Of a stretch of DNA of 64,000 bases, positions 1 through 64,000 are shown piece by piece. Each line of letters opens with the position of its first letter. Positions within the stretch are counted from its first letter, which is position 1. Under the pieces are notes generated by a model. It was not told where the DNA came from and ran no database searches. It saw nothing but the letters and a program-made list of their open reading frames with translations. This DNA comes from a bacterium (GTDB taxonomy: Bacteria; Chloroflexota; Dormibacteria; Aeolococcales; Bog-877), in contig JAJYWQ010000064.1 in the NCBI GenBank assembly GCA_021791415.1, positions 91,446 to 155,445 on the forward strand, given 5' to 3'. The position numbers and the translations under genes were made by a program.

Positions 1-1120
1 GCTGCGGGCCCCACTTCATGTGGGTGCGGATGGTGGTGGGCGCCGTGTAGAGGATGTCGACCTTGTAGCGCTCGATGATCTCCCACCAGCGCTCCTCGTT
101 GGGATGGTTGGGCACCCCCTCGTAGATGACCCCCGTCGTCCCGTTGCAGAGGGGGCCGAAGAGGATGTAGCTGTGGCCGGTGACCCAGCCGATGTCGGCG
201 GCGCACCAGTAGACCGAATCGGGCTTGATGTCGAAGATGTAGTAGTGGGTGGTGGCCACCCCCACCAGGTAGCCCCCGGTGGTGTGCACGATGCCCTTGG
301 GCTTGGCGGTGGTGCCGCTGGTGTAGAGGAGGTAGAGCAGGTCCTCAGAGTCCATGGGCTCGCAGGGGCAGCTGGCGGGATCGTCGCTGAGCCCTTGAAG
401 CACCTCGTCCACGTAGACGTCGCGCCCCTCGCGCATGTTCACCGGGGAGCCCATCCGCCGGCTGACGAGGCAGGTGCGGACGGTGGGGGACATCTCCAGC
501 GCGGCGTCGGAGTTGGCCTTCAGCGGGACCTTGCCACCCTTGCGCCAGCCCTCGTCCTGGGTGATCAGCAGCTCGGCCCCCATGTCGTTGAGCCGGCCCG
601 CCAGGGCGTCGGCGGAGAAGCCGCCGAAGACCACGGTGAAGGGAGCGCCGATCCGGGTGCAGGCCAGCATGGCCACGGGCAGGTCCATGCACATGCCCAT
701 GTAGATCCCCACCGGGGTGCCCTTCTTCACCCCCAGCTTCTTCAGCCCGTTGGCGAAGCGCACCACCTCGCGCTGGAGGTCTGAGAAGGTGACGGTGCGG
801 CGCTCGTCGTCAGGCTCCCCCTCCCAGTAGAAGGCGACCTTGGCCCCGCGGCCGGCCTCCACATGGCGGTCGACGCAGTTGTAGCAGACGTTGAGCTGCC
901 CGCCCAGGTACCACTTGGCGTAGGGGGGATTCCACTCGTAGAGCTTGTCGAAGGGACGGAACCAAGTGACCCGGGTCCTCCCCTGCTCCTCCCAGAACTC
1001 CTCGAACCCCTTCTGGTAGATGTCGGCCTTGGCGTTGGCCTGGGCCGCGAACTCCGGGGGGGGCGGGAAGGTCCGTCCCTCCACCTGCAGCGCGTCAATC
1101 CGGTTGCCATCAGCTGCCAT
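1..1120 (-). CDS. acs: Acetyl-CoA synthetase (AMP-forming), C-terminus truncated by window edge
   Basis: Reverse-complement translation starts MAADGNRIDALQVEG... and contains 'YTSGTTAKPKGIVHTTGGY' and 'DIGWVTGHSY' AMP-binding motifs. A GGAGGG RBS sits 7 nt upstream of the ATG at 1120 (minus strand). The frame runs open to position 1. Confidence 0.85.
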   Translation of the reverse strand, partial: MAADGNRIDALQVEGRTFPPPPEFAAQANAKADIYQKGFEEFWEEQGRTRVTWFRPFDKLYEWNPPYAKWYLGGQLNVCYNCVDRHVEAGRGAKVAFYWEGEPDDERRTVTFSDLQREVVRFANGLKKLGVKKGTPVGIYMGMCMDLPVAMLACTRIGAPFTVVFGGFSADALAGRLNDMGAELLITQDEGWRKGGKVPLKANSDAALEMSPTVRTCLVSRRMGSPVNMREGRDVYVDEVLQGLSDDPASCPCEPMDSEDLLYLLYTSGTTAKPKGIVHTTGGYLVGVATTHYYIFDIKPDSVYWCAADIGWVTGHSYILFGPLCNGTTGVIYEGVPNHPNEERWWEIIERYKVDILYTAPTTIRTHMKWGPQ

Positions 1121-1208
1121 ACCACCCTCCTGACTTACCCACGCGCCTGATCCACCTCCCCGCAGACGGCACCGAGCCGCGCCGGAACGCGACTCGGGTG
1201 CAGGGTAT

Positions 1209-1229
1209 CCCCCGAGAGGGGCTCGGGGG
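1209..1229. promoter_or_regulatory. Perfect 8-bp inverted repeat (CCCCCGAG-n5-CTCGGGGG) in the acs/lytS divergent intergenic region
   Basis: Read directly in the sequence. Its position between divergent acs and a LytS/LytTR operon suggests an operator or hairpin. No function can be inferred from sequence alone. Confidence 0.25.
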
Positions 1230-1290
1230 CGGAGGTCACGCCGAGCGGTCCGAATCCGCCCCCAAGCGGTAGCAGCTCTAAGGGAAGCGG

Positions 1291-2511
1291 TTGCGCTGGC
1301 CGGAGTCCCGGCGGATGATTCGCGCCATGCCCTGGCCCGCGCTGGTGGGAATCGAGGCGGTGTTCACCGCTCTGGCGGCTGTCCTGGTGCACCGCCGGCT
1401 GCGCCGGCGCCCCTTCGCCTTCAACACCGCTGAGGAGAGGGCGACCCTGCGGACGCTGGCGTTCGCCACCTCCGCGGTCGCCAGCCTGCGCCAGGGCCTG
1501 GACCGCAAGACCGCGGTCAAAGTGCTGCGCTCACTGGTGCCCCAGTCCGGCGGGATGGCAGCGGCCATCTACGACGCGCGCCAGCTTCTCGCCTACCAGC
1601 CCGCCGCCGGCAGCCGTGCGGACGTGCACACCCGCCATCTGGAGAGGGACTCCGCCGACTTCCTCTCGGCGCTGGAGTCCGGGCGGACCCAGATGGTGCG
1701 CCTCCATCCCCAAGAGCCCACCGCCTGCCCTCTGCGGGTAGCGGTGGTGGCTCCTATCACCATCGACGACCATCCGGTGGCCGCCCTGGTCACCTACCAC
1801 GGCGGAGAGCCGAGCCCCGCCCAGCTGCGGGTCACCGCCGACCTGGGAGAGCTGCTGGCCACCCAGCTCCGGCTCCAGCGGGCCGACCAGCAGCAGGCGG
1901 CCCTGGTGCGCTCGGAGCTGCGCGCCCTGCGGGCCCAGATATCCCCCCACTTCATCTACAACCTGCTCACCACCATCGCCAGCTTCGTGCGCACCGACCC
2001 GGAGCGCTCCCGCGAGCTGCTGGTCGAGTTCGCCGACTTCAGCCGCCGGGCCTTCGCCGGCCCCAGCTCGGAGTTCACCACCCTCGCCGACGAGCTCGTC
2101 TACGTGAACCAGTACCTCAACCTGGAGCAGGCGCGCTTCGGGGAACGGCTCCAGGTGCGCTACCACATCGAGCCCGAGGTGCTGAGCACGGTCGTGCCGG
2201 CCCTTCTGGTCCAGCCCCTGGTGGAGAACGCGGTCAAGCACGGAATCGAGCAGCGGCGCGGCCGGGGCACGGTGTCCGTGGAGGCGACCGACCAGGACGA
2301 CGAGTGCTGGATCTCCGTGCGGGACGATGGCGAGGGCTTTGCGGGCGGGCTGGAGCTGGCCGACCAGCAGGGGGCGCTGGGGAACATCCACCGCCGCCTC
2401 ACCCACGTGTTCGGGCCGGGGCACGGGCTGGAGGTGGTCTCCCGGCCGGGTGAGGGGACGACGGTGACGGTGCGAGTCCCCAAGTACCGCCCTGGGGTCA
2501 AGGCCTCTTGA
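1291..2511 (+). CDS. LytS-type sensor histidine kinase (GAF + His_kinase + HATPase_c), lacking the 5TMR-LYT sensor domain
   Basis: H-box 'ISPHFIYNLL' matches the LytS His_kinase family. 'LVENAVKHG' is the ATPase N-box. The N-terminus has a single hydrophobic segment followed by a GAF-like region. The precise start is uncertain (M1, M9 or M13). Confidence 0.8.
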   Translation: MRWPESRRMIRAMPWPALVGIEAVFTALAAVLVHRRLRRRPFAFNTAEERATLRTLAFATSAVASLRQGLDRKTAVKVLRSLVPQSGGMAAAIYDARQLLAYQPAAGSRADVHTRHLERDSADFLSALESGRTQMVRLHPQEPTACPLRVAVVAPITIDDHPVAALVTYHGGEPSPAQLRVTADLGELLATQLRLQRADQQQAALVRSELRALRAQISPHFIYNLLTTIASFVRTDPERSRELLVEFADFSRRAFAGPSSEFTTLADELVYVNQYLNLEQARFGERLQVRYHIEPEVLSTVVPALLVQPLVENAVKHGIEQRRGRGTVSVEATDQDDECWISVRDDGEGFAGGLELADQQGALGNIHRRLTHVFGPGHGLEVVSRPGEGTTVTVRVPKYRPGVKAS

Positions 2512-2512
2512 G

Positions 2513-3265
2513 GTGAGCGACGACATGATGTCGGCCCTGGTCGTCGACGACGAGGCGCCCGCACGCCAGGACCTGGGTTACCTCTTGAAGCGCTCACCTC
2601 GGATCGGAGAGGTGCGGGAGGCGGAGGACACCGCCACCGCCATGGACCTCCTCCGGGCCGCCCCTGCCGACGTGGTCTTCCTGGACATCCAGATGCCCGA
2701 CCTGGACGGCCTGCAGATGGCCCAGCTGTTGAAGTCCCTGCACCCCGGGCCCCACGTTGTCTTCGTCACCGCCTTCGAGCAGCACGCGGTGGAGGCGTTC
2801 CAGCTGGCCGCCTTCGACTACCTGCTGAAGCCGGTGCGGGCGGACCGGCTGACCCTCACCCTGGAGCGGCTCGCCGCAGCGCGGAGTGAGCTCGCCCGCG
2901 GCCCCGCCCGGCCGGAGGAGTTGGCGCGGGCCGAGTCCCGGCTGGCGGTGGTCCACCGGGGGCAGACCCTCCTCCTGTCGGTACAGGACATCCGCGTCGG
3001 CGAGGTCTCCGGCGACCGGGTGGCCCTGATCACCGGCGAGGGCCGCTACCTGGCCCGCCTTCGCCTCCAGGAGCTGGAGGCGAGGCTCAGCCGGCAGGGA
3101 TTCCTCAGGGTGCACCGCCACTACCTGGTGAACCTCCGCCATGTGACCGCGGTGGAGACCTTCTTCAACAACACCTTCCTGCTGCGGCTGGACGGGGTCC
3201 CGGAGCTGGCGGTCCCGGTCTCCCGCCGCCACGGTCAGCAGCTGCGCTCCGCCCTGGGACTCTGA
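2513..3265 (+). CDS. LytTR-family response regulator
   Basis: Receiver domain 'ALVVDDE...FLDIQMPDLDG'. C-terminal LytTR DNA-binding domain 'GFLRVHRHYLVNLRHV'. Starts 1 nt after the kinase stop (GTG 2513 or ATG 2525). Confidence 0.85.
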   Translation: MSDDMMSALVVDDEAPARQDLGYLLKRSPRIGEVREAEDTATAMDLLRAAPADVVFLDIQMPDLDGLQMAQLLKSLHPGPHVVFVTAFEQHAVEAFQLAAFDYLLKPVRADRLTLTLERLAAARSELARGPARPEELARAESRLAVVHRGQTLLLSVQDIRVGEVSGDRVALITGEGRYLARLRLQELEARLSRQGFLRVHRHYLVNLRHVTAVETFFNNTFLLRLDGVPELAVPVSRRHGQQLRSALGL

Positions 3266-3266
3266 G

Positions 3267-3608
3267 GTGGGCCGCGACGGCCACCCGACCTCCCCCGGGC
3301 AGCCCTCGTCGTCCGGTCTGCGGGAGTTCTCCGAGCAGACCGAGGTCGGGGGCATCTTCCTCCAGGCTCTGATGCGCCGCCAGCTGCGGCTGAGTCTGGG
3401 GGTGGCCGCGGTGTTCTTCGTCTTCCTCGGAGCCCAACCGCTGCTGTCCACGGTGTGGAGGCCGTGGACCAGATGGGAGGTCGCGGGTGTGCCCGTGACC
3501 TGGGTGGTGCTCGGGGTCCTCTCCTACCCACTCCTGGTGTGGCTGGGGCGCCACTACGTGCGCCGGGCCGAGGAGGTGGACGAGGAGTTCACCGACCTCC
3601 TGCGCTGA
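3267..3608 (+). CDS. DUF485 small inner-membrane protein (YjcH-like), companion of ActP
   Basis: 113 aa with two TM segments. Shows the conserved DUF485 position directly upstream of the acetate permease. GTG start immediately after the lytTR stop. Confidence 0.7.
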   Translation: MGRDGHPTSPGQPSSSGLREFSEQTEVGGIFLQALMRRQLRLSLGVAAVFFVFLGAQPLLSTVWRPWTRWEVAGVPVTWVVLGVLSYPLLVWLGRHYVRRAEEVDEEFTDLLR

Positions 3609-3615
3609 GACCCGG

Positions 3616-5502
3616 GTGACCCCTTCGGTGGCGGCGGTACTGGGCCTGGTGGCGATGGCGCTGATCAGCATCCTGGCCGGCCTCTTCGCCCGCCGCTACA
3701 GCCGCACCACCTCCGACTTCATGGTCGCGGCCCGGGCCGTGCCCCCGAGGGTCAACGCCGCGGCCATCAGCGGCGAGTATTTGAGCGCCGCCTCCTTCCT
3801 CGGGGTGGCCGGCCTGGTGATGCAGTTCGGGTACGACGTGCTCTGGTACCCCGTGGGATACGCGGCCGGGTACCTCCTGCTCCTGCTCTTCGTGGCCGGA
3901 CCTCTGCGCCGTTTCGGCGCCTATACCATCCCGGACTTCGCCGAGGGGCGGTTCGACAGCCCCAAGTTCCGCCGGTTGGCGGTGATCCTGGTCCTGGTGA
4001 TCGGCTTCTTCTATGCCCTTCCCCAGATGAAGGCCGCCGGCCTCACGGTGGAGACCGCTTCCGGCCTCCCCTACTGGGTGGGGGTCGCGGTGGTGGCGGT
4101 GGTGGTGGTGACCGCCGTCACCGGAGGCGGGATGCGCGGCATCACCCTGGTCCAGAGCCTCCAGTTCGCGGCCAAGATCTTTGCCATCTCCCTCCCCGCG
4201 TTTCTCCTCCTTCTCCACTTCGGCGGGCCGGCCACTCCGTTCGCCGCCGCCCGCGGCCAACTGGTTCGTCTGCCGGCCAGCACCACCTACCGGGTCTCCC
4301 GGGGCGAGCTCTGGCAGCTCCCCCGGGCCACCTCCCTGGACGTGGAGGGAGAGGCCCTGGTGCTGTGGAGTCGGGAGGACCCGGTCAGGGCCCCCGGGGC
4401 GGTCACCGCCGAGGTCGGGGACACGCCCGCTCCCTCCTCGCCGGTGAGGGGATCGAAGCACCTCCTCCTGTTCGGACGCCAGCGGATCCCGGCTGGAACT
4501 TTGGTCTGGGGCGGAAGCGCCACGGTGCTGGTCCCCAAGGGGCAGCCGGCACCCTTCGGGAGCGCCACCCCCGCCGCCACCACCGCCAGCTGGTCGGCCC
4601 CCTTCGGTCCTTTGGCGGGGGGCAGCGGCCACCCGCTGCTCTTCACCTACTCGCTGATCCTGGCCATCGTCCTGGGGACGATCGGCCTCCCCCACATCCT
4701 GGTTCGTTTCTACACCAACCCCGACGCCCGGGCGGCTCGGCGCACCGCCCTGCTGGTCCTGGTGCTGCTGGGCGCCTTCTACCTCTGGCCCCCGGTGTTC
4801 GGCGCCCTGGGGCGGGCCCTGGACCCCTCCCTGTACGGCAACAACCTGACGGACGCGGTGGTGCTGGTCCTGCCCTCGCTTCTGGGCGGATGGCTCGGGC
4901 AGCTGCTGCTGGCGGTGGTGGCGGCCGGGGCCTTCGCGGCCTTCACCTCCACCCTGAGCGGGCTGCTGGTCTCGCTCGCCGGCGCTTTGGGCCACGACGT
5001 GTACGGCAGGTGGCTGCGTCCCAGCGCCAGTGCCCACCGCCGCCGGGTCGCCTTCCAGGTGGCCGCGGTGGGAGCGGGGGCGCTGGCCGCGGCGCTGGGA
5101 CTGATGGTCGGCCAGTTCGACATCAGCGTCCTGGTGGGCTGGGCGTTCGCGATAGCGGCGAGCTCCTTCTTCCCGCTCCTGGTGCTGGGCATCTGGTGGC
5201 CGCGGCTGACCACCAGGGCCGCCGCCCTGGGGGTGGCGCTGGGGGGAGGCACCGCCACCCTGGCCATCGTGACCACCATGGTGGCGACCCTCAGCCCGCA
5301 GGTGGAGGACTTCCTCGCCCGATCCTCGGGGCTGGCCGTGATCCTGGCTCAGCCGGCCATCGTCACCGTGCCGCTGGCCTTCGCCACCATGGTCCTGGGA
5401 TCCCTTCTGCGCCCCGGTCCGCCACCAGGGGTGGCCGCCAAGCTGGTGCAGCTCCACGCCCCCGAGCTGCTGGGGCTTCGCTCCGACTACATCCCGGAGT
5501 GA
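3616..5502 (+). CDS. actP: Cation/acetate symporter, sodium:solute symporter family
   Basis: SSS-family multi-TM protein. 'GLPHILVRFYTNPDARAARR' matches ActP 'GLPHILMRFFT'. It carries an unusually long (~140 aa) hydrophilic loop before that motif. Confidence 0.8.
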   Translation: MTPSVAAVLGLVAMALISILAGLFARRYSRTTSDFMVAARAVPPRVNAAAISGEYLSAASFLGVAGLVMQFGYDVLWYPVGYAAGYLLLLLFVAGPLRRFGAYTIPDFAEGRFDSPKFRRLAVILVLVIGFFYALPQMKAAGLTVETASGLPYWVGVAVVAVVVVTAVTGGGMRGITLVQSLQFAAKIFAISLPAFLLLLHFGGPATPFAAARGQLVRLPASTTYRVSRGELWQLPRATSLDVEGEALVLWSREDPVRAPGAVTAEVGDTPAPSSPVRGSKHLLLFGRQRIPAGTLVWGGSATVLVPKGQPAPFGSATPAATTASWSAPFGPLAGGSGHPLLFTYSLILAIVLGTIGLPHILVRFYTNPDARAARRTALLVLVLLGAFYLWPPVFGALGRALDPSLYGNNLTDAVVLVLPSLLGGWLGQLLLAVVAAGAFAAFTSTLSGLLVSLAGALGHDVYGRWLRPSASAHRRRVAFQVAAVGAGALAAALGLMVGQFDISVLVGWAFAIAASSFFPLLVLGIWWPRLTTRAAALGVALGGGTATLAIVTTMVATLSPQVEDFLARSSGLAVILAQPAIVTVPLAFATMVLGSLLRPGPPPGVAAKLVQLHAPELLGLRSDYIPE

Positions 5503-5503
5503 G

Positions 5504-6478
5504 TCAGTAGCCCTGGGCTGGGTCGGCGACATTCCGCAGCGGCAGCCCCTCACGGAAGCGGGTGAGCTGGTCCAGAAACAGCTCGGTGCTGCGTTTGGCG
5601 AAGTGCGGGGAGCTCCAGCTCACATGGGGGCTGAGGTGGGCGCCGGGAGCCGTCCACAGGGGGGACGAGTCCGGTAGCGGCTCCTCCTCGAAGGCGTCCA
5701 GGTAGGCCGCGGACAGCGGCCCGCCGGCCAGCGCCCGGAGCAGCGCCGGCTCGTCCACCAGGCCGCCCCGGGCGACGTTGACCAGCGCCGACCCGTCGGC
5801 CATCAGCCGCAGCTCTGCCTCCCCGACCATCCCCCGGCTGCTGCCGGTGAGCGGGGCCGCCAGCACCAGCGCGTCCGCACCACGGCACGCCTCGGTGAGC
5901 CCCTCCGGGCCCACGACCGGCAGCCCGTGGTGCCCCCCACCCAACTCGGGGCGGCGTCGCACCGCCACCACCTGCGCTCCCAGGGCCAGGGCCCGCCGAG
6001 CCACCTCGTTGCCGATCGCTCCCAGGCCGACCAGCACCAACCTTAGGTCCCCCAGCTCCCTCAGGGGGACCGCCTCGAAGCGGCGCTGCCGCTGCAGCTC
6101 ATCCAGGTGGGCCAGCCGCTTGCAGTGGTGCAGGAGGCAGGCCAAAACGAATTCGGCGATGGGGACCGCCACCACCCCGGCGGAGGTCGTGAGGGTCACC
6201 CCCGGGTGGCCCTCCAGCAGAGGTCGCAGGTGGTCGATCCCGGCGCTGACCGTGTGTACCCAGCGCACCTCGGGGTGAGCCTTCAGCCCCGCCTCCAGGG
6301 GGTCCTCGGGCGATCCCTCGGGGCGGCCCCCGAAGAGCCGCCAGATGCAGTCGAAGGATCCCTCGCCCACCCCGGCCCCGGGCCCGACCAGCTCCACTCC
6401 CTGGTCCAGCCGAGCCAGCACCCCGGGATCGGGGGTGGGGCTGCGCCCCACCACAAGACACCTCACCTTTGGGCGCAC
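5504..6478 (-). CDS. D-isomer-specific 2-hydroxyacid dehydrogenase (glyoxylate/hydroxypyruvate reductase-like)
   Basis: NAD-binding 'LVGLGAIGNEVARR' (GxGxxG). The catalytic region, with conserved R/E/H positions, is typical of the family. Confidence 0.75.
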   Translation of the reverse strand: MRPKVRCLVVGRSPTPDPGVLARLDQGVELVGPGAGVGEGSFDCIWRLFGGRPEGSPEDPLEAGLKAHPEVRWVHTVSAGIDHLRPLLEGHPGVTLTTSAGVVAVPIAEFVLACLLHHCKRLAHLDELQRQRRFEAVPLRELGDLRLVLVGLGAIGNEVARRALALGAQVVAVRRRPELGGGHHGLPVVGPEGLTEACRGADALVLAAPLTGSSRGMVGEAELRLMADGSALVNVARGGLVDEPALLRALAGGPLSAAYLDAFEEEPLPDSSPLWTAPGAHLSPHVSWSSPHFAKRSTELFLDQLTRFREGLPLRNVADPAQGY

Positions 6479-6573
6479 TGGTCCGCTCCAGTCAGGGTGC
6501 GACTGCCGACCGCGGCCGGTCGCGCTCCCTTCCGGCTGAATCCTTCCGCACCGCCCACTTCAGGCATTATGTC

Positions 6574-7413
6574 GCCATGCCGGAGACGCCCCAGCCCCTA
6601 GTGCAGCCGGACCAGCTCATCCGGCACCTGGGTGCGCCGGACCTGGTGGTGCTGGACGTGCGCTGGTCTTTGGAGCGGGGCGCCGAACGCCAGGCCTACC
6701 GCGCCGGGCACATCCCCGGCGCGGAGTTCGTCGACCTGGACCAGGAGCTCGCCGCACCCGCGGGCCCGCGGGGTCGCCACCCCCTCCCCAAGGTGGAGAG
6801 CTTCGCCGCCGACATGCGCCGCCACGGGGTCAGCGCCTCGAGCCAGGTCGTGGTGTACGACGAGGTCACCGGAGCCGCGGCCCGGGCCTGGTGGATGCTC
6901 CGCGCCGCGGGCCACCGCCGGGTGGCGGTCCTGGACGGCGGCCTCCAGGCCTATCTGGAGGCGGGGGGGAGGCTCACGTCTGAGCTGCCAGCCCCCCGGG
7001 CCGGCGACTTCCAGACCACAGGGTTCGAGAGCTGGGTGGGGGCGGACGGCCTCGAGACCTGCCGGGATGAGGGGACTCTGGTGGTGGACGCGCGGGCGAG
7101 GGGGCGCTACCTGGGGCAGCCGAACCCGCTCGACCCCCGTCCCGGACACATCCCGGGGGCGGTGAGCCTCCCCTGGACCGACCTCTTCGAAGAGGGTCGG
7201 CTCCGCCCCGCGGCCGAGCTTCGCCGCCTGCTGGGGGAATCCGGCGCCGGTGACCGCCCGGTGGTGGTGTACTGCGGCTCCGGGGTCACCGCCTGCGCGG
7301 TGCTCCTCGCCCTGGAGGTGGCAGGAGGTGGACCGGGACGGCTTTACCCGGGCTCCTGGAGCGAATGGGCGGCGGACCCCAGCCGGCCGGTGCAGAACCC
7401 GGCGGCCGGCTGA
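6574..7413 (+). CDS. Tandem-rhodanese sulfurtransferase (thiosulfate/3-mercaptopyruvate sulfurtransferase-like)
   Basis: Two rhodanese domains. Active-site loop 'VVVYCGSGVTACAV'. Start chosen at the internal ATG (MPETPQ...), because the upstream part of the ORF overlaps the convergent dehydrogenase gene. Confidence 0.7.
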   Translation, partial: AMPETPQPLVQPDQLIRHLGAPDLVVLDVRWSLERGAERQAYRAGHIPGAEFVDLDQELAAPAGPRGRHPLPKVESFAADMRRHGVSASSQVVVYDEVTGAAARAWWMLRAAGHRRVAVLDGGLQAYLEAGGRLTSELPAPRAGDFQTTGFESWVGADGLETCRDEGTLVVDARARGRYLGQPNPLDPRPGHIPGAVSLPWTDLFEEGRLRPAAELRRLLGESGAGDRPVVVYCGSGVTACAVLLALEVAGGGPGRLYPGSWSEWAADPSRPVQNPAAG

Positions 7414-7419
7414 GCCGCC

Positions 7420-8169
7420 CTACTCCCTCCGGGCCACCTTGTGGCTCGCGGCCTGCTGGACCGGGCGCATCACGATCTGGTCGAGGTCCACATGCGGCGG
7501 CCGGGTGGCGGCGAAGGCCACCACGTCCGCGACGTCGGCTGCGGTCAGTGCCTCGACCCCTCGGTACACCTGAGCGGCACGCCCCGCGTCTCCCCGGAAG
7601 CGGTTCAGAGAGAAGTCCGTCTCCACCATCCCCGGGCAGACCTCGGTGACCCTGACGGGGCGCCCCGCCAGCTCCAGGCGGAGGGTCCGGGAGATGGCGT
7701 GGACGGCATGCTTGGCGGAGGTGTATCCGGCCCCGCCCTCGTATACCTCGAAAGCGGCGGTGGAGGAGATGTTCACCACGATCCCCCGGCCGGAGCGCTC
7801 CAGGGCGGGGATCAGCTGCCGGGTCATCGCCACCAGCCCGAGGACGTTGACCTCCCACATCCAGCGCCAGTCCTCGAGCGGCGCTGCCTCGACCGGGTCC
7901 AGCCCCCGGGCGCCGCCGGCGTTGTTGACCAAGACCGCCAGCTCCTCCACCCCCTGGCAGAATTCCGTCACGCTGTCCTGGTCGGCCACGTCCAGGTGGC
8001 GCCAACTGGCGCCCAGCTCGGCGGCCAGCGGCACCAGGAGTCCCTCCCGGCGCGCCCCCAGGAGCAGGTCGAATCCCTCGGCGCTCAGCCGGCGCGCCAC
8101 CGCCTCTCCGATCCCCGAGCTGGCCCCGGTGACCACCGCCAGCGGGCGGCCCTGCTTCCCGTTCACCAT
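7420..8169 (-). CDS. Short-chain dehydrogenase/reductase (SDR)
   Basis: 'VTGASSGIG' cofactor motif and 'YTSAKHAV' (YxxxK) catalytic motif. Confidence 0.8.
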
Positions 8170-10181
8170 CCGCTATCCTCCCATGCCTCCCCGGCTTTCG
8201 GGGCGGAGAGCTGCTCCTCCATCTCCTCCGCCATCGTGGTGGGCATCCGGCAGGTGAAGGCACGGCAGACATACGCCGTGGGGATGCCGCCCAGGGCGGG
8301 GCGCCCGGCGGCGAGTGGCGGTACCGGCTCCGACCCGGTTGCGACCGCCACCACCAGGGTCGGCCGGAAGTGGGAGCGGGCCCGGCGGAGGAGCTCGAGA
8401 TGACCTCCGGGGGCGGCTGCTATGGCCAGCTGGGTCGCCCCCGCCCCCATGACCTCGAGGTCGGCCAGCAGGCCCCCGAAGGCCAGCGGCTGGGAGGTGG
8501 CCGCCTGGCCCAGGCGGGACACGGCGGCATCCGCCCGCTCCGACCACGAGGACTCGCCGGTCAGCTGCCAGAGCCGCCAGCAGAGCAAGGCCATCTGGGA
8601 AATACCGGAGCGCGTGGCCCCGTCATCGACCACTGTCGGCCGCGCCGGGAGCAGGGGGTCAGCTCCGGCGGCGGTCTCGTGCCAGAGCCCCTCCCCGTCC
8701 GCATGGACCCGCTCGGCCGCCTCCGCCAGCGCCATCGACCGCTCGACCCACACACCCTCACCGGTGACCTCGTGCATCCAGAGGCCGCACAGGCCAAGGG
8801 CCGCCCGGTCCTCAAGGGTGGCCGGAAGTCGGGAGCTCGAGCCGTACAGGAGATGGGTCAGCTCCCCCGTGGAGTCGCGGGCGCTTCGGTGCAGCAGGAG
8901 GGCGCAGCGCAGGGCCGCGGTGAGGAATCGCTCCTCGGAGAGGACGAGCCCCAGCTCGGCCAGCGCGCTGGCGGCCTGGGCATTCCAGGCTACCACTACC
9001 TTGTCGTCGCGCTGGGGCTGGGGGCGCTCCGCCCGCGCCTCCACGAGCCGCGAGCGGACCTCGGCGGCCCTCGGGGGCAGGCGCCCCCAGGGGAGCGCGG
9101 CCTGAGGCACGAAGTCACCGTCCACCCGGGCTTCTGGGTCCAGCCTCCAGAACTCCCGCCAGCCGTCTCCCACGGCCCGGTCCAGCTGCTCCCGGCTCCA
9201 GAGGTAGGTGAGTCCCTCCCGGCCGGCGGAGTCGGCGTCGAGGCCGGCGGCGAACCCTCCCTGAGGCAGCCCCAGCCCGCTGACGACGAACTCGGCTGTC
9301 CGGACGGCCACCGCCAGCGCCCCCTCGTCCCCGTTCAGCTGCCAGTGATGGAGGTAAAGGGGGATGAGCTGGGCCTGGTCATAGAGCATCTTCTCGAAGT
9401 GGGGCACCCCCCAGCGGCCATCCACCGAGTAGCGGTGGAATCCCCCGCCCAACTGGTCGTGAATACCTCCCTCCGCCATGCGCCGGAGGGTCAGTCCCAC
9501 GGCCCGCCCCGCCTCCTGGTCCCCGCGCAGGGCGGAGCGCGCCTGGAGGAATTCCAGGAGGGGGGCCTGGGGGAACTTGGGGGAGCCGCGGAGCCCACCC
9601 TGGTCCTGGTCCCAGCCGCCGAGCACGCGCTCCGCGGCGGCGGTGAGGTCCCCTGGCAAAGGTGCGGCCCCCCTCCCGCCAACCCTCGGCGCCGCCAGCG
9701 CCAGCGCCAGCTCCCGAGAGGTCGCCTCGAGATCCGGGCGCCGGTCCCGGTAGGCCGCCGCGGCAGCCAGCAGCACCCGCCGGAAGGCGGGCAGGCCACC
9801 CCGGTCGCGCGGCGGGAAGTAGGTGCCGGCGAAGTAGGGACGCCCGTCCGGGAGCAGGAAGACGGTCATCGGCCAGCCACCGGACCCCGTGAGGGCCAGC
9901 AGCGCGTCCATGTAGACCCGGTCGACCCCCGGGCGCTCCTCTCGATCGACCTTGATGGAGACGAAGAGGCGGTTCTGGAGCTCTGCCACCTCGGGGTCGG
10001 AGAAGGACTCATGGGCCATGACGTGGCACCAGTGGCAGGTGGAGTAGCCCACGCTGAGGAGCACGGGCTTGTCCTGGGCCCGCGCGGCCGTGAACGCCTC
10101 CTCACCCCAGGGGTACCAGTCGACCGGGTTCTCCTGGTGCTGGCGGAGGTAGAGGCTGGACTCCTGGGCCAGGCGGTTCAT
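8163..10181 (-). CDS. Thioredoxin-domain protein (DUF255/YyaL-like, with a six-hairpin glycosidase-like domain)
   Basis: N-terminal '[10 protein letters not shown]' thioredoxin-like motif followed by a large alpha/alpha-toroid-like region. Start taken at [12 protein letters not shown]. Confidence 0.75.
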
Positions 10182-10447
10182 CGTGCATCGGAGGCCGGCA
10201 CACGTCGACCTCGCGCCTCCGGCCAGGGGCACACCGGGGCCTTAAGGGGGCTCCGCAGCTCCTCGGCCAGAGTCCAGTTTTTCGGCATGTGCGCTCTTTG
10301 TGACCCGATGGTGCACCGCCCACGTTAGCGCCCATGGGTGGCCGGACAGAACTCTCGAGACCGCTCGGGGTGTTGTTGGCCCGCGGCCACAGATCGCCGA
10401 GCGCCGGGGACAACTTCCGGGTGGGCGCCCGATGCGACAATCGGAAG

Positions 10448-11335
10448 GTGCCCGAGGCGGAACGGCCCCTGCCCCACGCCGCCCTGCGAGCGGGCCTCAA
10501 CGTCACCGCCGGGTTACTGCACCTCCTGGGGAGCCACAGGTACCGGCTGGCGGACGCGATGGCCAACTTCGCCTTCGCGGTCCAGCCCCGACGGAGAGCC
10601 ATCACCGCCGCCAACTTCCAGAAGGTTGTGCCGGGGCTGGACCGCCGCGCCGCGCGTCAGCTGGCCGCCCGCAGCTACCGCGAGTACGCCAGGACCGGAC
10701 TGGACTTCGTGTACGTCCACCGGCTGTCGCGCCCCCGGCTCATGTCCACCTTCGTGTCCTTCGGAGCGGAGAGGCTCCTCGACCTTCGACTGCGCGGGCA
10801 GGGGGCGGTGCTGGTTCTCTTCCACCTCGGTACCTGGGACGCCGGCGGTGCTTACGCCACGGCCATCGGGCTGCCGCTCACGGTGGTGATGGCGGACGAG
10901 GGCTCCGCAGCCATCCGCGACCTGGTGGTGTGGGCGCGGTCGGAGATGGGGATGCACACCGTGCTGGCCTCGCGCTCCCCTCGGGCCGTCCTGGCGGCGC
11001 TGCGCCGGGGGGAGGTGGTGGCGCTGGTGGCCGACATTCCCGGTGACACGCCCTCGCTGGAGGTGGAGTTCCTCGGCCATCTCACCGAGATCTCCGACCT
11101 CCCCTACCGGCTGGCGCAGCACACCGGCTGCCCGCTCCTCCCGGTGGTGGCGGTGCGCAGCCCGGCCGGGGGCTACTTCATCGAGGTGCACGATGCCGTC
11201 CAGGTGGCCCCGGGGGCCGATCCCCAGAGAGCGCTCCGCCCGATGATCGAGGTCTTCGAGCGCGCGGTCCGCCGCTGGCCCGAGCAGTGGTATCCGTTTG
11301 AGAAAGGACGTCTGCGTGACCCCAGACCAGCCTGA
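10448..11335 (+). CDS. Lysophospholipid/lipid A-type acyltransferase (HtrB/PatA-like; candidate PIM acyltransferase)
   Basis: LPLAT-family architecture with an N-terminal hydrophobic segment. Sits directly upstream of a GT4 mannosyltransferase-like gene, as in the actinobacterial patA-pimA arrangement. Start is uncertain (GTG 10448 chosen; the ORF is open from 10334). Confidence 0.65.
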   Translation: MPEAERPLPHAALRAGLNVTAGLLHLLGSHRYRLADAMANFAFAVQPRRRAITAANFQKVVPGLDRRAARQLAARSYREYARTGLDFVYVHRLSRPRLMSTFVSFGAERLLDLRLRGQGAVLVLFHLGTWDAGGAYATAIGLPLTVVMADEGSAAIRDLVVWARSEMGMHTVLASRSPRAVLAALRRGEVVALVADIPGDTPSLEVEFLGHLTEISDLPYRLAQHTGCPLLPVVAVRSPAGGYFIEVHDAVQVAPGADPQRALRPMIEVFERAVRRWPEQWYPFEKGRLRDPRPA

Positions 11336-12479
11336 GGATGGGCTGCGTGTGGCCCTCCTGGGGCACGCCGGGGGGCGGCGCGCGGACGGCCTCAGCAGCT
11401 ACACGGAGCAGGTGGCGCAAGGCCTGCGCCGGAGGGGCTGCGCCGTATACCTGCACCACGCCGCCGAGGACGGCCTTCTGGTGCCGGTGGCCCCGGAGAT
11501 GGCCACCTCATGGCCCACCCTGCGATTCAAGACCGTCACCATCCCCCGCTTGGGGTTTCGCCGCCGGATGGAGACGGCCATCGCTCGGCAACGGCCCCAG
11601 GTGACCCACTGCTCGTTGAGCTTCACCCTCGCCGACGGCTGGGTGGGAAAGCTGGCCCGCCGGCACGGCTCCGCCACTGTGGCCACCTTTCACATCCCCT
11701 TCGGCGCCGAGGGCACCGCCCGGGGGGTGGTCATGCGCCAGCTGCACCGCTTCTGGCTCTCGCGGCTGGGCGCGTACCAGCGGCTGGTGGTTTTCACCGA
11801 GGGCCACCGCCAGCGGCTGCTCCGGCTGGGGGCCGAGCCTGAGCGGGTCGTCGTCGTGCCCAACGCCGTCGACGTGGACCTCTTCCGGCCGCCGCTGGGA
11901 GGTCGTCAGCACCGGAAGTCGGGCGAGCTGGTCATCGGGTACCTGGGCCGCCTGGACCCGGAGAAGGGGATCGGCGCGCTGCTGGAGGGCTTCGCCTCAG
12001 CCCAGCTGTCGCCTTCGGCCCGGCTGGTGATCGCGGGGTCGGGCACCCTCTCCCCCCTGGTCCGACGCGCGGCGGCCGCCGACCCCCGGGTGTGCTACCG
12101 GGGCCAGCTGGTGGGCGCCGCCGCGCGCGTGGCCTTCTGGCAAGATGTCGACGCCTTCTGCCTGCCCTCCACAGCCGAGGGCCTCTCGATCTCTCTGCTG
12201 GAGGCCATGGCCAGCGGCTGCGCCGTGCTGGCCACGCCGGAGGGAGGGCTGGAGGTGGCGGCCGAAGGGGGGCTGGCGATCGACCCGGTTCGCCTGGCAG
12301 CCTCCGTGGGGGAGCGGCTCAGCCAGCTGGCCCAGGCCCCCGACCTCGCCGCCTCCCTGGGGGCGGCGGCTCGCAGACGGGCCCTGGAGCACCACGGTAT
12401 AGAACCGATGATCGACCGCCTTCTGGCAATCTATCGAGATTGCATGAGGGAGCTGGCAACGCCACCGGGGACCGCGTGA
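11316..12479 (+). CDS. GT4-family glycosyltransferase (PimA-like)
   Basis: GT-B fold. C-terminal 'ISLLEAMASGCAVLAT' (EX7E-type motif). Start is uncertain (TTG 11298, GTG 11316 or GTG 11349). Confidence 0.7.
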   Translation: MTPDQPEDGLRVALLGHAGGRRADGLSSYTEQVAQGLRRRGCAVYLHHAAEDGLLVPVAPEMATSWPTLRFKTVTIPRLGFRRRMETAIARQRPQVTHCSLSFTLADGWVGKLARRHGSATVATFHIPFGAEGTARGVVMRQLHRFWLSRLGAYQRLVVFTEGHRQRLLRLGAEPERVVVVPNAVDVDLFRPPLGGRQHRKSGELVIGYLGRLDPEKGIGALLEGFASAQLSPSARLVIAGSGTLSPLVRRAAAADPRVCYRGQLVGAAARVAFWQDVDAFCLPSTAEGLSISLLEAMASGCAVLATPEGGLEVAAEGGLAIDPVRLAASVGERLSQLAQAPDLAASLGAAARRRALEHHGIEPMIDRLLAIYRDCMRELATPPGTA

Positions 12480-13357
12480 CCGCAATAGGGAACTCGAAGA
12501 CCGCCCTGGTGGTGGACAGCGGCGCCTGCCTGCCGCCGGAGCTGGCGGAGGCTTCCCAGGTGACGGTGGTGCCCATGTCCATCGAAGTGGACGGGCGCGT
12601 CCTCCGCGATGGCCTGGACATCTCCAGCGAGGAGCTGTACGCCATGCTGAGGTCGTCCGGGGCGCTCCCCAGCAGCAGCTCCCCGAGCCCGGGCGAGTAC
12701 CTTCGGGCGTTCCGGGAGGCGGCGGCGGAAAGCGTCCTCTGTCTAACCATCCCGGGGGGCTTCTCGTCCATGGTGCGCTCGGCCCGGGTGGCGGCCGAGA
12801 TGCTGCGCGACGAGCAGCCGGGCAAGAGGGTGGAGGTGATGGACACCGGCACCGCCGCCGCCGGGTTCACCCTGGTGGCCGAGGCTGCCGCCGCCGCCTG
12901 CGCGGCCGGTCTGGAGCTGGAGCAGGTGGCGGGTCATGTGGCGCGGCTGGCGGCCTCGACGCGGGTCATCGCGGCGCTGGAGACGATGCGCTTTTTGGTG
13001 CGTTCCGGGAGGGTGCCGGCGCTGGCGGGCAGGGGCAGCGACCTGCTGCGGGTGCGCCCGGTCTTCGCCTTCGTCGGCGGCGATGTCCGCCGGCTGGGGC
13101 TGGTCCAGGGCACGAAAAGGGCCCTGCGGACCGTAGTCGACTCCCTTTACGAGCAGATGCCCCGGGAGGCACCGGTGCGGCTGGCCGCCTTCTGCGGGGA
13201 CGCCGCCTCCGCAATGGAGCCACTGGTGGAGGCTCTGAGAGGGCGGTTCGGGGTCAATGAAGTTGAGCAGCTCAGCCTCACCCCGGTGATCGCCCTCCAC
13301 ACCGGCCCCGGCCTGTTCGGTGCCGCGGCCATCTGCGACCTGCCCCTCCCGGAATGA
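12476..13357 (+). CDS. DegV-family fatty-acid-binding protein
   Basis: 'TALVVDSGACLPPELA...VTVVPMSIEVDG' is a typical DegV N-terminus. GTG start overlaps the upstream stop (GTGA). The long ORF 12092..13357 in the track is an upstream read-through in another gene's territory. Confidence 0.7.
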   Translation: MTAIGNSKTALVVDSGACLPPELAEASQVTVVPMSIEVDGRVLRDGLDISSEELYAMLRSSGALPSSSSPSPGEYLRAFREAAAESVLCLTIPGGFSSMVRSARVAAEMLRDEQPGKRVEVMDTGTAAAGFTLVAEAAAAACAAGLELEQVAGHVARLAASTRVIAALETMRFLVRSGRVPALAGRGSDLLRVRPVFAFVGGDVRRLGLVQGTKRALRTVVDSLYEQMPREAPVRLAAFCGDAASAMEPLVEALRGRFGVNEVEQLSLTPVIALHTGPGLFGAAAICDLPLPE

Positions 13358-14019
13358 CCGGACCGCTCAGCGCCCCGGCGGGGGTCGCCTCCCTGTTCGC
13401 CGGTGCCTACCTCCTTGGGGGCGTGCCGGTGGGGTGGCTGGTGGGGCGCGCGGCGGGCGTGGACCTGCGCCGGGTGGGGACCGGCAAGATCGGCACCAGC
13501 AACCTCTATCGCACGGTGGGCCTGGGGCCGGCGGCGGTGGTGGGGCCGCTCCAGTTTGCCCAGGGGCTGGCGCCCGTGCTGACCGCCGACCTCCTTCGCA
13601 GCCCGAGCTGGGTCGCGGCCGGCGCCGGGCTGGCGGCGGTGATCGGCAACGGGTGGCCTTTCTACTTCCGCTACAACGGAGGCCGAGGGGTGGCCACCGC
13701 CACCGGGGCCATCGCCCTCTGGTCCTGGGTCGGCCTGGTGTGCCTGCTCGCCCTGCTGGCGGTGGGTGGTGGGATGCGGCGGAGTGGCCTCGGCGTGCTC
13801 ATGGGCTACCTCAGCCTGCCGGTGGTGCTGGCGGCCAGCCGCGATCCGCGCGCCTACCCCATCACTGCAGTTGGGGTGCTGCTGTGCCTGCTCCTGCGCC
13901 GCTTCGAGGGGTATCGTCTCTGGCCGCCGGGCCGGCGCGACCCCGGGGACGATTGGAAGCGCCGGCTGGTCGACGACTGGCGCCCCGGCCCGCAACAGGA
14001 ACAGGGCCTAAACTCGTAA
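13354..14019 (+). CDS. plsY: Glycerol-3-phosphate acyltransferase PlsY
   Basis: 'GTGKIGTSNLYR' matches the GSGNxGATN motif. Multi-TM protein. ATGA overlap with the degV-like stop. Confidence 0.8.
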   Translation: MTGPLSAPAGVASLFAGAYLLGGVPVGWLVGRAAGVDLRRVGTGKIGTSNLYRTVGLGPAAVVGPLQFAQGLAPVLTADLLRSPSWVAAGAGLAAVIGNGWPFYFRYNGGRGVATATGAIALWSWVGLVCLLALLAVGGGMRRSGLGVLMGYLSLPVVLAASRDPRAYPITAVGVLLCLLLRRFEGYRLWPPGRRDPGDDWKRRLVDDWRPGPQQEQGLNS

Positions 14020-14021
14020 AC

Positions 14022-15437
<1,416 letters not shown>

Positions 15438-15450
15438 GCGGGGCGCGGCC

Positions 15451-15993
15451 TCACCCGGTGAGCGGCTGGGGCGTCAAGAGGGTGGCCACGTACCAGCGCC
15501 CGCCGAGTTCTTGGCAGACGATCTCGGAGGAGAGACCCAGCGGCTCGTGACTCAGGAGCTCGCAGGTGTAAGGGGCCCTGGAGGTCCTCCGGTAGCACAC
15601 CTCCAGCGCCACCTCGACCTGGGCCGTGGCCCCCTGAACGCTGGTCGGGCCGATCGAGGGGGAGACCAAGCGCACCCGGTCCCGGCGCAGGGCGCCGAGC
15701 ATGGCTGCGGCACTCTGGCGGTCCTTGGGGGCGAGGTACGACTCGAGGCCGGCCTGGGAGCCAGCAGCCGCGGCCTTGAGGTAGCCGGCGACGGCGGCCT
15801 GCGGCGACGCGTGGGAGGGGGCGGGCGCCGGGTGGGACACCACCAGCCGGAGGACGGCCAGCAGGCCCAGGCCCCCAAGCGCCAGCCCCGTGAACCTCCA
15901 GTTGGCCCGCGGGGTGGGAGGCCGCAAGTAGGGCATCTGGGAGGGCTGGACCGGGAGCTCCCGGCGCTCCTCGAAGGGGGGCATGCTGCTCAT
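15451..15993 (-). CDS. Hypothetical membrane-anchored protein
   Basis: ORF with an N-terminal TM segment and non-degenerate composition. No recognisable family. Confidence 0.45.
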   Translation of the reverse strand: MSSMPPFEERRELPVQPSQMPYLRPPTPRANWRFTGLALGGLGLLAVLRLVVSHPAPAPSHASPQAAVAGYLKAAAAGSQAGLESYLAPKDRQSAAAMLGALRRDRVRLVSPSIGPTSVQGATAQVEVALEVCYRRTSRAPYTCELLSHEPLGLSSEIVCQELGGRWYVATLLTPQPLTG

Positions 15994-16245
15994 TCGAGTC
16001 TCCTAGCGTGGCAGGTCCACAGGTGGGATGTCAGCTGCGCCGAGGCGCCGGCGCCCCGGGTGGCGGCACCCAGCCCGCATGCCCGGCCACCGCGCCCCCG
16101 GTCGACTCCAGTGGAGCTGGGGAAACCAAACCGCTCCGGTGGGCGTTGCAGAGATGGGCGCGGCGCGTGAAGTGCGCCTCCCCCGCCTGGCCGGCCCCGG
16201 CACGAAGCCGGGGACCCTGGCCCCGCGCCGCGCCCAACCGACATC

Positions 16246-18384
16246 ATGCGTGAACTGAATCCCGAGTCCCGCCAGCAACCGCGCCGGGGCCGTCGGCGTG
16301 GCGGCGCCTCGGCTCGCCACAGCCGGCAGGTCATAGGCCTGGCACTCCTGGCCATGCTGGTGGCGGTGGTTGCGCTGGCGGTGCCCACGACGGCGCTGGC
16401 CCGTGCCTACAGCTCGCTTCCGCCTGCCCGGCAGCTGCCCACGGACACCCTGGTGTACGGCCAGGGCAACCAGGTGGTGGCAGACCTCCATCCCCCCGGT
16501 ACCAGCCGGATCCCGGTGCCGCTGAACCAGATCGCGCCGGCAATGCAGAAAGCGGTGGTCGCCATCGAGGACCACAGCTTCTGGACGGCTCCCAGCTTCG
16601 ATGTCGGACGGATAGTCGAGGCGGGCATCTACGACCTGCTTCATCACAGCGCCGCCCAGGGCGCCAGCACCATCCCGGAGCAGGTGGCCAAACTCCTCTA
16701 CCTCACAGACAACAAGTCGATCACCTACAAGGTCAAGGAGATCCTCTACGGCAACGAGCTCACCTCGCACCTCACCCGCAGCCAGATCCTGGACGCCTAC
16801 CTGAATGACGTCTACTTCGGACAGGGAGCGACCGGGGTCCAGGCCGCCGCCGAGACCTACTTCGGGGTGAGCGCGGCCCAGCTCACCCTCCCCGAGGCCA
16901 CCCTGCTCGCCGGCCTCCTGCCAGCACCCTCCTACCTCGACCCCTTCAGCAACATGGCGGGGGCCCGCCTCCGCCAGCAGGCCGTTGTGGCCGCCATGGT
17001 CAAATACGGAGCACTGCCAGCCCGACAGGCTGCCGGGGTGCTGGCCAAGCCGCCCGCCCTCGGCTCGGGCAGCGAAGCCCAGGTCGACAACGCGCCCTAC
17101 TTCGTCGACCAGGTGCGGGTCTGGCTGCAGCAGCACTTCGGCTCTGGGTACGCCACCATGGGACTTCGCGTCTACACCAGCCTCAACGTGGCCCTGAACG
17201 AGAGGGCGCAACAGCTGGTGACGGCCGACATCGCCCGACACCAGGCGATGCACATGACCGACGGCGCGCTGGTGGCTGAGGATCCCGCCACCGGGCAGAT
17301 CGAGGTCTGGGTCGGCGGTGCCGGGCCCAACGTGCCGGGAGGGCAGATCGACATGGCGGCGGTGCCCCGACAGCCGGGGTCGACCTTCAAGCTCTTCACA
17401 TATTCCACCGCCATCGCGGACCACAAGGTCACCATGACCACCCCGGTCCTGGACAGTCCCTACAGCCTTCCCACCGGCGGGCCCGGCGGGGGGCCGTTCG
17501 TGGTGCACGACTATGAGGGGACCTATGCCGGGGTGGTGCCCATCCAGGTGGCACTGGGAAATTCGCTCAACGTGCCGGCCGTCCGCGTCGAACTCGCCAC
17601 CGGCATCCCGCAGATCCTGTCAACCGCCCGGGCGATGGGGGTGACCACCCTCAACGGGCCTGACTCCTCGTACGGGCCGAGCATGACGCTCGGGGCCTAT
17701 CCAGTTCCCCTCTGGGAGATGGCCCAGGCAGGGTCGGTGTTCGCCTCTCAGGGAGTGCTGCACCCGGCCCACCTCGTGAACTCGGTGGAGAGCCAGACGG
17801 GGCAGGTCCTGTACCAGGCTCCGACCGCCGCCACCCAGGTTCTGCCCCCCCAGGTCGCCTACATCATGAACACCATCCTGTCCCGTAATTCCAACCGGCT
17901 CCTGGCCTTCGGGCCAGACACCCCCCTGATCCTGCGGGGGCACACGGCGGCCGTGAAAACCGGGACCTCCAACAGCTATCGGGACAACCTGGCAGTCGGC
18001 TGGACGCCGCAGTTGGTGGGGGCAGACTGGGTCGGAAACGCCAACGACGCCCCTATGTACGGGGGCGGGCTGAACGGCATCAGTGGTGCCGCTTCGCTCT
18101 GGAACCAGTTCATGGAGGCCGCCCTGGCGGGAGCTCCCAACCGGTGGTACACGCCTCCGCAGGGGCTGGTCAGCCGGACCGTGGACGGTGAGGTCGACTA
18201 CTACCTGCCGGGGACGGGGCCGTCGACCAAGGTGCTCGGTGGTGGGACCTTGACCCCGTCACCGACTCCTACGCCGACCCCGGTCGTCACGCCCAGCCCG
18301 ACCCCGACCCCCCCAGCGTCCCCCTCTCCGCCCGCTCCGCCGTCGCCTTCGGGATCCCCCCAGGCCCCCGGTCCCGGGGGCTGA
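16246..18384 (+). CDS. Class A penicillin-binding protein (glycosyltransferase + transpeptidase) with a Pro/Thr/Ser-rich C-terminal tail
   Basis: GT51 'AIEDHSFW'. Transpeptidase motifs 'GSTFKLF' (SxxK), 'GNSLNV' (SxN) and 'VKTGTS' (KTG). N-terminal TM anchor. Confidence 0.85.
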   Translation: MRELNPESRQQPRRGRRRGGASARHSRQVIGLALLAMLVAVVALAVPTTALARAYSSLPPARQLPTDTLVYGQGNQVVADLHPPGTSRIPVPLNQIAPAMQKAVVAIEDHSFWTAPSFDVGRIVEAGIYDLLHHSAAQGASTIPEQVAKLLYLTDNKSITYKVKEILYGNELTSHLTRSQILDAYLNDVYFGQGATGVQAAAETYFGVSAAQLTLPEATLLAGLLPAPSYLDPFSNMAGARLRQQAVVAAMVKYGALPARQAAGVLAKPPALGSGSEAQVDNAPYFVDQVRVWLQQHFGSGYATMGLRVYTSLNVALNERAQQLVTADIARHQAMHMTDGALVAEDPATGQIEVWVGGAGPNVPGGQIDMAAVPRQPGSTFKLFTYSTAIADHKVTMTTPVLDSPYSLPTGGPGGGPFVVHDYEGTYAGVVPIQVALGNSLNVPAVRVELATGIPQILSTARAMGVTTLNGPDSSYGPSMTLGAYPVPLWEMAQAGSVFASQGVLHPAHLVNSVESQTGQVLYQAPTAATQVLPPQVAYIMNTILSRNSNRLLAFGPDTPLILRGHTAAVKTGTSNSYRDNLAVGWTPQLVGADWVGNANDAPMYGGGLNGISGAASLWNQFMEAALAGAPNRWYTPPQGLVSRTVDGEVDYYLPGTGPSTKVLGGGTLTPSPTPTPTPVVTPSPTPTPPASPSPPAPPSPSGSPQAPGPGG

Positions 18385-18396
18385 TCGCCCGGTCCG

Positions 18397-18870
18397 TCAG
18401 GCGGTGGCGGCCTCGACGGTGGACAGGGCCCGCCGCCGGTCCGGCCGGGATTCGCGCAGGGGGGTGGTGGCCGCCAGGGCGTCCCCCACGGCCGATAGGA
18501 GCTGCCCGGAGCGGAACGGCTTCAAGAGGAAGGTGAACCCGCCCTCCTGCAGTGTGTCGCGCTGCTCCGGCTCAGGCGGGCGCGAACTGGTGAAGATCAC
18601 CGGGGTCCAGCTCCAACCCGGAGCTGAGAGCAGCCGACGGCAGAGGTCGAAAGCCCCGGCCTCGGAGATGTTCAGGTCAAGGATGGCGCAGGAGTAGGGA
18701 CCGGAGCGGGCCTGGGCGAGGGCCGAGCGCGGCGACTCCGCCTCAGCCACCTCGAATCCCAGCCGGCGCAAGATCGCTGCGGTGGCGGTGCGGGACCGGA
18801 GGTCACGGTCAGCGACCAGGATGGTCCTCGCCCCCTGGTGACGGGTGGGGACGAGGGCGGAACGGGGCAT
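18397..18870 (-). CDS. Single-domain response regulator (receiver only)
   Basis: 'ILVADRDL...ILDLNISEAG...LLKPF' is a CheY-like receiver. Start taken at the internal ATG (MPRSALV). The upstream part of the ORF is a Pro-rich artefact. Confidence 0.6.
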   Translation of the reverse strand: MPRSALVPTRHQGARTILVADRDLRSRTATAAILRRLGFEVAEAESPRSALAQARSGPYSCAILDLNISEAGAFDLCRRLLSAPGWSWTPVIFTSSRPPEPEQRDTLQEGGFTFLLKPFRSGQLLSAVGDALAATTPLRESRPDRRRALSTVEAATA

Positions 18871-18901
18871 CGGGCGCAGTCTAGGTCCCCGGGCCGGCCT
18901 G

Positions 18902-18944
18902 CTTGTGCAAGTTCCTGAAGCAGTCCGGCAAATTCCTGTAACGG
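18902..18944. promoter_or_regulatory. Locally AT-richer patch with imperfect direct repeat (AGTTCCTGAAG ... AATTCCTGTAA), upstream of the T4SS-like operon
   Basis: Stands out against ~70% GC flanks. Lies in the 150-bp divergent intergenic region between the response-regulator gene and the virD4-like gene. Confidence 0.2.
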
Positions 18945-19022
18945 CCTGGGTGCGCCCGGCCACGGCGGCGTCGCAGCCCCGACCTGCGCCCTCCGGAGGG
19001 AGCTGGCCGGACTCACCGGGCG

Positions 19023-20576
19023 GTGGAGAAGAGGCAGGAGGAGCTGCTCTGGCTGCTGGCCCCGGCCGCGGTGGTGGGCACGGCGGTGGTGGCCTCCGCG
19101 CTCCGCGGGGGGGCCCTGGGGGGGCCACCTACCGGGCCACGGCTGGCCGGCCTGGGAGCGGCCCTGGGGGTGGTCGTGACGATCGGGGCCCTCACCTGGG
19201 TGAGTCGGCCACGCACCTCCCTCCGCCCCGGATCGCTGGGGGGAGCGCGCACCGCCCGGCTTCTCGAGCTCCGTCGGCTCTGGCACGGTGGGAAGGCACG
19301 GGTCCGGTTGGGACGGGTCGGGCCGGTGATCGTCCGCCTGCCGGAGGATGAGCACCTGCTGGTGCTAGGCCCCACCGGGTCGGGCAAGTCCAGCTCGCTG
19401 GCGATTCCCGCGATCCTGGAGTGGCCCGGCCCGGTGGTGGTCACCGACCCGAAGGGGGAGCTGCTGGCCCGGACCCTGGCGGCGCGGGAGCGGCGGGGCC
19501 CAGCCGCAGTCTTCGCTCCCCTCATGGAGCCCGGGGACGGCTGGAACCCGGTGAGCTCCATCACCAGCTCGGACGACGCCCTGCGCAGCGCTGGCTTCCT
19601 GCTCGGCCGTCCGCCGGACCGCGAGCCCTTCTGGCACGACCTGGCGCTTCAGCTGCTGCACGGGCTGCTGGTGGAGGCCGCCAGCGCCGGCCTCACCCTG
19701 AGTGACATCCTCGCCCTCCTTCAGCAGGTCCCGGCCGAGGAGGTGGCCGAGGAGCTCAGTCACCCGCTGGCCCGGCAGCTGGTCCAGGGTGCCCTGAGCG
19801 GCGGGGACCGGACCGCCATGGGCGTCGTCGCCACCCTGGTGTCCAAATTGGGGGTGTTCGGCAGCGATCAGGTGGCGCACACCACGGCCCGGAGCACCTT
19901 CGATCCACGCTGGCTGGCGAGTGGCCGGTTGAACAGCCTCTACTGCGTGGTCAGCCCCACTGACGCCCCGCTGGTGCGGGGGCTGCTGAGCGCCCTGCTG
20001 TCCGCCTGCTGGCGGGCGGTGTACGCCAGTCCGCCGCCGCTCCCGGTGCTCTTCGTCCTGGACGAGTTCGCTCAGCTGACGGCCCTGCCCGAGCTGCCCT
20101 CGCTGGTGCAGCTGGGCCGCACCCAGGGGGTGCGGATGGTGCTTCTGGCCCAGGACCTCGCCTCGATCTCGGCCCTGTACGGGGCGGAGGCGGTGACCGC
20201 CCTCTGGGCCAACTGCCGGACCAAACTCCTTCTCCCCGGCATCTCGGAGGTGGATCTGCTGGAACGCGCCAGCCGGCTGGTGGGCTCCGCCACCCTGCAC
20301 TCCGCGGAAGGTGGCCACCCGTTGCAGGCCCATCCGTACCTGCCTCCGGACGGGATCAGGCGGCTGCGGCAAGGGCGCGCCCTGATCCTCCGTGCGAGCG
20401 ACCATCCGGCACTGGTACGCCAGCTTCCCTGGTACTCCGACCGCCGGATGCGGGCGGCTGCCGCCGCCGGCACCCCTGACGAGCGCTTGCCCAGAGCGGC
20501 GACGGGACGCCCCATCACCATCGCACAGGGGCCCCGGCCGATCGCCTGGGCGCAGCCACGAGGTGGGGCCCGTTGA
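19023..20576 (+). CDS. Type IV secretion coupling protein (VirD4/TraG family ATPase)
   Basis: N-terminal TM helices. Walker A 'LVLGPTGSGKSSSLAIP'. 'VVTDPKGEL' motif. Walker B 'VLFVLDEFAQL'. 'GRTQGVRMVLLAQDLASI' is the TraG/VirD4 C-terminal hallmark. GTG start. Confidence 0.8.
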   Translation: MEKRQEELLWLLAPAAVVGTAVVASALRGGALGGPPTGPRLAGLGAALGVVVTIGALTWVSRPRTSLRPGSLGGARTARLLELRRLWHGGKARVRLGRVGPVIVRLPEDEHLLVLGPTGSGKSSSLAIPAILEWPGPVVVTDPKGELLARTLAARERRGPAAVFAPLMEPGDGWNPVSSITSSDDALRSAGFLLGRPPDREPFWHDLALQLLHGLLVEAASAGLTLSDILALLQQVPAEEVAEELSHPLARQLVQGALSGGDRTAMGVVATLVSKLGVFGSDQVAHTTARSTFDPRWLASGRLNSLYCVVSPTDAPLVRGLLSALLSACWRAVYASPPPLPVLFVLDEFAQLTALPELPSLVQLGRTQGVRMVLLAQDLASISALYGAEAVTALWANCRTKLLLPGISEVDLLERASRLVGSATLHSAEGGHPLQAHPYLPPDGIRRLRQGRALILRASDHPALVRQLPWYSDRRMRAAAAAGTPDERLPRAATGRPITIAQGPRPIAWAQPRGGAR

Positions 20577-20860
20577 CCGAGCTGACAACCTTTGCGACCG
20601 GCCTGAACAACCTCATCCACACGGTGACCACCCTGGCCCTGGGGGCGGTGGCGGTCCTTTGCCTCAGCTTCGCGGCGATCCGCTACATGACCTCACTCGA
20701 CAACAGCCAGCGCCGGGCGGCCGCCATCCAGGGTCTGGTGACCGTCCTCCTGGGCGTTCTCCTGCTGGTGAACGAGGGGGCCATCCTGACCTTCGTCGAG
20801 GGGCTGACCGGCAGCAACACCGCCTGCGCGACCGCAACCTGTTCGGCGAGCGGCCCCTGA
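20573..20860 (+). CDS. Small two-TM membrane protein, TrbC/VirB2 pilin-like (set A)
   Basis: 95 aa with two hydrophobic helices. TTG start overlaps the virD4-like stop (TTGA). A paralogous gene sits at 39943. The assignment is by architecture and context only. Confidence 0.5.
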   Translation: MTELTTFATGLNNLIHTVTTLALGAVAVLCLSFAAIRYMTSLDNSQRRAAAIQGLVTVLLGVLLLVNEGAILTFVEGLTGSNTACATATCSASGP

Positions 20861-20880
20861 GGAGGCGTTCCGCGGCTGCG

Positions 20881-22989
20881 GTGGTCCTTGCCGGACACCT
20901 GCTCTCGGCGGGGACCGCCGCGGCGCCCACGGCACAGCCCACCCCGCCCCCCAGCGCGGCGGCCGCCTCAGCGGGGAGCGACAGCCAGCAGTGCGGCGGG
21001 ATCACCGACCCCTTCTGCTACGTCATCGATGCGTTCGTCTCAGGGCCGGTGGCCATCATGGGCAGCCTCGACGGAAGTCCCGACCCGGCCCACGTCGACC
21101 CCCTGACTGGGGCGGTGACCTCGGGCCCGTGGCACCTGATCACCACTCTCGTGGGCACCAACCCGGTGGTGGACAACTACGACGGGAGCCTCGGCGAGCC
21201 GGCTCATGAGTGCGGGTCATCCGGCTGCATCCCCTGGGTCCAGGAGATGAACGCCGTCCTCGAGCCGCTGTCCCTGGCACTCATCGTGATCGCCTTCGCG
21301 CTCCAGGTGTCGCTCTTCATGGCCGGACAGCAGCTCAACCTCAGGTCGGGCATCGTGCCCTGCCTGATCGCCGCCGCGGTCCTCGGGGCGGGACTTCCGC
21401 TGCACCTCGCTGGCCGCGTCATCGACATGGGGAGCTGGGTGTCCCAGGGGATCCTGGGGGCCACCTTCCACCGGCTGGGGGGCGCCGGCGCCGCCCCGCT
21501 GGACATGATGACCGTCCTCGCCATCACCGCCTACTGCCCGGAGGACAGTCCCATCATCCACCCGGGCATCCACCTCTCCCTGCCCGGCCCGAGCCCGCGC
21601 CAGCAGGTCCTGGTGGATCCCTGGATGGACCGGTCATTCAAGCAGTCTCACTGCATCGGGGCGTCCAGCCCAGACTTCACCAAGGAGGTCCTGGACCGCA
21701 GCGAGAACTTCTTCGGCCCCCCCCTCCACGACGCCAACTGCGACCGCGGAGACGCATCCCCCGGTCAGCCCCTCTGCACCAACACCGACAACCAAGTCAA
21801 CAACAACCAGGGCCAGAACTGCCTGGAGGGCAGCGGCGGGTCCACCGTTGGGGCGCTCCAATTGGGGGTGCTGCCGCTGCCGGGCGAGCCTCGGGCGGGT
21901 GACGGGCAGAGCCCGGCCGACTGTCGCTACGCGGACATCTATTGGGGCACGGTGCCCACCTTCACCGATGTCTGGGCGGGAGTTGGCCCCCATGGGCGCA
22001 ACGGCTACGACGTCCCCGACGGGCTCATGGGGATGGTGGCGTTCACCGCCCTCACCGGGCTCGGCCTGTGGCTGGCGCTGACCTACCTGGCCCGCTTCAT
22101 CGTCCTCTCCCTCCTCGCGGCCTGCTCCAGCCTGGCCTTCGTGGCGCTGGCGCTGCCCGGAGGGCGGACCCTCTTCAACCGCTACTGGGCCACGATCGGA
22201 GCCCTCTCCGCGGTAGTTGTGGTCCAGACCCTGATCTTCCTGGCCTTCGTGGCGGTGGTCTCCACCGTCTCCGGCCTGGCCCCCGTGGCCGCGCACGGAT
22301 CCTGCCCCTTCATCTCCCCGACCTCCCGTACGGGCTGCGCCGCGGCTCAGGGCGGACTCCTGGCCGAAGTGGGCAGTGGCAACCCCGGGGACCAGTTCGC
22401 CAAGTGCCTGCTGGCGGCCGTGACAGTCTTCCTCATGGTGGAGGTGCCGGGCCGCATCAGCCGGGGCGAGATGTCCACAACCCGCCGGGTCCGCGCCCTG
22501 GCCGAGCTGTCTGCAGGGACCGTGCTTGGCGGCTCCCTGCTGGCGGCCAGCGGCACCCTGCCCCAGGCCCGGCGCTACGGCTCCCGCTGGGGTGGGCAGG
22601 CCGCCCACGCCCTGGGGCTGCCCGGGCGACCGGAGGAGGACCTCGCCAGAAGGCTCGAAAGTGCGGTGCCCGGGGCGGGCGCCCGGTGGCCGACTGTGGT
22701 CGGACGGGAGTCGAGAGAGCAGTTTCTCGGTCGCCAGCTGCTGCGGGACGGAAGCCGTCAGCAGGAGCTCGGCAGGCTGACCAGCTTCAGCCCGGACGAT
22801 CTGGCGGCGATCAGGGCGCTGCCCGAGGGGACGGAGCTGGCGGAGGCACTCCGCGCCCTTGGGGCCCAGTACGCGGCCGCCGGAGGTCCCGCGGTCCACA
22901 GCCTGGACGTGGCCTACCTCAATGCCCTGCGGCGCGGCAGACTTCGGCCCCAGCCGGGCCCCCCGCGGGACCAAGCGAGGCGAGCATGA
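20881..22989 (+). CDS. Polytopic membrane protein, VirB6/TrbL-like (set A), with a Cys-rich extracytoplasmic domain
   Basis: Roughly 7 TM helices. Hydrophilic Cys-rich loops. Sits between the pilin-like and VirB3-like genes. The start is uncertain: a possible non-canonical start near 20857 would give a signal-peptide-like 'RRRSAAAVVLAGHLLSAGTAAAP'. The upstream part of track ORF 20392..22989 is an artefact. Confidence 0.5.
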   Translation: MVLAGHLLSAGTAAAPTAQPTPPPSAAAASAGSDSQQCGGITDPFCYVIDAFVSGPVAIMGSLDGSPDPAHVDPLTGAVTSGPWHLITTLVGTNPVVDNYDGSLGEPAHECGSSGCIPWVQEMNAVLEPLSLALIVIAFALQVSLFMAGQQLNLRSGIVPCLIAAAVLGAGLPLHLAGRVIDMGSWVSQGILGATFHRLGGAGAAPLDMMTVLAITAYCPEDSPIIHPGIHLSLPGPSPRQQVLVDPWMDRSFKQSHCIGASSPDFTKEVLDRSENFFGPPLHDANCDRGDASPGQPLCTNTDNQVNNNQGQNCLEGSGGSTVGALQLGVLPLPGEPRAGDGQSPADCRYADIYWGTVPTFTDVWAGVGPHGRNGYDVPDGLMGMVAFTALTGLGLWLALTYLARFIVLSLLAACSSLAFVALALPGGRTLFNRYWATIGALSAVVVVQTLIFLAFVAVVSTVSGLAPVAAHGSCPFISPTSRTGCAAAQGGLLAEVGSGNPGDQFAKCLLAAVTVFLMVEVPGRISRGEMSTTRRVRALAELSAGTVLGGSLLAASGTLPQARRYGSRWGGQAAHALGLPGRPEEDLARRLESAVPGAGARWPTVVGRESREQFLGRQLLRDGSRQQELGRLTSFSPDDLAAIRALPEGTELAEALRALGAQYAAAGGPAVHSLDVAYLNALRRGRLRPQPGPPRDQARRA

Positions 22990-23360
22990 CGGACGCCGAG
23001 GTACCCCAGCCGATCTCCGACGTGCCCAGCCGGTGGGGAGGGCTGACCACGCCCCAGCTGGGCTGGCTCGGCGGTGCGGCCGCACTGCCGATGATCCTGG
23101 TCCACGCGCATTGCGGTCTGGCAGCGACTGTCACCGGGGCGGTGCCGTGGGCGGCCGGCTGTGTCGTGCTGGGCTTCGGCAGCTGCCGGGGCCGCCGGCT
23201 CGATGCCTACCTTCTTGACGCGGCGCGCTTCCGGACCCAGCGACGGCGGCTGTGCCACCCGGACGTGTCGGCGTCGCCCCAGGAGTTCCGCGCCGTGGAC
23301 GGCTCGGAGCGCTGGCCCCTGGCCTGGAACGTGCCCTCAGGAGCCCCGGCCGAGCGATGA
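22986..23360 (+). CDS. Small membrane protein, VirB3/TcpE/PrgI-like (set A)
   Basis: 125 aa with a two-TM hairpin ('LGWLGGAAALPMIL...AGCVVLGF'). ATGA overlaps with both the upstream and downstream genes. Immediately precedes VirB4, the canonical VirB3 position. Paralogous to the ORF at 36657. Confidence 0.5.
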   Translation: MTDAEVPQPISDVPSRWGGLTTPQLGWLGGAAALPMILVHAHCGLAATVTGAVPWAAGCVVLGFGSCRGRRLDAYLLDAARFRTQRRRLCHPDVSASPQEFRAVDGSERWPLAWNVPSGAPAER

Positions 23361-25558
23361 GGTTTCCCCCGCGCTCGGGATCAACCCTGGACCTCATCGA
23401 CCTCGCCTACCTGGAGGGCGGCGTTGTTCGCCTCCGGGACGGGCGCCACCGGGTGGGGCTGGAGCTGGCAGCCCTCAACCTTCTGCTGCGGTCCAGCGCC
23501 GAGCGGCAGCTGATCTGGAGGCGCTACTGGCGGGCGCTCTCGACCCTCTCGGGGCCCGTCTCCCTCTACTGCTTCTCCCGGCCCCTGTCCCCCTCCACCC
23601 AGCCGGCGGCCACCGCCAATGGGCGCCTGGACGCCGAGTACTCGGCATCACTTCTGGCCAGTGGCCAGGTCCACCTCCGTCACCACCTGGCTGTGATCTG
23701 GGACGACTCCTCCGCGAGCCTGCGGGGGGCCCTGCCAGGGAGACTCCGCCGAGGAGGAGCCCTTGACCTGGACCAGCGCCGGAGAGCCGTTGCGGCGGCA
23801 TTGGCCGGCCCTGGGCTGCGTCCCCGTCCCCTCGAGGACGGGGATTGGCTGCGCCTGCTGCAGGAGCTGACAGGTGGGCGGAGTGGACGGCCCACCGCCA
23901 GCTTCGCCAGCTGGGTGGCGCCAGAGACAGCCACGGTGAGGCCGGACCGGCTGGAGCTCTCGGACCGGGTGGCCCGCAGCCTGGTCGTGCGCGGCTTCCC
24001 CCGCCGTCTGCAGCTCGGCTGGCTAGCCCCTCTGGTCCTGGCCGCCCCTGGCCCGCTCCGGATGGCTCAGCACCTGTACCCGGTGCCCAAGGTGCACAGC
24101 CTGAGCCATCTGCGCCGGCGTATCCGCACCTTCGAGACCGGGCTGGAGGTGGACCGGCGCCAGGGTCGGCGCCCGGATGCCGGCACCCGGGCAGCACTCG
24201 AGGACGCCCTGGCCCTCGAGGAGCGGGTCCTTTTGGAGGAGGACCACCTGATGCGGCTGGTGACCTGCGTCACGGTGGAGGGGTCCAGCACGGCGGAGAT
24301 GGAGCTGGGGTGGGAGCAGGTGGTCAACACCCTCATCGAGCTTGGATGCACCCCGGTTCCGCTGTTCAACCGCCAGGCGGACGGGTGGCGGGCAACGCTG
24401 CCGCTCGGTGTGGACCCCCTCGGCTGGTCCCGGGACATGACGGCGGCAGCCACCGCCACCGCCATCCCGTTCCTGCGGGCGACCCTGGATGTGAGGAACG
24501 GGGTGCTGCTGGGGCCCAGCCCCAGCACGAGGGAGCTGGTGACCGTCGATCCCCTGGCCAGCTCCAACCCCAACCGCAACGTCCTGGTCCTGGGGACCTC
24601 CGGCGGTGGCAAATCCTTCACCTCCAAGTTGCTCGCTGCCCGCCTCTTCCTCCAGGGGTGCCGGCTCCGCTGCCTGGACCCCGCGGGGGAATACCTGAAG
24701 CTGGGGGCACTTCTCGGAGCGCGCTGCCTGGACCTGGGCGCGACCGGCGAGCCCGGCCTCAATGTTCTCGGTCCACCTGGCCAGGAGCCCGAGGGGCGGG
24801 TGGAGCGGGCCATGCCTCTGCTGACGCGGCTGCTGGGGTCGAGCCGGTCGGCCGCCGCGCGGGCCTCCCTGGAGGCCATCGGGCTGGCCGCTCTGACCGC
24901 CCTGCGGCTCCAGCCCGCTGAAGCTGGCCTCGCTGAGGTCTTGGAGCAACTGGAGGCGTCGGGCCAGGGGGAGCTCGCAGCCGGTCTGCGGCGGCGGGCT
25001 GCCGGCCCTGGTGCCGGCGTCTTCCAGGGCGCAGGCGGAGTCGGCGGCGATGACGCCCTGGTCATCTCCCTGCGCCACCTCCACGCCCGGGAGGAGCTCC
25101 TGGGGGCAGCCATGGAGCTGGTGCTCTGGCACCTCGAGGCAGACCTCGAGCACCCGCACTCCCGACCCACCCTGGTGGTCGTGGACGAGGCGGAGGTCCT
25201 GCTCTCCTCCCCATCGGGAGCGCGCTTCCTGGAGAGCATGGCCCGGCGGATCCGCAAACTGGGAGCCGGGCTGCTGGTGGTTTCCCAGGTGGTCGAGGAC
25301 TTCCTCAACTCTCCCGTGGGCAACGTGGTGATTCGCAACTGCCATACCAAGCTGCTGCTCCGCCAGGAGCCGGTGGCCCTTGCCGGGGTGCGGCGCGCCT
25401 TCTCGCTCTCCGAGGCGGAGTGCGAGCTCCTCCGAGATGCGGAGCCAGGGTGCGGGCTGGTGCTGGCGGGGGATGAGCATGCCAGCTTCCGAGGGGGAGC
25501 TCCTCAGGCTTGGTGGCCGGCCCTGACCACAGGTCAGCTGGCCGCGGGCTCCCCGTGA
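23357..25558 (+). CDS. VirB4/TrbE/TraC-family T4SS ATPase (set A)
   Basis: Walker A 'VLVLGTSGGGKSFTSKLL' followed by 'CLDPAGEY' (the DPxGE motif of VirB4). Walker B 'LVVVDEAEVLL'. 'LLVVSQ' motif. Confidence 0.85.
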   Translation: MRFPPRSGSTLDLIDLAYLEGGVVRLRDGRHRVGLELAALNLLLRSSAERQLIWRRYWRALSTLSGPVSLYCFSRPLSPSTQPAATANGRLDAEYSASLLASGQVHLRHHLAVIWDDSSASLRGALPGRLRRGGALDLDQRRRAVAAALAGPGLRPRPLEDGDWLRLLQELTGGRSGRPTASFASWVAPETATVRPDRLELSDRVARSLVVRGFPRRLQLGWLAPLVLAAPGPLRMAQHLYPVPKVHSLSHLRRRIRTFETGLEVDRRQGRRPDAGTRAALEDALALEERVLLEEDHLMRLVTCVTVEGSSTAEMELGWEQVVNTLIELGCTPVPLFNRQADGWRATLPLGVDPLGWSRDMTAAATATAIPFLRATLDVRNGVLLGPSPSTRELVTVDPLASSNPNRNVLVLGTSGGGKSFTSKLLAARLFLQGCRLRCLDPAGEYLKLGALLGARCLDLGATGEPGLNVLGPPGQEPEGRVERAMPLLTRLLGSSRSAAARASLEAIGLAALTALRLQPAEAGLAEVLEQLEASGQGELAAGLRRRAAGPGAGVFQGAGGVGGDDALVISLRHLHAREELLGAAMELVLWHLEADLEHPHSRPTLVVVDEAEVLLSSPSGARFLESMARRIRKLGAGLLVVSQVVEDFLNSPVGNVVIRNCHTKLLLRQEPVALAGVRRAFSLSEAECELLRDAEPGCGLVLAGDEHASFRGGAPQAWWPALTTGQLAAGSP

Positions 25559-26235
25559 ACCCCCGGCGCCTGCTGTCCGGCATGGGGCCCCTGCTGGCCC
25601 TGGGTTGCCTGGTCCCCGCGGTCCTTGGGGCCAGCCTCGTGGGGTTGCTGGGGGCCGGGGCAGCGGCCGCCGGGTGGCCCGCGCTGGGTGGCTTGCTCCC
25701 CGATCCTGGAGGGCTGGTCCTGCGGCCTGGAGAGGTGGTCCTGGCGAGCTCGCCCTCCTTCCCGGAGTGGGCGGCCCCGTGCGGCCCCGAGCCGGGAGCA
25801 CTGGCGGTCCAGCCCTCGGCCTGCACCGGACATCCTGAGCCGTTCCCGGCCAACTACCAGGGCTTCTCCACGGGTCAGTGCACCTGGTATGTGGCCACCC
25901 GCCGGCTGGTCACCTGGCACACCCCTCAGGGCCTCCTGGGCGGCAACGGGGGACAGTGGCTGGAGCTGGCTTCGGCGGCGGGCTATGCGGTCGGCGTCTC
26001 CCCGGAGCTGGGGGCCATCGCGGTCTACGGAGACCGCGGCCCTGGCCACGTGGCGTTCGTCGTCGGGGTGGGCGCCGACGGGTCGTACACGGTGGCGGAG
26101 TCCAACTGGGCGCTCCTCGGGCCCGTCCCGCCCTACGTGGACCTCAGGGGGGTCGCGGCCGGAGCTACCGGGAGCGCGACCGAGACACTCCTGGGGTTCG
26201 TCTACGGCCCCGCGGAGCTGCCGTCCCCATCCTGA
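25555..26235 (+). CDS. Secreted CHAP-domain peptidoglycan hydrolase (VirB1-like role)
   Basis: Signal-peptide-like N-terminus. CHAP Cys 'GQCTWYVATRR' and His 'GHVAFVVGV'. GTGA overlap with the virB4 stop. Confidence 0.75.
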   Translation: MNPRRLLSGMGPLLALGCLVPAVLGASLVGLLGAGAAAAGWPALGGLLPDPGGLVLRPGEVVLASSPSFPEWAAPCGPEPGALAVQPSACTGHPEPFPANYQGFSTGQCTWYVATRRLVTWHTPQGLLGGNGGQWLELASAAGYAVGVSPELGAIAVYGDRGPGHVAFVVGVGADGSYTVAESNWALLGPVPPYVDLRGVAAGATGSATETLLGFVYGPAELPSPS

Positions 26236-26254
26236 CGCTCCGTATGCTGAGACG

Positions 26255-27508
26255 GTGGAGGCGGCTGCAGAACTGGGCACCGGGAGGCGGGCGCGGCGGC
26301 GCGCGCTGGGCCTTGTGGCCACGTCGCACGCCGGCCAGCACATGTACTCGGGTCTCCTACCCCTGACCTACCCGGCGATCCTGGTCGACTTCCACCTCAA
26401 CTACGCCACCTTGGGGCTGGCCGTCGGGGTGATCGGGGTGGTGGGCGGACTCACCCAGGCCAGCGCCGGGTACGTCGGCCAGCGGGTGGCGGCCCGTTGG
26501 ATCCTCGGCTGCCAGAACCTGGTCGTGGGGCTCTGCGCCATTCTCGGCGCGCTGGCCCCCACCTACCCCCTGTTTGCCACCGGTCAGGGGCTGGCGCTCC
26601 TGGGATCGAGCCAGCAGCACCCGGTGGGGAGTTCGGTGGCGGCCCGGGTGTACCCCGACCGCCGGGGAACCGCTCTCAGCGTCGCCACCATCGGGGGAAG
26701 CGTGGGCTCGCTGATAATCCCCATCCCGGCGGCCCTGCTCATCGCCAATCTGGGCTGGAGACCGACCCTCCTCATCCTGGCCATCCCCCTCTTCCTGCTC
26801 GGACTCCTCCTGCTCCTCACCTTTCCCGCGGTCCCCGGCGATCGAGGCAAGGGTGTCCCCCGGCCGAGCCTGCGTCCCCACCTGCCGAGGATCCGGCGCG
26901 ACCAGCTGGTCGACCCCCGGGTGGCGATCTTCGGGGTTGCCGCCGCGACGATCGCCGCTGGTGGTCGTGGGCTGGGGACTCTCAACGCCTTCATCCCCCT
27001 CTACCTGCGCAACGGAGTCCACCTCCCCGAGGCCACGGTGGGGGTGGTCTTCAACGTGGTCCTGGTGGGGGCGGTGCTGGGACCGATCCTGGGCGGGCCG
27101 CTCTCGGACCGGCTCGGACGCATCCCCGTGCTGTGGGGCGCGTACGCGCTGTCGGCGGTCGCCGTCCTGGCCTTTGGGCTCGCTTCGTCGCTGCCACTTG
27201 CCGGCCTGGCGGCACTGGCCCTGATCGTGGGGCTGGTGGCGTATGTTGAGAACCCGCTGCTCCAGGCCCTGGTGAGCGACAGCATCGCCACCTCCGCCCA
27301 GGCTGGGATGTTCGGCTTCTACTTCGCGCTCTCGTACGGAGTCGGGTCGCTCTGGATCGTGGCCATCGGCCAGGTCATCCAGCACCTCGGCTTCTCCGCC
27401 GGCTTCGGCGTGATGGCCGGCTCGTACGTGGGAGCGGGCCTGCTCCTGATCCCCTGTGTTGGAAGGACTCGGAGCCGCCCGTCCGCCGGCGGCCAGGCCG
27501 CCAGGTGA
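26255..27508 (+). CDS. MFS transporter
   Basis: 12-TM architecture with typical MFS loops. Start set at an in-frame GTG. The upstream part of track ORF 25625..27508 is an artefact. Confidence 0.75.
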   Translation: MEAAAELGTGRRARRRALGLVATSHAGQHMYSGLLPLTYPAILVDFHLNYATLGLAVGVIGVVGGLTQASAGYVGQRVAARWILGCQNLVVGLCAILGALAPTYPLFATGQGLALLGSSQQHPVGSSVAARVYPDRRGTALSVATIGGSVGSLIIPIPAALLIANLGWRPTLLILAIPLFLLGLLLLLTFPAVPGDRGKGVPRPSLRPHLPRIRRDQLVDPRVAIFGVAAATIAAGGRGLGTLNAFIPLYLRNGVHLPEATVGVVFNVVLVGAVLGPILGGPLSDRLGRIPVLWGAYALSAVAVLAFGLASSLPLAGLAALALIVGLVAYVENPLLQALVSDSIATSAQAGMFGFYFALSYGVGSLWIVAIGQVIQHLGFSAGFGVMAGSYVGAGLLLIPCVGRTRSRPSAGGQAAR

Positions 27509-27899
27509 GACCAGGCAGGCCGGGCCCAGCCAGACCCATCGTGAGTCGCGAGCCACCGGGACCTGCAGGTCGGGGAGGGACAGCCTCCGCCCCTTCGCAG
27601 ACGCGAGCCCGTCGCCCGGCCGGGCCGGCGAGAGTCCTGGCCGCAATTCGATTTGGGGCTCCGTGGCCGGGGCTCTGAGCGACCTCAAGGAGCTGGAGGC
27701 TGCCGCCAGCGAGGCGAGATCCGTTCTGCGCCGCCTGGAGCGCCTGCACGGCCGTCTGCAGGGAACGCAGAGCGCCGACCTCCTCCGCCAGGCCGAGGCT
27801 CTCATGGATGGCGGACGGCAGCTGCTGACCCAGTTGGAGACGGAGAGGGCCGAGGCGCGGGCGCGACTGCGCGGGCTGCTGCGAGAGGGGGCGGACTAG
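27456..27899 (+). CDS. Hypothetical small coiled-coil protein (start uncertain)
   Basis: The C-terminal ~80 aa ('LSDLKELEAAASEARSVLRRLERLHGRLQ...') look protein-like. The N-terminal half is low-complexity. Confidence 0.25.
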   Translation: MLEGLGAARPPAARPPGETRQAGPSQTHRESRATGTCRSGRDSLRPFADASPSPGRAGESPGRNSIWGSVAGALSDLKELEAAASEARSVLRRLERLHGRLQGTQSADLLRQAEALMDGGRQLLTQLETERAEARARLRGLLREGAD

Positions 27900-28464
27900 G
27901 TCCTCGAGGTCGGCCCGACCGCCCCGCCGGGCCGGCTCAACCGATCCCACTCGGCGAGCCCGGAGAGGTCAGGGCGGTGCTCGCGGACCATGGTGACCAG
28001 GGTGTCGGCCGTTTGCCGGTCCAGGCGCAGCTTGATGCCGTCGGGGGGATTGCGCCGTAGGACCTCCAGGTTGCGCCGGCCGCCCCAACCGGATCGGTCG
28101 ATGCGGTAATCGCTGCTGTTGAGCTGGAAGACCACGATCCGCTGGCCGGGGATGGTCACCTCCACGCCCTCCAGTCCCGACCAGGTGGCGGTCACACTGC
28201 AGCCCTTGGTGATCCTCCGGACTCCCAGTTCTCCCACGTAGACCGCGTTCTGGCCCTGGCCGACGTAGGAGAGGACGGCCGACAGCAGCGCCCACATCTC
28301 CAGCACCAAAAGCCAGCCCCAGCTCCCGGTCAGCAGGGCGAGTACCACCCCGACCGGGATCATCAGCAGCGCCAGGACCCGGGCGGCACTCCAGGCGGCC
28401 CGCCATCGCTCCTGCGGCGAGGGGCGCAGCCGGACTTCGGCGCCGGGCACCGGCCTCTCCGTCA
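27896..28464 (-). CDS. Membrane protein with bacterial PH (YdbS/DUF304-like) domain
   Basis: A two-TM hairpin followed by a PH-like beta region. Start chosen at GTG (VTERPVPG). The upstream part of the ORF is an Arg/Gly-rich artefact. Confidence 0.5.
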
Positions 28465-29328
28465 CCGGTGGGCCCCGGCGCCGGAGGCGCCGACCAGCCA
28501 GCCGCCCGCGATCGCTCCCGCCGCCAGGACCGGGAGCACGAACGGGTACTGCCCGGGACGACGCTCGGCCTCCAAGAGGACGCGGTCGACGGCCAGCAGC
28601 CCAAGCCCCGCGCCCGCACCCCGCAGGGCCCATGCCCGAGCCGCACCGGGCGAGCTCAAAACGCTCAGCGCCGCCGCTCCCGTTAGGGTCGCGTGAGCTC
28701 CGAGGCGGCTCCCCCGCACCCCCAGCAGCACAGGCAGGCTCCTGCGCCCGGCCGCCCGGTCCCGGGCGGCGTCCGGCCCCCCGTTGGCGAGGTGCAGCGC
28801 CAGCCCCATCAGGCCGGCCATCGCCATCAGGAGCCGGGGACGTACAGGCGGCAGACCCAGCGCCGCCGGTCCCAGCAGCGGCACCGTCCCGATGCCGACC
28901 GCGAAGGGGGCCCAGGAGAGCGGCGTGCGGCGAAGCCAGAGGTCGTATGACCAGCCGCTGGTCAGCCCCAGCGCCATGACCCGAAACGCCCGGCGTCCCG
29001 CCAGCGCGGCCACCAGAAGCGAGCCGGCGCCGGTGCCGAGGGCGAAGGCCAGGACGGCCCGCCGGGTCACCTCGCCACGGGGGATCGGCTTGTAGGGCTG
29101 GTGGATCAGATCGGCCCGATGATCGGCGACGTCGTTCAGAGATCCGGTGCTGACCTGGGCCAGGGCCATCGCCAGCGCCGCCAGGAATGCCGGAGTGCGG
29201 GGTCCATCACCTCCCTCGGCACGGGTCGCGGCCCACCCGGAGAGGGCTGTGAACGCGGTGCAGGCCAGAGATGGGCCCAGGTGGGCTGCGGCGACCCAGC
29301 CCCTCAGAGACCGGCTCCGATTTGGCAT
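28462..29328 (-). CDS. UbiA-family prenyltransferase
   Basis: 'NDVADHRAD' (NDxxDxxxD) motif and multi-TM architecture. Confidence 0.75.
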   Translation of the reverse strand: MPNRSRSLRGWVAAAHLGPSLACTAFTALSGWAATRAEGGDGPRTPAFLAALAMALAQVSTGSLNDVADHRADLIHQPYKPIPRGEVTRRAVLAFALGTGAGSLLVAALAGRRAFRVMALGLTSGWSYDLWLRRTPLSWAPFAVGIGTVPLLGPAALGLPPVRPRLLMAMAGLMGLALHLANGGPDAARDRAAGRRSLPVLLGVRGSRLGAHATLTGAAALSVLSSPGAARAWALRGAGAGLGLLAVDRVLLEAERRPGQYPFVLPVLAAGAIAGGWLVGASGAGAHR

Positions 29329-29360
29329 GCTCCCATGATGGTGGACCAAATGGGCGAGCT

Positions 29361-30416
29361 GTGAGGGGCGGGCGGGCGCGGCTCCTGGCCGCGGTGCGAC
29401 GAGAGCAGGTCGACGCCACCCCGGTGTGGTTCATGCGCCAGGCAGGCCGGTCCCTGCCTCAATACCGGGAGCTGCGGCGGCGCTGGGGGCTGATGGAGAT
29501 GGTGCACCAGCCGGAGCTCTGCGCCGAGGTCACCTGCATGCCCGTGGAGCTCCTGGGCGTCGACGCCGCCGTCCTGTTCGCCGACATCATGCTCCCCCTG
29601 GAGGGGATGGGCGTGCCCTTCGAGCTTCGGGAAGAGGTGGGCCCCTGGGTGAATGACCCTGTTCGCAGCGCCGCGCAGGTGAGGGCGCTGCGGAGCCCCG
29701 CGGTCGGGGAGGCCTACCCCTTCCTCCTGGAGGGCATCCGCATCGCCCGGGAGCGGCTTGGAGAGCGGGCGGGCCTGATCGGCTTCGGGCCGTCTCCGTT
29801 CACCCTCGCCTGCTACCTGGTCGAGGGCCATGGCAGCCGCGACTACCCGGCGCTCCGTGGGCTCCTGCGCGGGGAGCCCGAGCTGTTGGCGCAGCTTCTG
29901 GGCACCCTCACCGACCACCTGGGCGACTACCTGTTGGCCCAAGCGGAGGCCGGCTGCGAAGTCGTCCAGGTCTTCGACAGCTGGGTCGGGGTCCTGGACG
30001 AGAGGGCGTTCCGGGAACACCTCCTGCCCCACCTGCGGCGCCTCTTCGACCGGCTTCGGGGGAGGGTGCCCGCCATCTACTTCTCCACCGCCTCGACCCA
30101 TCTCCTGCCCGCCTTCTCCGACCTGGGCGCTGCCGGGATCTCCGTGGACTGGCGCGTGCCGCTGGACACCGCCTGGGACACCGTGGGCGCGGACCACTTC
30201 CTGCAGGGCAATCTGGACCCGGCAGCGTTGCTGGCTCCGTGGGAGCGCCTGCGGCCGCTGGCCGCAGACGTCCTGGCCCGGGCGCGGGGGCGGCGGGGCC
30301 ACGTTTTCAACCTCGGCCACGGCGTCCTGCCCGAGACCGAGCCGGCCCAGCTGCGGCGGCTGGTGGAGTACGTCCACGAGTTCGGTGGGCGGGAGGGCCG
30401 CCCGCTGCCAACTTGA
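29361..30416 (+). CDS. hemE: Uroporphyrinogen decarboxylase
   Basis: 'PVWFMRQAGRSLPQY' signature. GTG start. Confidence 0.85.
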   Translation: MRGGRARLLAAVRREQVDATPVWFMRQAGRSLPQYRELRRRWGLMEMVHQPELCAEVTCMPVELLGVDAAVLFADIMLPLEGMGVPFELREEVGPWVNDPVRSAAQVRALRSPAVGEAYPFLLEGIRIARERLGERAGLIGFGPSPFTLACYLVEGHGSRDYPALRGLLRGEPELLAQLLGTLTDHLGDYLLAQAEAGCEVVQVFDSWVGVLDERAFREHLLPHLRRLFDRLRGRVPAIYFSTASTHLLPAFSDLGAAGISVDWRVPLDTAWDTVGADHFLQGNLDPAALLAPWERLRPLAADVLARARGRRGHVFNLGHGVLPETEPAQLRRLVEYVHEFGGREGRPLPT

Positions 30417-30421
30417 CCGTG

Positions 30422-30449
30422 GCGGGGGGGATCGGTTAACTTCCCCCCC
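30422..30449 (+). terminator. GC hairpin (G7-ATCGGTTAACTT-C8) immediately after the hemE stop
   Basis: Inverted homopolymer arms read directly in the sequence. No U-tract follows, so this is an I-shaped terminator candidate. Confidence 0.35.
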
Positions 30450-30478
30450 CGTAACGCACGCGCTATGTGGGAGGACGT

Positions 30479-31435
30479 ATGCGCGGAGCCCAAGCCATTG
30501 GGCGCGTCTCGATTGCTGTGGCAATGGCCGGGTTGGTCTGGGTCTCCGCCGTGCTGGGACCAGGTCCGAACACCAGGGCCCAGCAGGGACTCGCCGGTGA
30601 CCAGGCCCAACTGACCCAGCTTCTGAACCAGCTCCGAGCCCAGGGCGACCTGGCGTCTCAGAGCCAGGTGATGGCGCTCCTGACCCAGATTGAGTCGGAG
30701 CAGGGCTACTTGAAGCAGCTGAACGCCAAGCTGGCTGCGGATCAGGCGACCTCGGCGACCCTGCAGCGGCAGATGGCGGGTGATCAGATCGCCCTCACCA
30801 ACCTGGTGTCCACCGCCTACGTGGACGGCAGCGGCAGCCAGCAGGTGGCGGAGGCGCTGGCCGCACCCAACCTCGGCCAGTTCCTCGCCAGCACCGCCCT
30901 GCCGTCGGCGGTGGCATCCCAGGTCGCCCAGTTGGTGGAGACCATCAAGCACGACCAGCAGGTGGTGGCCACGGCCGCAGCGCAACTGCAGGTCGACGAG
31001 AGCCAGGCGATGGTAGCCCAGGCGCAGCTGGGGCAGCGCTCCCAGCAGCTCCTGGCCGAGCTGACAACGCCCCAGCCGGCCATCGGCACCGGAAGCTGGT
31101 CCTTCGCCTTCGGTGACTGCACCTGGTGGGTCGCCAGCCAGAGGAAGGTCACCTGGGGCGGCAACGCCTACCAGTGGTGGGCCAACGCCGCGGCTGCCGG
31201 ATACGCCGAGGGCCAGACTCCCGAGGTGGGGTCGATCGTGGTGTGGGGCATGGACGTGCCCGGAGAGAGCTGGGGGTACGGCCACGTGGCGTACGTGGTG
31301 GCGGTCAAGCCGGGGTCCTTCGAGGTCTCGGAGATGAACTTCTACGGCGTCCCGGGGGGCGGGTGGGATCGAGTCGACTACAGATGGATTCAGGATGGCG
31401 CAGGGTACCTGGGTTTCATATACGGCCCCGCTTGA
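30479..31435 (+). CDS. Secreted coiled-coil + CHAP-domain cell-wall hydrolase (PcsB/RipA-like architecture)
   Basis: Signal peptide. Long Q/A-rich coiled coil. C-terminal CHAP domain ('GDCTWWVASQRK', 'GHVAYVVAV'). GGGAGGA RBS upstream of ATG 30479. Confidence 0.75.
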   Translation: MRGAQAIGRVSIAVAMAGLVWVSAVLGPGPNTRAQQGLAGDQAQLTQLLNQLRAQGDLASQSQVMALLTQIESEQGYLKQLNAKLAADQATSATLQRQMAGDQIALTNLVSTAYVDGSGSQQVAEALAAPNLGQFLASTALPSAVASQVAQLVETIKHDQQVVATAAAQLQVDESQAMVAQAQLGQRSQQLLAELTTPQPAIGTGSWSFAFGDCTWWVASQRKVTWGGNAYQWWANAAAAGYAEGQTPEVGSIVVWGMDVPGESWGYGHVAYVVAVKPGSFEVSEMNFYGVPGGGWDRVDYRWIQDGAGYLGFIYGPA

Positions 31436-32021
31436 GCTGACGCGGGCGCCCTCGGCGCCCGCTCAGCGAAGGGCATGGCCCAGGCTGGCCTCGAGGCTAA
31501 GGTGGGGAGCCGCCGCGCTCTGCCTGGCCGCGCTGTCCCCGGCACTGGGGGCGCTCAGCACCGGGGAGGCGGTCGGCCCCCCGTCTCCCGCCCCGGCGCT
31601 GGTGGCCCAGATCGCCGCCCAGGGCCGCAACCTCCTCAGCAGCACCGGCTACGAGATCACCATGCCGCTGGCGGTGACCAAGGTGACCCCGCCTCCGCCG
31701 CCCCAGCCATCCCTCCCCTACGGCAATGCCTTCTGGCAGCCGGTGCCAGAGCCGCCGATCGGAACCATCAAGCAGATCATCTGGGCCGCCGCCCAGAAGT
31801 ACAACGTCTCCTACGCCTGGCTCCTCGGGGTGGCCCAGTGCGAGTCCGGCCTCGACCCCACCGACGTCAACCGCTCCTCCGGGGCCAGCGGGCTCTTCCA
31901 GTTCATGCCCGCCACCTTCTACGGCCACGGAGGCACCGACATCTGGAACCCCACCCAACAGGCCGACATCGCCGCCAAGATGTTCTCCATAGGGGAGTCG
32001 TCGGAGTGGGTCTGCAAGTAG
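31395..32021 (+). CDS. Lytic transglycosylase (SLT-domain) protein
   Basis: 'AQCESGLDP' and 'SGASGLFQFMPATF' SLT motifs. The only in-frame ATG (31395) overlaps the upstream gene by 41 nt, so the start is uncertain. Confidence 0.65.
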   Translation: MAQGTWVSYTAPLELTRAPSAPAQRRAWPRLASRLRWGAAALCLAALSPALGALSTGEAVGPPSPAPALVAQIAAQGRNLLSSTGYEITMPLAVTKVTPPPPPQPSLPYGNAFWQPVPEPPIGTIKQIIWAAAQKYNVSYAWLLGVAQCESGLDPTDVNRSSGASGLFQFMPATFYGHGGTDIWNPTQQADIAAKMFSIGESSEWVCK

Positions 32022-32263
32022 CCCCGTGATCTCAGGGCTGCTGGCGCGCTGGCTCCTCAGCCCGCGCTGGCGGGGCTCCCGGCTGCGCTCGGACGCAGCC
32101 GGCCTCATGATCCTTGTGGGAACTCTGTTCGGCCATCCCCCTCCCCAGCCGGAGCGCCCGGTGCCGACCGTCTTCGAGCCGGGCGCAACCCCGGCTCCGG
32201 GCCCGGCCGTCGGCGGCGAGCGGGAGGGGCGCTGAAGAGCCCGCCCGAGCATAGAATCGGGCC

Positions 32264-33436
32264 GTGGCCCAGATCCAAGCTCCGCTGCCACCTGAGCGCC
32301 TCCGCTCCTGGATGGAGGAGCGCGACGAGGTGTGGGCCGACGCCCTGGAGCGGCTGGCGGCGCTGGAGTCCCCGAGCGGCGACCTAGAGGCCATCGGCCG
32401 GTGCGGGGACCTCGTCGCCGAGCTGGCCGACCACTGGGTGCCCGGGGTGAGGGTCTCCCGGGAGACCCGGGGCGGAGTGCCCTGCCTGACCCTGACCCTG
32501 GAGGGTGACGCCGCCGCTGGAGTGCTCCTCCTCGGCCACCTGGACACCGTCTGGGGGGTGGGGACATTCCCCGGCGGGCTGCGTCGGGAGGGTCGGCGGG
32601 TGCACGGCCCGGGGGTGTTCGACATGAAGGGGGGGGTGGTCGTAGGGCTGGCGGCGATGGCCGCGGTGGCGGAGCACGGTCAGGGCCCGGGCCGCCTGAC
32701 CTTGCTCTGCACCGGTGACGAGGAGGTGGGTAGCACGGCCTCCAGGGCGACTATCGAAGAGACCGCCCGGTCGAACACCGCGGTCCTGGTCCTCGAACCA
32801 CCGGCCGGGGGCTCCCTCAAGGTGGGGAGGAAGGGGGTCGGGACCTACCGCCTTCGGCTCCACGGCCGGGCGGCGCACGCGGGCTTGGAGCCGGAGCTGG
32901 GGGTGAACGCGGTGGCGGAGCTGGCCCGCTTGGTAGACGAGGTGGGGCAGCTCGGCGACCCCCAGCTGGGGACCACCGTCACCCCTACGGTGTTCCGCGG
33001 CGGGGGGCGGGTCAACGTGGTCCCGGAGCTGGCGGAGCTGGAGGTGGACGTCCGCTTCGCCACCTCAGCTGAGGCCACCCGGGTTGACCGCGGGCTGCGC
33101 CATCTGAAGCCCCGCCACCCGGCCGCAACCCTGGAGCTGGAGGGAGGCCCCAACCGTCCCCCGCTGGAGACCTCCGCGGCGGAGGACCTCTTCGCCGTGG
33201 CCCGAGAGGTCGGCGGCTGGCTCGGCCTGCCGCCACTCCGGGCGGTGACGGTGGGCGGAGGGAGCGATGGCAACTTCACAGCCGCCCTGGGGATACGGAC
33301 CCTCGATGGGCTTGGAGTCGTCGGCGGCGGCGCTCACGCTCCGGGAGAGTGGGCGGACCTCGGCTCCCTCGCGGAGCGGGGCGCCCTGGTGGCCGGCTGC
33401 CTCTGGCAGCTGAGCGCTGGCGGGACGGGCTCGTGA
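32264..33436 (+). CDS. M20-family metallopeptidase/amidohydrolase (ArgE/DapE/carboxypeptidase-like)
   Basis: 'GHLDTVW' (HxD) and 'GDEEVGS' metal-binding motifs. Confidence 0.75.
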   Translation: MAQIQAPLPPERLRSWMEERDEVWADALERLAALESPSGDLEAIGRCGDLVAELADHWVPGVRVSRETRGGVPCLTLTLEGDAAAGVLLLGHLDTVWGVGTFPGGLRREGRRVHGPGVFDMKGGVVVGLAAMAAVAEHGQGPGRLTLLCTGDEEVGSTASRATIEETARSNTAVLVLEPPAGGSLKVGRKGVGTYRLRLHGRAAHAGLEPELGVNAVAELARLVDEVGQLGDPQLGTTVTPTVFRGGGRVNVVPELAELEVDVRFATSAEATRVDRGLRHLKPRHPAATLELEGGPNRPPLETSAAEDLFAVAREVGGWLGLPPLRAVTVGGGSDGNFTAALGIRTLDGLGVVGGGAHAPGEWADLGSLAERGALVAGCLWQLSAGGTGS

Positions 33437-34560
33437 TCGCCGAGCTCCCCCCGGTTCGCCTGGAGGGGGCACGCCTCAGGGTGGTCGCCCTTCCGTTGGT
33501 CTCGCCGTTCACGACCAGCTTCGGAACTCAGACTCGCAGGGAGGCGGTGCTGGTGGAGGTGTTCGGGGAAGGGATGCGGGGTTTTGGGGAGTGCGCCGCG
33601 GGAGTCGAGCCGGGATACTCCTACGAGACCCGGGAGACCTCGCTGGAGGCGTTGCGCCGCTACATCCTTCCCGCCGTCCTCGGGACCGACCCCTCGACCC
33701 CCACCCAGCTGGCCGCGCGCTGGAGCTGGGTCAGAGGTCACAACATGGCCAAGGCGGCGGCGGAGATGGCCATCCTCGACCTGGCGGGGAAGGCGGCTGG
33801 CATGAGCCTGGCAACCATCCTGGGAGGGACGAAGGAGGAGATCCCAAGCGGGGTCAGCATCGGTATCCAACCCTCCCTCCCAGCCACCCTGACGATGATC
33901 GAGGGTTACCTGGCCGAGGGTTACCGGCGCATCAAGCTCAAGTGCAAGCCCGGATACGACCTCGAGCTGGCGGCGGAGGTCCGGCGGGCTTTCCCCTCCA
34001 CCCCCCTGATGCTGGACGCCAACAGCGCCTACAGCCTCTCCGACCTGGAGAGGCTCCGCCAGCTGGACAGCTTCGACCTCATGATGATCGAGCAGCCTCT
34101 GGCGCATGACGACCTGGTGGACCATGCGGCCCTCCAGTCCCAGATGGAGACGCCGATCTGCCTGGACGAGAGCGTGGAGTCCATGGCGGACCTCAGGGCC
34201 GCGTTCCGCCTCGGCTCGGGCCGGATCCTCAACATCAAGGCGGGGCGAGTGGCCGGGCTGATGCCCGCTGTGGCGATCCACGACGCCTGCCTCTCCCAGG
34301 GCTGGCCGGTGTGGTGCGGGGGAATGCTGGAGACCGGTATCGGGCGAGCGGCCAACCTGGCTCTCGCCTCCCTCCCGGGCTTCACCCTGCCCGGGGACAC
34401 GTCGGCCAGCGACCGCTACTACCGCCAGGACATCCTGGAGACCCCCTTCCGCCTTTCTCCGCAAGGGACCCTGCCGGTGCCGCAGGGTCCCGGGCTCGGG
34501 GTGGTGGTCGACGAGGCCGCCCTCGACCGTGCGTCGGTGCACCTGGAGGTGATCTCCTGA
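33433..34560 (+). CDS. Enolase-superfamily enzyme, N-acylamino-acid racemase / o-succinylbenzoate synthase type
   Basis: 'KLKCKPGYD' (KxK), 'LMLDANSAY', 'IEQPL' and 'CLDES' metal/acid-base residues. GTGA overlap with the M20 gene. Confidence 0.8.
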   Translation: MIAELPPVRLEGARLRVVALPLVSPFTTSFGTQTRREAVLVEVFGEGMRGFGECAAGVEPGYSYETRETSLEALRRYILPAVLGTDPSTPTQLAARWSWVRGHNMAKAAAEMAILDLAGKAAGMSLATILGGTKEEIPSGVSIGIQPSLPATLTMIEGYLAEGYRRIKLKCKPGYDLELAAEVRRAFPSTPLMLDANSAYSLSDLERLRQLDSFDLMMIEQPLAHDDLVDHAALQSQMETPICLDESVESMADLRAAFRLGSGRILNIKAGRVAGLMPAVAIHDACLSQGWPVWCGGMLETGIGRAANLALASLPGFTLPGDTSASDRYYRQDILETPFRLSPQGTLPVPQGPGLGVVVDEAALDRASVHLEVIS

Positions 34561-34591
34561 GACACCAGGCGGACCTTCCGGGCCAGGGCTG

Positions 34592-35218
34592 ATGGGGCAG
34601 GTCGTGGTGGTGGGGAGCGCGGAGCTCGCCGAGCGGGTGCGCCGGCTGCTGCCCAACTTCGAAGTGCTGGGACCGGACTCCGAGCCCGAGCTCGAGGACC
34701 CGGTCTCCTCCCTGGAGACCGTCCGCACCCTTTTGGACTCCGGCTCCGCCCCGGACTCCCTGGTCTGCTCCGCCCTCCCCGGGTTCGCCCTCCTCGGCCA
34801 GGTCCCACGGCTGTCGCCGTCGCGCTGCTTTGTGACCCCCGAGGGCTCCGCATGGCCCGGGGAGACCGTCCGCTGGATGGCGGAGGCAGTCGGCATGATC
34901 GTCCTGCCGGGCCTCGAGGCGCTTCCAGCGATGCTCCTGGGTCGGTCGGCGCCCCCTCCGCCGCCGCCCCGGGGCCTCACGGCGGTGGTCGAGACGGCAG
35001 CCGCGCCACCACGCCCTCAGAGCCCCGCCATCCCGCCTCCCTCCGCCCCGACCTACGACTGGGCCGCCGAGACCCCGGTGCAGGTGCCCCCGCCACCGGT
35101 CTCCCTCGACCCCACTCCGGTACCGGCCGCGCCCCAGGTCATAGACGCCGGTGGCCCGCCGCAGACGGCCTACGAGCCCACCGACGTGCTGAGACCGCTG
35201 CGGCCCCGGAGGCGCTGA
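34592..35218 (+). CDS. Hypothetical protein with Pro-rich C-terminus
   Basis: The ORF has a plausible globular N-terminal ~120 aa. No family recognised. Confidence 0.4.
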   Translation: MGQVVVVGSAELAERVRRLLPNFEVLGPDSEPELEDPVSSLETVRTLLDSGSAPDSLVCSALPGFALLGQVPRLSPSRCFVTPEGSAWPGETVRWMAEAVGMIVLPGLEALPAMLLGRSAPPPPPPRGLTAVVETAAAPPRPQSPAIPPPSAPTYDWAAETPVQVPPPPVSLDPTPVPAAPQVIDAGGPPQTAYEPTDVLRPLRPRRR

Positions 35219-35225
35219 GAAGGAC

Positions 35226-35633
35226 ATGCCCAGCAACCCGCTCAGGCGGCGTCCGACCTCATCCCAGTTGGCCGAGCGTGCCCGCGCCGAGCTGCAACGC
35301 GCCCTGGCTGTGGTGGACGAGGCAGCCGCCACCGGCAACCTGGCGCGGCTCGGGCTGGCCCTCAGCGGGGACGCCCTGAGCGAGGTCCAGGCGCGCTTCC
35401 ACGCCTACCAGATGGCCGGCATCCAGGTGAGTCCCTTCCGCGAGGGGCTGCAGATCGAGGTGCTGGAGGAGAGCACCCAGGAGCGCGTCTGGCTCCGGGT
35501 CCGCTACCGGGACCGGACGGGATTCCTCGCCGCCAGGGTGGCGCCGGCCACCGCCGGCGACCCGGTCGAGCTGAGGGTCGGACTGGACGCCACCCAGACG
35601 CCCTGGCGCATCACGACGCTCATCGCCAGCTGA
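35226..35633 (+). CDS. Hypothetical protein
   Basis: 135-aa ORF with balanced composition (F/Y/W/I present). No family recognised. Confidence 0.4.
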   Translation: MPSNPLRRRPTSSQLAERARAELQRALAVVDEAAATGNLARLGLALSGDALSEVQARFHAYQMAGIQVSPFREGLQIEVLEESTQERVWLRVRYRDRTGFLAARVAPATAGDPVELRVGLDATQTPWRITTLIAS

Positions 35634-35698
35634 TCGGCGGCCGAAGGACGGCGTGCTAGGCTGGGAGTCCCCCGGCGCCCACGTGAGAGAAGGAAGCC

Positions 35699-36136
35699 AT
35701 GACCAACCCCCCTGACGCCGACCCGGAGCTGGAACCCGCCGCGGGCGGGCTGGACGCCGAGGAGCCGCTCGAGGATGACGTCCTTGAGGAGGAGGTGCTG
35801 GAAGAGGAGGTCCCGGTCGCTCGCCCCGCGCCCCGCCCCGCTCCTCCGCGGCCGTGGGGTGGAAGCCGCAGCAACGTCTCGGCTGAGGACCTGCCCCCCG
35901 AGGAGCTGACACCGGAGATGCGGTGGCCCCCGGGCAGCTGGGTGCGCGTCACCGACGTGGTCCGGCACAGCACCGGAGAGCCGATCGCCGGGATCCAGGT
36001 CGGCGACGTGGGCCAGGTGGTGGCGGCACTCTCCCAGACCCTGGTGGTTCTCTTCCCCACCCGCGACAACCGCCGGGAGGTGCTGCACATCGAGTCCATC
36101 GAGGCGGTGGACTCCCCGGCCGGGACGGCCCCCTGA
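35699..36136 (+). CDS. Hypothetical acidic protein
   Basis: Asp/Glu-rich N-terminus. The globular C-terminal ~70 aa ('WVRVTDVVRHSTGEPIAGIQVGDVGQVV...') resembles a small beta-barrel domain. Confidence 0.4.
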   Translation: MTNPPDADPELEPAAGGLDAEEPLEDDVLEEEVLEEEVPVARPAPRPAPPRPWGGSRSNVSAEDLPPEELTPEMRWPPGSWVRVTDVVRHSTGEPIAGIQVGDVGQVVAALSQTLVVLFPTRDNRREVLHIESIEAVDSPAGTAP

Positions 36137-36147
36137 GCCCCGACCGG

Positions 36148-36504
36148 GTGGGGCGAGAGACGCTGGCCCTCAGGGGGCTTCGCTACTTCGGCCGCCACGG
36201 GGCACATCCGGCCGAGCGCGAGCTCGGATCGCACGTGGAGGTGGACGTGGAGGTGGACGCCGACCTGGCGCTCGCCGTGGCCAGCGATCGCCTGGAGGAC
36301 ACCCTCAGCTACTCCCTGGTGGAGGCGGCTGTTCGGAGGGTGGTCCAGGGGTCGGAGTTCAACCTCCTGGAGGCGCTCGCCGGAGCGATCGCGGAGGCGG
36401 TGCTGGCGCTCCCGCGGGCGGAGCGGGTCACGGTCCGCGTCACCAAGGCGCCCCGCCTCCCCTCCCAGACGGCCGGCTTCACCTTCGAGCTCCGCCGGCC
36501 CTGA
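36148..36504 (+). CDS. folB: Dihydroneopterin aldolase
   Basis: 'LRGLRYFGRHGAHPAERELGSHVEVDVEV...DTLSYSLV...FNLLEALAGAIA' matches the FolB family pattern. GTG start. Confidence 0.7.
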   Translation: MGRETLALRGLRYFGRHGAHPAERELGSHVEVDVEVDADLALAVASDRLEDTLSYSLVEAAVRRVVQGSEFNLLEALAGAIAEAVLALPRAERVTVRVTKAPRLPSQTAGFTFELRRP

Positions 36505-36656
36505 GCCCACCGCCGGCCGGACGGCGGACGTTGGTGTGCGGCGATGGGAGTGGGCAGCTCCGGGGAGCTCGAAGGCGATGGCGAGACCGGGGGACCGGGC
36601 GCGGGCCGGCCGGGTGGGCCGTGATCCTGGCTCCAGACGGTGGGCGTGAGGAGCCG

Positions 36657-36914
36657 ATGGCCCTCGGGCTGCCGCCGGCCCGCCTGGCCCTCCTGGGGCT
36701 CGTGGTGGCGGGAGGGGCGGCGGCGCTGCGGGCTCCGCTCCCGCTGGAGCCGAGAGCTGTCCTGGCCGGGCTGGTGCTCGGCCCGGGCTCGCTCCTCGCC
36801 TGGGCCAGGCTGCTGGAGCTCTCCGCCCTGGGCTGGTGCGAGCGGCTGGCCGCCTACTGGCTGCGCTCCCTCGCCGGGCTGGCGGAACGGTCGTCTTGGA
36901 TGGATGCCGCATAG
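36657..36914 (+). CDS. Small two-TM membrane protein, VirB3/TcpE-like (set B)
   Basis: GAGGAG RBS. 'GLPPARLALLGLVVAGGAAAL' parallels 'GLTTPQLGWLGGAAAL' of the set-A protein. It overlaps the downstream ATPase ORF by up to 79 nt, so it may be shorter or spurious. Confidence 0.4.
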   Translation: MALGLPPARLALLGLVVAGGAAALRAPLPLEPRAVLAGLVLGPGSLLAWARLLELSALGWCERLAAYWLRSLAGLAERSSWMDAA

Positions 36915-38800
36915 CTCCAGCGAGGTCTTCCGAGGCCGAGCGGGCGATCGAGGTCGCCGGGCCGGACATCCTCGACGCCCGCCCTGTGCCCAGAGCCCAG
37001 CTGCTGGCCGGGTTCGAGGCCTGGCTGGACCAGCTGGATGCCCCGGTCCGCCTCACCGTCACCTCGCGAGCCGCTGAGGGCCGGCGCCGGCGGTCGGTCT
37101 GGCTGCGGTCGGCCGGCGCCGAACGGGCCCCCCAGGCGGCGGCGCAGCTGGAGAGGCTCTGCGGGGCGAAGGTGCGCGGATCGAGGACCTTCCCGCCCCT
37201 GGTGGAGGGTCCCGGCCGGGAGCGAGTCACCGGAGTCGATTGGGCGGGCCGGTGGGTGGAGTGCCTCCGCCTCACCACGCTGCCACGGGTCCCGGTCGAA
37301 GCGGGTTGGCTGTGGCAGCTGGTGGGCGAGCCTCAGGACCTCGATCTCACCGTGAGCATTTCGCCGGTGGCCGCCGGCACCGCCGACCGCCGACTCCGCC
37401 ACCGCTTGAGGGAGCTGGCCGCCCGCGAGCTGGAGACAGATCGGGGGATGCCCGACCCGGCCCTGGTGGTCGAGAGAGCTGCGGCCACCCGCCTCAGGGA
37501 GGTTCTGGCGCGGGGAGAGGGGCGGGCGTTCGAGGTGGCGGTCTCGATGGCGGTCGGGGGAGGTGCCGTGGCGGAGGTGAGGGCGGCCGCGGCGCGGCTG
37601 CGACGCCGGGCGCTGGGGATGCGGGCCCAGCTGGCCCCGGCCTGGCTGGACGAGGGTCCGGCCCTGCTGGAGGCGAGGGGATGTCGGAGGCCGCGACGAC
37701 CCTTCATCCGGCTGCTCACCACCCCCGAGGTGGCCACCTTCTGGCCCTGGTTGGACGGGCCAGGGGAGCTGGAGCCGCAGAGCTGCCGGATTGGCCGCCA
37801 CCTGCGCACCCAGGGGCCGGTGGGACTGAAGCTGGCCGCGTCGGCCGCCGCCCCCAACTCCAACTGTTGCGTCATCGCCACCTCGGGCGCGGGCAAGTCC
37901 TACCTGGCGCGCGTGGTGGGTGCGGCTCAGGCGCTGGCCGGGACCCAGACGGTGGTCGTGGACCCCGAGAACGAGCACCGGCTCTGGTGTGAGGCCGTGG
38001 GCGGGCGCTACCTCGACCTGGGCCGGGGCGGCGGGCTCGGCTTCAACGTCTTCGAGGCCGGCACTCCCGGCGAGGGGGAGCTCGCCGCCCGGGAGCTGGT
38101 CGAGCTGTTGGCCGGCCCCCTCTCGCCGGCGGAGGCCGGCGCCTTCCTGGAGGGGTGCGCCGCTGCCCGGCCGAGTGCCGGTGGCCGGACACCTGTGCTG
38201 GCGGACCTGCTGGGGAGGCTGGCCGGCGACCCCCACGGACGGAGCCTGGCCGCCCGGCTGCGGCCGTGGGTCGAGGGGCCAGCCGGGCTGCTCTTCAGCG
38301 GTCCCGGCCGGGGCCCGGAGGTGACCCGCGCCCTGGGGGTGGGGCTGCGCGACCTTCCCGAGCGCTGGCGCGCGGGGGCCGCCTTCCTGGTTTCGCGATG
38401 GCTGTGGGCCTGGGCCCAACGGGAGCCCGGTCCCAAGCAGGTCATCATCGACGAGGCCGGCCTGCTGGCCGCCCAGCCCCAGCTGGCCGAGCTGATGGGG
38501 CAGATGGCCCGGCGGCTGCGCAAGTATTCCGGCTCCCTGCTGCTTCTGACCCAGACGCCCCGCGACCTGGCGGTCGAGGGATTTGGCGAGCTGGTCGCCA
38601 GCAACTCCGCGACCCTCCTGGTGGGGTCGTCGACGGGGCCCGGGGTCCAACGCCTCAGATCGGGCTTCCACCTCAGCGACGAGGACTGCGAGTGGCTGCA
38701 GCGGTGCTCCCGAGGGGAGTTCCTCATGCTGGCCGGGGCCACCCAGGCCCGGGTCAGGGTGGAGGCGCCCGACGAGGGGACGGGCGACGACCGGGGATAG
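36836..38800 (+). CDS. VirB4/TrbE-family T4SS ATPase, second paralogue (set B)
   Basis: Walker A 'CVIATSGAGKSYLARVV' followed by 'VVDPENEH'. Walker B 'VIIDEAGLL'. 'LLLLTQTP'. The N-terminal region aligns with the set-A VirB4 ('GGTVVLDG...PRAQLLAGFEAWLDQL' vs 'GGVVRLRDG...ERQLIWRRYWRAL'). The GTG 36836 start is uncertain. Confidence 0.8.
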   Translation: MRAAGRLLAALPRRAGGTVVLDGCRIAPARSSEAERAIEVAGPDILDARPVPRAQLLAGFEAWLDQLDAPVRLTVTSRAAEGRRRRSVWLRSAGAERAPQAAAQLERLCGAKVRGSRTFPPLVEGPGRERVTGVDWAGRWVECLRLTTLPRVPVEAGWLWQLVGEPQDLDLTVSISPVAAGTADRRLRHRLRELAARELETDRGMPDPALVVERAAATRLREVLARGEGRAFEVAVSMAVGGGAVAEVRAAAARLRRRALGMRAQLAPAWLDEGPALLEARGCRRPRRPFIRLLTTPEVATFWPWLDGPGELEPQSCRIGRHLRTQGPVGLKLAASAAAPNSNCCVIATSGAGKSYLARVVGAAQALAGTQTVVVDPENEHRLWCEAVGGRYLDLGRGGGLGFNVFEAGTPGEGELAARELVELLAGPLSPAEAGAFLEGCAAARPSAGGRTPVLADLLGRLAGDPHGRSLAARLRPWVEGPAGLLFSGPGRGPEVTRALGVGLRDLPERWRAGAAFLVSRWLWAWAQREPGPKQVIIDEAGLLAAQPQLAELMGQMARRLRKYSGSLLLLTQTPRDLAVEGFGELVASNSATLLVGSSTGPGVQRLRSGFHLSDEDCEWLQRCSRGEFLMLAGATQARVRVEAPDEGTGDDRG

Positions 38801-38809
38801 AATCGCCCC

Positions 38810-39406
38810 ATGGGTCGGGTGGTGCGCTACCGACTGCTCAACTCCGGCCGTGCCCCCGCAGCCGCCTGGGAGGAGGCTGTTCGCCAGTTCGCGGCCACCC
38901 GCAGCTGGCGGGAGGGGGAGATGTGGCTGGCGACCGACGCCTCCCGCGGCCTCTTCGAGTCCGAATACCTCCGCCACCTGCGGCTGGAGACCCCCGACCC
39001 CATCCTGGGGGCGGGCTTCGTCAAGGTGGAGGGCGACGAGACCGACGCTCTGGCTGTCTGCTTCGGGCTCCTGCGGATGACCGAGGAGCAGGGGGGGCGC
39101 GTTCTCATCGACGACCTGGACAACCCCATCCGCAAGCAGCGGCGGCTGGAGTTCATCGAGGGAAGGGTCAGTGGACCCCACACCATCGACGAGCTGATGG
39201 TCGCCGGGCCGATCTTCAAGCGGCTGCCCCGGGCGACCATCACCTTCTACCCCCCGCGCTATAGGGGCCGGACCCTTCCCGGCCCGAACACTCCCGCGGG
39301 GCAGTGGGGCTTCGCCCTCCAGGGGATGCGCGCCGCGGCGGGCGGCTTCCTGGAGGCGGAGGCGGAGGCGATGCGGATCTACCGCGGCCTGCAGGCGATC
39401 GGCTGA
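38810..39406 (+). CDS. Hypothetical protein encoded between the second VirB4-like gene and dtd
   Basis: 198-aa ORF with balanced composition and no TM. No family recognised. Confidence 0.5.
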   Translation: MGRVVRYRLLNSGRAPAAAWEEAVRQFAATRSWREGEMWLATDASRGLFESEYLRHLRLETPDPILGAGFVKVEGDETDALAVCFGLLRMTEEQGGRVLIDDLDNPIRKQRRLEFIEGRVSGPHTIDELMVAGPIFKRLPRATITFYPPRYRGRTLPGPNTPAGQWGFALQGMRAAAGGFLEAEAEAMRIYRGLQAIG

Positions 39407-39408
39407 CC

Positions 39409-39879
39409 TTGAGGGCCGTGGTCCAGCGGGTTCAGCAAGCTGCGGTCCGGGTCCAGGGGGAGGAGGTGGGGGCCACCGGGCCCGGGCTGCTGGTGTACCT
39501 GGGTGTGGGGCCAAGGGACGATGACGGCGTTGCCCGCCATCTGGCCGGCCGCATCGCCACCCTCCGGGTGTTCCCCGACGACCAGGGCAGGATGAACCGC
39601 TCCCTGCTGGAGGTGGGCGGCCAGGCGCTGGTGGTGAGCCAGTTCACCCTGTATGCCGCCACCGGGCGCGGCCACCGGCCATCCTTCCTGGGGGCGGCAG
39701 CCCCGGCCACGGCGGCCGAACTCTGCCGCCGGTTCGGGGAGGAGCTGAGCCGGTTGGGGGTGGCGAGGGTGGCCGAGGGCCGTTTCGGCGCCCACATGGA
39801 GGTTGAGTCGGTGAACGATGGGCCGGTGACCGTGGTCCTCAGTTCGGGCGAGGCGCCCTGGGAGGCGGACTGCGGCTGA
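39409..39879 (+). CDS. dtd: D-aminoacyl-tRNA deacylase
   Basis: 'RAVVQRV', 'LLVYLGV' and 'VVSQFTLYA' (SQFTL) motifs. TTG start 2 nt after the upstream stop. Confidence 0.8.
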   Translation: MRAVVQRVQQAAVRVQGEEVGATGPGLLVYLGVGPRDDDGVARHLAGRIATLRVFPDDQGRMNRSLLEVGGQALVVSQFTLYAATGRGHRPSFLGAAAPATAAELCRRFGEELSRLGVARVAEGRFGAHMEVESVNDGPVTVVLSSGEAPWEADCG

Positions 39880-39942
39880 GGGGCCAGGCCCGGGGCGCCG
39901 CCGGACCTAAGTGAGGATCGGCGGCAAGCGCGGAGGAACCCC

Positions 39943-40182
39943 ATGGCCCAACTGGTTTCGCTACTCAATTCCTGGATTCTCCTGGGACAGGAGCTGATCG
40001 CCAGCCTGGGCACCCTGGCCTTCGTGTGCGCCTTCATCTGGCGGGTGGTCGCCCCCAGCCCTCACAGCGCCCTGGAGGCGCAGCGGTGGCTGGGGCGGAT
40101 CGCCATCGGGACCTTGGGAGTGGAGCTGGCCGGGGTCCTGACCCACGTCCTGCTCTCCGCGGTGCCCCGCGGGTTGGGCTGA
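39943..40182 (+). CDS. Small two-TM membrane protein, TrbC/VirB2 pilin-like (set B)
   Basis: 79 aa. GGAGGA RBS. Same hairpin architecture as the ORF at 20573. Confidence 0.45.
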   Translation: MAQLVSLLNSWILLGQELIASLGTLAFVCAFIWRVVAPSPHSALEAQRWLGRIAIGTLGVELAGVLTHVLLSAVPRGLG

Positions 40183-40194
40183 CCGAAAGCGGCC

Positions 40195-41091
40195 ATGCCC
40201 GGGCCACCCCAGTTCGGCATCAACCCTCTGGGGGTACTGGCCGGGCTCTTCGACGGGATCCTCTCCGAGTTCGTCAGCAGCGCCCGAGGAGCCCTGGACG
40301 CGGCCCTCAAGAGCTACCTCTTCGGCACCTATGACGCCGCCGGGGGACGCGCCCAGGCGCCCTTCACCGGGACGCCGGGCCTGGCCGGCCTCAACCACCT
40401 GCTGGCGGCTGCGGGGGGGGCGCTGCTGCTGGCGGTGCTGCTGTACAGCTCGCTGCGCACGGTGGCGGACCTGGGCGCGGTCCGTCACCAGCTTCAGCAG
40501 GTGCTTCCCCGGTGCCTGGCAGCGGTGGCGCTGGCCACGGTGAGCCTGCCCCTCCTGCAGCAGGTGATCGATCTCAACAATGCCCTCTGTGCCGTGGTGG
40601 TCGGCGGCGCCCAACTCTCCCTGAGCGCCCTCCCCTGGAGCTCTCCGCTCAGCCAGCAGGGGGTCCAGTCCGCGGGGGAGAACCTCTTCCTCCTGCTCTT
40701 CGCCGCGGCCCTCGTGGTGGCCGTGGTGATCCTGGCGCTGAGCTACGTGGTCCGCTACACCCTGCTGGCCGTCCTGTGTGCCGCCGCCCCCCTGGCCGCC
40801 TACTGCACCGTGCTGCCCGAGACCCGGGGATTCGCCCGGCAGTGGGGCAGGCTCCTGGTGGTCTCACTGTTCATGCAGTTCGGCCAGCTCCTCGTGCTGC
40901 GGGTGGCGGTGCAGCTGGCGTTCACCAGGGGGGGCGGGCTGGCCGGAATGCTCTACGCCCTCGCCAGCCTCTACCTCATGCTCCGGGTCCCGGGAGCGCT
41001 CAACGTGGCCACCCACTACGAGTCCAGCGCCGAGGCCGCGGCCCGGAGGTGGAGCCGCGCGGTGCGGCGCCTATCCGTGGGAGAGCTCTGA
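40195..41091 (+). CDS. Polytopic membrane protein, VirB6/TrbL-like (set B)
   Basis: Roughly 6 TM helices. Position after the pilin-like gene mirrors set A. Confidence 0.5.
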   Translation: MPGPPQFGINPLGVLAGLFDGILSEFVSSARGALDAALKSYLFGTYDAAGGRAQAPFTGTPGLAGLNHLLAAAGGALLLAVLLYSSLRTVADLGAVRHQLQQVLPRCLAAVALATVSLPLLQQVIDLNNALCAVVVGGAQLSLSALPWSSPLSQQGVQSAGENLFLLLFAAALVVAVVILALSYVVRYTLLAVLCAAAPLAAYCTVLPETRGFARQWGRLLVVSLFMQFGQLLVLRVAVQLAFTRGGGLAGMLYALASLYLMLRVPGALNVATHYESSAEAAARRWSRAVRRLSVGEL

Positions 41092-41098
41092 GCCCAGG

Positions 41099-41701
41099 TC
41101 AGAGGCTGACGTGGACCTCGCGCAGCCGAAGGCCGAGGGCCTGCTCCAGCCGCCCAAACACCGGATGCGGCCGAAGGCTGGGGCGGTGGTCCAGGTCGCC
41201 GAAGGTGATCTCCATCCGGGCGCGGGGAAGCTCCGGGGTGAAGCTGACCGCCAGCAGCGACACCGATCCGCCGCAGGTCGGGCAGCTGGCGGTGTGGGGG
41301 TCGGGGTGGGGGAAGCGGAGCGAGAAGAGGTCCAGATCGCTCCCGCAGCTCGGACAGGGCGCCCGGTAGGAGCGCAGGGGAACCGAGTCGAAGCCCTCGG
41401 GCCCGGGGTCCGGATAGAAGCGGAGAATCCCCACATCCACCCGGACCTCCCCACGGGGCGGTGCGCCGACAAGGGGGAGCCCGCCGGGCCGGGCTCCCAG
41501 CGCACCCGCGAACTCGGGCCCCGGCAAGAGCGAACCTTCCGGGCCCGGGGCGGCGATCCCCGCCTGCAAAAGCACCTTCCGGGCCCGGGCTTCCGCGCCC
41601 GGCGGGGGCGGCTGGTCCGGGTCCTGGGGCAGCAGGTGCAACCAGCTGCGGTGGGGGTGGGGCCCCAGCCCGCCATCCGGGCGTGGAGCGGCGACAGGCA
41701 C
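41099..41701 (-). CDS. Hypothetical zinc-ribbon protein
   Basis: 'CPSCGSDLD...CPTCGGS' paired CxxC motifs. Overlapping plus-strand ORFs are Pro/Gly/Arg-rich artefacts. Confidence 0.4.
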   Translation of the reverse strand: MPVAAPRPDGGLGPHPHRSWLHLLPQDPDQPPPPGAEARARKVLLQAGIAAPGPEGSLLPGPEFAGALGARPGGLPLVGAPPRGEVRVDVGILRFYPDPGPEGFDSVPLRSYRAPCPSCGSDLDLFSLRFPHPDPHTASCPTCGGSVSLLAVSFTPELPRARMEITFGDLDHRPSLRPHPVFGRLEQALGLRLREVHVSL

Positions 41702-41746
41702 CTACCGATGTTAGCCCGGACGCCGCCCGGCGCCTCGGGGGACTAA

Positions 41747-42070
41747 GTGGGCGTGGCTCTGCGAAGACTCAAGTCGGGGCTGGCGCTGGTGGGGGCGTGT
41801 GCGGCGCTGGCGGTCGTGCTCCCACCGCTGGCAGGCCTGCTCAACCTCGTGGCCGGGGCGACGCTGCTGCTTCTGGCCGGTTATGGAGCCTACCGGGTCT
41901 GGGCCTTCCTGGAGGCCGTGGTGGAGGCGTCCCGGCGTCCGGTCACTGTGCGGCGCAACCTCAAGGAGTCCGCCGACCCTCCACCTCCCGGCCGGCGCCG
42001 CGAGCCCAGGGAGCGCGAGCTCAGGGTTCGGCAGGTCGAGCGGGCTCCCCAGCCGGAGCGGACTCGATGA
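41747..42070 (+). CDS. Hypothetical small two-TM membrane protein
   Basis: GTG start with two hydrophobic helices. Its 3' end would overlap the convergent RDD gene by ~50 nt. Confidence 0.3.
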   Translation: MGVALRRLKSGLALVGACAALAVVLPPLAGLLNLVAGATLLLLAGYGAYRVWAFLEAVVEASRRPVTVRRNLKESADPPPPGRRREPRERELRVRQVERAPQPERTR

Positions 42071-42831
42071 GCCGCTGCCGGAGCTGCAGGTAGAGCCTCT
42101 CCAGGAGGTCGAGGGGGTCCCGATCCAGGGGCCCCGGCCATACCACCCCGGGCCGACGCTCCAGGGCTCGGACCAGCTCCAGGGAGACCTCCTGGCGCCG
42201 CCGGGGGGAGAGCTCCGGCCGGGCCAGCAGATCCTCGAGCAGGCTTAGCTCGCGCCGTCCGCAGGCCTCCGCGCCGGAGATGGGCGGCCCAGGGTCGGTG
42301 CGGCGCAACCTCGGAATGGGACCGGCGCCGAGCCCCCGCTCCAGGCGGCGAAGTCCGCGGTCGTGGACCACGATGGTTCCGGCCGCCAGGTCGCCCAGCC
42401 GCCGGGGGCGGGAGCCGGCGAACATCGCCACCACCCCAATCCCGTACAGGAAGGGGAGGAAGTCCAGGATCCGGATCAGGTTGCGCACCAGCGAGTCGGC
42501 GGCTGTCAGGGGAGCACCGGAGCGGTCCACCACCCGGAGTCCGAAGATGGCCTTTCCCAGCGAGCGGCCCCGGGTCGCCACCTCCCAGAGAACGTAGTAG
42601 GCCACCGGTACCACCGAGGCCACGACCACCAGGATGATGAGGGCGCCGCCCGCCGGCGCGGCGTTCAGGGTGTACCCGGAGACCGCGACCGCACCGGCCA
42701 GGAAGGCGAGGATGATCAGCAGGATGACCACGGTGTCGACCACCGCCGCCAGCCCGCGCGAGCCGATCCCGGCCACCGGCTGGGAGACGGTGACGCTCTC
42801 CGGGGTGCGGTACTCGAACCGTTGCAGCACA
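42021..42831 (-). CDS. RDD-family membrane protein
   Basis: RDD domain ('GRSLGKAIFGLRVVDRSG...LVRNLIRILD'). Start (GTG) and C-terminal extension are uncertain. The upper 1.6 kb of track ORF 42021..44447 is an antisense artefact. Confidence 0.65.
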
Positions 42832-42854
42832 GCTGGCGGGCATCGTATCGCCGG

Positions 42855-43859
42855 GTGGGGAAGATCGGGCCGGTGATCAACCAGGAGGAGTTCCGCCGCC
42901 TCGGGGCCCCGCGCTGGGAGGAGCTGATCGGGCTCGCCCGCCGGCTGGGGGCGAGGCGCCTTGGGGGCCGGTCGGCGGCTGAGGTGGACCAGCTTTCTTC
43001 GCTGGTCCAGCGGCTGAGCTCCGACCTGGCGCTGGCCCGGCGCGACTACCCGGACTCCGAGCTGGTCTCCGAGCTGGAGCGGCTGCTGGCCACCGCCCAG
43101 CCGGTGCTCTACCGCCAGCCCCGGGGTGGACTCCGGCAGCTGCCTGCCTTCTTCGCCGTGGGCCTGCCACGGCTCTTCCGGGAGCTCGGCGGATATGTGG
43201 CGGTGGCCGGGGGATGCCTGGTGGCGGGCGTCGCGGCGGGATGGGCCGCTGTCGGCCTGCGACCCGACCTCACCGGGCTGCTCCCCGCCGGCTACCAGGC
43301 CAGCCTGGCCGCCCACCACCTGGGAAACCCCGCGGCCGTGGGTGGGCAGCTGGGCTCTCAGCTCTCCGCCTTCATCATCCAGAACAACGTCCGAGTGGCG
43401 GCGCTGGCCTGTGTCCTGGGGCTGCTCCTGGGGGTGCCCACAGTGGCCCTCTTGCTGGCCAACGGCTTTCAGCTGGGGGTTCTGGCCAGCGCCAGCCACG
43501 CCGCCGGCCTCGACCTCCAGTTCTGGTCCCTCATCGTCCCCCACGGAGTCATCGAACTGACGGTCATCTGCACCGCCGCCGGAGCTGGGCTGCGCCTCGG
43601 GGACGCGGTGCTCCGCCCGGGCCTGCGCAGCCGGGAGGAGGCTCTGGCGCAGGCGGCGCGGCCGGCGGTGGAACTCGCCCTGGGGGCGGCTTGCCTTCTC
43701 GTGATTGCCGGCCTCATCGAGGGATTCGTCACTCCCTCGGCGCTGCCCGACGCCGCCAAGTTGGCCGTGGGGGCCGCAACCGGGCTGGCCCTCTATTCCT
43801 GGCTCCTGCTGGCCGGAAGGCGTCGAGTCCCGGCGAGGGCGATCTCGGGCAACTGCTAG
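42855..43859 (+). CDS. Stage II sporulation protein M-like (DUF95) membrane protein
   Basis: N-terminal soluble helical region followed by a multi-TM domain ('FIIQNNVRVAALACVLGLLLGVPTVALLLANG'). GTG start. Confidence 0.65.
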   Translation: MGKIGPVINQEEFRRLGAPRWEELIGLARRLGARRLGGRSAAEVDQLSSLVQRLSSDLALARRDYPDSELVSELERLLATAQPVLYRQPRGGLRQLPAFFAVGLPRLFRELGGYVAVAGGCLVAGVAAGWAAVGLRPDLTGLLPAGYQASLAAHHLGNPAAVGGQLGSQLSAFIIQNNVRVAALACVLGLLLGVPTVALLLANGFQLGVLASASHAAGLDLQFWSLIVPHGVIELTVICTAAGAGLRLGDAVLRPGLRSREEALAQAARPAVELALGAACLLVIAGLIEGFVTPSALPDAAKLAVGAATGLALYSWLLLAGRRRVPARAISGNC

Positions 43860-43868
43860 GCTTGAGCC

Positions 43869-44750
43869 GTGGAGGTGGTCAAGATCAGGCCCCGCGGCTA
43901 CTGCCACGGTGTGGTGGAGGCGATCCGGGCCCTGCGCCAAACCGCGGCCGCCCATCCCGGCGAGCCGGTGGCCATGCTGGGTCACCTGGTGCACAACGAG
44001 CACGTGACCCGGGAGTTCGCCGACCTGGGGGTGCGGCTGGTGGACGCCCCCTCGCGGCTGGAGGCGCTGGACCTGGTCGACAGCGGAACGGTGGTGCTCA
44101 CCGCCCACGGCGTCTCGCCCGCGGTGCGGGAGAGGGCGCTGGCCAAGGGGCTCAACGTGGTGGACGCGACCTGCACCGACGTCATCAGGACCCACGGGCT
44201 GGTCCGGGACCTCTGCCGGAAGGGGTACACCGTGGTGTACATCGGTCGCCGGGGGCACCCCGAGCCCGAGGGGGTTCTGGGCGAGGCCCCGGATCAGATC
44301 CACCTGGTGGAGAGCGTCGAGGACGTCGACCGGCTGGAACCCGCCCCTGGCCCGCTGGCGGTGACCACCCAGACCACCCTCTCGATGTGGGACACCAGCG
44401 CCATCATCGACCGGCTGCGGGAGCGGTTCCCGGAGATCGAGGTCCACAACGAGATCTGCCTCGCCACCCAGGAGCGGCAGCAGGCGGCTGTGGAGCAGGC
44501 CGCGTCCTGCGACCTCGTGGTGGTGGTGGGAAGCGCTAGGAGCAGCAACACCCAGCGGCTGGTGCAGGTGGTGAGGGAGCTAGCCAACCGACCGGCGTAC
44601 CTGGTGGACACCGCCGAAGACCTTCGCCCCGAGTGGTTCCAGGGCGTGCAGCGGGTGGGAGTGACATCCGGGGCCTCCACCCCCTCCCAGATCACCCGGG
44701 AGGTGATCGCCAGGCTCGAGCAGCTGCAGCCGGCGGCGGTGGCGGGCTAG
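43869..44750 (+). CDS. ispH: 4-hydroxy-3-methylbut-2-enyl diphosphate reductase
   Basis: 'RGYCHGVVEAI', 'TAHGVSP' and 'ICLATQERQ' motifs with conserved Cys ligands. Confidence 0.85.
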   Translation: MEVVKIRPRGYCHGVVEAIRALRQTAAAHPGEPVAMLGHLVHNEHVTREFADLGVRLVDAPSRLEALDLVDSGTVVLTAHGVSPAVRERALAKGLNVVDATCTDVIRTHGLVRDLCRKGYTVVYIGRRGHPEPEGVLGEAPDQIHLVESVEDVDRLEPAPGPLAVTTQTTLSMWDTSAIIDRLRERFPEIEVHNEICLATQERQQAAVEQAASCDLVVVVGSARSSNTQRLVQVVRELANRPAYLVDTAEDLRPEWFQGVQRVGVTSGASTPSQITREVIARLEQLQPAAVAG

Positions 44751-44751
44751 C

Positions 44752-46050
44752 TCAAATCGCTCCCCTGGCCTTGAGGTCCAGGTAGCGGTCGATCAGCGCC
44801 GGGCCAAGCCCGTCCGCTCCACTGTCAACCGTGGGGACCCGCAGGGCCACGAGGCGGTCCAGCGCCAGCTGCCGCTCCTCCAGGAGCCTCAGGGCAGCGG
44901 CCCTCCGGTACACGGCGCGGGCGTCCTCTGGGATCTGGGTCTGCTCACGGTCCAGGACCGGGTCCCGCTGGGTGACCACCAGGGGGAGGTGCCGGGGCCT
45001 CAGGCGGCCCACCGCGGCCGCCAGCCGGGACGCCATGTCAGGGTCCGAGAGGTCGGTGAAGCTCACCACCAGGGCGCGGGGCCCCTGCCGCCGGCGGAGC
45101 TCCAGGGCGGCGAGGCTCCAGTCCGGGTCCACCAGCTCCGGGCGGAGCCGCGCCAGCCCCTCCTGGAGGCGGCGGTAGTGAGCCCGGCCGGCTCGAGGGG
45201 GAACCACGGGAGAGGGGGCCGAAGCCACGGACAGCGCCCCCACCCGGTCGCCCCTGGAGAGGGCCACCCAGGCCAGCAGGAGGGCCGACGAGAGGGCCAC
45301 GTCCAGCTTGCTCACCTCGCCGTCGCCGGAGGCCATCAGGCGCCCGCAGTCCAGGACCAGCCAGATGGGACGCGACCGCTCGGGCTCGTACTGGCTGGTC
45401 ATGGGACGACCCAGCCGGGCGGTGGCGCGCCAGTTCACCCGCCGGGGGTCGTCCCCCACCACGTAGTCGCGGATTGCCGCGAACTCGGTCCCCTCGCCGT
45501 AGCGGTGCCAGCCCCGGTTCCCCAAGGGCTCCGACCCCGAGCGGCGGGCCCGGCCTTCCCACCTCCCCACCGCGTGCAGCGCCGGCAGTACGGAGACCTC
45601 GGTGGAGAGGGGCACGGCACGCTGGCGGCGCCACAGACCCAGGGGCCCGGGCGCCCTGATCGCCACCCGCCCGAATCGCACAGCTCCCCTCCGGCGTGGG
45701 CGGCAGGTGTAGCGCGCGACCCCCTCCCCGCCGGCGGGCACCAGGAGCTCCAGCACCCGCGGCTCGGCCACCAGGTCGGGCTCGGTCTCGTCCCGGCAAA
45801 GCACCCGGACCGGCCGGCGACTCTCGCAGCGGATGCGCAGCTCGACCGGGTTGGGCTCAGCCAGGGCCAGGGCAGGCGCGAGACGCCGGTCGACGGTCCA
45901 GCGGTGGGGGGCGACAGACCAGTCCAGGAACGCCACCGCCGCCAGTCCCGCCAGCCAGGCTCCTCCCAGGACCGTGAGGGGCCAGAGGGCGGTGCCGGCC
46001 AGGAGCAGGCCCACTCCGGCCACCCCCAGAAAGAAGGCTCGTGGGGTCAC
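44752..46050 (-). CDS. DUF58 (VWA-like) protein, MoxR partner
   Basis: 'FAAIRDYVVGDDPRRVNWRATARL' DUF58 signature. N-terminal TM helices. Confidence 0.75.
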   Translation of the reverse strand: MTPRAFFLGVAGVGLLLAGTALWPLTVLGGAWLAGLAAVAFLDWSVAPHRWTVDRRLAPALALAEPNPVELRIRCESRRPVRVLCRDETEPDLVAEPRVLELLVPAGGEGVARYTCRPRRRGAVRFGRVAIRAPGPLGLWRRQRAVPLSTEVSVLPALHAVGRWEGRARRSGSEPLGNRGWHRYGEGTEFAAIRDYVVGDDPRRVNWRATARLGRPMTSQYEPERSRPIWLVLDCGRLMASGDGEVSKLDVALSSALLLAWVALSRGDRVGALSVASAPSPVVPPRAGRAHYRRLQEGLARLRPELVDPDWSLAALELRRRQGPRALVVSFTDLSDPDMASRLAAAVGRLRPRHLPLVVTQRDPVLDREQTQIPEDARAVYRRAAALRLLEERQLALDRLVALRVPTVDSGADGLGPALIDRYLDLKARGAI

Positions 46051-46052
46051 GG

Positions 46053-47006
46053 TCAGCGGGGGACGGCCACCCGGGCCAGAACCCTCCCCACGGCGGAGGC
46101 CTCGTCCAGCCCCTGCATCTCGGCCTCGGGGCGGAGCTGGAGCCGGTGGCGGAGCACCGGCATGCAGAGCTCCTTCACATCCTCGGGGGTGACGAACTGG
46201 CGGCCAGAGGCGGCCGCCCGGGCCTTTCCCAGCCGGACCAGCGCCACCGTGGCCCGGGAGCTGGCCCCGAAGGCCAGTTCGGGCGCCTCCCGGGAGGCCG
46301 CCACGATGGAGCTGATGTAGCGGCGCACCTCCTCGGAGCAGCTGACCCCGGCCACCTCGCGGCGGAGCTCCAGAAGCACCTCCGGCCCTGCCGGGGGCTG
46401 CCCGGCGAGGATCTCGTCCAACCGGTTGGCGTCGAAGCCCTGGTCCACCCGGCGGGCCAGCTCCAGCTCCCCCTCGACGCCCAGCGCCGGCATCGCCACC
46501 TTGACCATGAAGCGGTCCAGCTCCGCCTCTGGCAGGGGGAAGGTGCCCTCCAGCTCGATGGGGTTCTGGGTGGCCAGGACCATGAAGCGATCGCCGAGCT
46601 GGTGGGATCGGCCGTCCAGCGTCACCTGGCGCTCCTCCATGGCCTCCAGGAGCGCCGCCTGGGTCTTGGCCGGGCTGCGGTTGATCTCGTCGGCGAGGAG
46701 CACGTCGGTGAATACCGGGCCGGGTCGGACCTCGAAACGGGCGACCCGCTGGTCGTAAACCACGCTGCCGACGATGTCGGCCGGAAGCAGGTCGGGGGTG
46801 AACTGGACCCGGCCGAATTTGGCGCCGGTGAGGCGGGCCAGGGTCCGCGCCATGAGGGTCTTGGCGGTGCCGGGAAGCCCTTCCAGGAGCACGTGTCCCC
46901 CCACCACCATGGTGAGGAGGCTGATGCGCAGGGGGTCCATGGAGCCCACCAGGACGGCCGCCGCCGCCTGCTCCACCTCCGCCAGGGCCTCAGCCGTTCT
47001 GGTCAT
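46053..47006 (-). CDS. MoxR-family AAA+ ATPase
   Basis: Walker A 'GLPGTAKT', Walker B 'LLADEINR' and 'VLATQNP' sensor region. Confidence 0.85.
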   Translation of the reverse strand: MTRTAEALAEVEQAAAAVLVGSMDPLRISLLTMVVGGHVLLEGLPGTAKTLMARTLARLTGAKFGRVQFTPDLLPADIVGSVVYDQRVARFEVRPGPVFTDVLLADEINRSPAKTQAALLEAMEERQVTLDGRSHQLGDRFMVLATQNPIELEGTFPLPEAELDRFMVKVAMPALGVEGELELARRVDQGFDANRLDEILAGQPPAGPEVLLELRREVAGVSCSEEVRRYISSIVAASREAPELAFGASSRATVALVRLGKARAAASGRQFVTPEDVKELCMPVLRHRLQLRPEAEMQGLDEASAVGRVLARVAVPR

Positions 47007-47007
47007 C

Positions 47008-48138
47008 TCACCTCCCTCTCACCGGGCCCGTCCCGCACAGCTCCAGCGCCGCCCTGGTGGACCTCTCCGCCAGCCCCACCAGTGTGGGGCCGTCAGTCCC
47101 CTCCCGCGAGGCGACCTCCAGCGCCCTGAGCAGCTCTGGCGCGGAAACTCGGCCGTCCGCCCCCGGGCCCGCCGGGGAGTTGGGGCCGGTGGCGATGGCG
47201 GCCGCCAGCTCCGACCGGTAGCGCTCGGCGATCGCCCGGCGGTCCCCGATCCGCGCGTACAGGCTGGCCACGGCCTCCAGGTGGTCGTCGGTACCCCGCC
47301 GGGCCAGAAGCTGGGCCGCCGGAAGCGGGCGGCCCAGCCGCCGCCCGGAGGACGCCAGGAACAGCAGGCAGAGGGCGGCCAGCACCAGGGCGGAGGCGCC
47401 CAGGGTGGTGCCCCAGAGGAGGGCCGCGGTGCCGTCCCCCAGCTGGTATCCGTGGTGGATCTCGTCGAAGAGAACGGTCCTGTGCCCAGCCAGGCCCAGG
47501 ACCCGCGCGGCGAAGAGGCCGTCCTGGGCCTGGCGGAGGCCGAGGTTGGAGAACGGATACGCCGAGTTCAGAACTATCGCCTCACCCTTCCCCAGGGTGA
47601 CCACCTCGGCCGCGGGGTGTGGGCCCCCGCCAAGGAGTGGGAGCGCGGCCGGGCTGGAGGCCTCATACCCCGGCCCGGCACCCCCCTCAACCAGCAGCGG
47701 GCCGGTTCCCCCGAGGGGAAGGCGCTCTCTCAGGGCTCCCGCGGGAAGATGGCCCGTGGCCGCCAGCCCAAGCAGGGAGAGCAAGGGGCGCGTCACCGGG
47801 GTCGCGCCCCCAGCCAGGACCAGCCTCCCGCCTGCGCGGACGAAGGCCCAGATGGCCTGCGCGGCCGAGCGGGAGAACGGCACCGTGGGCTGGTACTCGA
47901 CCAGGGTCGCTCCCCCCCGCAGCGCGGCGGGCAGGTCGGAGCCGGTGACCCGCTCCGGCCGGGTGCCCAGGCCCAGGGAGAGGTGGTAAAGGGCCCAGCT
48001 CCCCCCGGTCCCCGTGGACCAGCTGCTGGGGTTGGCGTTGTCGGGGGCAGGTGCCGGCGCCAGGGCGACGGCTGCGACGCCCCCCAACACCACCAGGGCC
48101 AGGATCGCCAGGTAGGGGCGGACCGCCACCCGGGTCAC
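47008..48138 (-). CDS. DUF4350-domain protein
   Basis: N-terminal TM followed by a DUF4350-like region. GTGA overlap with the upstream gene. Operon position after MoxR. Confidence 0.6.
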   Translation of the reverse strand: MTRVAVRPYLAILALVVLGGVAAVALAPAPAPDNANPSSWSTGTGGSWALYHLSLGLGTRPERVTGSDLPAALRGGATLVEYQPTVPFSRSAAQAIWAFVRAGGRLVLAGGATPVTRPLLSLLGLAATGHLPAGALRERLPLGGTGPLLVEGGAGPGYEASSPAALPLLGGGPHPAAEVVTLGKGEAIVLNSAYPFSNLGLRQAQDGLFAARVLGLAGHRTVLFDEIHHGYQLGDGTAALLWGTTLGASALVLAALCLLFLASSGRRLGRPLPAAQLLARRGTDDHLEAVASLYARIGDRRAIAERYRSELAAAIATGPNSPAGPGADGRVSAPELLRALEVASREGTDGPTLVGLAERSTRAALELCGTGPVRGR

Positions 48139-48788
48139 GCCAGCATCCTCGCCGTGCGCCGGCACGACCGGGTGAACTCCCCACAGCCCGCGGGGTCGAT
48201 GGGCTGGCCCCCGTACACGACCCGGTCGAAGTCCGAGACCAGGGGCAATAGGCTCTCCCGGAGCCCTGAGAGGACGGCCGCAGCCCGGAGCAGCTCGGAG
48301 TTGGTCCAGCTGGGCTCAAAGTGGAGAGCTGCCGATGCCGTCCCTGCCGCCACCACCCCCTGGAAGGCGGCCCGGACCGCCTCTCGCAGCCGCCCCTCCC
48401 GAGCCAGCTGTTCGCTCAGTTGGAAGAGGGCCTCCGGGGAGGGGCCCTGGCCCGATCGCTGGGGCAGCTGAGCCCCCTGGCCGGGGGGAGGGGGCAGCTC
48501 CCCCCGCGGCCGGCGCAGGACCAGCAGGGTCCCCGCCGCCAGGGCGGCCAGGAGGAGGGAGCCGAGAGCGATCCAGAGGTGGGGGCCCCCGGCCCGGAAG
48601 ATGGCGCCCAGGAGTTGTAGGAGCGCCTGGCCCAACTGGCCCAGGAGGGAGCTGCTGGCGGGATGATGCGTGGTGAGCCCACTCAGCTGGGGCTCCCGGT
48701 ACAGCCTCGCCAACTGGGCCCCCACCTCGACCGGGGACGGCTGCCCGGGGATCCGCGCGACGGGGCTCACGACTGGCCCACCCGGCAT
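48135..48788 (-). CDS. DUF4129-domain protein
   Basis: Membrane anchor followed by a DUF4129-like C-terminus ('RVVYGGQPIDPAGCGEF'). Confidence 0.55.
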   Translation of the reverse strand: MPGGPVVSPVARIPGQPSPVEVGAQLARLYREPQLSGLTTHHPASSSLLGQLGQALLQLLGAIFRAGGPHLWIALGSLLLAALAAGTLLVLRRPRGELPPPPGQGAQLPQRSGQGPSPEALFQLSEQLAREGRLREAVRAAFQGVVAAGTASAALHFEPSWTNSELLRAAAVLSGLRESLLPLVSDFDRVVYGGQPIDPAGCGEFTRSCRRTARMLA

Positions 48789-48798
48789 CGCCCCGCGC

Positions 48799-49737
48799 TC
48801 ATCCCTCCGGACCGCCCTCCAGGACCTGGCGGGCCAGGAGCTCTATGTCGAACGCCTCCTTGCGCACCCGCAGGTCGAAGTAGAAGAGGGTGAGGCCGGT
48901 GGCGAGGATGGGCGCCTCCAGCAGCGACACCACCAGCTGGCCCAGGTCCCGGACAGCCAGACCCAGCGGGGTGCTCACCCCGAAGGGGACGGAGAGCGCT
49001 CCTATCAGGGTGCCCAGCACTATCCCGATGAGAAGCTCGACGATCACCAGCGAGAGGATCACCCCGAACGCCCTTCCTACGTGCTGGGAGGTGAGCTCCC
49101 AGCTGCGGCGGATCGCGGCCCCGGGGGACAGCGCCTCCAGCACCAGCGCCGGAGTGGCGATCGAGAGGCGGGCGTAGGCGATCAGTCCGGCCACCAGGGC
49201 GGCCAGCCCGACGATCACCGAGAGGAGCACTCCCACCGCCTTCAGCACCGCGGCCAGGACCACCACCACCAGGACCAGCGCCACGACGGCGCCCAGCACC
49301 AGCCCCAGGATGATCAGCCCGAGCAGGACCAGCTGCGCCCAGCGCCGGACCGCGAATCGGTAGCAGGCGGTGGGGCTGGCCACCCGCCCGAGGAAGCGAT
49401 CGGCCACCGCCTTGGTGAAGGCGGCGGTCTGGAGGGGCACCACCACGGCGGCGGTCAGCACCAGAAGCACCACCAGGACCACCCCGGTCCCGACCAGGAA
49501 GTGGATCTCACTGTGCAGCTGAGCCGAGGTGAGCCGTTGGCCGGCAATGAGCCTGGGGGCGTTGGCCGGGCCGGCGAACACGGTGAGCAGGAAGCTGACC
49601 ACCTGGTAGGGCACCTGGACCACCGCGATCACCGCGAGGAACAGCAGGAAGTTGCGCCGGTAGAGGGTGAAAACGGTGTCCAGCAGCTCGGTGACCCGCA
49701 AGGGGCGCAGCCGGACCTCGGGCGGGGCGGACTGCAT
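48799..49737 (-). CDS. Multi-TM membrane protein (first gene of the MoxR operon)
   Basis: ATG at 49737. Roughly 8 TM helices. The upper part of track ORF 48799..50706 is an antisense artefact. Confidence 0.55.
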   Translation of the reverse strand: MQSAPPEVRLRPLRVTELLDTVFTLYRRNFLLFLAVIAVVQVPYQVVSFLLTVFAGPANAPRLIAGQRLTSAQLHSEIHFLVGTGVVLVVLLVLTAAVVVPLQTAAFTKAVADRFLGRVASPTACYRFAVRRWAQLVLLGLIILGLVLGAVVALVLVVVVLAAVLKAVGVLLSVIVGLAALVAGLIAYARLSIATPALVLEALSPGAAIRRSWELTSQHVGRAFGVILSLVIVELLIGIVLGTLIGALSVPFGVSTPLGLAVRDLGQLVVSLLEAPILATGLTLFYFDLRVRKEAFDIELLARQVLEGGPEG

Positions 49738-50316
49738 CGCGTGCAGCCTACACGAAGAAGGCCGCGGCGCTGCTATCGTCGCCGGGGTGGAGCCCTCCCC
49801 CCCACCGCCGATCCGGGCCGAGCTGGTCGAGAGCCGGAGAGCTCGTCCCCGGGCGACGGGTGCCGTCCTGGTGGCCGCGCTCCCGCTGCTGGCCCGGCTC
49901 GCGGTCTGGTGGCTGTCACGCCCCCGCTCGGGATCCGCTCCGGAACGGGGGGCGCCGGCCTCCCAGGTAGAGCGCACGGAGATGTGGGTCTCCAGGCGCT
50001 GGCCCGGCAGATGGAAGCTCCGCGTCGTCAGCACCAGGTGGATGGTGGCGCCCCCACCTCCTCGCGGCGGCAGCGCGGCTTCCTGGCTCCGGCTCCTGGC
50101 CCGCGGCGGGACCCCGGCCGCCGGTGGCCCCCCCTCCGATCTCCTCGGGTTGCCGGCGCCCACCGGGGCCGACAAGAGGCTGGGCTGAGGGCGCAGCCCG
50201 GGGTGACCGGGACTGACGTTCTCCCGGGATGCCGTCGCCGGGCCGTCACCGCTCTTGCGGACTGCCGCGATCGCTGTTAGGATCGCGGCGAGACAGACTT
50301 GCTCTCGTCCCTCCCC

Positions 50317-51465
50317 ATGTCTCGACCACTGAAATCGCGGCTGCTGCGCCTGACCGCCCAACTGGGTCTGTTCGGCACGCTGGTGCTGGGTGCGGCGGCG
50401 ATCGTGGCCCGGCCGGCAGGGGCCAGCAACATCGGGGCACAGATCGCTCAGTTGCAGGCTCAGGAGAGCGCCCTCCGCAGCCAGCTTGCCGGCATCCAGG
50501 GGCAGGCCTCCTCGGCAGCCCAAGAGGCGGCGGCCACCCAGCAGCAGGTGGCCGCCGCCCAGGCCAAGCTCGCGCAGGGGCAGGCTGAGCTGGCCCAGGC
50601 GAACGCCGCCCTGGCCCAGACCAACGACCGCATCGGGCAGACGCAGGCGCAGATCGTCCTGGACCGCACCCAGCTGGCTCAGCTGGTCCGGGAGATGTAC
50701 CAGCACGGTAACGCCAACAACCTCTCGACGGCGATCGCCGACAGCTCGGGGGTGACCCAGTTCTTCGACACCACGCTGCAGCTCCAGACGGTGGGTCAGC
50801 AGTTCAGCTCCCTCACCCAGGAACTCACCTCCGAGGAGGCCCAGCTCCGGACCCTCCAGGCGAGCCAGCAGGCGCAGCAGCAGAGGGTCACCGCCCTGGT
50901 GGCATCGTTCCAGGCGGCCGCCAACCAGCTCCAGGCCCAGGAGCTCAGCTTCCAGAGCCAGGCCAGCTCACTCTCGGGTCAGGCGGGTCAGCTCGCCTCC
51001 CAGATCCAGCAGCTCGCGTCCCAGATCCAGACCCTGCAGGCGGAGGAGGCGGCGATCAGCGCCTACGGCGGCCCCGCCAGCGCCGAGGAGGGGACCATCC
51101 TGAAGACCTTCCCGGCACCGGCACCGGCCTATCCGGACGGGTACCCCTGGGGTCAGTGCACCTGGTTCGTGGCCGGGCAGACCAACGTGCCCTGGCAGCC
51201 GCGAGGCAACGCGGACCAGTGGATCGGCGCGGACTACTCCATGGGCACCCCCTACGCCGTGGGCTCCACCCCGAGGGTGGACTCCATGGTGGTCTTCGAC
51301 CCCGGGGGGATCTACGACTACTACTACGGGCACGTCGCCTGGGTGGTGGCGGTCCTGGGGCCCACCACCTTCATCGTGGAGGAGGACAACTTCTACGGGT
51401 ACGGGCTGGCGGACCAGCGCGAGATCTACACCCTGCAGGGGGTCGAAGGTTTCATCTACGGTTAG
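50317..51465 (+). CDS. Secreted coiled-coil + CHAP-domain cell-wall hydrolase (second PcsB-like paralogue)
   Basis: Signal peptide. Long Q/A-rich coiled coil. CHAP domain ('GQCTWFVAGQ', 'GHVAWVVAV'). Confidence 0.75.
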   Translation: MSRPLKSRLLRLTAQLGLFGTLVLGAAAIVARPAGASNIGAQIAQLQAQESALRSQLAGIQGQASSAAQEAAATQQQVAAAQAKLAQGQAELAQANAALAQTNDRIGQTQAQIVLDRTQLAQLVREMYQHGNANNLSTAIADSSGVTQFFDTTLQLQTVGQQFSSLTQELTSEEAQLRTLQASQQAQQQRVTALVASFQAAANQLQAQELSFQSQASSLSGQAGQLASQIQQLASQIQTLQAEEAAISAYGGPASAEEGTILKTFPAPAPAYPDGYPWGQCTWFVAGQTNVPWQPRGNADQWIGADYSMGTPYAVGSTPRVDSMVVFDPGGIYDYYYGHVAWVVAVLGPTTFIVEEDNFYGYGLADQREIYTLQGVEGFIYG

Positions 51466-52311
51466 GTGGTGACTGCCTCCCCATCCTCGGTCGCCCACTC
51501 CCCGGGGCGGCCCCTTGTCCTCTACCACGGTGACTGCCCAGACGGGTTCGGCGCCGCCTTCGCCGCCTGGAAGGCGCTCGGAGATGGGGCGGACTACCGC
51601 GGGGTGAGCCACGGGGAGCCGCCGCCGGCGGTGGACGGAAGGCGCGTGCTGGTCTGCGACTTCGCGTACGACCGCGCGACGACCATCGCCCTGGCGGGAC
51701 GGGCGGCGGAGCTGATCATCCTCGACCATCACGTCTCCGCCCAGTCCGAGCTGGGAGACCTCCCCTTCTGCCACTTCGACATGCAGCGCAGCGGGGCGAT
51801 GATGGCCTGGGAGCACTTCCACCGGGAGCCCGCGCCCGACCTGCTCCGCTACGTTCAGGATCGGGACCTCTGGCGCAACGAGCTGCCCGAGTCCGAGGAG
51901 GTCTCGGCAGCCCTGAGGGCCCGGGACTTCGACTTCCAGACCTGGGATCAGCTGGACGTGGGGCAGCTGCGGGCCGAGGGCCGGGCACTTCTCGCCTACC
52001 AGAGGCGGACCGTGGAGCGGGTGGCGGCCCACGCCAGCCCGGTGGAGATCGCCGGGGTGAAGGTGCCGGCGGTGAACAGCCCGGTGCTCCAGAGCGAACT
52101 GGGGGACCGGTTGGCCCAGGGGCAGCCGTTCGCCGCGGTCTGGTGGCAGGGGGCCGGCGAGGTGGCACGATGGTCGCTGCGTTCCACCCCGGAGGGCATG
52201 GACGTCAGCGAGATAGCCGCCCGCTACGGCGGGGGTGGGCACCGGACTGCCGCTGGTTTCAAGGGCGAGCCCCCGCGGGGCGGGCGGGTGCCGGTACCCG
52301 AGCCGCGCTGA
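51466..52311 (+). CDS. DHH/DHHA1-family phosphoesterase (NrnA-like)
   Basis: 'LYHGDCPDGFGAAF', 'ILDHH' and 'GGGHRTAAGF' motifs. GTG start 1 nt after the upstream stop. Confidence 0.7.
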   Translation: MVTASPSSVAHSPGRPLVLYHGDCPDGFGAAFAAWKALGDGADYRGVSHGEPPPAVDGRRVLVCDFAYDRATTIALAGRAAELIILDHHVSAQSELGDLPFCHFDMQRSGAMMAWEHFHREPAPDLLRYVQDRDLWRNELPESEEVSAALRARDFDFQTWDQLDVGQLRAEGRALLAYQRRTVERVAAHASPVEIAGVKVPAVNSPVLQSELGDRLAQGQPFAAVWWQGAGEVARWSLRSTPEGMDVSEIAARYGGGGHRTAAGFKGEPPRGGRVPVPEPR

Positions 52312-52317
52312 GGGCTT

Positions 52318-53414
52318 TCAGGAGCTCCCGCTGAGCCGCTCCCGGACGTAGGCGTTCCCGGGGCTCCAACTTCGCGGCCCCGCCCGCCGAACCTCCTCCA
52401 GGGCTGCTCCCAGGCGACCCAGCTCGCCAAGCTCGAGGACCGAGATGGCCGGCGACAGCGCCGCGGCTCGCGTGGCGTTGGCGAGCTGCTCCAGCCCCCT
52501 CAGGGTGTCCGAGCGGGCCGGGATCACCACCGCCCGCCGACCGAGCGCCAGGAGCTCGGCCATCGAGCTGCGCCCTGCCCTGGCGACGACGAGGCGGGCG
52601 GCCAACAGGTGGCGGGCATACCCGGCGCGGTCACCGCCGGGCTGCAGGCGGGGGTGGCGCTGGGGATCGACATCGTCCCCCGGGAACACCCGGCAGCCGG
52701 GGAGCTCCCCCGCGACCACGGCGGCCTCCAGCCGGTCGAGGATTCGGCGGTTGGACTCCCTGAGCCGGCGATCGCCGCGGCTGCCCCCTCCGAGCACCGC
52801 CACCGGCGGCCCGGCGGCGGTTGCCTGAGCCGAGAGCAGTTCGGGCCGCACCAGCGCGGGCAGCCGCAGCACCGGGGTGGAGCCGAGCTGCTCCAGTCTC
52901 ACGCCGCGGCGGAGCTCGCCCACCAGAACCAGGTCGGCCGCGGAGTGCAGCTCGGCGGCGAGACGCCGGGCCCCTGCCGTGTGGCCGGGGCTTGCCAGGT
53001 CGTGGAGGTTGGCCATCGCCACCAGCTGGCCGGGAAAGGCGCGACGCAGCAGCGGGAGGAGGAGTGGGTAGCCGTGCACCACCAGGGCGGCCGGGCGGGT
53101 CCGGCTCAGGGAGGAGAGGAGTCGCTGGAGGTCTCGAGAGTCGATCAGTGCCTGCTGCGGGTCCGGTCCGCCCGCCAATGTGAAGTCCCCGACTGGGTGG
53201 CGGGAGATGCGGCGGGCGTAGGAGGCCGCCTCGGGAGAGGTCAGGAGTCGGACGGGGGCGCCGGCGGCCTCCAACAACCCCAGAAGGGCCAGCGCCTCGG
53301 TGAGCCGCCCCAGACCGGGGCGCGCCCGCACCAGGATCCAGACCGGCCCTTCTCGCAGCCTGGCCCAGATGGAGGCCAGGTCTCTCTCCGAGCCCAAGGC
53401 CAAGGGCACCTTGA
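52318..53414 (-). CDS. MurG-like glycosyltransferase (GT28 C-terminal domain)
   Basis: C-terminal 'ARLVVARAGRSSMAELLALGRRAVVIPAR' resembles the MurG donor-binding region. The N-terminal Gly-rich loop is absent and the start is uncertain. Confidence 0.5.
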
Positions 53415-53425
53415 GGCAGGTCTTC

Positions 53426-53944
53426 TCAGGGCAGGAGGTCGGCGGGCACCAGCTGCCCCGACGTGAGCTCGGGCTGTCCTCCAACCCCGATCCCGTCCAG
53501 GGGGTCCAGGTCGAGGAGGAAGGAGCGGCACCTATCCCGCTCGTCCGACTCGCCGAGAGCGGCGGCGCAGACCATCAGCAGGTGGAGGGAGCGCAGGAAG
53601 CCACGGTTGGTCTCGTCCTCCCACCTGACCTCTCCACTTCCGCCCCACCCGTGCCGACGGAGGCGGTCCAGGCCCCGGTGGTATCCGACCCGGGCGCAGG
53701 CGTAGCCGAGCACCGGGTCTCCCGCAAGGTACTCCGCCTGGCCCAACCGTGCCCACCCGTCCAGGAACTCGGGGTGTCGGGCGCACACCGACCGCAGCGC
53801 CGAGAGATCGCCGGGCGCACACCCGGCCAGCTCCCGCTCCGCCTCCTGACTCTCCGGAGGTAGAACCGTGCGACGGCCGGCGGCGATCTGGTGCCCGTGG
53901 CCGGCCACAGGGACCGAGCCGAGGGGACGCGGTGGGTCTGCCAT
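53426..53944 (-). CDS. DUF3151-domain protein
   Basis: 'YACARVGYHRGLDRLRRHGWGGSGEVRWEDETNRGFLRSL' matches the conserved actinobacterial DUF3151 core. Confidence 0.6.
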   Translation of the reverse strand: MADPPRPLGSVPVAGHGHQIAAGRRTVLPPESQEAERELAGCAPGDLSALRSVCARHPEFLDGWARLGQAEYLAGDPVLGYACARVGYHRGLDRLRRHGWGGSGEVRWEDETNRGFLRSLHLLMVCAAALGESDERDRCRSFLLDLDPLDGIGVGGQPELTSGQLVPADLLP

Positions 53945-53966
53945 CTGCTGCTGCCCTCTGGGGAGC

Positions 53967-54043
53967 TGGTACCCCGTAGCGGATTCGAACCGCTGATCTC
54001 CGCCTTGAGAGGGCGGTGTCCTGGGCCACTAGACGAACGGGGC
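53967..54043 (-). tRNA. tRNA-Glu (anticodon CUC)
   Basis: The reverse complement folds as a cloverleaf: 7-bp acceptor GCCCCGU/ACGGGGU, short D-stem, anticodon stem CCGCC/GGCGG with loop CUCUCAA, T-arm AGCGG-UUCGAAU-CCGCU, and an encoded CCA. Confidence 0.85.
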
Positions 54044-54064
54044 AGCGGTCGCTCGATGGCTAGT

Positions 54065-55864
54065 CTAAGCTCCCCGCGGTATCCCCGGCCGCTCGCGCGT
54101 CCCGGCGGCGGGACCCGGCGGCGCCGCCGGCCCCCAGATGACCAGGGCGGCCTCCACCAGGGCCGCGTGGCTCTGAACCTGGGGATAGTTGCCCAGCATC
54201 CTCCGGCTTGCCGGTTCGGCCACCTCGGAGAGCTGGCGAGAGGGGCCCGCAAGGCGTATCAGGGAGCGGAAGCGGGCCACGGCGGCCTCCCTGCGGCCGC
54301 AGGCCGCCTCCGCCGCCGCCGCCCAAAAGGATGGAAAGATGAAGGGCAGGCAGGGATAGGGGATCCCGTCCCGCTCCGGCCGGTGGCGGGCGACCAGAGG
54401 GAAGGTGCCCAGCTGGCCGAGCACGTGGTCCAGGGTGCCCGCCCTGCGGCCCCCCTCCGGTAGGGGGTAGCCGACCAGGTAGGCGGCCAGCGTCGCGGAG
54501 TCCGCGGAGGGCTCGCCGAAGGCCATGGTCAGCTCCCCCGACGGCCCCGTGCCGCGTCGCGCCACCGCCTCCTCCAGCTCACCGCGGGCCGCCGCCCAGC
54601 TGGCGGCGCCCGAGGCCTCGATCTTGCCGTGGCCGGCCAGGTCCAGGGCACGGTCCAGAGCCACCCAGGCCAGGATCTTGCTGTGCAGGTAGTGGCGACG
54701 GCGGCCGCGCACCTCCCAGATGCCATGGTCCGGCTCGGGCCAACCGATCGCCGCCGCGTCCGCCAACCGAGGGACCTGGTCCAGCAGCTGGGGCGGACAC
54801 CCCCCCACCTGCTCCAGCAGGTGGGCGAAGCGGCAGACCTCGCCCAGGGTGTCCACCTGGGCCTGCTGAGCAGCCCCGTTGCCCACCCTCACCAGCGCTC
54901 CGAGGTACCCGCGCAGGTGGGGCAGCGAGCGCTCGGGGGGAAGCGGGCCGCCGTCCAACCGCCGCACCGGCTGGGTTCCCTGGCGCAACAGCTCCGCCAG
55001 CCCTCGGGCCAGGTGGCGCGCTCCCTCCAGGTCGCCCCCGAGGGCTAGCGCGGTCCCGGCGTCGGCGTTGTCGCGCAGCCAGGCGTAGCGATAGTCCCAC
55101 GCGCGCGGGCTGCCCGGCCATTGGGGAATCGAGGTCACCGGGGCGGCCACCAGCAAGCCGCTCTCCCGATGCTGGAGGGCATGCAGCTGCTCCAGCGAGG
55201 CCGCCACCGCCTCGCGGGCCCAGCTGGGAGCCAGCGCCAGCCGAGCGCTGGCCGAGGGGAGCACGGCCCGCTGCCATCGCGCCGCCTCCTCAATAAGGGA
55301 GGGAACCTGGTCGCTGAAAAGCGGCTCCAGATCCGTGCCCAGGCGAAGTGTCGCTTTCAGACCCTCAGCGGGGACCTGGAGCGCTGCCCCCGGTTGGGGG
55401 CTGGCCGGGTGGATGTCCAGCCGGAGCGGTCCGCCGGGGCCGGAGGGCCAGGGTCCGGAGGGCAGGATGGCGCCGAAGGGCGCCGGGCGCCAGCCGGCTC
55501 CCGCCGAGGGGTCCTGGAGCTCCAGCACCGCCTCCAGGCCGGGCTGGCCGGAGAGGTGCCAGCGCACGGCCGGCCCCCCCGGCTCACCGCCGGCCACGGC
55601 CACCTCGAGCCGGGCCCTCTCCCCCCACCTGGCCACCATCACCCGGCCCGGTGCCAGCCAGCGGACCTCGGGGGCACCCCGAAGGCGGGGACGGATGGCG
55701 ACTGACACCCCCTGGGGGTCAAGGAGACGAGCCAGGCGCAAGGGCCCGTCGAAGCCGGGCGGGCTCCAGAACCAGCACCTTCCCCAACCGTCCACGAGCG
55801 CCGCCCCCAGCCCGTCCGAGAGGCAGAAGAGGGAGCGCAGCCGGGGGGCCGACGGGGGAGGCAT
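54065..55864 (-). CDS. Glycoside hydrolase family 15 (glucoamylase/trehalase-like)
   Basis: 'WDYRYAWLRD' GH15 signature and a long (alpha/alpha)6 region. Confidence 0.75.
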   Translation of the reverse strand: MPPPSAPRLRSLFCLSDGLGAALVDGWGRCWFWSPPGFDGPLRLARLLDPQGVSVAIRPRLRGAPEVRWLAPGRVMVARWGERARLEVAVAGGEPGGPAVRWHLSGQPGLEAVLELQDPSAGAGWRPAPFGAILPSGPWPSGPGGPLRLDIHPASPQPGAALQVPAEGLKATLRLGTDLEPLFSDQVPSLIEEAARWQRAVLPSASARLALAPSWAREAVAASLEQLHALQHRESGLLVAAPVTSIPQWPGSPRAWDYRYAWLRDNADAGTALALGGDLEGARHLARGLAELLRQGTQPVRRLDGGPLPPERSLPHLRGYLGALVRVGNGAAQQAQVDTLGEVCRFAHLLEQVGGCPPQLLDQVPRLADAAAIGWPEPDHGIWEVRGRRRHYLHSKILAWVALDRALDLAGHGKIEASGAASWAAARGELEEAVARRGTGPSGELTMAFGEPSADSATLAAYLVGYPLPEGGRRAGTLDHVLGQLGTFPLVARHRPERDGIPYPCLPFIFPSFWAAAAEAACGRREAAVARFRSLIRLAGPSRQLSEVAEPASRRMLGNYPQVQSHAALVEAALVIWGPAAPPGPAAGTRERPGIPRGA

Positions 55865-55916
55865 CCGCAGAGGGTATCTGCGCCCACCCGGGCCGTGCGA
55901 GGCCCTTGGCGGATGG

Positions 55917-57110
55917 TCAGCTGGGCATCTGCTGCAGCTGGTCTCCGATGCCGGCGATCTTGCTGGCCCAGAGAGGGTCAGAGGCGTAGTCGACGTTCAT
56001 CCCGGCAGGGGTTGGTCCGTTGTAGTACTTCCCGGTGGGCACGGTCCCCGGCTGCCCGGGGTAGTTGGGGACCTGGGACCCTGGGGGTGTGAGGTAGTAC
56101 ACGGAGACGTACCAGGAGACGAAGGAGATGCACGCCTGGTCCGAGGGGAAGGTGGCCCCATCGCCGAAGGGGTTGGCGTCGTAGGCCTCGAATCCGAAGA
56201 GGTTGTGCTTCTGGAGGTACAGCTGCGAGGTCCCGAACCCGGTCTCCAGAACCGCATCCGCGACCAGGTAGACGGCCGACACATGGTTGGCGGCCTCAGC
56301 CTGGAGGAAGTAGCTCGAATCCGCCTCCAGCGGGGTGCCCTGCAGGAACTCCTGGATCTGCTGGAGGGTGACGCTGCTGGGCAGGGTCAAGTTGGTGGTC
56401 GTGGAGAAGGGTCCTGAGGCCGGGGTGGGAGTCGGTGGCGGAGGCGGGGTGGGGGTCGGTGGCGGAGGCGGGGTGGGGGTCGGCGGGGTCGGTGGGACCG
56501 GCGTTGCTGGGGTGCCCGGCTGGGTCGCCACCGTGGGAGAGGCCGAGGGCTGGCGGCTGGACTGGGCGCTGGCCGGCGGCGCGGGGGGATTGGCGGCCAG
56601 GTAGGCGGCCGCGATCTCTTCGGCCATCAGGCGGGCCGCGGTCACCCGGGCCTGGGCCTGGCGGGCGACGAGGGTGGCCTCGTCGGCCTGCTGCCGGCGC
56701 ATCTCCACCCTGAGCTGGGCGATCGCCGCCTGCTCCCCCTGGGTGAGCCGGGACAGCACTATCTGGGAGTCCAGGGCGCTGTTGAGGGAGGAGCTGCCGA
56801 TGACGTCGAGCATTCCCCCGGAACTCCCGGTGTACTCGGCGGCGACGAGGGCCGCCAGTTGGGACCGAGCCCGTCCGATCTCGGTCCCTTCCCGGGCCAG
56901 GCGTCCCCGCAGCGTCTGCACCTGCGCCAGCAGGGTTTGCTCCTTGGCCCGGGCCTGGGCGACCAGCGCCGCGAGCGAGGTGACCCGGGAGGAGGTGGGG
57001 GTGGCAGCTCGCGCGCCGCTGCCCGGGGCAGCCGAGACCGCCAGAACCGCCATCGCCCCCGCCGCCAGCAGGGCAGCCAGCGACCTCCAGATCCTGGGTT
57101 TCCCTTCCAC
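55917..57110 (-). CDS. Secreted coiled-coil + GH73-like (glucosaminidase) cell-wall hydrolase with Pro/Thr linker
   Basis: Signal peptide and coiled coil. 'PPTPPTPTPPPPPTPTPPPPPTPTP' linker. C-terminal 'SAVYLVADAVLETGFGTS...NLFGFEAYD' resembles the GH73/FlgJ motif. Confidence 0.7.
   Translation of the reverse strand: MEGKPRIWRSLAALLAAGAMAVLAVSAAPGSGARAATPTSSRVTSLAALVAQARAKEQTLLAQVQTLRGRLAREGTEIGRARSQLAALVAAEYTGSSGGMLDVIGSSSLNSALDSQIVLSRLTQGEQAAIAQLRVEMRRQQADEATLVARQAQARVTAARLMAEEIAAAYLAANPPAPPASAQSSRQPSASPTVATQPGTPATPVPPTPPTPTPPPPPTPTPPPPPTPTPASGPFSTTTNLTLPSSVTLQQIQEFLQGTPLEADSSYFLQAEAANHVSAVYLVADAVLETGFGTSQLYLQKHNLFGFEAYDANPFGDGATFPSDQACISFVSWYVSVYYLTPPGSQVPNYPGQPGTVPTGKYYNGPTPAGMNVDYASDPLWASKIAGIGDQLQQMPS
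56435..56510. repeat. Tandem ~24-nt direct repeat (ggtggcggaggcggggtgggggtc x2-3) encoding the Pro/Thr linker
   Basis: Read directly in the sequence, inside the GH73 hydrolase gene. Confidence 0.5.
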
Positions 57111-57192
57111 GGGGCCAGATTCTGGCCGCGGGCCCGGAGATCCGAGCCCTTCGTAGCAGGGCCGATTCCGGTCTGTGACGGGAGATCGCGGA

Positions 57193-58662
57193 TCAGCTGG
57201 GGCAGCCGGCCGGGGCCGGGCCCAGGCTCAGGGGTGGTGACGCTGCCATCTCACCCGCCCCCGCCAGCGCGACCATCGCCACCGCACCACCCGCCGGGAC
57301 GCTGACCGTGGGCTGGGCCTCGACGTACGTGTAGAAGGCGGGGGCGTTCACCACCCCGCTGGCCACGGTGGCCACACCCCCCGTGCACCGATCCACCTCT
57401 TCCAGCTCCCAGCGCACCGAGTCGGAGGGGTGGGAGCCGAGCTGGGCGGTGACGTTGAACTGGCAGGCGCCACCGCCCGGGGAACACGAGGCGGTCAGAG
57501 CGACCTGCTGGACCGGGGGGGCGGAGGGCGGCCCGAGCAGGGGTATCTCCTCGGGCGGCCCGGATGGCGGAGCGGAAGGCGGAGGCGATGTCGGCGTTGC
57601 GGGCGGGCCGGCCGGAGTGGGGGTGAAGGCCGGCGGCGCCGGCGTGGACGCGGTGGCATGGGGGGCGCGGACCGGAGCCGGCGGATGGCCGCCCAAGGCC
57701 GCCGCAAGCACCCCTGCCGAGATCAGGACCACCGCCGCTCCCAGCAGGGCGAGGGCGGGCGATCTGCCCAGTGCCGGCCGCACGCCAGCACCCGAGCGCG
57801 TGGGCGGCTGGAGAGCGGCCCGGAGCGGCCCGGCGGGGACGGCGCCGGCAGGCATCGCCGCAGCGTCCGGCGGAGGGTCCCCGGCCAGGGTGGGCACCTC
57901 TCTCACGGTCGCGACCGCAGGAGCGTGCCCGGTCGCCGGGAGGGCCTGGGGCAGGCTGGCGCCCAGGGCACCCAGCTGGCTCCGCACTCGGCGGCGCTGG
58001 CGCGCATCCAGGGGCATGGCCCACCGCCAGGCGGCGAGCGCCAGCCCGGCGTCCGCCTCCTCCGCGGCGGCCCCTAGCCCCATGGCCACCGAGCGCAGCA
58101 GGGAGAGGGCCGACCCGTCCCTTCGGGCGGCGCCCGTGACCGAATCCAGCACCCGCTCAAGGAGCTGCCCGGCACGCCCCAGGTCAATGCCCGGAGGCTC
58201 GGCCCCGAGCGAGGCCCAGAGCCCCGGCTCCGCCAACCGAATGCGGCCGTCCGGGCCGACGAGCAACCGCTCCGCATCCAGGCGCTGCTGCACCAGCCCC
58301 CGCCGGTGCAGTGCGGCCAGCGCGGCCAGCATCCCGTCGCCGAGAAGCGCCGCCTGCTCCAGGGTGAGCGGTACCAAGCGGAGGACGGCGCGCAGCTCCG
58401 CTCCCTGTCGCGACCGGAAGGCACAGATCACGTCCCGTCCCTCTGCCACGGCGGCCTCCGGGGGCAGAGTCAGGGCGCCGGGGAGGCGCGCCGCCGCTCG
58501 TAGCCGCTCCACCAGCTCCTTCGCCTCGCGGGGGGAGCCGAGCTGGCGGCGGCGCAGCTCGCAACTCCTCCCCCCCACCGTGGGGCAGGTCCCCACCGGC
58601 TGCTCGGGTAGGTCGACCAGCGGGACCGTCGACCCGTCCCGAAACGAGATCAGTTCAGCCAT
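57193..58662 (-). CDS. Membrane protein with degenerate protein-kinase-like domain (pseudokinase-like), extracellular Pro-rich + Cys-containing C-terminal region
   Basis: 'LHRRGLVQQRLDAERLLVGPDGRIRLAEPGLWA' resembles a kinase catalytic loop/DFG region but is degenerate. A TM segment ('ALALLGAAVVLISAGVLAAAL') follows. Start at ATG 58662. Confidence 0.45.
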   Translation of the reverse strand: MAELISFRDGSTVPLVDLPEQPVGTCPTVGGRSCELRRRQLGSPREAKELVERLRAAARLPGALTLPPEAAVAEGRDVICAFRSRQGAELRAVLRLVPLTLEQAALLGDGMLAALAALHRRGLVQQRLDAERLLVGPDGRIRLAEPGLWASLGAEPPGIDLGRAGQLLERVLDSVTGAARRDGSALSLLRSVAMGLGAAAEEADAGLALAAWRWAMPLDARQRRRVRSQLGALGASLPQALPATGHAPAVATVREVPTLAGDPPPDAAAMPAGAVPAGPLRAALQPPTRSGAGVRPALGRSPALALLGAAVVLISAGVLAAALGGHPPAPVRAPHATASTPAPPAFTPTPAGPPATPTSPPPSAPPSGPPEEIPLLGPPSAPPVQQVALTASCSPGGGACQFNVTAQLGSHPSDSVRWELEEVDRCTGGVATVASGVVNAPAFYTYVEAQPTVSVPAGGAVAMVALAGAGEMAASPPLSLGPAPAGCPS

Positions 58663-58734
58663 CGTTGCTGATGACAGGCGAGGGTTACAGTTGACGCGGG
58701 CGCGCATGCAGGGTCCGGTTGGCGGGTGACGGAG

Positions 58735-59760
58735 ATGAGCTTGCTGTCGGCAGAGTTGGGCATCGACCTGGGGACCGCCAACACGGTGGTCTGCCGCCGC
58801 GACGGCACCATCCTTCTGAACGAGCCCTCGGTCATGCTGGTGACGGTGGGGGCGGACGGCAACCGTCGCCCCATCCTGGTCGGCCGCCAGGCCCGCGAGC
58901 TCACCGGACGGACGCCGGTGGGCATGGCCACGGTTCGACCGATCCGGGACGGCGTGGTCACCGACCTGCAGTCAGCCAAGGGGTTCATCAACGTGGTGAT
59001 CCACCAGGTCACCCGCCGCCCCTGGGAGCGCTTCCGCCCCCGGGCGATCTGCGGGGTCCCGGCCGGAGCGACCGGGTTGGAGAGGCAAGCCCTGGTGGAG
59101 GCGCTGGAGGAGGCGGGGATCGGGCACGCTGACCTCATCCCCGAGCCCGTGGCGGGGGCGATCGGCTGTGGCATCGACCCCCTGGAGGCGCGGGCGCACA
59201 TGGTGGTGGACGTGGGCGGAGGGACCGCCGAGGTGACCGCCATCTGCTTCGGGGGCATCCTGGCGGCCAGCTCATGCCGGGTGGCGGGCGACGAGATGAC
59301 CGCTGCCCTCAACCAGTACCTCCGCCAGGAGCACCACCTGATCGTCGGGGAGCTGACCGCCGAGGACATCAAGATCCGGCTGCGCAAGGTGGACTCCGCC
59401 CCCAGCCCCATAGTGGTCGAGGGGCGCGACGTGTTCAGCGGAAAGCCCCGGATGCAGACCCTGGACCCGGACGAGGCGGCGCTCGCCATCCGCCCCACCG
59501 TGGACGGGATCGTGGAGGCGCTGGCCGAGGTCCTGGACCGCCTGCCGCCCCAGGCGGTGGGCGACATCATGCAAGGAGGGGTGCTGGCGTTCGGCGGCGG
59601 ATCGCTGCTGGAGGGGTTCCAACGCCATCTGGAGGACGCCCTGGGCTTCTCCGTGACGCTGGCGGAGCGACCGCTCACCTGCGTCGCGGAGGGGGCGGCG
59701 AAGGCCCTCTCGCAGCCCCGGGTCCTGGCGGCGTTCAAGGGAGCCCCTCCCCAGGCCTGA
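58735..59760 (+). CDS. mreB: Rod-shape-determining actin-like protein MreB
   Basis: 'LGIDLGTANTVV' phosphate-1 motif and 'VVDVGGGTAEV' phosphate-2 motif. Confidence 0.85.
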   Translation: MSLLSAELGIDLGTANTVVCRRDGTILLNEPSVMLVTVGADGNRRPILVGRQARELTGRTPVGMATVRPIRDGVVTDLQSAKGFINVVIHQVTRRPWERFRPRAICGVPAGATGLERQALVEALEEAGIGHADLIPEPVAGAIGCGIDPLEARAHMVVDVGGGTAEVTAICFGGILAASSCRVAGDEMTAALNQYLRQEHHLIVGELTAEDIKIRLRKVDSAPSPIVVEGRDVFSGKPRMQTLDPDEAALAIRPTVDGIVEALAEVLDRLPPQAVGDIMQGGVLAFGGGSLLEGFQRHLEDALGFSVTLAERPLTCVAEGAAKALSQPRVLAAFKGAPPQA

Positions 59761-59770
59761 GCAGCACCGC

Positions 59771-62700
59771 TCACAGGTGGCCGGTGGCGGCCCAAAGGCG
59801 GGCCGCATGGGCGGCCCCGGGAGCCACCGCCAGCGCCGGGTGCCCCTTCGGTGGAGGCGCGACCGGTGGGGAGGCCGGAGGGGGGCCGGCGATGGGCCCG
59901 GGGGTGGTGGAGGTGATCGCCGCCTGGTGGGCGAAGTAGTACTTGAGAAGCTGGGCGACCGCGGGCTGGTCGGTGTAGTAGCCCTGGCCGCCTCCCCGCA
60001 CCAGCATGCTCGCCACCACCTGCGGGGTGGACATCGGGGCCATGGCGGTGAACCAGGCGTCAGGCCCGCCGTTGGGGGCTGTGGGGTCCTGGGCGGTTCC
60101 CGTCTTGCCCCCGGCGTCCACGTTCAGGGGATTGAGCATGTCGGCCGTCCCCTGGGTCACCGCCAGCCGGAGCCCCTGGCGCACCGGCCCCAGCTCTGAG
60201 GCCCAGGGCAGCGGCCGGGGCGCCGGAGCACGGAGCGGGGTGAGGGAGGAGTCGCTCTCCAGCGCCATGCCCAGCCGCGGAGTGACCTTGGCTCCGGTCC
60301 CCACCTCGGCGGTCCAGACCGCGTCCTGGATGGGGGTGGCCGTCACGTATCCCTGCCCGATGCCCAGGATCACGGTGGAGCCGGGGTACCAGGTCTGGCC
60401 CAGGCTGGCCACCGAGCTGGGGGTTCCCAGGTATCCCGGGCTCTCCCCGGGGAGGTCGATTCCGGTGGGCTGGCCGACCCCCATGGTCTGGGCCGTGCTG
60501 ATGAGGTTCTGGGCCCCCAGAGCCACCGCCAGCTTGTAGAAGTAGACGTCGTTGGACCAGGCGATGGCCTCCGGCAGGTCCTGGGGAGGGAGGGCCTCCC
60601 AGTTGTCGAAGGTGTGCCCGTCGTAGGTGAAGGTGTAGCCGGTGGGGATCACCTCGGAGGGGGGGATGGCTCCGTGGTAGACGTCCGCCGAGGAGACCAC
60701 CAGCTTGAAGTTGGAGCCCGGGGGCATCGCCGTCTGGGTGGCGTGCTCCAGGAGCGGGCTCCCGGGGGCGCTCAGGAGCTGCTCGATGGCGGCGGAGTCC
60801 CGGGGCGCCTCGAAGATCTGGTCGTTGTACGCCGGCCAGCTGGCCATCGCCAGCACCTGCCCGTTCCTGGGGTCGAGGACCACCAGGGCCCCCTCGTCCC
60901 CCCGCTGGGAGCCCGGGTAGGCACCGGAGATGGCCTTCTGCAGTAGTTGGGTAGCCAGCTCTTGCAGCGGCAGGTCCAGTGACGTGACCAGCGTCCGGCC
61001 GTTCACCGGCGGGACGGTGCGCCCCCAGCCGACCGGCACCCCCTGGGCGTTGACCAGGATCCCCTGCCACCCGTACGTGCCCCGCAGGACGGAGTCGTAC
61101 TGGGCCTCCAGCCCCGCCTGGCCCAGCTGGGCCCCGTACGGGAGAAGACCGATCTGTTTGACCTGCTGCGGGGTCTCGACCCCGGTGTAGCCGAGGATTG
61201 GGCCCAGCAAGGCGCCGTAAGGGTAGACGCGACCCAGCGCGGGCTCCACGATCACCCCGGGAACGGAGGCGGCCTGGAGCATCACCGCACGCACAGTGGG
61301 CAGCTGGGCGGCCAGGGTCACCACCCACCCGCCCTGGGTGGGCTGGGCCATCTCCGAGCGCAGCTGGCTGAGCGGCTGGCCGAGGAGCGCCGCCAGCTGG
61401 GACCAGCGGTCCTGGGGCACCAGCTGAGGGACCGCCACCACCTGGTCGGCGGCGGGGTCGGCGGCCAGCACGGTGCCGTGACGGTCCTCTATGAGGCCGC
61501 GCTCCGGGTTGAGGGGGATCCACCTGGTCACCTCGGTGAGGGCCGCCTGCCGGGCCTGGCTGCCGTCGGCCTGCTGGAAGTGATAGGCGACTCCCCCCAT
61601 GAGCAGGAGGCCGGCCGCCAGGAAGGAGGCCGCGGTCCTGGCGAGCCGGGGGCTCTGGCGGAGGCGCGGGGGAAGCCTCCAGAGCCGGCGGCGCTCGGCG
61701 TCCACTCGCCCGCCGAGGATCACCCCGAAGGCCGCCAGGTGGGCCACCGTCACGGTGCCGCCGTATGCCAGGAAGGGGATGGGGACACCGGCGAGCGGGA
61801 GGAGTCCCAGGTTGCCGCCCACGGAGAGGACCACCTCGCCGCCGACCAGCACCGCCATGATCCCCGCCATGAGGGCCACCTGGGGGGTTCGAGCCGAGGC
61901 CGCCGCCGACGCCAGTCGCCAGGTGAGCAGCGCGGCTGCGCCCAGCGCCACCACCCCGGCCACCAGCCCGTACTGCTCGATCAGGCTGGCGAAGGCGAGG
62001 TCGGTCTCCCGGGCCGGCAGGTAGGAGGCGAGCAGCTGGGCGATGGTGGAGTGGCCGATCCCGAGGAGCCCGCCGGAGGCGATGGCGATGTGGGCCTGCT
62101 CCAGGGTGAAGCCCCCGCCCGAGCCGCCCGCCCCGGACAGGAAGCTGTGCAGCCGGGCCAGCTGATAGGGCCTCAGGAGGTGCAGCCCCAGCGGCAGGAG
62201 GACCAACCCCAGAGCTCCGAGCCCCCCGATCACCCGCCAGCGCACCCGGCCCAGGACCAGCGCGGCGACCGCGATCAGGACCAAAAGGGCCGAGGTGCTG
62301 AGGTCGGGCTCGAGGAGGGTCAGGCCCACGGGGATCCCCGTGAGCAGGAGAGCAGCTCCCACCCGGGTGCGCTCGCGCCAGTCCCGCCGCGACATCACCT
62401 CGGCCAGGACAAGTGCCAGCCCCAGCTCCGCCAGCTCCGACGGTTGGAGCACGAAGGAACCGACGTCCAGCCATCGCTTGGCCCCGTACGCCTCGACCCC
62501 GTGGGCGGCCACGCCGAGGAGGAGGAGGACCGAGCCGGCGTACGCCAGCCTCCCGAGCCAGGGCCACCAGCGGCCGGGGGTGCGCCAGGCCCAGAGCATC
62601 ACCAGCAGCCCAAGGACCACCGACACGCTCTGGTGGAGGGCGAGGGAGGCGTCCCCCACCGCCACCAGGTTCATCACCCCCAGGGTGGCCAGCACCCCGA

Positions 62701-62833
62701 TCGCCGCAATCATCACGGGATCGACGCCCGGGGCCGCCTGGGCGATCGCCGGGCCGAGCCTCGACACCGGGGCCAGAGGGCTCCGGCGAGGGCGGCTCAT
62801 GAGGCGGTGGCGGCCACGGGGCATGGAGGGCAT
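59771..62833 (-). CDS. Fused SEDS glycosyltransferase (RodA/FtsW family) + class B penicillin-binding protein (PBP2-like transpeptidase)
   Basis: N-terminal ~400 aa form a 10-TM SEDS domain with 'LGLLPLAGVPIPFLAYGGT'. A TM anchor and PBP-dimerisation region ('TRWIPLNPERGLIEDRHGTVLA') follow. The transpeptidase motifs are 'PGSNFKLVV' (SxxK), 'SND' and 'KTGTAQ'. It is one continuous 1020-codon frame. Confidence 0.8.
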   Translation of the reverse strand: MPSMPRGRHRLMSRPRRSPLAPVSRLGPAIAQAAPGVDPVMIAAIGVLATLGVMNLVAVGDASLALHQSVSVVLGLLVMLWAWRTPGRWWPWLGRLAYAGSVLLLLGVAAHGVEAYGAKRWLDVGSFVLQPSELAELGLALVLAEVMSRRDWRERTRVGAALLLTGIPVGLTLLEPDLSTSALLVLIAVAALVLGRVRWRVIGGLGALGLVLLPLGLHLLRPYQLARLHSFLSGAGGSGGGFTLEQAHIAIASGGLLGIGHSTIAQLLASYLPARETDLAFASLIEQYGLVAGVVALGAAALLTWRLASAAASARTPQVALMAGIMAVLVGGEVVLSVGGNLGLLPLAGVPIPFLAYGGTVTVAHLAAFGVILGGRVDAERRRLWRLPPRLRQSPRLARTAASFLAAGLLLMGGVAYHFQQADGSQARQAALTEVTRWIPLNPERGLIEDRHGTVLAADPAADQVVAVPQLVPQDRWSQLAALLGQPLSQLRSEMAQPTQGGWVVTLAAQLPTVRAVMLQAASVPGVIVEPALGRVYPYGALLGPILGYTGVETPQQVKQIGLLPYGAQLGQAGLEAQYDSVLRGTYGWQGILVNAQGVPVGWGRTVPPVNGRTLVTSLDLPLQELATQLLQKAISGAYPGSQRGDEGALVVLDPRNGQVLAMASWPAYNDQIFEAPRDSAAIEQLLSAPGSPLLEHATQTAMPPGSNFKLVVSSADVYHGAIPPSEVIPTGYTFTYDGHTFDNWEALPPQDLPEAIAWSNDVYFYKLAVALGAQNLISTAQTMGVGQPTGIDLPGESPGYLGTPSSVASLGQTWYPGSTVILGIGQGYVTATPIQDAVWTAEVGTGAKVTPRLGMALESDSSLTPLRAPAPRPLPWASELGPVRQGLRLAVTQGTADMLNPLNVDAGGKTGTAQDPTAPNGGPDAWFTAMAPMSTPQVVASMLVRGGGQGYYTDQPAVAQLLKYYFAHQAAITSTTPGPIAGPPPASPPVAPPPKGHPALAVAPGAAHAARLWAATGHL

Positions 62834-63004
62834 CCGTCAGAGGGCTGCGTGGGTAGCGTCCGGGTTGGGCAGGGGTAAGCCTCCCCGCACCCCTCACCCG
62901 CTGCAACGCTGCCGGCGGCCGGGTTGTTTCGCCGCTCCCCATGGTGGCACCGATGGCCGACATCGTTGCCCGGGGACGCGGGCCGGGCCGCCTAAACTCG
63001 GCGT

Positions 63005-63400
63005 GTGGAGAGCGCCCACATCGTGCTGGCGGAGGACGAGCCGATGATCGGCCGCATTCTGGAGTTCAAGCTCACCCAGGAGGGCCATCGGGTGACCTGG
63101 GTCCGCTCGGCGGCCGAGGCCGAGGCCCTGTGCCGGGAGGGGGACGTCGATCTCTTGCTCTGCGATGTCACCCTGGAGGAGGATGGCCGGGACCTCTGCC
63201 GACGGCTGCTGGCCTCCGGCTCCGAGCCGTCAGCCGGGGTGGTCCTGATGCCGGAGCAGCGGGACCCCAGGGGGGAGGAGATGGCCCGGGCGGCCGGCGC
63301 TCGGGAGGTGGTGATAAAGCCCTTCAAGCCCACCATCGTGGCCGCCCGGCTGCGGGCGCTGCTGGAGGCCGCTGGGCGGGTGGCTCCCGGCCCTAGTTGA
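63005..63400 (+). CDS. Single-domain response regulator (receiver only)
   Basis: 'IVLAEDEPMIG...LLLCDVTLEEDG...VIKPFKP' is a CheY-like receiver. GTG start. Confidence 0.6.
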   Translation: MESAHIVLAEDEPMIGRILEFKLTQEGHRVTWVRSAAEAEALCREGDVDLLLCDVTLEEDGRDLCRRLLASGSEPSAGVVLMPEQRDPRGEEMARAAGAREVVIKPFKPTIVAARLRALLEAAGRVAPGPS

Positions 63401-63707
63401 GCTGCCCCAGCCCGCGCAGCTGTTCGAACCGGTAGATGCCGGTGTCGTGGCCGTCGGCCCAGATCACCTTGAGCCCATAGTTGCCCACGAGGGCCATGTC
63501 GGCCAGCTCGTCCTCCCCGGGGTGGAGCTCGGGATCCACCTCGAAGCGCCCCGGGGCCCCCAGCTCGCCGCGGCAGGAGGCGCAGGGGCAGGCGCGCCTG
63601 AGTTCTCCGAAGGCGATCACCTGCCGCCTGCCGTCCCGCCACTCGACCACCAGCGCCCGGCCTTCCTCGTCATAGGCGAACCGGGTGGGGGTCGGCAGTT
63701 CCTTCAC
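63393..63707 (-). CDS. DUF971-domain protein
   Basis: '[10 protein letters not shown]' CxC..C zinc-binding motif and '[15 protein letters not shown]' N-terminus. Confidence 0.55.
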
Positions 63708-63763
63708 CTTCTCATGATCTCATCACCCCTGGCAGCGCCCCCAGCCGCTATCCTGGCCGCGCC

Positions 63764-64000
63764 GTGGCAAAGGATCATCTGAGCGACATCCACATCCTGA
63801 CCACCGACCCGGGCAGCCCCACCGACCGCAACCTGGCCATGGATCTGGTCCGGGTGACGGAGGGGGCGGCGATGTCGGCAGCCCGCTTCATGGGCCGCGA
63901 CGACAAGATCGCCGCCGACCGGGCCGCCGTCGAGTCGATGCGGCGCAGCCTCGCCTACGTCGACATGGCGGGGGTGGTGAAGATCGGGGAGGGCGAGAAG
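63764..64000 (+). CDS. glpX: Fructose-1,6-bisphosphatase class II, N-terminal part (continues beyond window)
   Basis: '[28 protein letters not shown]...VVKIGEGEK' matches the GlpX N-terminus. GTG start at 63764. No stop codon before the window end. Confidence 0.75.

Follow-up and report, generated by a model that had tools for sequence, protein, structure and literature searches.

Gene content of the locus

Six co-directional genes, A1 to A6, occupy positions 19023-26235 on the + strand of the window, by which we mean the whole 64-kb stretch of DNA that was analysed; its source is Candidatus Dormibacterota, an uncultured soil bacterium. These genes, delimited with GC3 frame plots and ORF lists, are referred to here as set A. 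A first-pass annotation had described all of them as translationally coupled. Four of the five junctions agree with this, showing 4-nt start/stop overlaps (TTGA at A1/A2, ATGA at A3/A4 and A4/A5, GTGA at A5/A6), whereas A2 and A3 are separated by a 20-nt gap (20861-20880), with a GGAGG that overlaps the A2 stop codon. Gene boundaries were also revised: A5 starts at 23357 (ATG) and not at the longest-ORF start, 23252, the start of A6 was corrected to 25555 (GTG), and the long ORF at 20392-22989 is coding from 20881 only. The flanking genes are those originally named, PBP1a (16246-18384), MFS (26324-27508) and hemE (29253-30416). Further VirB4 modules were observed, namely set B within the window (VirB3-like, VirB4b, pilin-like and TrbL-like genes, no T4CP) and a third module in another Dormibacteria genome.

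A1 (19023-20576) encodes a 517-aa VirD4/TraG-type coupling protein (T4CP) with two N-terminal transmembrane helices. It matches the Pfam models T4SS-DNA_transf (PF02534; 7.6e-40, 137.6 bits against a cut-off of 20.1), TrwB_AAD_bind (PF10412; 2.4e-27) and TraG-D_C (PF12696; 8.5e-20), as well as TrwB in the PDB (5.2e-12). The ATPase motifs that had been read by eye, DPKGE, LDEF and GRTQG, are all present in A1; Walker A, DPKGE, the Walker B LDEF and GR[ST]QG are kept in 23 of 23 homologues. A5 (23357-25558), a 733-aa VirB4-family ATPase in which the N-terminal and ATPase domains are fused, matches P-loop_TraG (1.8e-11), AAA_10 (6.6e-10) and TIGR00929 VirB4_CagE (4.5e-14), and its profile finds 4AG5, the Thermoanaerobacter VirB4 C-terminal domain, in the PDB (5.7e-40). 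Homologues of A5, which NCBI labels "VirB4 family type IV secretion system protein", retain Walker A GTSG[GA]GKS (27/27) and Walker B VDEAE (26/27). The best-matching NCBIfam families are CD1115 for A1 (6e-34) and CD1110 for A5 (7.8e-46), though neither protein reaches the equivalog threshold (117.7 bits against 250 and 156.7 bits against 325). [quoted passage not shown]

The labels pilin-like, VirB6-like and VirB3-like are kept as candidate assignments, since they rest on sub-threshold or profile-profile evidence with no family-level match. A2 (20573-20860) is a 95-aa membrane protein and a candidate VirB2-like pilin. It matches Pfam T4SS_pilin (PF18895) at 2.3e-5 (24.8 bits, gathering cut-off 26.6); this model matches 12 of 12 members of the A2 family, the best at 8.8e-6 and still under the gathering cut-off, and the TrbC/VirB2 model matches 3 of the 12. 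Additional matches are to the NCBIfam Mbov_0395 pilin-like model (7.5e-5) and to the T4SS_pilin of an actinobacterial conjugative cluster (2e-4). The protein has two hydrophobic helices with a basic loop between them and no evident signal peptide; AF2 predicts a helical hairpin (pLDDT 73), for which Foldseek results were non-specific.

A3 (20881-22989) is a 702-aa polytopic, Cys-rich protein and, from hhalign, topology and gene position, a candidate "extended VirB6" channel subunit. No sequence match was found in Pfam, NCBIfam or the PDB, and homologues, in 57 clusters, were detected in Dormibacteria only. Hydropathy segments and many invariant Cys residues point to extracytoplasmic domains rich in Cys and to a C-terminal domain that is helical and cytoplasmic. 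In hhalign, A3 aligned with the TrbL_4 protein of set B (60% probability, E 8.7e-5) and, in an alignment of 99 columns in the transmembrane core, with the large polytopic protein encoded upstream of PrgI in Patescibacteria T4SS loci (84%, E 8e-6); its structure model (pLDDT 49) was too poor for use. A4 (22986-23360) encodes a PrgI/VirB3-like small membrane protein of 124 aa, which matches Pfam PrgI at 3.6e-5 (24.7 bits, cut-off 27) and, by phmmer, a PrgI-family protein of an Embleya plasmid. In Patescibacteria loci, an HMM of the A4 family picks out the PrgI genes that immediately precede VirB4. The A4 stop overlaps the start of the VirB4 gene A5.

The operon had been called the minimal core of a monoderm T4SS. 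That description needs qualifying: no VirB8-like subunit (PrgL/TcpC/TraM) was found by Pfam or by phmmer with PrgL in the window and related loci, and Gram-positive systems do not typically include a VirB2-like pilin. Searches with hyp180, a candidate for the VirB8-like subunit, gave nothing.

A6 (25555-26235) is a membrane-anchored CHAP peptidoglycan hydrolase, as first annotated (Pfam CHAP, 4.6e-16), with an N-terminal hydrophobic segment and the catalytic GQCTWY motif in 25 of 25 homologues; it is a candidate for a VirB1-type role. On the same strand at 30479-32021, after hemE and 4 kb 3' of the operon, lie a CHAP gene (30479-31435; 4.5e-17) and an SLT lytic transglycosylase gene (31395-32021; 2.9e-10), whose position is kept in related loci and which in one of these, L003, are fused as a single 541-aa CHAP+SLT protein. 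CHAP and SLT form the domain pair of Gram-positive VirB1-like hydrolases (PMC12102498). The pair is probably a second, two-domain VirB1-like hydrolase, which would be linked to set A.

Divergent from the operon, on the - strand at 18397-18861, is a stand-alone response-regulator receiver protein (Pfam Response_reg, 2.5e-15), present there in all Dormibacterota loci that span the position and a possible regulator of the operon. In the 161-bp divergent intergenic region, at 18909-18942 (+ strand), a 13-bp direct repeat occurs twice, as AAGTTCCTGAAGC and as AAATTCCTGTAAC; the copies are 21 bp apart and are the window's only two exact matches. They form a conserved block in the alignment of the window with loci L005-L009; the block is limited to the close clade L004-L009 and is missing from more distant genomes. 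We regard the repeats as a putative operator or promoter element.

The operon is chromosomally fixed and under purifying selection

Set A occurs in an identical housekeeping context, with the shared order fumC-hyp-PBP1a-RR-A1..A6-(MFS)-hyp-UbiA-hemE-CHAP-SLT, in 24 species-level Dormibacterota genomes that span 39-89% VirB4 identity and include the 2.49-Mb chromosome OY969577.1. Homologues of the set A VirB4 (VirB4-A) at 46-100% identity all belong to Dormibacteria MAGs, and the evidence is wholly comparative, drawn from metagenome-assembled genomes. Conservation of the operon equals or exceeds that of its housekeeping neighbors, and among the proteins of the locus it is highest for A2 (median identity 84% versus 66% for fumC; dN/dS 0.02-0.07). 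For the operon genes as a whole dN/dS is 0.02-0.29 (0.16-0.19 for A1), and dS is 0.27-0.47 for T4SS and flanking genes alike. The operon is under purifying selection and fixed in the chromosome: the synteny comparison places it at the same site beside the same neighbors, with divergence and dN/dS that match theirs.

Signs of mobility were searched for in several ways. Pfam scans, which took in practically every GC3-supported ORF of the window, identified no relaxase, integrase or replication gene. Additionally, phmmer searches that used the pCF10 relaxase and two Replic_Relax proteins as queries detected no relaxase among six-frame ORFs of the window and of about 30 related loci. The search covered about 64 kb here and 10 kb to either side in other genomes, so that a relaxase might be encoded in another part of the genome. 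Repeats in the window are at chance level and none is att-like, the sole tRNA of the window (53967) is 28 kb from the operon, and GC content shows no shift (0.71-0.73 inside the operon versus 0.69-0.75 outside). These results agree with the first-pass annotation, which had reported no relaxase, integrase, replication gene or att-like repeat and a GC content matching the flanks; combined with synteny and selection, they uphold its view of a resident chromosomal apparatus rather than an ICE or plasmid remnant.

That the locus is an ICE, or a decaying plasmid or ICE remnant with selfish or degenerating genes that do not serve the host, is scarcely credible. The best family matches of its components are conjugation proteins (CD1115, CD1110, PrgI and Mbov_0395), and in NJ trees conjugative actinobacterial clusters that carry Replic_Relax are among the closest VirB4 relatives. 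However, the fixed site across such divergent genomes, the dS shared with flanking genes, the motifs intact across homologues (for the A5 Walker B, in 26 of 27), and the lack of detected mobility genes, att repeats, an adjacent tRNA or a GC shift effectively refute this reading. Because of the shared site, the dN/dS values, the dS equal to that of the flanks and the lack of mobility signs, we interpret set A as a domesticated, vertically inherited T4SS and not an ICE. With vertical inheritance and no DNA-processing or mobility genes, it therefore appears to be a captured mobile-element machine that serves the cell in some form of transfer.

VirB4-A forms its own clade in NJ trees (bootstrap 98-100). 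In two NJ analyses its sister is an actinobacterial group, with support of only 33-45%. The top non-Dormibacteria VirB4 match by HMM score in an exhaustive search comes from Patescibacteria (386 bits), with which VirB4-A is not placed in the NJ trees. Patescibacteria have been reported as the sister lineage of Chloroflexota and Dormibacterota. The only actinobacterial representative examined (L088) encodes T4SS_pilin, PrgI-like, VirB4, hydrolase, T4CP and Replic_Relax proteins, a conjugative layout, consistent with a conjugative machine that was captured and then lost its relaxase.

Relation to known systems

Chromosomal relaxase-less T4SSs have precedents in Patescibacteria/CPR (Quinonero-Coronel et al. 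2025, PMC12102498; PMC12857230) and in archaeal Ced/Ted (PMC9905601), which are the nearest analogues of set A; no description of the Dormibacterota set A system was found in the literature searched. The Patescibacteria systems resemble set A in being monoderm-type and chromosomal, with no linked relaxase, a PrgI-VirB4-hydrolase core (PrgI-like in set A), the large polytopic VirB6-like protein upstream of PrgI that hhalign aligned with A3, VirB2-like T4SS_pilin gene(s) (a candidate in set A), no recognisable VirB8 and phylum-wide vertical conservation. They differ in several respects. VirB4 is one fused protein in set A, whereas the fetched Patescibacteria loci have a separate gene for a TrsD-like N-domain. 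The T4CP heads the operon in set A, whereas in Patescibacteria it is usually unlinked and in Southlakia non-essential; the T4SS of Southlakia epibionticum is itself essential (reviewed in PMC12857230). Set A has one extremely conserved pilin, in contrast to Patescibacteria arrays of 2-11 divergent pilins with ~25% mean identity within arrays (PMC12102498), and the single-copy A2, 84% identical across the phylum, carries no arms-race signature. Furthermore, Dormibacterota genomes are 2.4-2.5 Mb in size, compared with sub-Mb epibiont genomes for Patescibacteria, and the Patescibacteria locus examined adjoins dnaA, which is not found in the set A window.

The gene order PrgH-PrgI-PrgJ-PrgK of the Enterococcus pCF10 Prg/Pcf system corresponds to VirB6-like A3, PrgI-like A4, VirB4 A5 and hydrolase A6, and both pCF10 and the CD1110-CD1115 systems (MPF_FATA) lack outer-membrane core genes, as does set A. 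Unlike these pCF10/CTn systems, set A is not on a mobile element, possesses a candidate VirB2-like pilin and has no PrgL/VirB8-like protein, relaxase, oriT or adhesins; its scores against the CD1110 and CD1115 families lie far below the cut-offs, as given above. The actinobacterial clusters (L088, metagenome ERZ27272688, and L086, Embleya plasmid NZ_CP108778.1) share T4SS_pilin, PrgI-like, VirB4, hydrolase and T4CP genes with set A and likewise belong to high-GC monoderm hosts. In contrast to set A, they encode a replication-relaxation protein, reside on plasmids or in variable regions and place the T4CP after the hydrolase; this T4CP has no phmmer-detectable similarity to A1, and their large membrane protein matches the set B TrbL_4 protein rather than A3.

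The archaeal Ced/Ted systems are also domesticated, chromosomal and relaxase-less, and combine a VirB4-like ATPase with a pilin of VirB2-like type and a channel of VirB6-like type (Beltran et al. 2023, PMC9905601). They differ from set A in lacking a VirD4-type T4CP, in their archaeal envelope and in having a demonstrated function, DNA import. Matches to NCBIfam CedD (2.2e-8, 33 bits) and CedB (0.008, 15 bits) against cut-offs of 600-700 bits indicate that set A is not a member of this group. Diversion of a T4SS from conjugation is seen in Helicobacter ComB, for DNA uptake, and in Streptococcus suis 89K, for protein export by a Gram-positive cell. Unlike set A, ComB is diderm and has no T4CP, 89K is carried by a pathogenicity island with a restricted distribution, and neither system shows phylum-wide conservation.

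Proposed function and significance

We propose that set A is a domesticated monoderm (MPF_FATA-like) conjugation-type T4SS, a chromosomally fixed and vertically inherited core apparatus that would work as described below, and assign this reading a probability of roughly 0.55. Its assembly, direction of transport and substrate we infer by analogy with the roles of homologous parts in characterised T4SSs. PrgI/VirB3-like A4 would tether the VirB4 ATPase A5 to the membrane beside VirB6-like A3, giving a membrane translocon. The hydrolase A6 would open a passage through the peptidoglycan, probably helped by the downstream CHAP+SLT pair, and VirB2-like A2 would use the VirB6-like platform as the base for a short pilus or a conduit. 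The VirD4-type A1 would then pick a cytoplasmic macromolecule and feed it to the channel for export.

Neighborhood genes give no indication of the substrate. We favor a transfer between cells that depends on the T4CP and carries DNA or protein. That Dormibacteria cells pass cellular DNA or nucleoprotein to one another, in a bacterial counterpart of the archaeal Ced/Ted domestication, is a tentative proposal to which we give somewhat less than even odds. Relaxase-less T4SSs of Proteobacteria usually secrete protein, which weighs against a preference for DNA. The T4CP is dispensable in Southlakia, whose T4SS is the only relaxase-less monoderm system probed experimentally, so T4CP-centred reasoning may not carry over.

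A protein-effector T4SS, in which A1 would recruit protein cargo for export to the milieu or injection into competitors, prey or partners, seems unlikely to us but is a serious contender. Such systems have been shown for Xanthomonas-type and Streptococcus suis 89K machines, and a T4CP with no relaxase found, the best alignment of the A3 core with the Patescibacteria protein and the Patescibacteria origin of the top outside VirB4 match all suit it; effector delivery has been proposed, speculatively, for Patescibacteria T4SSs (PMC11665869). However, the conserved neighborhood holds no candidate effector or immunity genes, and the exposed parts (the pilin and the A3 ectodomains) are extremely conserved, where surfaces aimed at varied hosts would be expected to diversify (compare PMC12102498). 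The Dormibacterota genome size also argues against it. Dormibacterota are not known to be epibionts.

Import of environmental or donor DNA by a competence T4SS like Helicobacter ComB or archaeal Ced is improbable. The chromosomal, relaxase-less triad of pilin, VirB6-like protein and VirB4 in set A matches the Ced/Ted layout (PMC9905601), and the CedD and CedB matches, far below cut-offs, point weakly the same way. Nevertheless, the first gene of set A encodes a T4CP that is intact and conserved and shows translational coupling to the pilin gene, and set B, which lacks a T4CP, is the better candidate importer within the window. ComB and Ced import without a VirD4-type coupling protein. We consider it highly improbable that the machine has no transport role and is kept to make an envelope structure or a filament of the VirB2 type, for adhesion, aggregation or cell-cell contact, or for wall remodelling with PBP1a. 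The pilin is the most constrained gene, and wall enzymes (PBP1a, three CHAP proteins, SLT, glucosaminidase and RodA-PBP2) surround the locus; yet A1 is retained under constraint with invariant NTPase motifs, and since VirB4 suffices for pilus biogenesis in known systems, a coupling ATPase would be unnecessary for pilus assembly alone. Substrates or roles other than DNA or nucleoprotein transfer, protein effectors and DNA uptake together receive only a small share of our confidence.

On a domesticated transfer apparatus we would build one further, doubtful suggestion, that phylum-wide, vertically inherited domesticated conjugation modules exchange chromosomal DNA from cell to cell, with set A as exporter and the T4CP-less set B as a Ced/ComB-like importer. 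To our knowledge, domesticated conjugation machinery for cellular DNA transfer has so far been reported from archaea only, and chromosomal relaxase-less monoderm T4SSs essentially from Patescibacteria. If the DNA-exchange reading is true, set A would be the first bacterial counterpart of Ced/Ted. A December 2025 review also knew VirB2-type pilins of Gram-positive-type T4SSs from Patescibacteria only (PMC12857230). Set A presents a second, independent-looking case, in a presumably free-living soil phylum sister to Patescibacteria, with its own particulars: a single ultra-conserved pilin, a coupling protein and more VirB4 modules among housekeeping genes. It bears directly on a question from the Patescibacteria study, whether the T4SS of that phylum was acquired horizontally or is older than the split from other monoderm phyla. 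Set A might share common descent with the T4SS that is essential in that sister phylum, in which case the CPR system would predate the epibiotic lifestyle and would not have been acquired from a host. As a non-parasitic lineage, Dormibacterota also allow the role of such a machine to be studied.

Gene models and predicted components of set A

The window is about 72% G+C and its raw ORF lists are consequently full of spurious frames; the coding frame was chosen by third-position GC frame plots, with one frame per position. These plots gave six plus-strand genes between 19023 and 26235, together termed set A: A1 (19023-20576, 517 aa), A2 (20573-20860, 95 aa), A3 (20881-22989, 702 aa), A4 (22986-23360, 124 aa), A5 (23357-25558, 733 aa) and A6 (25555-26235, 226 aa). 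Starts and stops overlap by 4 nt at four of the five junctions (TTGA, ATGA, ATGA and GTGA), and the A2-A3 junction is a 20-nt gap (20861-20880) with GGAGG overlapping the A2 stop codon. This layout confirms the operon described in the first-pass annotation, and identical gene models were called independently on the near-identical public contig L004. A scan for promoters and terminators, which is not informative in this taxon, found none. The divergent intergenic region between the response regulator (RR) gene and A1 contains a 13-bp direct repeat, AARTTCCTGWARC, in two copies 21 bp apart (18909-18942); the block that holds it is AT-richer, and its conservation is confined to the close clade L004-L009.

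Pfam searches identified A1 as a VirD4/TraG coupling protein (T4CP; PF02534 7.6e-40, PF10412 2.4e-27, PF12696 8.5e-20), A5 as a VirB4 ATPase, here VirB4-A, and A6 as a membrane-anchored CHAP hydrolase (CHAP 4.6e-16). Two transmembrane helices lie at the A1 N-terminus, and the protein matched TrwB in the PDB (5e-12). Similarly, the A5 family profile matched the C-terminal domain of Thermoanaerobacter VirB4 (4AG5, 5.7e-40). The nearest NCBIfam families belong to Gram-positive conjugation, CD1115 for A1 and CD1110 for A5, with scores far under the cut-offs. Walker and catalytic motifs do not vary among the set A homologues. A4 matched PrgI (VirB3-like) slightly below the Pfam threshold.

A2 fell slightly under the threshold for T4SS_pilin in all 12 family members tested, three of which also matched TrbC/VirB2. 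Its best NCBIfam match is the "pilin-like conjugal transfer protein" of a Mycoplasma ICE, and it additionally matches a T4SS_pilin gene from an actinobacterial conjugative cluster. The protein has two hydrophobic helices separated by a basic loop, a topology that we take to be that of VirB2-type pilins, and a short tail with two invariant cysteines. A single-sequence structure model was a plain helical hairpin, for which Foldseek returned generic coiled coils and no pilin among the top 50, a result uninformative either way.

A3 is polytopic with Cys-rich extracytoplasmic domains, and no family was found for it in Pfam, NCBIfam or the PDB, including a profile search against PDB sequences. In profile-profile comparison its transmembrane core aligned with the TrbL_4 protein of set B, a second VirB4 module in the window (60%, E 8.7e-5), and better with the large polytopic protein whose gene precedes PrgI in T4SS loci of Patescibacteria (84%, E 8e-6, 99 columns). 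The AlphaFold2 model computed with 32 aligned Dormibacteria sequences was of poor quality (mean pLDDT 48.9), and Foldseek gave it no PDB match with E below 2.8. Of the six part labels in the first-pass annotation, those of VirD4, VirB4 and CHAP are confirmed by family-level Pfam matches, and the pilin-like, VirB3-like and VirB6-like ones are candidate assignments from sub-threshold or profile-profile matches.

Chromosomal context and conservation across Dormibacterota

Pfam annotation of essentially all GC3-supported ORFs in the window gave housekeeping content only, including acetyl-CoA synthetase, fumarase, PBP1a, hemE, UbiA, IspH, Dtd, MoxR, MreB and RodA-PBP2. No relaxase, integrase or replication protein was present among these ORFs, the absence of a relaxase covering 64 kb here and ±10 kb in other genomes. 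Additionally, no six-frame ORF of the window or of about 30 related loci matched either of two Replic_Relax proteins or the pCF10 relaxase in phmmer searches. The first-pass annotation had stated that a relaxase and integrase within about 30 kb, together with direct repeats and a shift in GC or codon usage, would make the operon an ordinary ICE; no relaxase, integrase, att-like repeat or GC shift was found in the window. GC is flat across the region, the short, imperfect direct repeats around set A fit chance matches, and the sole tRNA is at 53967. Cumulative GC skew over the window reaches a minimum at about 23-30 kb and rises thereafter, and the genes of 29-41 kb all lie on the plus strand; since the window holds no dnaA or dnaN, this minimum is not read as an origin.

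VirB4-A homologues at 46-100% identity all came from Candidatus Dormibacterota MAGs, several of them labelled "VirB4 family type IV secretion system protein" by NCBI; all sequences compared are MAG-derived. Scanning one genome per GTDB species located 24 Dormibacterota genomes (L005-L028; L081 is another contig from one of these), including a 2.49-Mb chromosome and a 2.39-Mb contig. The order fumC, hyp180(-), PBP1a, RR(-), A1-A6, (MFS), hyp245(-), UbiA(-), hemE, CHAP, SLT, M20, MR_MLE, B1, B2, B3, in which hyp180 and hyp245 are conserved hypothetical proteins, was kept in every locus of sufficient length, even at 39% VirB4 identity. Two loci labelled otherwise, L024 ("Micrarchaeaceae archaeon") and L026 ("Verrucomicrobiia"), have the full Dormibacterota synteny and are probably mis-binned or mislabelled. 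The hyp180 gene (15451-16002, minus strand), which separates fumC from PBP1a in each related locus, encodes a 180-aa bitopic membrane protein. Its candidacy as a VirB8 analogue was unsupported by PDB or Pfam profiles, one of ten members matching DUF4878 at 0.026.

Median identities to the window proteins in 16 distant genomes were 84% for A2, 67% for A6, 66% for A3, 62% for A1, 47% for A5 and 44% for A4, and 66%, 65%, 59% and 49% for fumC, PBP1a, hemE and UbiA. Against two close relatives, dN/dS was 0.02-0.29 for A1-A6 and 0.09-0.16 for PBP1a and hemE, and dS was the same for T4SS and flanking genes (0.27-0.47). Because its context is conserved, its identity is on par with that of its neighbors, dS is equal and the motifs are invariant, set A is, on this comparative evidence, an old core locus, inherited vertically and under purifying selection. 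Shared synteny, purifying selection and vertical inheritance thus strongly support the earlier description of a resident chromosomal apparatus.

VirB4 relatives and additional modules

An exhaustive search of 1.84 billion representatives with the VirB4-A HMM returned three in-family clusters (1169, 813 and 729 bits), followed by a sharp fall to 386 bits and a long tail. The first outside matches were proteins of Patescibacteria, Actinomycetota, Colwellbacteria (Patescibacteria) and Candidatus Oleimmundimicrobium, and the best match among 72,556 plasmids scored 161 bits over 59% of the query. Neighbor-joining (NJ) trees of the VirB4 middle and ATPase domains (188 sequences, 539 columns), built with Kimura distances or Dayhoff-6 recoding, both recovered a VirB4-A clade with bootstraps of 98-100, and placed as its sister an actinobacterial group with only 33-45% support. 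One member of that group is encoded within a conjugative cluster (L088) with T4SS_pilin, PrgI-like, VirB4, SLT/M23, T4CP and Replic_Relax genes. We conclude that VirB4-A forms an isolated lineage among monoderm-type VirB4s, its sister being weakly supported in these distance-based trees. A specific sister relationship to Patescibacteria, an idea that arose from a pattern-biased genome scan, was dropped because of the low support for any sister in the NJ trees; the evidence pointing specifically to Patescibacteria consists of the A3 profile comparison and the ranking of HMM scores.

Set B (34553-41091, plus strand) is a paralogous T4SS-like module interleaved with housekeeping genes, and no coupling protein occurs within it. 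Three small soluble proteins (34553-35218, 35193-35633 and 35687-36136) are followed by FolB, an 85-aa two-TM protein (36657-36914), a PrgI-like candidate with no Pfam match, whose gene overlaps the start of VirB4b, VirB4b itself (36896-38800), whose ATPase domain is 34% identical to that of VirB4-A, a 201-aa protein, Dtd, a 79-aa two-TM pilin-like protein (39943-40182) and a TrbL_4/VirB6-like protein (40195-41091). Other Dormibacteria keep this gene order, with a protein of about 300 aa encoded ahead of VirB4b. A third chromosomal VirB4 paralogue (870 aa), absent from the window, lies among housekeeping genes in the Dormibacteria MAG GCA_054639755.1 (L087, 8667-13311), between a 445-aa TrbL/VirB6-like protein (PF04610 9.9e-5) and an M23 peptidase, and groups with the actinobacterial relatives of VirB4-A in the NJ trees. 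A placement of this module just left of the window, suggested by a shared acetyl-CoA synthetase neighbor, was withdrawn as gene orientation does not fit.

Several wall enzymes are also encoded nearby. A coiled-coil CHAP protein adjoins an SLT lytic transglycosylase (30479-32021), and this pair follows hemE at a conserved position 4 kb downstream of set A; the two are fused in L003 (16339-17964) as one 541-aa protein, and Gram-positive VirB1-like hydrolases combine CHAP and SLT domains. A third CHAP-domain protein (50281-51465, plus strand, 394 aa) resembles one downstream of set B in L083. Finally, a 1021-aa minus-strand ORF (59771-62836) with FtsW/RodA/SpoVE, PBP dimerisation and transpeptidase domains, a RodA-PBP2 fusion, adjoins mreB (58675-59760).

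Comparison with known systems and proposed function

Patescibacteria T4SSs are chromosomal, mostly relaxase-less and MPF_FATA-derived; they include VirB2-like pilins, lack a clear VirB8 (PMC12102498) and are essential for epibiotic growth of Southlakia (PMC12857230, PMC11665869). The domesticated Ced/Ted systems of Sulfolobales and Thermoproteales combine a VirB2-like pilin, a VirB6-like channel and a VirB4-like ATPase, lack a relaxase and transfer cellular DNA (PMC9905601). By its predicted components, set A resembles both in being domesticated and relaxase-less and in encoding a pilin-like protein. In contrast to both, it is headed by a T4CP gene. The N-terminal and ATPase domains of VirB4 are fused into one protein in set A, whereas the fetched Patescibacteria and DPANN loci have a separate TrsD-like N-domain gene, and set A has one ultra-conserved pilin-like protein, whereas Patescibacteria pilins within arrays average 25% identity. 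The host phylum also differs, being presumably free-living with genomes of 2.4-2.5 Mb. The order VirB6-like, PrgI, VirB4, hydrolase is that of PrgH-PrgI-PrgJ-PrgK in pCF10. In the literature searched, Dormibacterota were tied to a T4SS only in a phylogenetic aside.

In most of the Patescibacteria and DPANN loci (L029-L050, L052-L080), the VirB4 N-terminal domain is an ORF directly upstream of the ATPase ORF, matching the "TrsD" component reported for Patescibacteria; in some, the two share one frame with one stop codon between. Several DPANN loci encode small proteins matching the Dormibacteria pilin HMM (E 2e-7 to 8e-4). The "Gammaproteobacteria" loci L030 and L031 have Patescibacteria-like VirB4 loci and are probably mis-binned or mislabelled. 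Twelve Patescibacteria loci of at least two classes (L029, L033-L041, L043 and L048) encode a class A PBP, homologous to PBP1a, 5-10 kb downstream of VirB4 and on the other strand, with dnaA between VirB4 and the PBP in L039; the Dormibacterota PBP1a gene is the second gene upstream of the T4SS. This proximity in both phyla may reflect common descent, a functional association or chance.

Together, the gene models and comparisons show set A to be, as predicted from sequence, a complete, intact and co-translated set of translocon, coupling ATPase, wall hydrolase and pilin-like genes, fixed in the chromosome and under selection. By analogy with characterised homologues, the PrgI-like protein would dock VirB4 to the channel formed by A3, the CHAP protein A6 would open peptidoglycan, A2 would make a conduit or short pilus, and the T4CP A1 would recruit a cytoplasmic substrate for export. 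The CHAP-SLT pair after hemE probably assists in opening peptidoglycan.

No neighboring gene in the conserved neighborhood of set A indicates the substrate. We tentatively favor an exchange of DNA or nucleoprotein among Dormibacteria cells, at a probability of about 0.4, because the closest characterised relatives move DNA, because a precedent for domestication exists in archaea, and because the exposed parts of set A are without diversification. Relaxase-less T4SSs are usually protein secretors, which argues for export of protein effectors, the reading that we rank second, as somewhat less probable. Uptake of DNA is less likely: to our knowledge the characterised T4SS DNA importers lack a T4CP, and set A has one.

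Irrespective of its substrate, set A is, by its predicted components, a monoderm T4SS that has been domesticated, carries no linked relaxase and occurs phylum-wide, and whose VirB2-like pilin is recognized at sub-threshold score. Dormibacterota would thus join Patescibacteria as a second lineage, a non-parasitic one, with a core T4SS of this kind, and set A bears on the origin of the CPR T4SS.

Follow-up and report, generated by a model that had tools for sequence, protein, structure and literature searches.

Two VirB4-type ATPases and a single coupling protein, set among housekeeping genes on one chromosome, raise the question of whether this locus encodes one T4SS-like machine or two, and whether it is a mobile element or the property of its host. 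The source is a soil bacterium of an uncultured phylum. The window, i.e., the whole 64-kb (64,000 nts) stretch of DNA analysed, contains one VirD4, two full-length VirB4 ATPases, two VirB6-like proteins and cell-wall hydrolases, and the T4SS-like genes of both sets were confirmed between 19023 and 41091. The homologues and syntenic loci are titled Candidatus Dormibacteria or Dormiibacterota, which places the host in the phylum Candidatus Dormibacterota and not, as a preliminary description had supposed, among actinobacteria; nor is it a mycelial host, which that description had considered. We know of no cultured Dormibacterota.

Set 1 (module 1) is ordered VirD4, pilin, VirB6-like, PrgI/VirB3, VirB4#1 and CHAP hydrolase, and most of its genes are joined by start-to-stop overlaps:

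19023..20576, + strand: VirD4-type coupling protein (T4CP); PF02534 (E 7.6e-40), TrwB_AAD_bind and TraG-D_C
20573..20860, + strand: pil1, 95-aa two-TM VirB2-like pilin; T4SS_pilin (E 2.3e-5)
20881..22989, + strand: 702-aa polytopic membrane protein (TM prediction) in the VirB6 position
22986..23360, + strand: 124-aa PrgI/VirB3-like protein of set 1; PrgI match
23357..25558, + strand: VirB4#1 ATPase, 733 aa; P-loop_TraG and AAA_10
25555..26235, + strand: 226-aa CHAP peptidoglycan hydrolase; PF05257, PcsB-type CHAP match

VirD4 has two predicted N-terminal TM segments and conserved Walker A/B motifs, and its best NCBIfam match is CD1115 (118 bits, under the cutoff of that family). No other coupling protein occurs in the 64-kb window, in line with the preliminary description. 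The pil1 tail carries a conserved C-terminal Cys-x4-Cys; T4SS_pilin and TrbC are matched in six out of six orthologues at about 25 bits, just below cutoff, a Mbov_0395 pilin-like match reaches 22 bits, and amino acid identity is 80-97% over the phylum sample. The 702-aa protein, whose predicted topology puts extensive Cys-rich stretches outside and a tail in the cytoplasm, lies between the pilin and PrgI, which is the VirB6 position and is the same in the integrated conjugative element (ICE) L058. TrbL_4 is matched by two of its eight orthologues, and hhalign comparison with TrbL_4 orthologues gave a probability of 69% (E 4e-5), pointing weakly to a probable role as the VirB6-like channel or platform of set 1. 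PrgI is matched in all eight orthologues of the 124-aa protein (best E 2.7e-9, one above cutoff), which also aligns with the PrgI of the ICE (E 2.3e-4) and with a PrgI-like protein of Patescibacteria (E 8.8e-5). VirB4#1 matches the CD1110 family (157 bits) and PDB 4AG5 (E 1e-23), and all its orthologues conserve Walker A (GTSGGGKS) and Walker B (DEAE). The start of the 226-aa CHAP gene overlaps the VirB4#1 stop and the protein is 65-77% identical in distant relatives; judged from sequence, it is the putative VirB1 analogue of set 1 and belongs to that set. With a CHAP hydrolase directly after VirB4#1, set 1 forms a complete Gram-positive-type module. This gene (25555-26235) and the Dtd gene inside set 2 (39466-39879) had been missed in the preliminary description.

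Set 2 (module 2) is ordered differently, and is without a coupling protein or hydrolase of its own:

36657..36914, + strand: 85-aa two-TM protein, positional VirB3 candidate
36896..38800, + strand: VirB4#2 ATPase, 634 aa; AAA_10 and P-loop_TraG
38810..39406, + strand: 198-aa cytoplasmic protein, candidate set-2 component
39466..39879, + strand: D-aminoacyl-tRNA deacylase (Dtd); PF02580 (E 5.6e-49)
39943..40182, + strand: pil2, 79-aa two-TM hairpin protein (TM prediction), positional pilin candidate
40195..41091, + strand: TrbL_4/VirB6-like polytopic protein of set 2; PF19597

VirB4#2 matches Mbov_0397 and CD1110 at 57-59 bits, as well as PDB 4AG5 and TrwK, and all of its orthologues keep the Walker A (xxSGxGKS) and Walker B (DEAG) motifs. 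For the VirB4 class, CD1110 and Mbov_0397 are the best models, with all NCBIfam scores below cutoff; among solved structures, the Thermoanaerobacter VirB4 (4AG5) is the best relative. The set-2 TrbL_4 protein scores 37.3 bits against PF19597 (cutoff 27), and its profile matches the TrbL of the ICE at E 6e-21. The 85-aa gene overlaps the start of VirB4#2 and its counterpart is about 290 aa long in other clades, while pil2 directly precedes the TrbL_4 gene and is 71-98% identical across the sample. Pfam searches returned no match for either small protein, and neither shows detectable similarity to the set-1 pilin or VirB3-like copies: the 85-aa protein aligns with the set-1 PrgI-like family at a probability of just 15% (hhalign). 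The pil2 profile gives a weak match to the ICE pilin (E 0.004 among 7 sequences). The set-2 "VirB2" and "VirB3" are hence candidates by size, two-TM topology and position only. The duplication of VirB2, VirB3, VirB4 and VirB6 proposed earlier therefore stands for VirB4 (23357-25558 and 36896-38800, both full-length with intact Walker motifs) and for the set-2 VirB6, whereas it is positional for the set-2 VirB2 and VirB3 and weak for the set-1 VirB6.

Dtd is embedded within set 2 at the same position in all relatives. The 198-aa ORF begins 9 nts past VirB4#2 and is 64-80% identical in relatives, with no match in family and PDB searches. It is gone together with set 2 in locus L023, where set 1 is present, and is kept in L052 despite the missing VirB4#2. 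Its loss along with set 2 in one lineage makes it a candidate set-2 component.

The two sets are separate blocks about 11 kb apart, with genes for MFS, UbiA, HemE, CHAP, SLT, M20, an enolase-superfamily enzyme and FolB between them. The intervening and flanking features that bear on the machine are the following:

15451..15993, - strand: 180-aa bitopic protein with one TM and an outer domain of about 120 aa
18397..18870, - strand: receiver-only response regulator (PF00072), divergent from VirD4
30479-31435, + strand: PcsB-like coiled-coil and CHAP protein, overlapping the SLT gene, conserved in all loci
31395-32021, + strand: SLT transglycosylase, overlapping the PcsB-like CHAP gene, conserved in all loci
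34592..36136, + strand: three conserved ORFs of 208, 135 and 145 aa, function unassigned by sequence

The earlier statement that housekeeping genes split the sets is right only in part: one of the CHAP genes belongs to set 1. The CHAP and SLT pair (30479..32021) may be either machine-associated wall hydrolases or cell-division enzymes. Family and PDB searches gave no match for the three ORFs at 34592..36136, which are kept in L023, where set 2 is missing; because they remain without set 2, they are not set-2-specific. Hence, among the orphan ORFs put forward as missing components, the one at 38810 is retained as a candidate. The response regulator adjoins VirD4 in every locus reaching that far and is a candidate regulator of the machine. 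The 180-aa protein had no match in a family search. Its linkage to PBP1, the response regulator and VirD4 is preserved in relatives (L007, L008, L060 and L061), and it is a possible accessory or VirB8-like candidate. The neighbourhood is also rich in wall and division genes, with PBP1A upstream, the PcsB-like CHAP, SLT, a third CHAP, a glucosaminidase, MreB and RodA-PBP2.

No VirB11 and no recognisable VirB8 were found among the called ORFs of the 64-kb window, and no relaxase, integrase or transposase among its ORFs, in agreement with the preliminary description as regards relaxase, VirB11 and VirB8. More broadly, VirB7-B11 had no matches in the window, no ORF had a Pfam, NCBIfam or PDB-sequence match to VirB8-like/NTF2-like proteins (TcpC/PrgL/TraM), and the 135-aa and 198-aa ORFs, modelled from single sequences, gave structures too low in confidence to use (pLDDT 42 and 37). 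A TrsD/TraC-like protein (PF26593 or similar) had no match in the ORFs of the region and is present in the Patescibacteria comparator L059.

The arrangement of about 22 kb recurs, together with its housekeeping genes, across species-level Dormibacterota genomes, and we found no earlier description of this two-module organization in the literature. Synteny with distant relatives (VirB4#1 45-51% identical) runs from PlsY/fumarase to IspH. The syntenic relatives are MAGs throughout, each read 10 kb to either side of the locus; one is a complete chromosome of 2.49 Mb (L025), another a contig of 2.39 Mb (L011/L026). Both sets are present in 16 of the 19 loci spanning both positions; set 2 is missing from one (L023) and set 1 from two (L020 and L045), in which a cox cluster occupies the expected set-1 site and set 2 is present. 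Counted separately, set 1 is found in 20 of the 22 loci reaching its position and VirB4#2 in 24 of the 25 reaching the set-2 position, VirB4#2 alone being missing from one further contig (L052). The three exceptional loci and the L052 deletion could be assembly artefacts, and the same genomes could, outside the parts read, encode a relaxase, a second T4CP or the "missing" module. The distribution survey proposed in the preliminary description thus finds the arrangement in most sampled relatives.

The relation between the two VirB4 families bears directly on how the sets came together. Their orthologue profiles can be aligned from end to end by hhalign (E 3e-118). However, on the VirB4#1 profile the VirB4#2 members reach 89-156 bits, under all 242 foreign VirB4s compared (204-807 bits); on the VirB4#2 profile the VirB4#1 members reach 141-185 bits, under 171 of the 242. 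Each family is therefore closer to conjugative VirB4s of other phyla than to the other, with the qualification that these distances are profile scores and NJ trees built without reference classes, not a proper phylogeny, and that high-GC composition and long branches could exaggerate them. Such a distance argues for separate domestication of the two modules rather than a recent duplication, and it is more likely, as far as such scores can tell, that the modules were acquired independently than that they arose by ancient duplication. The earlier suggestion of two paralogous subassemblies, if taken to mean in-lineage duplication, is accordingly unlikely. Among foreign full-length proteins, one from Patescibacteria matches the VirB4#1 profile best (380 bits), with Actinomycetota and metagenome proteins close behind, and NJ placement is unreliable.

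Monoderm conjugative systems use these same components, and the nearest foreign relatives of VirB4#2 reside in real ICEs with relaxase and integrase, as would be expected of an ICE with present or recent mobility, or of its fresh remnant. This reading is nevertheless scarcely tenable. Neither the window nor any of more than 30 related loci yielded an integrase, relaxase or att site; the genes called up to 10 kb either side in related loci include no relaxase, and no att-like repeats flank the block, the only tRNA being 13 kb away. Moreover, GC is uniform across the window with no compositional island, the interleaved housekeeping genes are co-conserved, and the same chromosomal flanks recur in dozens of species, being identical even across species in which VirB4#1 is just 45-60% identical. 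A mobile ICE is thus contradicted, and the proposal of a domesticated, non-mobile system is supported. That one set is a decaying, non-functional copy could be argued from the absence of VirB4#2 in L052 and of set 2 in L023, and from the lack of family matches for the small set-2 proteins, but it is very improbable. The ORFs of both sets are intact, Walker A/B motifs are kept in all orthologues, and dN/dS is 0.02-0.3 over all genes, i.e., purifying selection. The pilin-like genes are the most constrained (0.02 for pil1 and 0.03-0.05 for pil2); the values are 0.08-0.11 for the VirB6-likes, 0.07-0.16 for the three ORFs at 34592..36136 and 0.18-0.20 for both VirB4s (VirB4#1 0.18), with HemE at 0.15 for comparison; the set-2 values (0.03-0.20) were called equal to or lower than that of HemE. 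Decay is contradicted for the sampled lineages, and neither it nor mobile-element flanks, which the preliminary description had named as refuting its proposal, were seen.

Two separate minimal monoderm (MPF_FATA-like) T4SS modules, having lost their mobile functions and become vertically inherited host genes, are probably the best account of the locus. Their near-constant co-location also fits a single composite machine, in which both VirB4s and both VirB6-likes would form one apparatus served by the single VirD4, as in the rvh system. The co-occurrence of the sets in 16/19 loci, the presence of just one T4CP and one adjacent hydrolase, the same-strand run of genes between M20 and TrbL_4, in which no gap exceeds 152 nts, and the precedent for duplicated VirB4 within one system (PMC2653234) speak for such a machine. 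It is nonetheless rather unlikely given that L023 has set 1 alone and that L020 and L045 have set 2 alone at the locus, that the VirB4 families are very distant, that the blocks lie 11 kb apart and that no VirB4 copy is degenerate, unlike rvh. Recruitment for a non-transfer envelope task, for instance to export or insert a surface filament or to remodel the wall in step with growth and division, would agree with the wall and division genes nearby (PBP1A, PcsB-like CHAP, SLT, MreB and RodA-PBP2), with pilin-like proteins more conserved than housekeeping enzymes and with the attached receiver-only regulator. However, such a neighbourhood is by itself weak evidence, and VirD4, normally tied to substrate delivery, is conserved with intact motifs. 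We also know of no precedent for VirB4/VirB6 in wall biogenesis, and this reading appears distinctly improbable.

If two separate modules are assumed, the CHAP enzyme would open the wall locally, VirB3, VirB4 and VirB6 would constitute the membrane translocon, VirB4 would pull pilin out of the membrane to form a short filament or stalk, and VirD4 would feed substrate to module 1. The function may tentatively be pilus-assisted and under host control, with DNA or DNA-protein passed between cells or DNA taken up, a proposal that falls somewhat short of an even chance; protein or effector delivery, or adhesion alone, would rank next.

Among known systems, MPF_FATA ICEs and plasmids (CD1110/CD1115-type, pCF10 Prg, pCW3 Tcp and L058) share their component families with the Dormibacterota locus, and module 1 has the order of the high-GC ICE L058 (pilin, TrbL, PrgI, VirB4, hydrolase and T4CP) minus relaxase and integrase. 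Unlike these elements, the Dormibacterota modules were found without a relaxase, an integrase, replication or partition genes or a VirB8/TcpC/PrgL-like gene, and they occupy a position fixed across species, with housekeeping genes interleaved. Archaeal Ced/Ted DNA import systems are chromosomal, combine a VirB4-family ATPase with a polytopic VirB6-like protein and small two-TM VirB2/VirB3-like proteins, and are not known to have a relaxase or T4CP. Both have been named as VirB4-like reference systems (PMC12102498). Module 2 resembles in composition such pilus-only or DNA-import minimal sets, e.g., archaeal Ced, but without a family-level match (CedB 14.8 bits, cutoff 700; CedD 33 bits, cutoff 600), and Ced hosts are archaeal whereas the hosts of the Dormibacterota modules are bacterial.

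The closest known systems are the duplicated rvh system of Rickettsiales and the chromosomal T4SS of Patescibacteria. The rvh T4SS is vertically inherited and chromosomal, with duplicated VirB4 and VirB6 in islets among host genes (Gillespie et al. 2009, PMC2653234), and the Dormibacterota locus is likewise vertical and chromosomal, with two VirB4 and two VirB6-like genes split among host genes. However, rvh is a diderm MPF_T system with VirB7-B11, none of which matched in the window. One copy per duplicated rvh gene keeps the conserved features, whereas both Dormibacterota VirB4s keep Walker A/B, and the two sets seem to derive from different lineages and not from duplication within one system. 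Patescibacteria (CPR) have a chromosomal, lineage-wide T4SS with no relaxase in cis, for which co-option to a non-conjugative role has been proposed (Quinonero-Coronel et al. 2025, PMC12102498), and PrgI/VirB3, VirB6-like and VirB2-like (PF18895/PF04956) pilin genes lie beside virB4 (PMC12102498). The Dormibacterota locus is similar in its monoderm-type VirB4 with neighbouring PrgI/VirB3, VirB6-like and pilin genes, and in being chromosomal, lineage-wide and relaxase-less in cis. It differs in having two very divergent VirB4 modules where CPR genomes mostly have one, in a VirD4 beside virB4 that is usually remote in CPR, and in the lack of a detected TrsD/TraC-like protein, a pilin array and a dnaA-proximal location. 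CPR was placed as sister to Chloroflexota and Dormibacterota (PMC12102498). Direct vertical ancestry shared between at least one module and the Patescibacteria T4SS is a distinctly speculative idea, most plausible for module 1; that module was singled out for its PF18895-type pilin, PrgI and divergent VirB4#1. If true, the monoderm ancestor of CPR, Dormibacterota and Chloroflexota would have possessed a relaxase-less, host-owned T4SS with a VirB2-like pilus, and the system essential for CPR epibiosis would have been inherited from free-living ancestors rather than acquired later from a host.

The region is largely as the preliminary description had it, with one VirD4 coupling protein (T4CP), two VirB4 ATPases and interspersed housekeeping genes. 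Genes were called from third-position GC, in agreement with the public annotation of identical contigs. The features are as follows, where set 1 extends from VirD4 to the first CHAP hydrolase and set 2 from the 85-aa protein to TrbL_4.

18397-18870, minus strand: receiver-only response regulator
19023-20576, plus: VirD4 (PF02534, E 7.6e-40)
20573-20860, plus: pil1, 95-aa two-TM pilin-like protein
20881-22989, plus: 702-aa polytopic protein, VirB6-like only in topology and position and by a weak profile match
22986-23360, plus: 124-aa PrgI-like protein
23357-25558, plus: VirB4#1 (P-loop_TraG/AAA_10)
25555-26235, plus: 226-aa CHAP hydrolase, adjoining VirB4#1 at the end of set 1
next, plus: MFS transporter
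between MFS and UbiA, one per strand: two small ORFs
between the small ORFs and HemE, minus: UbiA
between UbiA and the PcsB-like protein, plus: HemE
30479-31435, plus: PcsB-like coiled-coil and CHAP protein
31395-32021, plus: SLT
32264-34560, plus: M20 hydrolase, then OSBS/N-acylamino-acid-racemase-family enzyme (TIGR01928, 320 bits)
34592-36136, plus: three ORFs without family match, including 135-aa and 145-aa ORFs
between these ORFs and the 85-aa protein, plus: FolB
36657-36914, plus: 85-aa two-TM protein, no family match
36896-38800, plus: VirB4#2 (P-loop_TraG/AAA_10)
38810-39406, plus: 198-aa ORF, no family match
39466-39879, plus: Dtd, inside set 2
39943-40182, plus: pil2, 79-aa two-TM protein, no family match
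40195-41091, plus: TrbL_4, above the Pfam cutoff

The junctions of set 1 are 4-nt start/stop overlaps, except that between pil1 and the 702-aa gene, and from M20 through TrbL_4 all genes lie on one strand with gaps of at most 152 nt. The CHAP hydrolase following VirB4#1 and the Dtd within set 2 had previously been missed. The proposed duplication of VirB2-, VirB3- and VirB6-like genes stands in part: in set 1 the T4SS_pilin/TrbC-like and PrgI proteins are assigned by family match, as is TrbL_4 in set 2, but the small proteins of set 2 match no family, and the second VirB6-like candidate is the weakly matching 702-aa protein. An identical VirD4 is present in GCA_027401955.1 and in several ENA soil assemblies.

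As initially reported for VirB8/TcpC-like, VirB11 and relaxase genes, no relaxase, VirB11, VirB8-like gene, integrase or transposase was found among the genes of the 64-kb window. No att-like repeats flank the region, a check against Rfam was also negative, and the sole tRNA of the window lies 13 kb downstream. The G+C content is 69-75% throughout, with no compositional island. The att sites and integrase of a mobile element, which had been named as evidence against domestication, are thus lacking here.

Three CHAP-domain proteins are encoded in the window (25555-26235, 30479-31435 and 50281-51465), the third of which (394 aa) is located downstream of the block and is found after the block in relatives too. 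Beside MreB (58675-59760), a 1021-aa ORF (59771-62836, minus strand) combines FtsW/RodA (SEDS), PBP dimerisation and transpeptidase domains and looks like a natural RodA-PBP2 fusion. The pairing of M20 with an enolase-superfamily enzyme was considered as murein-peptide recycling, a reading dropped because the latter matches TIGR01928 above cutoff. It is conceivable that the M20 hydrolase, the OSBS/N-acylamino-acid-racemase-family enzyme and Dtd share a D-amino-acid theme within the conserved block.

Both VirB4s match two NCBIfam models (CD1110 and Mbov_0397) as well as the solved VirB4 of Thermoanaerobacter. By BLASTP they align with each other over the C-terminal ATPase domain only (34% identity); their orthologue profiles align across 607 columns (E 3e-118), hence both are full-length, and Walker A and Walker B are kept in all orthologues. 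A search of 1.84 billion representative proteins with the VirB4#1 family profile returned 10,405 VirB4-like proteins, among which the VirB4#1 family itself has 3 representatives, followed by a continuum of scores headed by a Patescibacteria protein (380 bits). Conjugative VirB4/TraC proteins from Actinomycetota are among the closest foreign relatives that searches gave for VirB4#2 (about 30% identity); for both families, most of the nearest foreign relatives are metagenome proteins. The two families were also scored locally against a comparison set of 242 foreign VirB4s. With the VirB4#1 profile, VirB4#2 members reach 89-156 bits, under all 242 foreign proteins (204-807 bits), while with the VirB4#2 profile, VirB4#1 members reach 141-185 bits, under 171 of the 242. 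Each family being closer to many foreign VirB4s than to the other, the paralogous duplication first envisaged is at odds with these scores; moreover, the pilin-like and VirB3-like candidates of set 2 show no similarity to their set 1 counterparts. We conclude from these comparisons that the sets belong to separate T4SS lineages or stem from a very old duplication, rather than from recent copying within the lineage. Neighbour-joining trees agree with this, although the placement of either family in them is unreliable because of long branches and GC-driven composition.

With an alignment of the central PcsB-like protein as query, a scan of a single genome for each species identified 33 orthologous Dormibacterota loci, including one on a complete 2.49-Mb chromosome. 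The record titles of the VirB4#1 and VirB4#2 homologues, and of the syntenic loci, read Candidatus Dormibacteria, Dormiibacterota or Dormibacteraeota, and the host is not actinobacterial as had been assumed. The MAGs of three Dormibacterota-type loci (L030, L037 and L045) go under the names Micrarchaeaceae archaeon, Acidiferrales and Nanopelagicaceae, which are probably taxonomic mislabels in one MAG catalogue. In a tblastn comparison of every window protein across the loci, all genes of the block keep their order, the four orphan ORFs and the housekeeping genes among them. The order from PlsY/fumarase to FolB is the same around VirB4#1 homologues of only 46-52% identity, and that from UbiA to IspH around VirB4#2 homologues of 43% identity.

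Counted at the locus only, set 1 is present in 20 of the 22 loci reaching its position; the two exceptions, from two species (L020 and L045, 1-7700), carry a CO-dehydrogenase (cox) gene cluster in its place, upstream of UbiA. VirB4#2 is present in 24 of the 25 loci reaching the set 2 position, the exception being L023, in which an ABC transporter occupies the position and VirB4#2, the 198-aa ORF, Dtd, pil2 and TrbL_4 are all missing. The 22-kb order recurs in relatives, but the two sets are not always found together at the locus (16 of the 19 loci spanning both positions have both). In another contig, L052 (JBJKSO010000081.1), VirB4#2 is missing between FolB and the 198-aa ORF with the other set 2 genes intact, through either a genuine loss or an assembly error; a hydrophobic frame noted by eye in the 575-nt gap (1937-2512) was not recovered by the ORF/TM script. 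All of these genomes are MAGs, and the exceptions therefore need confirmation.

Two further variations were observed. In a more distant clade (L012 9144-10004; L025, L027, L029, L030 and L037), the counterpart of the 85-aa protein between FolB and VirB4#2 is about 290 aa long, with a conserved C-terminal extension of about 200 aa without Pfam match, while the clade of the window has solely the 85-aa membrane part. In L005 (ENA ERZ27237452), a serine recombinase (PF00239, 18078-18656) follows MFS just before the contig end, at the place taken in other assemblies of the same population by the two small ORFs and UbiA; this may reflect an insertion in that strain or a join made during assembly.

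Neither set shows decay. Against close relatives, dN/dS is 0.02 for pil1, 0.03-0.05 for pil2, 0.07 for the 145-aa ORF, 0.08-0.10 for TrbL_4, 0.10 for the 198-aa ORF, 0.10-0.11 for the 702-aa protein and 0.18-0.20 for both VirB4s, with 0.14-0.16 for HemE. In distant lineages, the pilin-like proteins are 71-91% identical, compared with 40-51% for the VirB4s and about 60% for HemE; these subunits are conserved above core metabolic enzymes. The possibility that one set was a pseudogenised copy does not hold in the lineages sampled, both being under selection with conserved Walker motifs.

The orphan ORFs had been proposed as missing components. Singly or as profiles, orthologues included, they gave only noise against Pfam, NCBIfam and PDB sequences; the 135-aa and 198-aa family profiles had no match among PDB sequences at E<=10, and a homologue search with the concatenated 135-aa, 198-aa and 180-aa ORFs returned nothing. 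Single-sequence AlphaFold2 models were unusable (pLDDT 42 for the 135-aa and 37 for the 198-aa ORF), and although the 135-aa ORF has helices followed by strands, as an NTF2-like fold would allow, this is not evidence for one. The 198-aa ORF, which starts 9 nt past VirB4#2 and is lost with set 2 in L023, is a candidate part of set 2. The three ORFs at 34592-36136 are kept in L023 and are therefore not specific to set 2. The sole candidate for a VirB8-like topology nearby is a bitopic 180-aa protein (15451-15993, minus strand), whose linkage to PBP1, VirD4 and the regulator persists even in a locus with a different outer flank.

The locus therefore comprises two intact, selected, chromosomally fixed monoderm T4SS modules without nearby DNA-processing or integration genes, and the reading of it as 'domesticated' is supported. 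By analogy with established T4SS biology, the CHAP enzyme of module 1 would cut the wall, the PrgI/VirB3 protein, VirB4#1 and the VirB6-like protein would form the membrane translocon, VirB4#1 would dislocate the VirB2-like pilin into a stalk or short pilus, and VirD4 would recruit the substrate. Module 2, without a coupling protein, resembles minimal pilus or DNA-import sets. We tentatively favour host-controlled exchange or uptake of DNA (or nucleoprotein) between cells, a reading that falls short of even odds. Alternatively, the modules may serve protein delivery or adhesion, or an envelope-related role, which would fit a neighbourhood rich in wall genes. That both form a single composite dual-ATPase machine seems unlikely. 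Because some lineages are without one module at the locus, they offer a natural experiment. If DNA exchange is the function, it would bear on recombination in these slow-growing oligotrophs.

Dormibacterota is a widespread, uncultured phylum of soil and permafrost, for which searches of full-text literature gave no account of a T4SS. To our knowledge, domesticated T4SSs serving their host are few (ComB, rvh, Ced/Ted and the Patescibacteria system), and each is informative on the repurposing of conjugation machines. Here, a system is conserved under strong selection with two very different VirB4 modules side by side, and VirB2-like pilins are shown with monoderm-type T4SSs outside Patescibacteria (CPR). 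The main interest lies in this unusual pairing and in the phylogenetic place beside Patescibacteria. Together with Chloroflexota and Patescibacteria, Dormibacterota is placed in a monoderm clade (bioRxiv 10.1101/2021.05.31.446380; PMC12102498), and it lies within the sister group of Patescibacteria; a 2025 survey did not decide whether the T4SS of CPR came by horizontal transfer or originated before the split (PMC12102498). The Dormibacterota locus provides a concrete outgroup for this question.

Among known systems, one relative of VirB4#2 sits in an ICE encoding T4SS_pilin, TrbL, PrgI, VirB4, hydrolase, T4CP, Replic_Relax and integrase, and the Dormibacterota TrbL_4 profile matches its TrbL (E 6e-21). 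The gene order of set 1 is that of this ICE, but with VirD4 at the front and relaxase and integrase missing. This ICE (L058, 7785-17399) is complete, has a high GC content and comes from the same series of soil metagenomes; its pilin belongs to PF18895 and stands beside a relaxase and an integrase, so that among monoderm T4SSs VirB2-like pilins occur in conjugative systems too. The Patescibacteria T4SS is the closest in kind, being likewise chromosomal, relaxase-less and pilin-bearing. However, it has one module instead of two, VirD4 is adjacent in Dormibacterota, with no TrsD-like gene at the locus, and the two may not share a clade; when the Dormibacterota profiles of families other than VirB4 were compared with a Patescibacteria locus, only the PrgI-like protein matched. 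The closest in architecture is the rvh system of Rickettsiales, where VirB4 and VirB6 are duplicated and the islets carrying them are inherited vertically, although rvh is a diderm MPF_T system in which each duplicated gene has one degenerate copy.

Follow-up and report, generated by a model that had tools for sequence, protein, structure and literature searches.

PcsB of Streptococcus pneumoniae is the product of a single essential gene, the RipA and RpfB proteins of mycobacteria form an endopeptidase/transglycosylase partnership, and the other modules of GH73 autolysins are choline-binding or SH3 modules, or a membrane partner such as SpdC. The coiled-coil hydrolases PcsB, CwlO and RipC are gated by FtsEX (PMC10694151, PMC6705773, PMC5061712); among them, CwlO of Bacillus subtilis is secreted, carries its hydrolase domain at the C-terminus and acts in elongation (PMC6705773). 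RipA of the Corynebacteriales is a coiled-coil hydrolase that does not depend on FtsEX (PMC9897464). In the VirB1-type enzymes TraG (pIP501) and PrgK (pCF10) of monoderm T4SSs, CHAP is one of two catalytic modules and is accompanied by SLT (PMC12102498).

Here we describe five hydrolase genes in a 64,000-nucleotide stretch of DNA (the window), which matches the Candidatus Dormibacterota MAG GCA_027339725.1. Coordinates refer to the window and to the + strand unless stated otherwise.

Results

The five hydrolases lie within 31.5 kb, far above the typical genome-wide density. The B. subtilis genome is approximately 4.2 Mb. With a density borrowed from that species, for which >35 hydrolases are quoted (PMC6473061), and not from the genome under study, ~0.26 hydrolases would be expected per 31 kb (Poisson P ~1e-5 per window). 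All five domain assignments of the preliminary description were confirmed by domain HMMs, with scores above the Pfam cut-offs (CHAP, 26 bits; SLT, 21.3; Glucosaminidase, 30.2). Alignment showed that the catalytic residues of the CHAP, SLT and GH73 domains were present and invariant in every ortholog collected, at 45–60% overall identity. An N-terminal hydrophobic signal or anchor segment of the classical kind was found in 5/5 proteins, implying Sec export. Judging from these sequence features, the five genes are genuine, probably active exported peptidoglycan hydrolases. Some of the coiled-coil proteins might instead be catalytically silent regulators like EnvC, a coiled-coil “hydrolase” that serves as a degenerate activator (PMC7668044), with the clustering reflecting mere collinearity without functional meaning. 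The collinearity of the whole segment is indeed very strong and extends to unrelated metabolic genes, but the invariance of every catalytic residue checked and the CHAP and GH73 scores, well above the cut-offs, make this explanation highly improbable.

T4SS-like set A (19023..25558) has a conserved gene order. It consists of VirD4 (19023-20576; Pfam T4SS-DNA_transf, 137.6 bits; NCBIfam CD1115-type VirD4, 117.7 bits, below cut-off), a VirB2-like 2-TM protein (20573-20860; Pfam T4SS_pilin, 24.8 bits against a cut-off of 26.6), a polytopic 702-aa VirB6-like protein assigned by its transmembrane pattern (20881-22989), a PrgI/VirB3-like protein (22986-23360; PrgI was a faint match in locus L007) and VirB4-A (23357-25558; Pfam AAA_10/P-loop_TraG; NCBIfam CD1110-type VirB4, 156.7 bits, below cut-off). 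No VirB4-A homolog of >35% identity was found outside the Dormibacterota-type cluster by a word-based search, and no relaxase family match was obtained among the ORFs scanned. The last gene of the set is CHAP_A (25555-26235), which encodes a membrane-anchored CHAP amidase/peptidase of 226 aa (Pfam CHAP, 59.5 bits) with one N-terminal hydrophobic segment (residues 6-41) and the residues C109/H165/E182 invariant in 23 orthologs. The coupling of a CHAP hydrolase to VirB4-A noted earlier was upheld: CHAP_A directly followed virB4-A in 21/21 loci (gap, -4 to +59 nt), with a 4-nt overlap in 13 of the 21; in the window, too, the start of CHAP_A and the stop of virB4-A share 4 nt. Among the five hydrolases, only CHAP_A is physically coupled to T4SS-like genes. 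Like the VirB1-type enzymes of monoderm T4SSs (TraG of pIP501, PrgK of pCF10, the CD419/TrsG class), it is a membrane-anchored CHAP protein whose gene lies inside a T4SS-like operon, right after virB4; unlike TraG and PrgK, it is a CHAP module alone, without an SLT domain, and it belongs to a chromosomal, vertically conserved system. CHAP_A is best read as the VirB1-equivalent of set A.

T4SS-like set B (36657..41091) also has a conserved order and was delineated by gene calls and transmembrane pattern. It includes VirB4-B (36896-38800; Pfam AAA_10/P-loop_TraG), a 79-aa VirB2-like 2-TM protein (39943-40182; transmembrane pattern), TrbL/VirB6 (40195-41091; Pfam TrbL_4, 37.3 bits), an 85-aa 2-TM protein, a 198-aa soluble protein and, as a housekeeping gene inside the set, dtd (39466-39879; Pfam Tyr_Deacylase).

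Proximity to these two sets would suit effectors aimed at other bacteria or at a host and delivered by the T4SS-like machinery, in the manner of bacteria-killing T4SSs, and there is a precedent in a Patescibacterium, which needs peptidase and lysozyme genes located downstream of virB4 to grow epibiotically (PMC12102498). Such a role is very unlikely here, given the Sec-type segments in all five proteins, the lack of conserved adjacent immunity-like small genes, the nature of the partner genes (GH15, DHH and hemE) and the view of Dormibacterota as free-living soil bacteria (PMC10608941).

The second hydrolase, ccCHAP1 (30479-31435, 318 aa; Pfam CHAP, 62.7 bits), consists of a signal peptide, a helical coiled coil of ~170 aa and a C-terminal CHAP domain; a GGAGGA ribosome-binding site precedes its ATG at 30479. 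Orthologs in Dormibacterota MAGs were 53-97% identical, and in 17 sequences both the catalytic C214/H269/E285 and the motif residues L106, V110-S111, Y114 and G117 were invariant. Its conserved upstream neighbor is hemE (29361..30416; uroporphyrinogen decarboxylase, Pfam URO-D, 370 bits), which marks a housekeeping context and was spaced 62-173 nt from ccCHAP1 in 28/29 loci. Downstream, a small secreted lytic transglycosylase with Rpf-like features (SLT, 31395-32021; Pfam SLT, 40.4 bits) followed in 35/35 loci at -41 to +3 nt; in the window the last 41 nt of ccCHAP1 overlap the start of SLT, which is translationally coupled to ccCHAP1. The residues C149-E150-S151, G166-L-F-Q-F170 and C207 were invariant in 36 orthologs, E150 being the catalytic Glu, at which weak PDB matches to MltC and RpfC also aligned. 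The pairing of ccCHAP1 with a small Rpf-like transglycosylase recalls RipA-RpfB; unlike RpfB, the transglycosylase is assigned to SLT by Pfam and falls narrowly short of the Rpf-type “Transglycosylas” model (26.3 bits; cut-off, 27), and unlike RipA-RpfB the pair forms an operon with overlapping genes.

Since SLT plus CHAP is the domain pair of TraG and PrgK (PMC12102498), and no hydrolase adjoins the VirB2-, VirB3-, VirB4- and VirB6-like genes of set B, ccCHAP1 and SLT could together be a split, coiled-coil-regulated VirB1-type enzyme serving set B or both sets. Where the fetched flank reaches, both genes are found between the sets and in the same orientation, save in L020 and L047 (set A) and L024 (set B), and distance alone is a weak argument because set B itself is interspersed with housekeeping genes (dtd, folB). 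On this reading, secretion-system accessories would make up three or more of the five hydrolases. We consider it unlikely, although less so than the effector or silent-regulator roles. At least seven genes, including the metabolic M20, MenC/NSAR-like and FolB genes, separate ccCHAP1/SLT from virB4-B, and a gap of 29-509 nt follows SLT. The constant neighbor of the pair is hemE and not a T4SS gene; hemE-ccCHAP1-SLT is retained in L020 and L047 without set A upstream, which supports a role apart from the T4SS-like sets. Hairpins of the PcsB/RipC type are known in autolysins that act in division and elongation but are not known in VirB1-type enzymes, and the paralogs that share this hairpin (ccCHAP2, ccGH73 and an alr-linked type) occur in non-T4SS contexts.

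One of these paralogs, ccCHAP2 (50317-51465, 382 aa; Pfam CHAP, 64.4 bits), has a signal peptide, a coiled coil of ~230 aa (SMC/EzrA-type matches at residues 37-247) and a CHAP domain 43% identical to that of ccCHAP1, with C281/H339/E356 invariant in seven orthologs. It was always followed by a gene for a DHH/DHHA1 protein (51466..52311; weak Pfam DHHA1/DHH matches), whose start directly abuts the ccCHAP2 stop in the window; the pair was conserved in L011, L012 and L073. The last of these loci lacks virB4-B, yet carries two tandem ccCHAP2 copies, in favor of separating ccCHAP2 from the T4SS-like genes.

The fifth hydrolase, ccGH73 (55917-57110, - strand, 397 aa; Pfam Glucosaminidase, 47.6 bits), comprises a signal peptide, a helical hairpin, a Pro/Thr linker and a GH73 N-acetylglucosaminidase domain. 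In 30 sequences, E289 and Y375 were invariant, as were L85 and Y93 of the hairpin loop, and G95 was present in at least 90%. The AlphaFold2 model comprised helices 40-94 and 109-173 and a GH73 domain with pLDDT >90, and its top Foldseek match was LytB (E 1.7e-7). The C-terminal domain shares the fold of the autolysins LytB, AtlE, Acp and SagB (Foldseek E 1.7e-7 to 1e-3) and retains both the catalytic Glu and the Y-A-S/T-D motif, whereas the matched GH73 structures have no RipC/PcsB-type N-terminal hairpin. No paper in the literature collection searched links FtsEX, a coiled coil and GH73, and the coiled-coil-GH73 fusion is an uncharacterised variant. Its downstream partner encodes a trehalase/glucoamylase-like GH15 protein (54065..55864, - strand; Pfam Glyco_hydro_15, 98.5 bits; NCBIfam TreH1-like, 196 bits, below cut-off). 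This pair was conserved in L011 and L012, as was the whole block ccGH73, GH15, DUF3151, DHH and ccCHAP2, without mreB/rodA; the association of ccGH73 with mreB/rodA-pbp2 in the window is lineage-specific and not conserved. Distant homologs in L093 and L094 also kept the ccGH73-GH15 pair, and for homologs of 35-49% identity with the pair no T4SS genes were present in the fetched flanks (8 kb per side).

The PcsB-like layout of signal peptide, coiled coil and C-terminal catalytic domain described previously was verified. PcsB (PDB 4cgk) shares this layout, with CHAP as the catalytic domain, and gave the best-scoring NCBIfam model for each of the three CHAP proteins, whose catalytic Cys/His are conserved; the model spans residues 84-291 of ccCHAP1, and phmmer aligned residues 46-315 with PcsB 131-390 (E 9.5e-12). 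Unlike PcsB, the window proteins belong to a different phylum, have several coiled-coil hydrolase paralogs per genome and no identified FtsEX, score 53-65 bits against an equivalog cut-off of 450 and lie below the Pfam CC_PcsB threshold. In RipC of Mycobacterium/Corynebacterium, a coiled-coil hairpin likewise precedes a C-terminal endopeptidase, and the first coiled-coil Foldseek matches of ccGH73 were to RipC in the M. tuberculosis FtsEX/RipC structures 8idc, 8jia and 8idd (weak E-values, 0.13-0.27); RipC and RipA carry NlpC/P60, whereas CHAP or GH73 takes that place here. CwlO-FtsEX(-SweCD) offers the same secreted coiled coil and C-terminal hydrolase, but CwlO also carries NlpC/P60, and neither sweCD nor ftsEX was seen here; JGI labels some metagenome homologs of ccCHAP as CwlO.

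For a shared hairpin, hhalign matched ccGH73 to ccCHAP1 with a probability of 68% (E 4.7e-5), with the Y-x2-G loop aligned, the ccCHAP1 model had helices 30-115 and 143-195 (low confidence, pLDDT 51), and 7/8 distant ccGH73 homologs passed Pfam CC_PcsB. Against it, that threshold was reached by 0/17 ccCHAP1 orthologs and 0/22 Dormibacterota-type ccGH73 proteins, the ccGH73 hairpin profile gave nothing significant against PDB sequences, and the RipC and PcsB fold matches were weak (E 0.13-0.6). The ABC genes beside some ccCHAP homologs were not FtsEX-like, which also weighs against FtsEX-type gating. As reported before, no FtsE/FtsX-type ABC gene was visible among the window ORFs scanned with Pfam, and an approximate E. 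coli FtsE sequence used as probe detected no ftsEX in ~1.5 Mb of fetched Dormibacterota loci.

Nearly all source-named homologs came from Dormibacterota. A ~45-kb arrangement, including interleaved housekeeping genes, was collinear in ~35 species-level genomes, in the order virD4 ... virB4-A, CHAP_A ... UbiA, hemE, ccCHAP1, SLT, M20, MenC-like ... FolB, virB4-B ... dtd ... TrbL. The virD4-to-TrbL order persisted down to 53% ccCHAP1 identity. This collinearity indicates a vertically inherited layout and not a local expansion or mobile island. The proposed expansion of hydrolases around the T4SS-like sets is therefore not supported; the layout is that of a vertically conserved, collinear segment, interspersed with metabolic genes, in a Dormibacterota clade. 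The coiled-coil hydrolases each have their own non-T4SS partner gene, a further ccCHAP type occurs elsewhere, beside alr/glmS/cdaA, and LysM-CHAP versions are found in unrelated gene contexts in other lineages.

Discussion

We favor, with reasonable though not high confidence, a division of the hydrolases into two classes: CHAP_A as VirB1-equivalent (class 1), and ccCHAP1 (with SLT), ccCHAP2 and ccGH73 as housekeeping autolysins (class 2). In class 1, CHAP_A, translated together with VirB4-A, would cut peptide stems locally, which may allow the envelope-spanning apparatus to be built through the wall.

In the three coiled-coil proteins of class 2, a predicted Sec signal peptide is followed by an antiparallel helical hairpin of the RipC/PcsB/CwlO type in the N-terminal part and by the catalytic domain at the C-terminus, an architecture conserved among their orthologs. 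By analogy with RipC, PcsB and CwlO, these enzymes would be kept inactive or tethered by the hairpin. Binding of its conserved loop (L-x3-V/I-x3-Y-x2-G) by a membrane partner, most likely an FtsEX-type ABC complex encoded at another locus, would then free the activity where the cell grows or forms a septum. Together, ccCHAP1 and the transglycosylase may cut both peptide and glycan, much like mycobacterial RipA-RpfB. The suggestion that some of the hydrolases are morphogenetic is preferable for three or four of them: from the resemblance of their coiled coils to the RipC/PcsB hairpin, ccCHAP1, ccCHAP2 and ccGH73 most likely act as regulated autolysins in growth and cell separation. As part of the two-class reading, their location near T4SS-like genes would probably reflect a vertically inherited, collinear, envelope-rich segment and not a shared operon or function. 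This conserved region spans part of Dormibacterota, an uncultured soil phylum.

Five putative wall hydrolases with conserved catalytic residues

The G+C content of the window is 69–75% over its entire length, and genes were therefore called by third-position G+C; these calls were compared with the existing calls of an identical public contig. Five hydrolase genes had been proposed in a preliminary description of this DNA, and all five products exceeded the curated Pfam cut-offs. CHAP_A, the CHAP hydrolase encoded directly after virB4-A (25555–26235, + strand; 226 aa), scored 59.5 bits against the amidase/peptidase family CHAP (PF05257; cut-off, 26 bits). The two proteins that combine a coiled coil with a CHAP domain, ccCHAP1 (30479–31435, + strand; 318 aa) and ccCHAP2 (50317–51465, + strand; 382 aa), scored 62.7 and 64.4 bits against the same model. 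The small lytic transglycosylase SLT (31395–32021, + strand; 208 aa) scored 40.4 bits against SLT (PF01464; cut-off, 21.3 bits), and ccGH73, a coiled-coil protein with a glucosaminidase domain (55917–57110, − strand; 397 aa), scored 47.6 bits against Glucosaminidase/GH73 (PF01832; cut-off, 30.2 bits).

The loss of catalytic residues had been named as an observation that would speak against these assignments, and no such loss was found in families of 7 to 36 orthologs that reached down to roughly 32–57% overall identity with the window protein. The CHAP triads were invariant in CHAP_A (C109/H165/E182; 23 orthologs), ccCHAP1 (C214/H269/E285; 17 orthologs) and ccCHAP2 (C281/H339/E356; 7 orthologs), as were E289 and Y375 of ccGH73 (30 sequences). 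In SLT, E150-S151, in a C-E-S context, and GLFQF were invariant among 36 orthologs, and E150 aligned with the catalytic Glu of MltC and RpfC. The three CHAP domains share 43–44% mutual identity and all terminate in G-F-I/V-Y. A hydropathy scan, read by eye, showed a basic-then-hydrophobic N-terminal segment in all five proteins, which was long and anchor-like in CHAP_A and signal-peptide-like in the other four.

SLT also has features reminiscent of Rpf, namely the AQCESG...GLFQF sequence and an invariant Cys pair. It scored 26.3 bits against the Rpf model (PF06737), just under the cut-off of 27, and 18 bits against NCBIfam RpfC (cut-off, 200). Judged by these scores, the Rpf features are a resemblance only, and the Pfam class of the protein is SLT. 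Most of the hydrolases are additions, from an uncultured phylum, to kinds already known.

Two T4SS-like gene sets in a vertically inherited segment

Set A (19023–25558) encodes VirD4, a 95-aa VirB2-like protein with two transmembrane (TM) segments, a 702-aa polytopic protein, a PrgI/VirB3-like protein and VirB4-A, with CHAP_A as its last gene. Set B (36657–41091) encodes an 85-aa 2-TM protein, VirB4-B, a 198-aa soluble protein, a 79-aa 2-TM protein and TrbL_4. VirD4 matched T4SS-DNA_transf (137.6 bits, Pfam), both VirB4 proteins exceeded the cut-offs of AAA_10 and P-loop_TraG, and TrbL_4 scored 37.3 bits (cut-off, 27), so that a VirB4 ATPase, a coupling protein and a VirB6-like polytopic protein, as expected of a monoderm (MPF-FATA-like) T4SS, were all present. 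Scores against NCBIfam CD1110 (156.7; cut-off, 325) and CD1115 (117.7; cut-off, 250) were both under the equivalog level, and the sets are therefore best termed T4SS-like and placed outside those named subfamilies. No relaxase family was matched among the window ORFs scanned, which comprised all but a few short ones, or among the precomputed Pfam matches of called genes. A PADLOC search with the small proteins of no known family returned nothing.

Named homologs of ccCHAP1, ccGH73 and VirB4-A belonged to Candidatus Dormibacterota, Dormibacteria or Dormibacteraeota, a few evidently mislabelled metagenome-assembled genome (MAG) titles aside, and the VirB4-A homolog search yielded Dormibacterota-type relatives only. 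A protein identical to ccCHAP1 is encoded on MAG GCA_027339725.1, contig DAHWNY010000044.1. Five TPA MAGs with Dormibacterota-specific synteny or CHAP family (L032, L039, L047, L067 and L075) bear record titles that name other taxa (Candidatus Micrarchaeaceae archaeon, Nanopelagicaceae, Acidiferrales, Acidoferrum or Binatus) and are probably mislabelled.

Synteny was scanned in one genome per GTDB species, with ccCHAP1 as the anchor and 10-kb flanks. A full-length ccCHAP1 ortholog (52–96% identity) was present in 35 loci, in which the virD4-to-trbL gene order was constant as far as the flanks extended, and an identical order was found on a 2.39-Mb contig. This constancy indicates that the segment is collinear and vertically inherited. 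Both paralogous sets contain VirB2-, VirB3-, VirB4- and VirB6-like genes and have been conserved by vertical descent in about 35 Dormibacterota species (L014–L047). Conservation is highest in their small 2-TM proteins, with 76–98% identity for the pilin-like protein and 72–99% for the 79-aa protein, compared with 46–89% for VirB4-A. Housekeeping genes lie between and even inside the sets (an MFS transporter, UbiA, hemE, an M20 peptidase, a MenC/OSBS-type enzyme, FolB and Dtd). An origin as an integrative mobile element (ICE) was rejected in view of the order shared among about 35 species, the interleaved housekeeping genes, the even G+C content and the presence of a single tRNA gene, an internal tRNA-Glu. 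Although genuine, the T4SS-like sets do not constitute a mobile island.

The segment as a whole carries many cell-wall functions. A class A PBP gene (16246–18384, + strand) lies just upstream of set A, and genes for a SpoIIM-family membrane protein (42363–43859, + strand) and a GT28-like glycosyltransferase (52318–53484, − strand) are also present. Upstream of set B, between the MenC-like gene and FolB, is a gene for a 145-aa acidic protein (35699–36136, + strand), which matches no family and is unusually conserved, its C-terminal 90 residues showing 69–96% identity. The beginning of the window (2–5502) holds an acetate-utilisation-like cluster, with an acetyl-CoA synthetase gene truncated where the window begins, a LytS-type histidine kinase with a LytTR regulator, DUF485 and a sodium:solute symporter.

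CHAP_A is coupled to virB4-A

CHAP_A followed virB4-A in all 21 loci compared within this clade, at a distance of −4 to +59 nt; in 13 of them the start of CHAP_A overlapped the stop of virB4-A by 4 nt, and the gap was at most 59 nt in the rest. CHAP_A is the only hydrolase gene embedded in a T4SS cluster, as the other four adjoin no T4SS genes. The coupling of CHAP_A to virB4-A is a direct observation, and this placement is classical for a VirB1-type wall-opening enzyme; we infer that CHAP_A is the VirB1-type hydrolase of the secretion system. In the monoderm enzymes TraG and PrgK, CHAP is one of two catalytic modules (PMC12102498). Whereas these enzymes combine an SLT/lysozyme module with CHAP, CHAP_A has CHAP alone, and the SLT module is here a separate gene about 5 kb from CHAP_A, coupled to ccCHAP1.

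The coiled-coil hydrolases have their own gene partners

The ccCHAP1 gene was followed by SLT in 35 of 35 loci, at −41 to +3 nt, with hemE upstream and a gap of 29–509 nt after SLT. In the window, hemE and ccCHAP1 are 62 nt apart, and the intervening DNA contains a G-run/C-run inverted repeat (GGGGGGG ... CCCCCCCC; 30421–30451), which could fold as a hairpin and was passed over by a terminator scan because it has no T-tail. Consensus scanning for promoters and terminators at 25–33 kb found nothing, such scans being uninformative for this phylum. The M20 and MR_MLE genes downstream of SLT were considered as a muropeptide-recycling pair with an L-Ala-D/L-Glu epimerase, a reading that we rejected since the MLE protein is MenC/OSBS (N-succinyl-amino-acid racemase-type; NCBIfam, 320 bits).

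ccCHAP2 is always followed by a DHH/DHHA1 gene, both in the window (50317–52311, + strand), where no space separates the two, and in three further loci (L011, L012 and L073). One of these loci (L073, MAG Bin_84; 9332–12642) carries two ccCHAP2 copies in tandem. The ccGH73 gene is always followed by a GH15 (TREH_N/trehalase-like) gene, in the window (54065–57110, − strand) as well as in L011, in L012 and even in distant homologs (L093 and L094; 35–49% identity) from other lineages and contigs. The distant homologs have a Mur ligase gene upstream, and no T4SS genes were found in the 8 kb retrieved on either side of them.

Next to ccGH73 in the window are mreB (58726–59760, + strand), a fused rodA-pbp2 gene and a gene for a kinase-like membrane protein; L011 and L012 lack all three and have a response regulator gene abutting ccGH73. 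The possibility that ccGH73 is an elongasome hydrolase marked by mreB and rodA-pbp2 was therefore rejected; since the linkage is missing in these two loci, the association with ccGH73 is lineage-specific, and the rodA-pbp2/mreB block is a lineage-specific insertion or loss. The fused gene, which adjoins mreB, is an ORF of 1020 aa (59771–62833, − strand) that joins RodA (FTSW_RODA_SPOVE) to PBP2 (PBP_dimer and transpeptidase). The protein encoded between ccGH73 and mreB (57193–58707, − strand; 504 aa) has an N-terminal region that resembles a degenerate Ser/Thr kinase, in which residues 96–163 gave weak matches to the PADLOC PD-T4-6 kinase. This region is followed by a single TM segment, a linker rich in Pro and a C-terminal domain that contains Cys; the protein may regulate the envelope as a kind of pseudokinase.

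Related enzymes occur in further contexts. P0083, another coiled-coil CHAP type with 28–35% identity to ccCHAP1 and ccCHAP2, adjoins alr, glmS and cdaA. Anchor-LysM-LysM-CHAP proteins were found in unrelated contexts in other Dormibacterota lineages and in MAGs labelled Chloroflexi (L049–L092; for example L088, 9323–10306, and L062, 9260–10345); the CHAP domain of these proteins shares about 50% identity with the ccCHAP1 domain and has the common GFIY ending, and no window gene used as a tblastn query was detected at these loci. The synteny around ccCHAP1 also has exceptions. UbiA-hemE-ccCHAP1-SLT is kept in L020 and L047 (1–7970), where set A genes are absent from the 8 kb upstream; ABC transporter genes stand in place of set B after FolB in L024 (16226–20972); and in L073 the interval from FolB to the 198-aa gene contains no virB4-B. 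Taken together, the separate partners, the contexts of P0083 and of the LysM-CHAP proteins and the synteny exceptions support the view that the coiled-coil hydrolases form a clade-wide autolysin family, and we argue that their nearness to the T4SS-like genes reflects chromosome layout. The preliminary description had interpreted the hydrolases as an expansion of secreted enzymes around the T4SS-like sets. Its observation is correct and its interpretation partly so: CHAP_A is tied to the secretion system in 21 of 21 loci, but the others have their own partners and lie outside T4SS adjacency. The hydrolases other than CHAP_A are best read as regulated autolysins.

Resemblance of the coiled-coil hairpins to PcsB, RipC and CwlO

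A signal peptide, a helical coiled-coil hairpin and a C-terminal catalytic domain were found in ccCHAP1, ccCHAP2 and ccGH73. ccCHAP1 aligned with PcsB (PDB 4cgk) over residues 46–315, into the coiled coil, at an E value of 9.5e-12 that comes mainly from the CHAP domain, and the NCBIfam PcsB model (NF046104) covered its residues 84–291; in ccCHAP2, coiled-coil matches extended over residues 37–247. The three CHAP proteins scored 65.4, 64.9 and 52.8 bits against this equivalog model, the cut-off of which is 450, and by this measure they are not PcsB orthologs. The Pfam model CC_PcsB (PF24568) was reached by no window protein and by none of 17 ccCHAP1 orthologs; it was passed by 7 of 30 members of the ccGH73 family, which are seven of the eight distant homologs and can be aligned with the window protein over their full length.

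All three coiled-coil proteins have a loop motif, L-x3-V/I-x3-Y-x2-G, between two long helices and followed by a short helix, and the motif is invariant within each family. When the ccGH73 and ccCHAP1 hairpins were compared by hhalign (probability, 68%; E value, 4.7e-5), the loop motifs were aligned. The AlphaFold2 model of ccGH73 (mean pLDDT 73; above 90 in the GH73 domain and 65–72 in the hairpin) consists of helices at 40–94 and 109–173, a disordered Pro/Thr linker and the GH73 domain. That of ccCHAP1, with helices at 30–115 and 143–195, had a mean pLDDT of 51 and was used for its secondary-structure pattern only. A Foldseek search of the PDB with the ccGH73 model placed GH73 enzymes on top (LytB, 1.7e-7), and the first coiled-coil matches, at weak E values of 0.13–0.6, were RipC in the M. 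tuberculosis FtsEX/RipC complexes and then PcsB. The profile of the ccGH73 hairpin found no significant match among PDB sequences. No description of a hairpin-GH73 fusion was found in the literature searched.

On these grounds, the coiled-coil hydrolases are likely to work like PcsB, RipC and CwlO, and the main inferred step of this explanation would be a partner that gates the hairpins. The preliminary description had remarked that no FtsEX was visible, and none was detected among the Pfam-scanned ORFs of the 64-kb window. A tblastn search for FtsE over the window and 92 fetched loci (about 1.5 Mb of Dormibacterota DNA), with an approximate E. coli FtsE sequence as the query, returned PotA-like and ABC-2-type ATPases only. 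ABC ATPases adjoining ccCHAP homologs in three loci (L048, L060 and L066) are not FtsEX-like, and a literature search for FtsX in Dormibacter found none. RipA is a coiled-coil hydrolase without FtsEX dependence (PMC9897464).

Implications for the Dormibacterota envelope

Dormibacterota are uncultured bacteria that abound in soil, and the literature searched contained no account of the biology of their cell envelope. The sister lineage Patescibacteria has a chromosomal T4SS (PMC12102498), and sets A and B are similar to it in make-up, as a chromosomal monoderm-type system with VirB2-like pilins (PMC12102498). A far-reaching reading, which we regard as rather improbable, is that the two sets form an envelope machine of Dormibacterota that is ancestral, inherited vertically and devoid of a relaxase, and that may be related to the Patescibacteria system. 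This machine would pass the wall by means of CHAP_A and a split, coiled-coil-gated SLT and CHAP module (ccCHAP1 with the Rpf-like transglycosylase). On the same improbable reading, ccGH73 would be the first autolysin that cleaves glycans under the direct gating of a RipC/PcsB-type hairpin. If none of these readings holds, the locus comprises ordinary autolysins that are well conserved.

A relaxase-less, conserved system with two VirB4 proteins among housekeeping genes is relevant to the question of where the chromosomal T4SS of the neighbouring Patescibacteria came from and, given that system, merits a study of its own. For wall cutting in Dormibacterota, the locus provides a concrete, conserved parts list of one secretion-linked CHAP enzyme and a small family of autolysins with hairpins, among them a glucosaminidase form for which no description was found in the literature searched. 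Should the hairpins prove to be gated by FtsEX, its control would reach beyond peptidases and amidase activators and take in a glycosidase.
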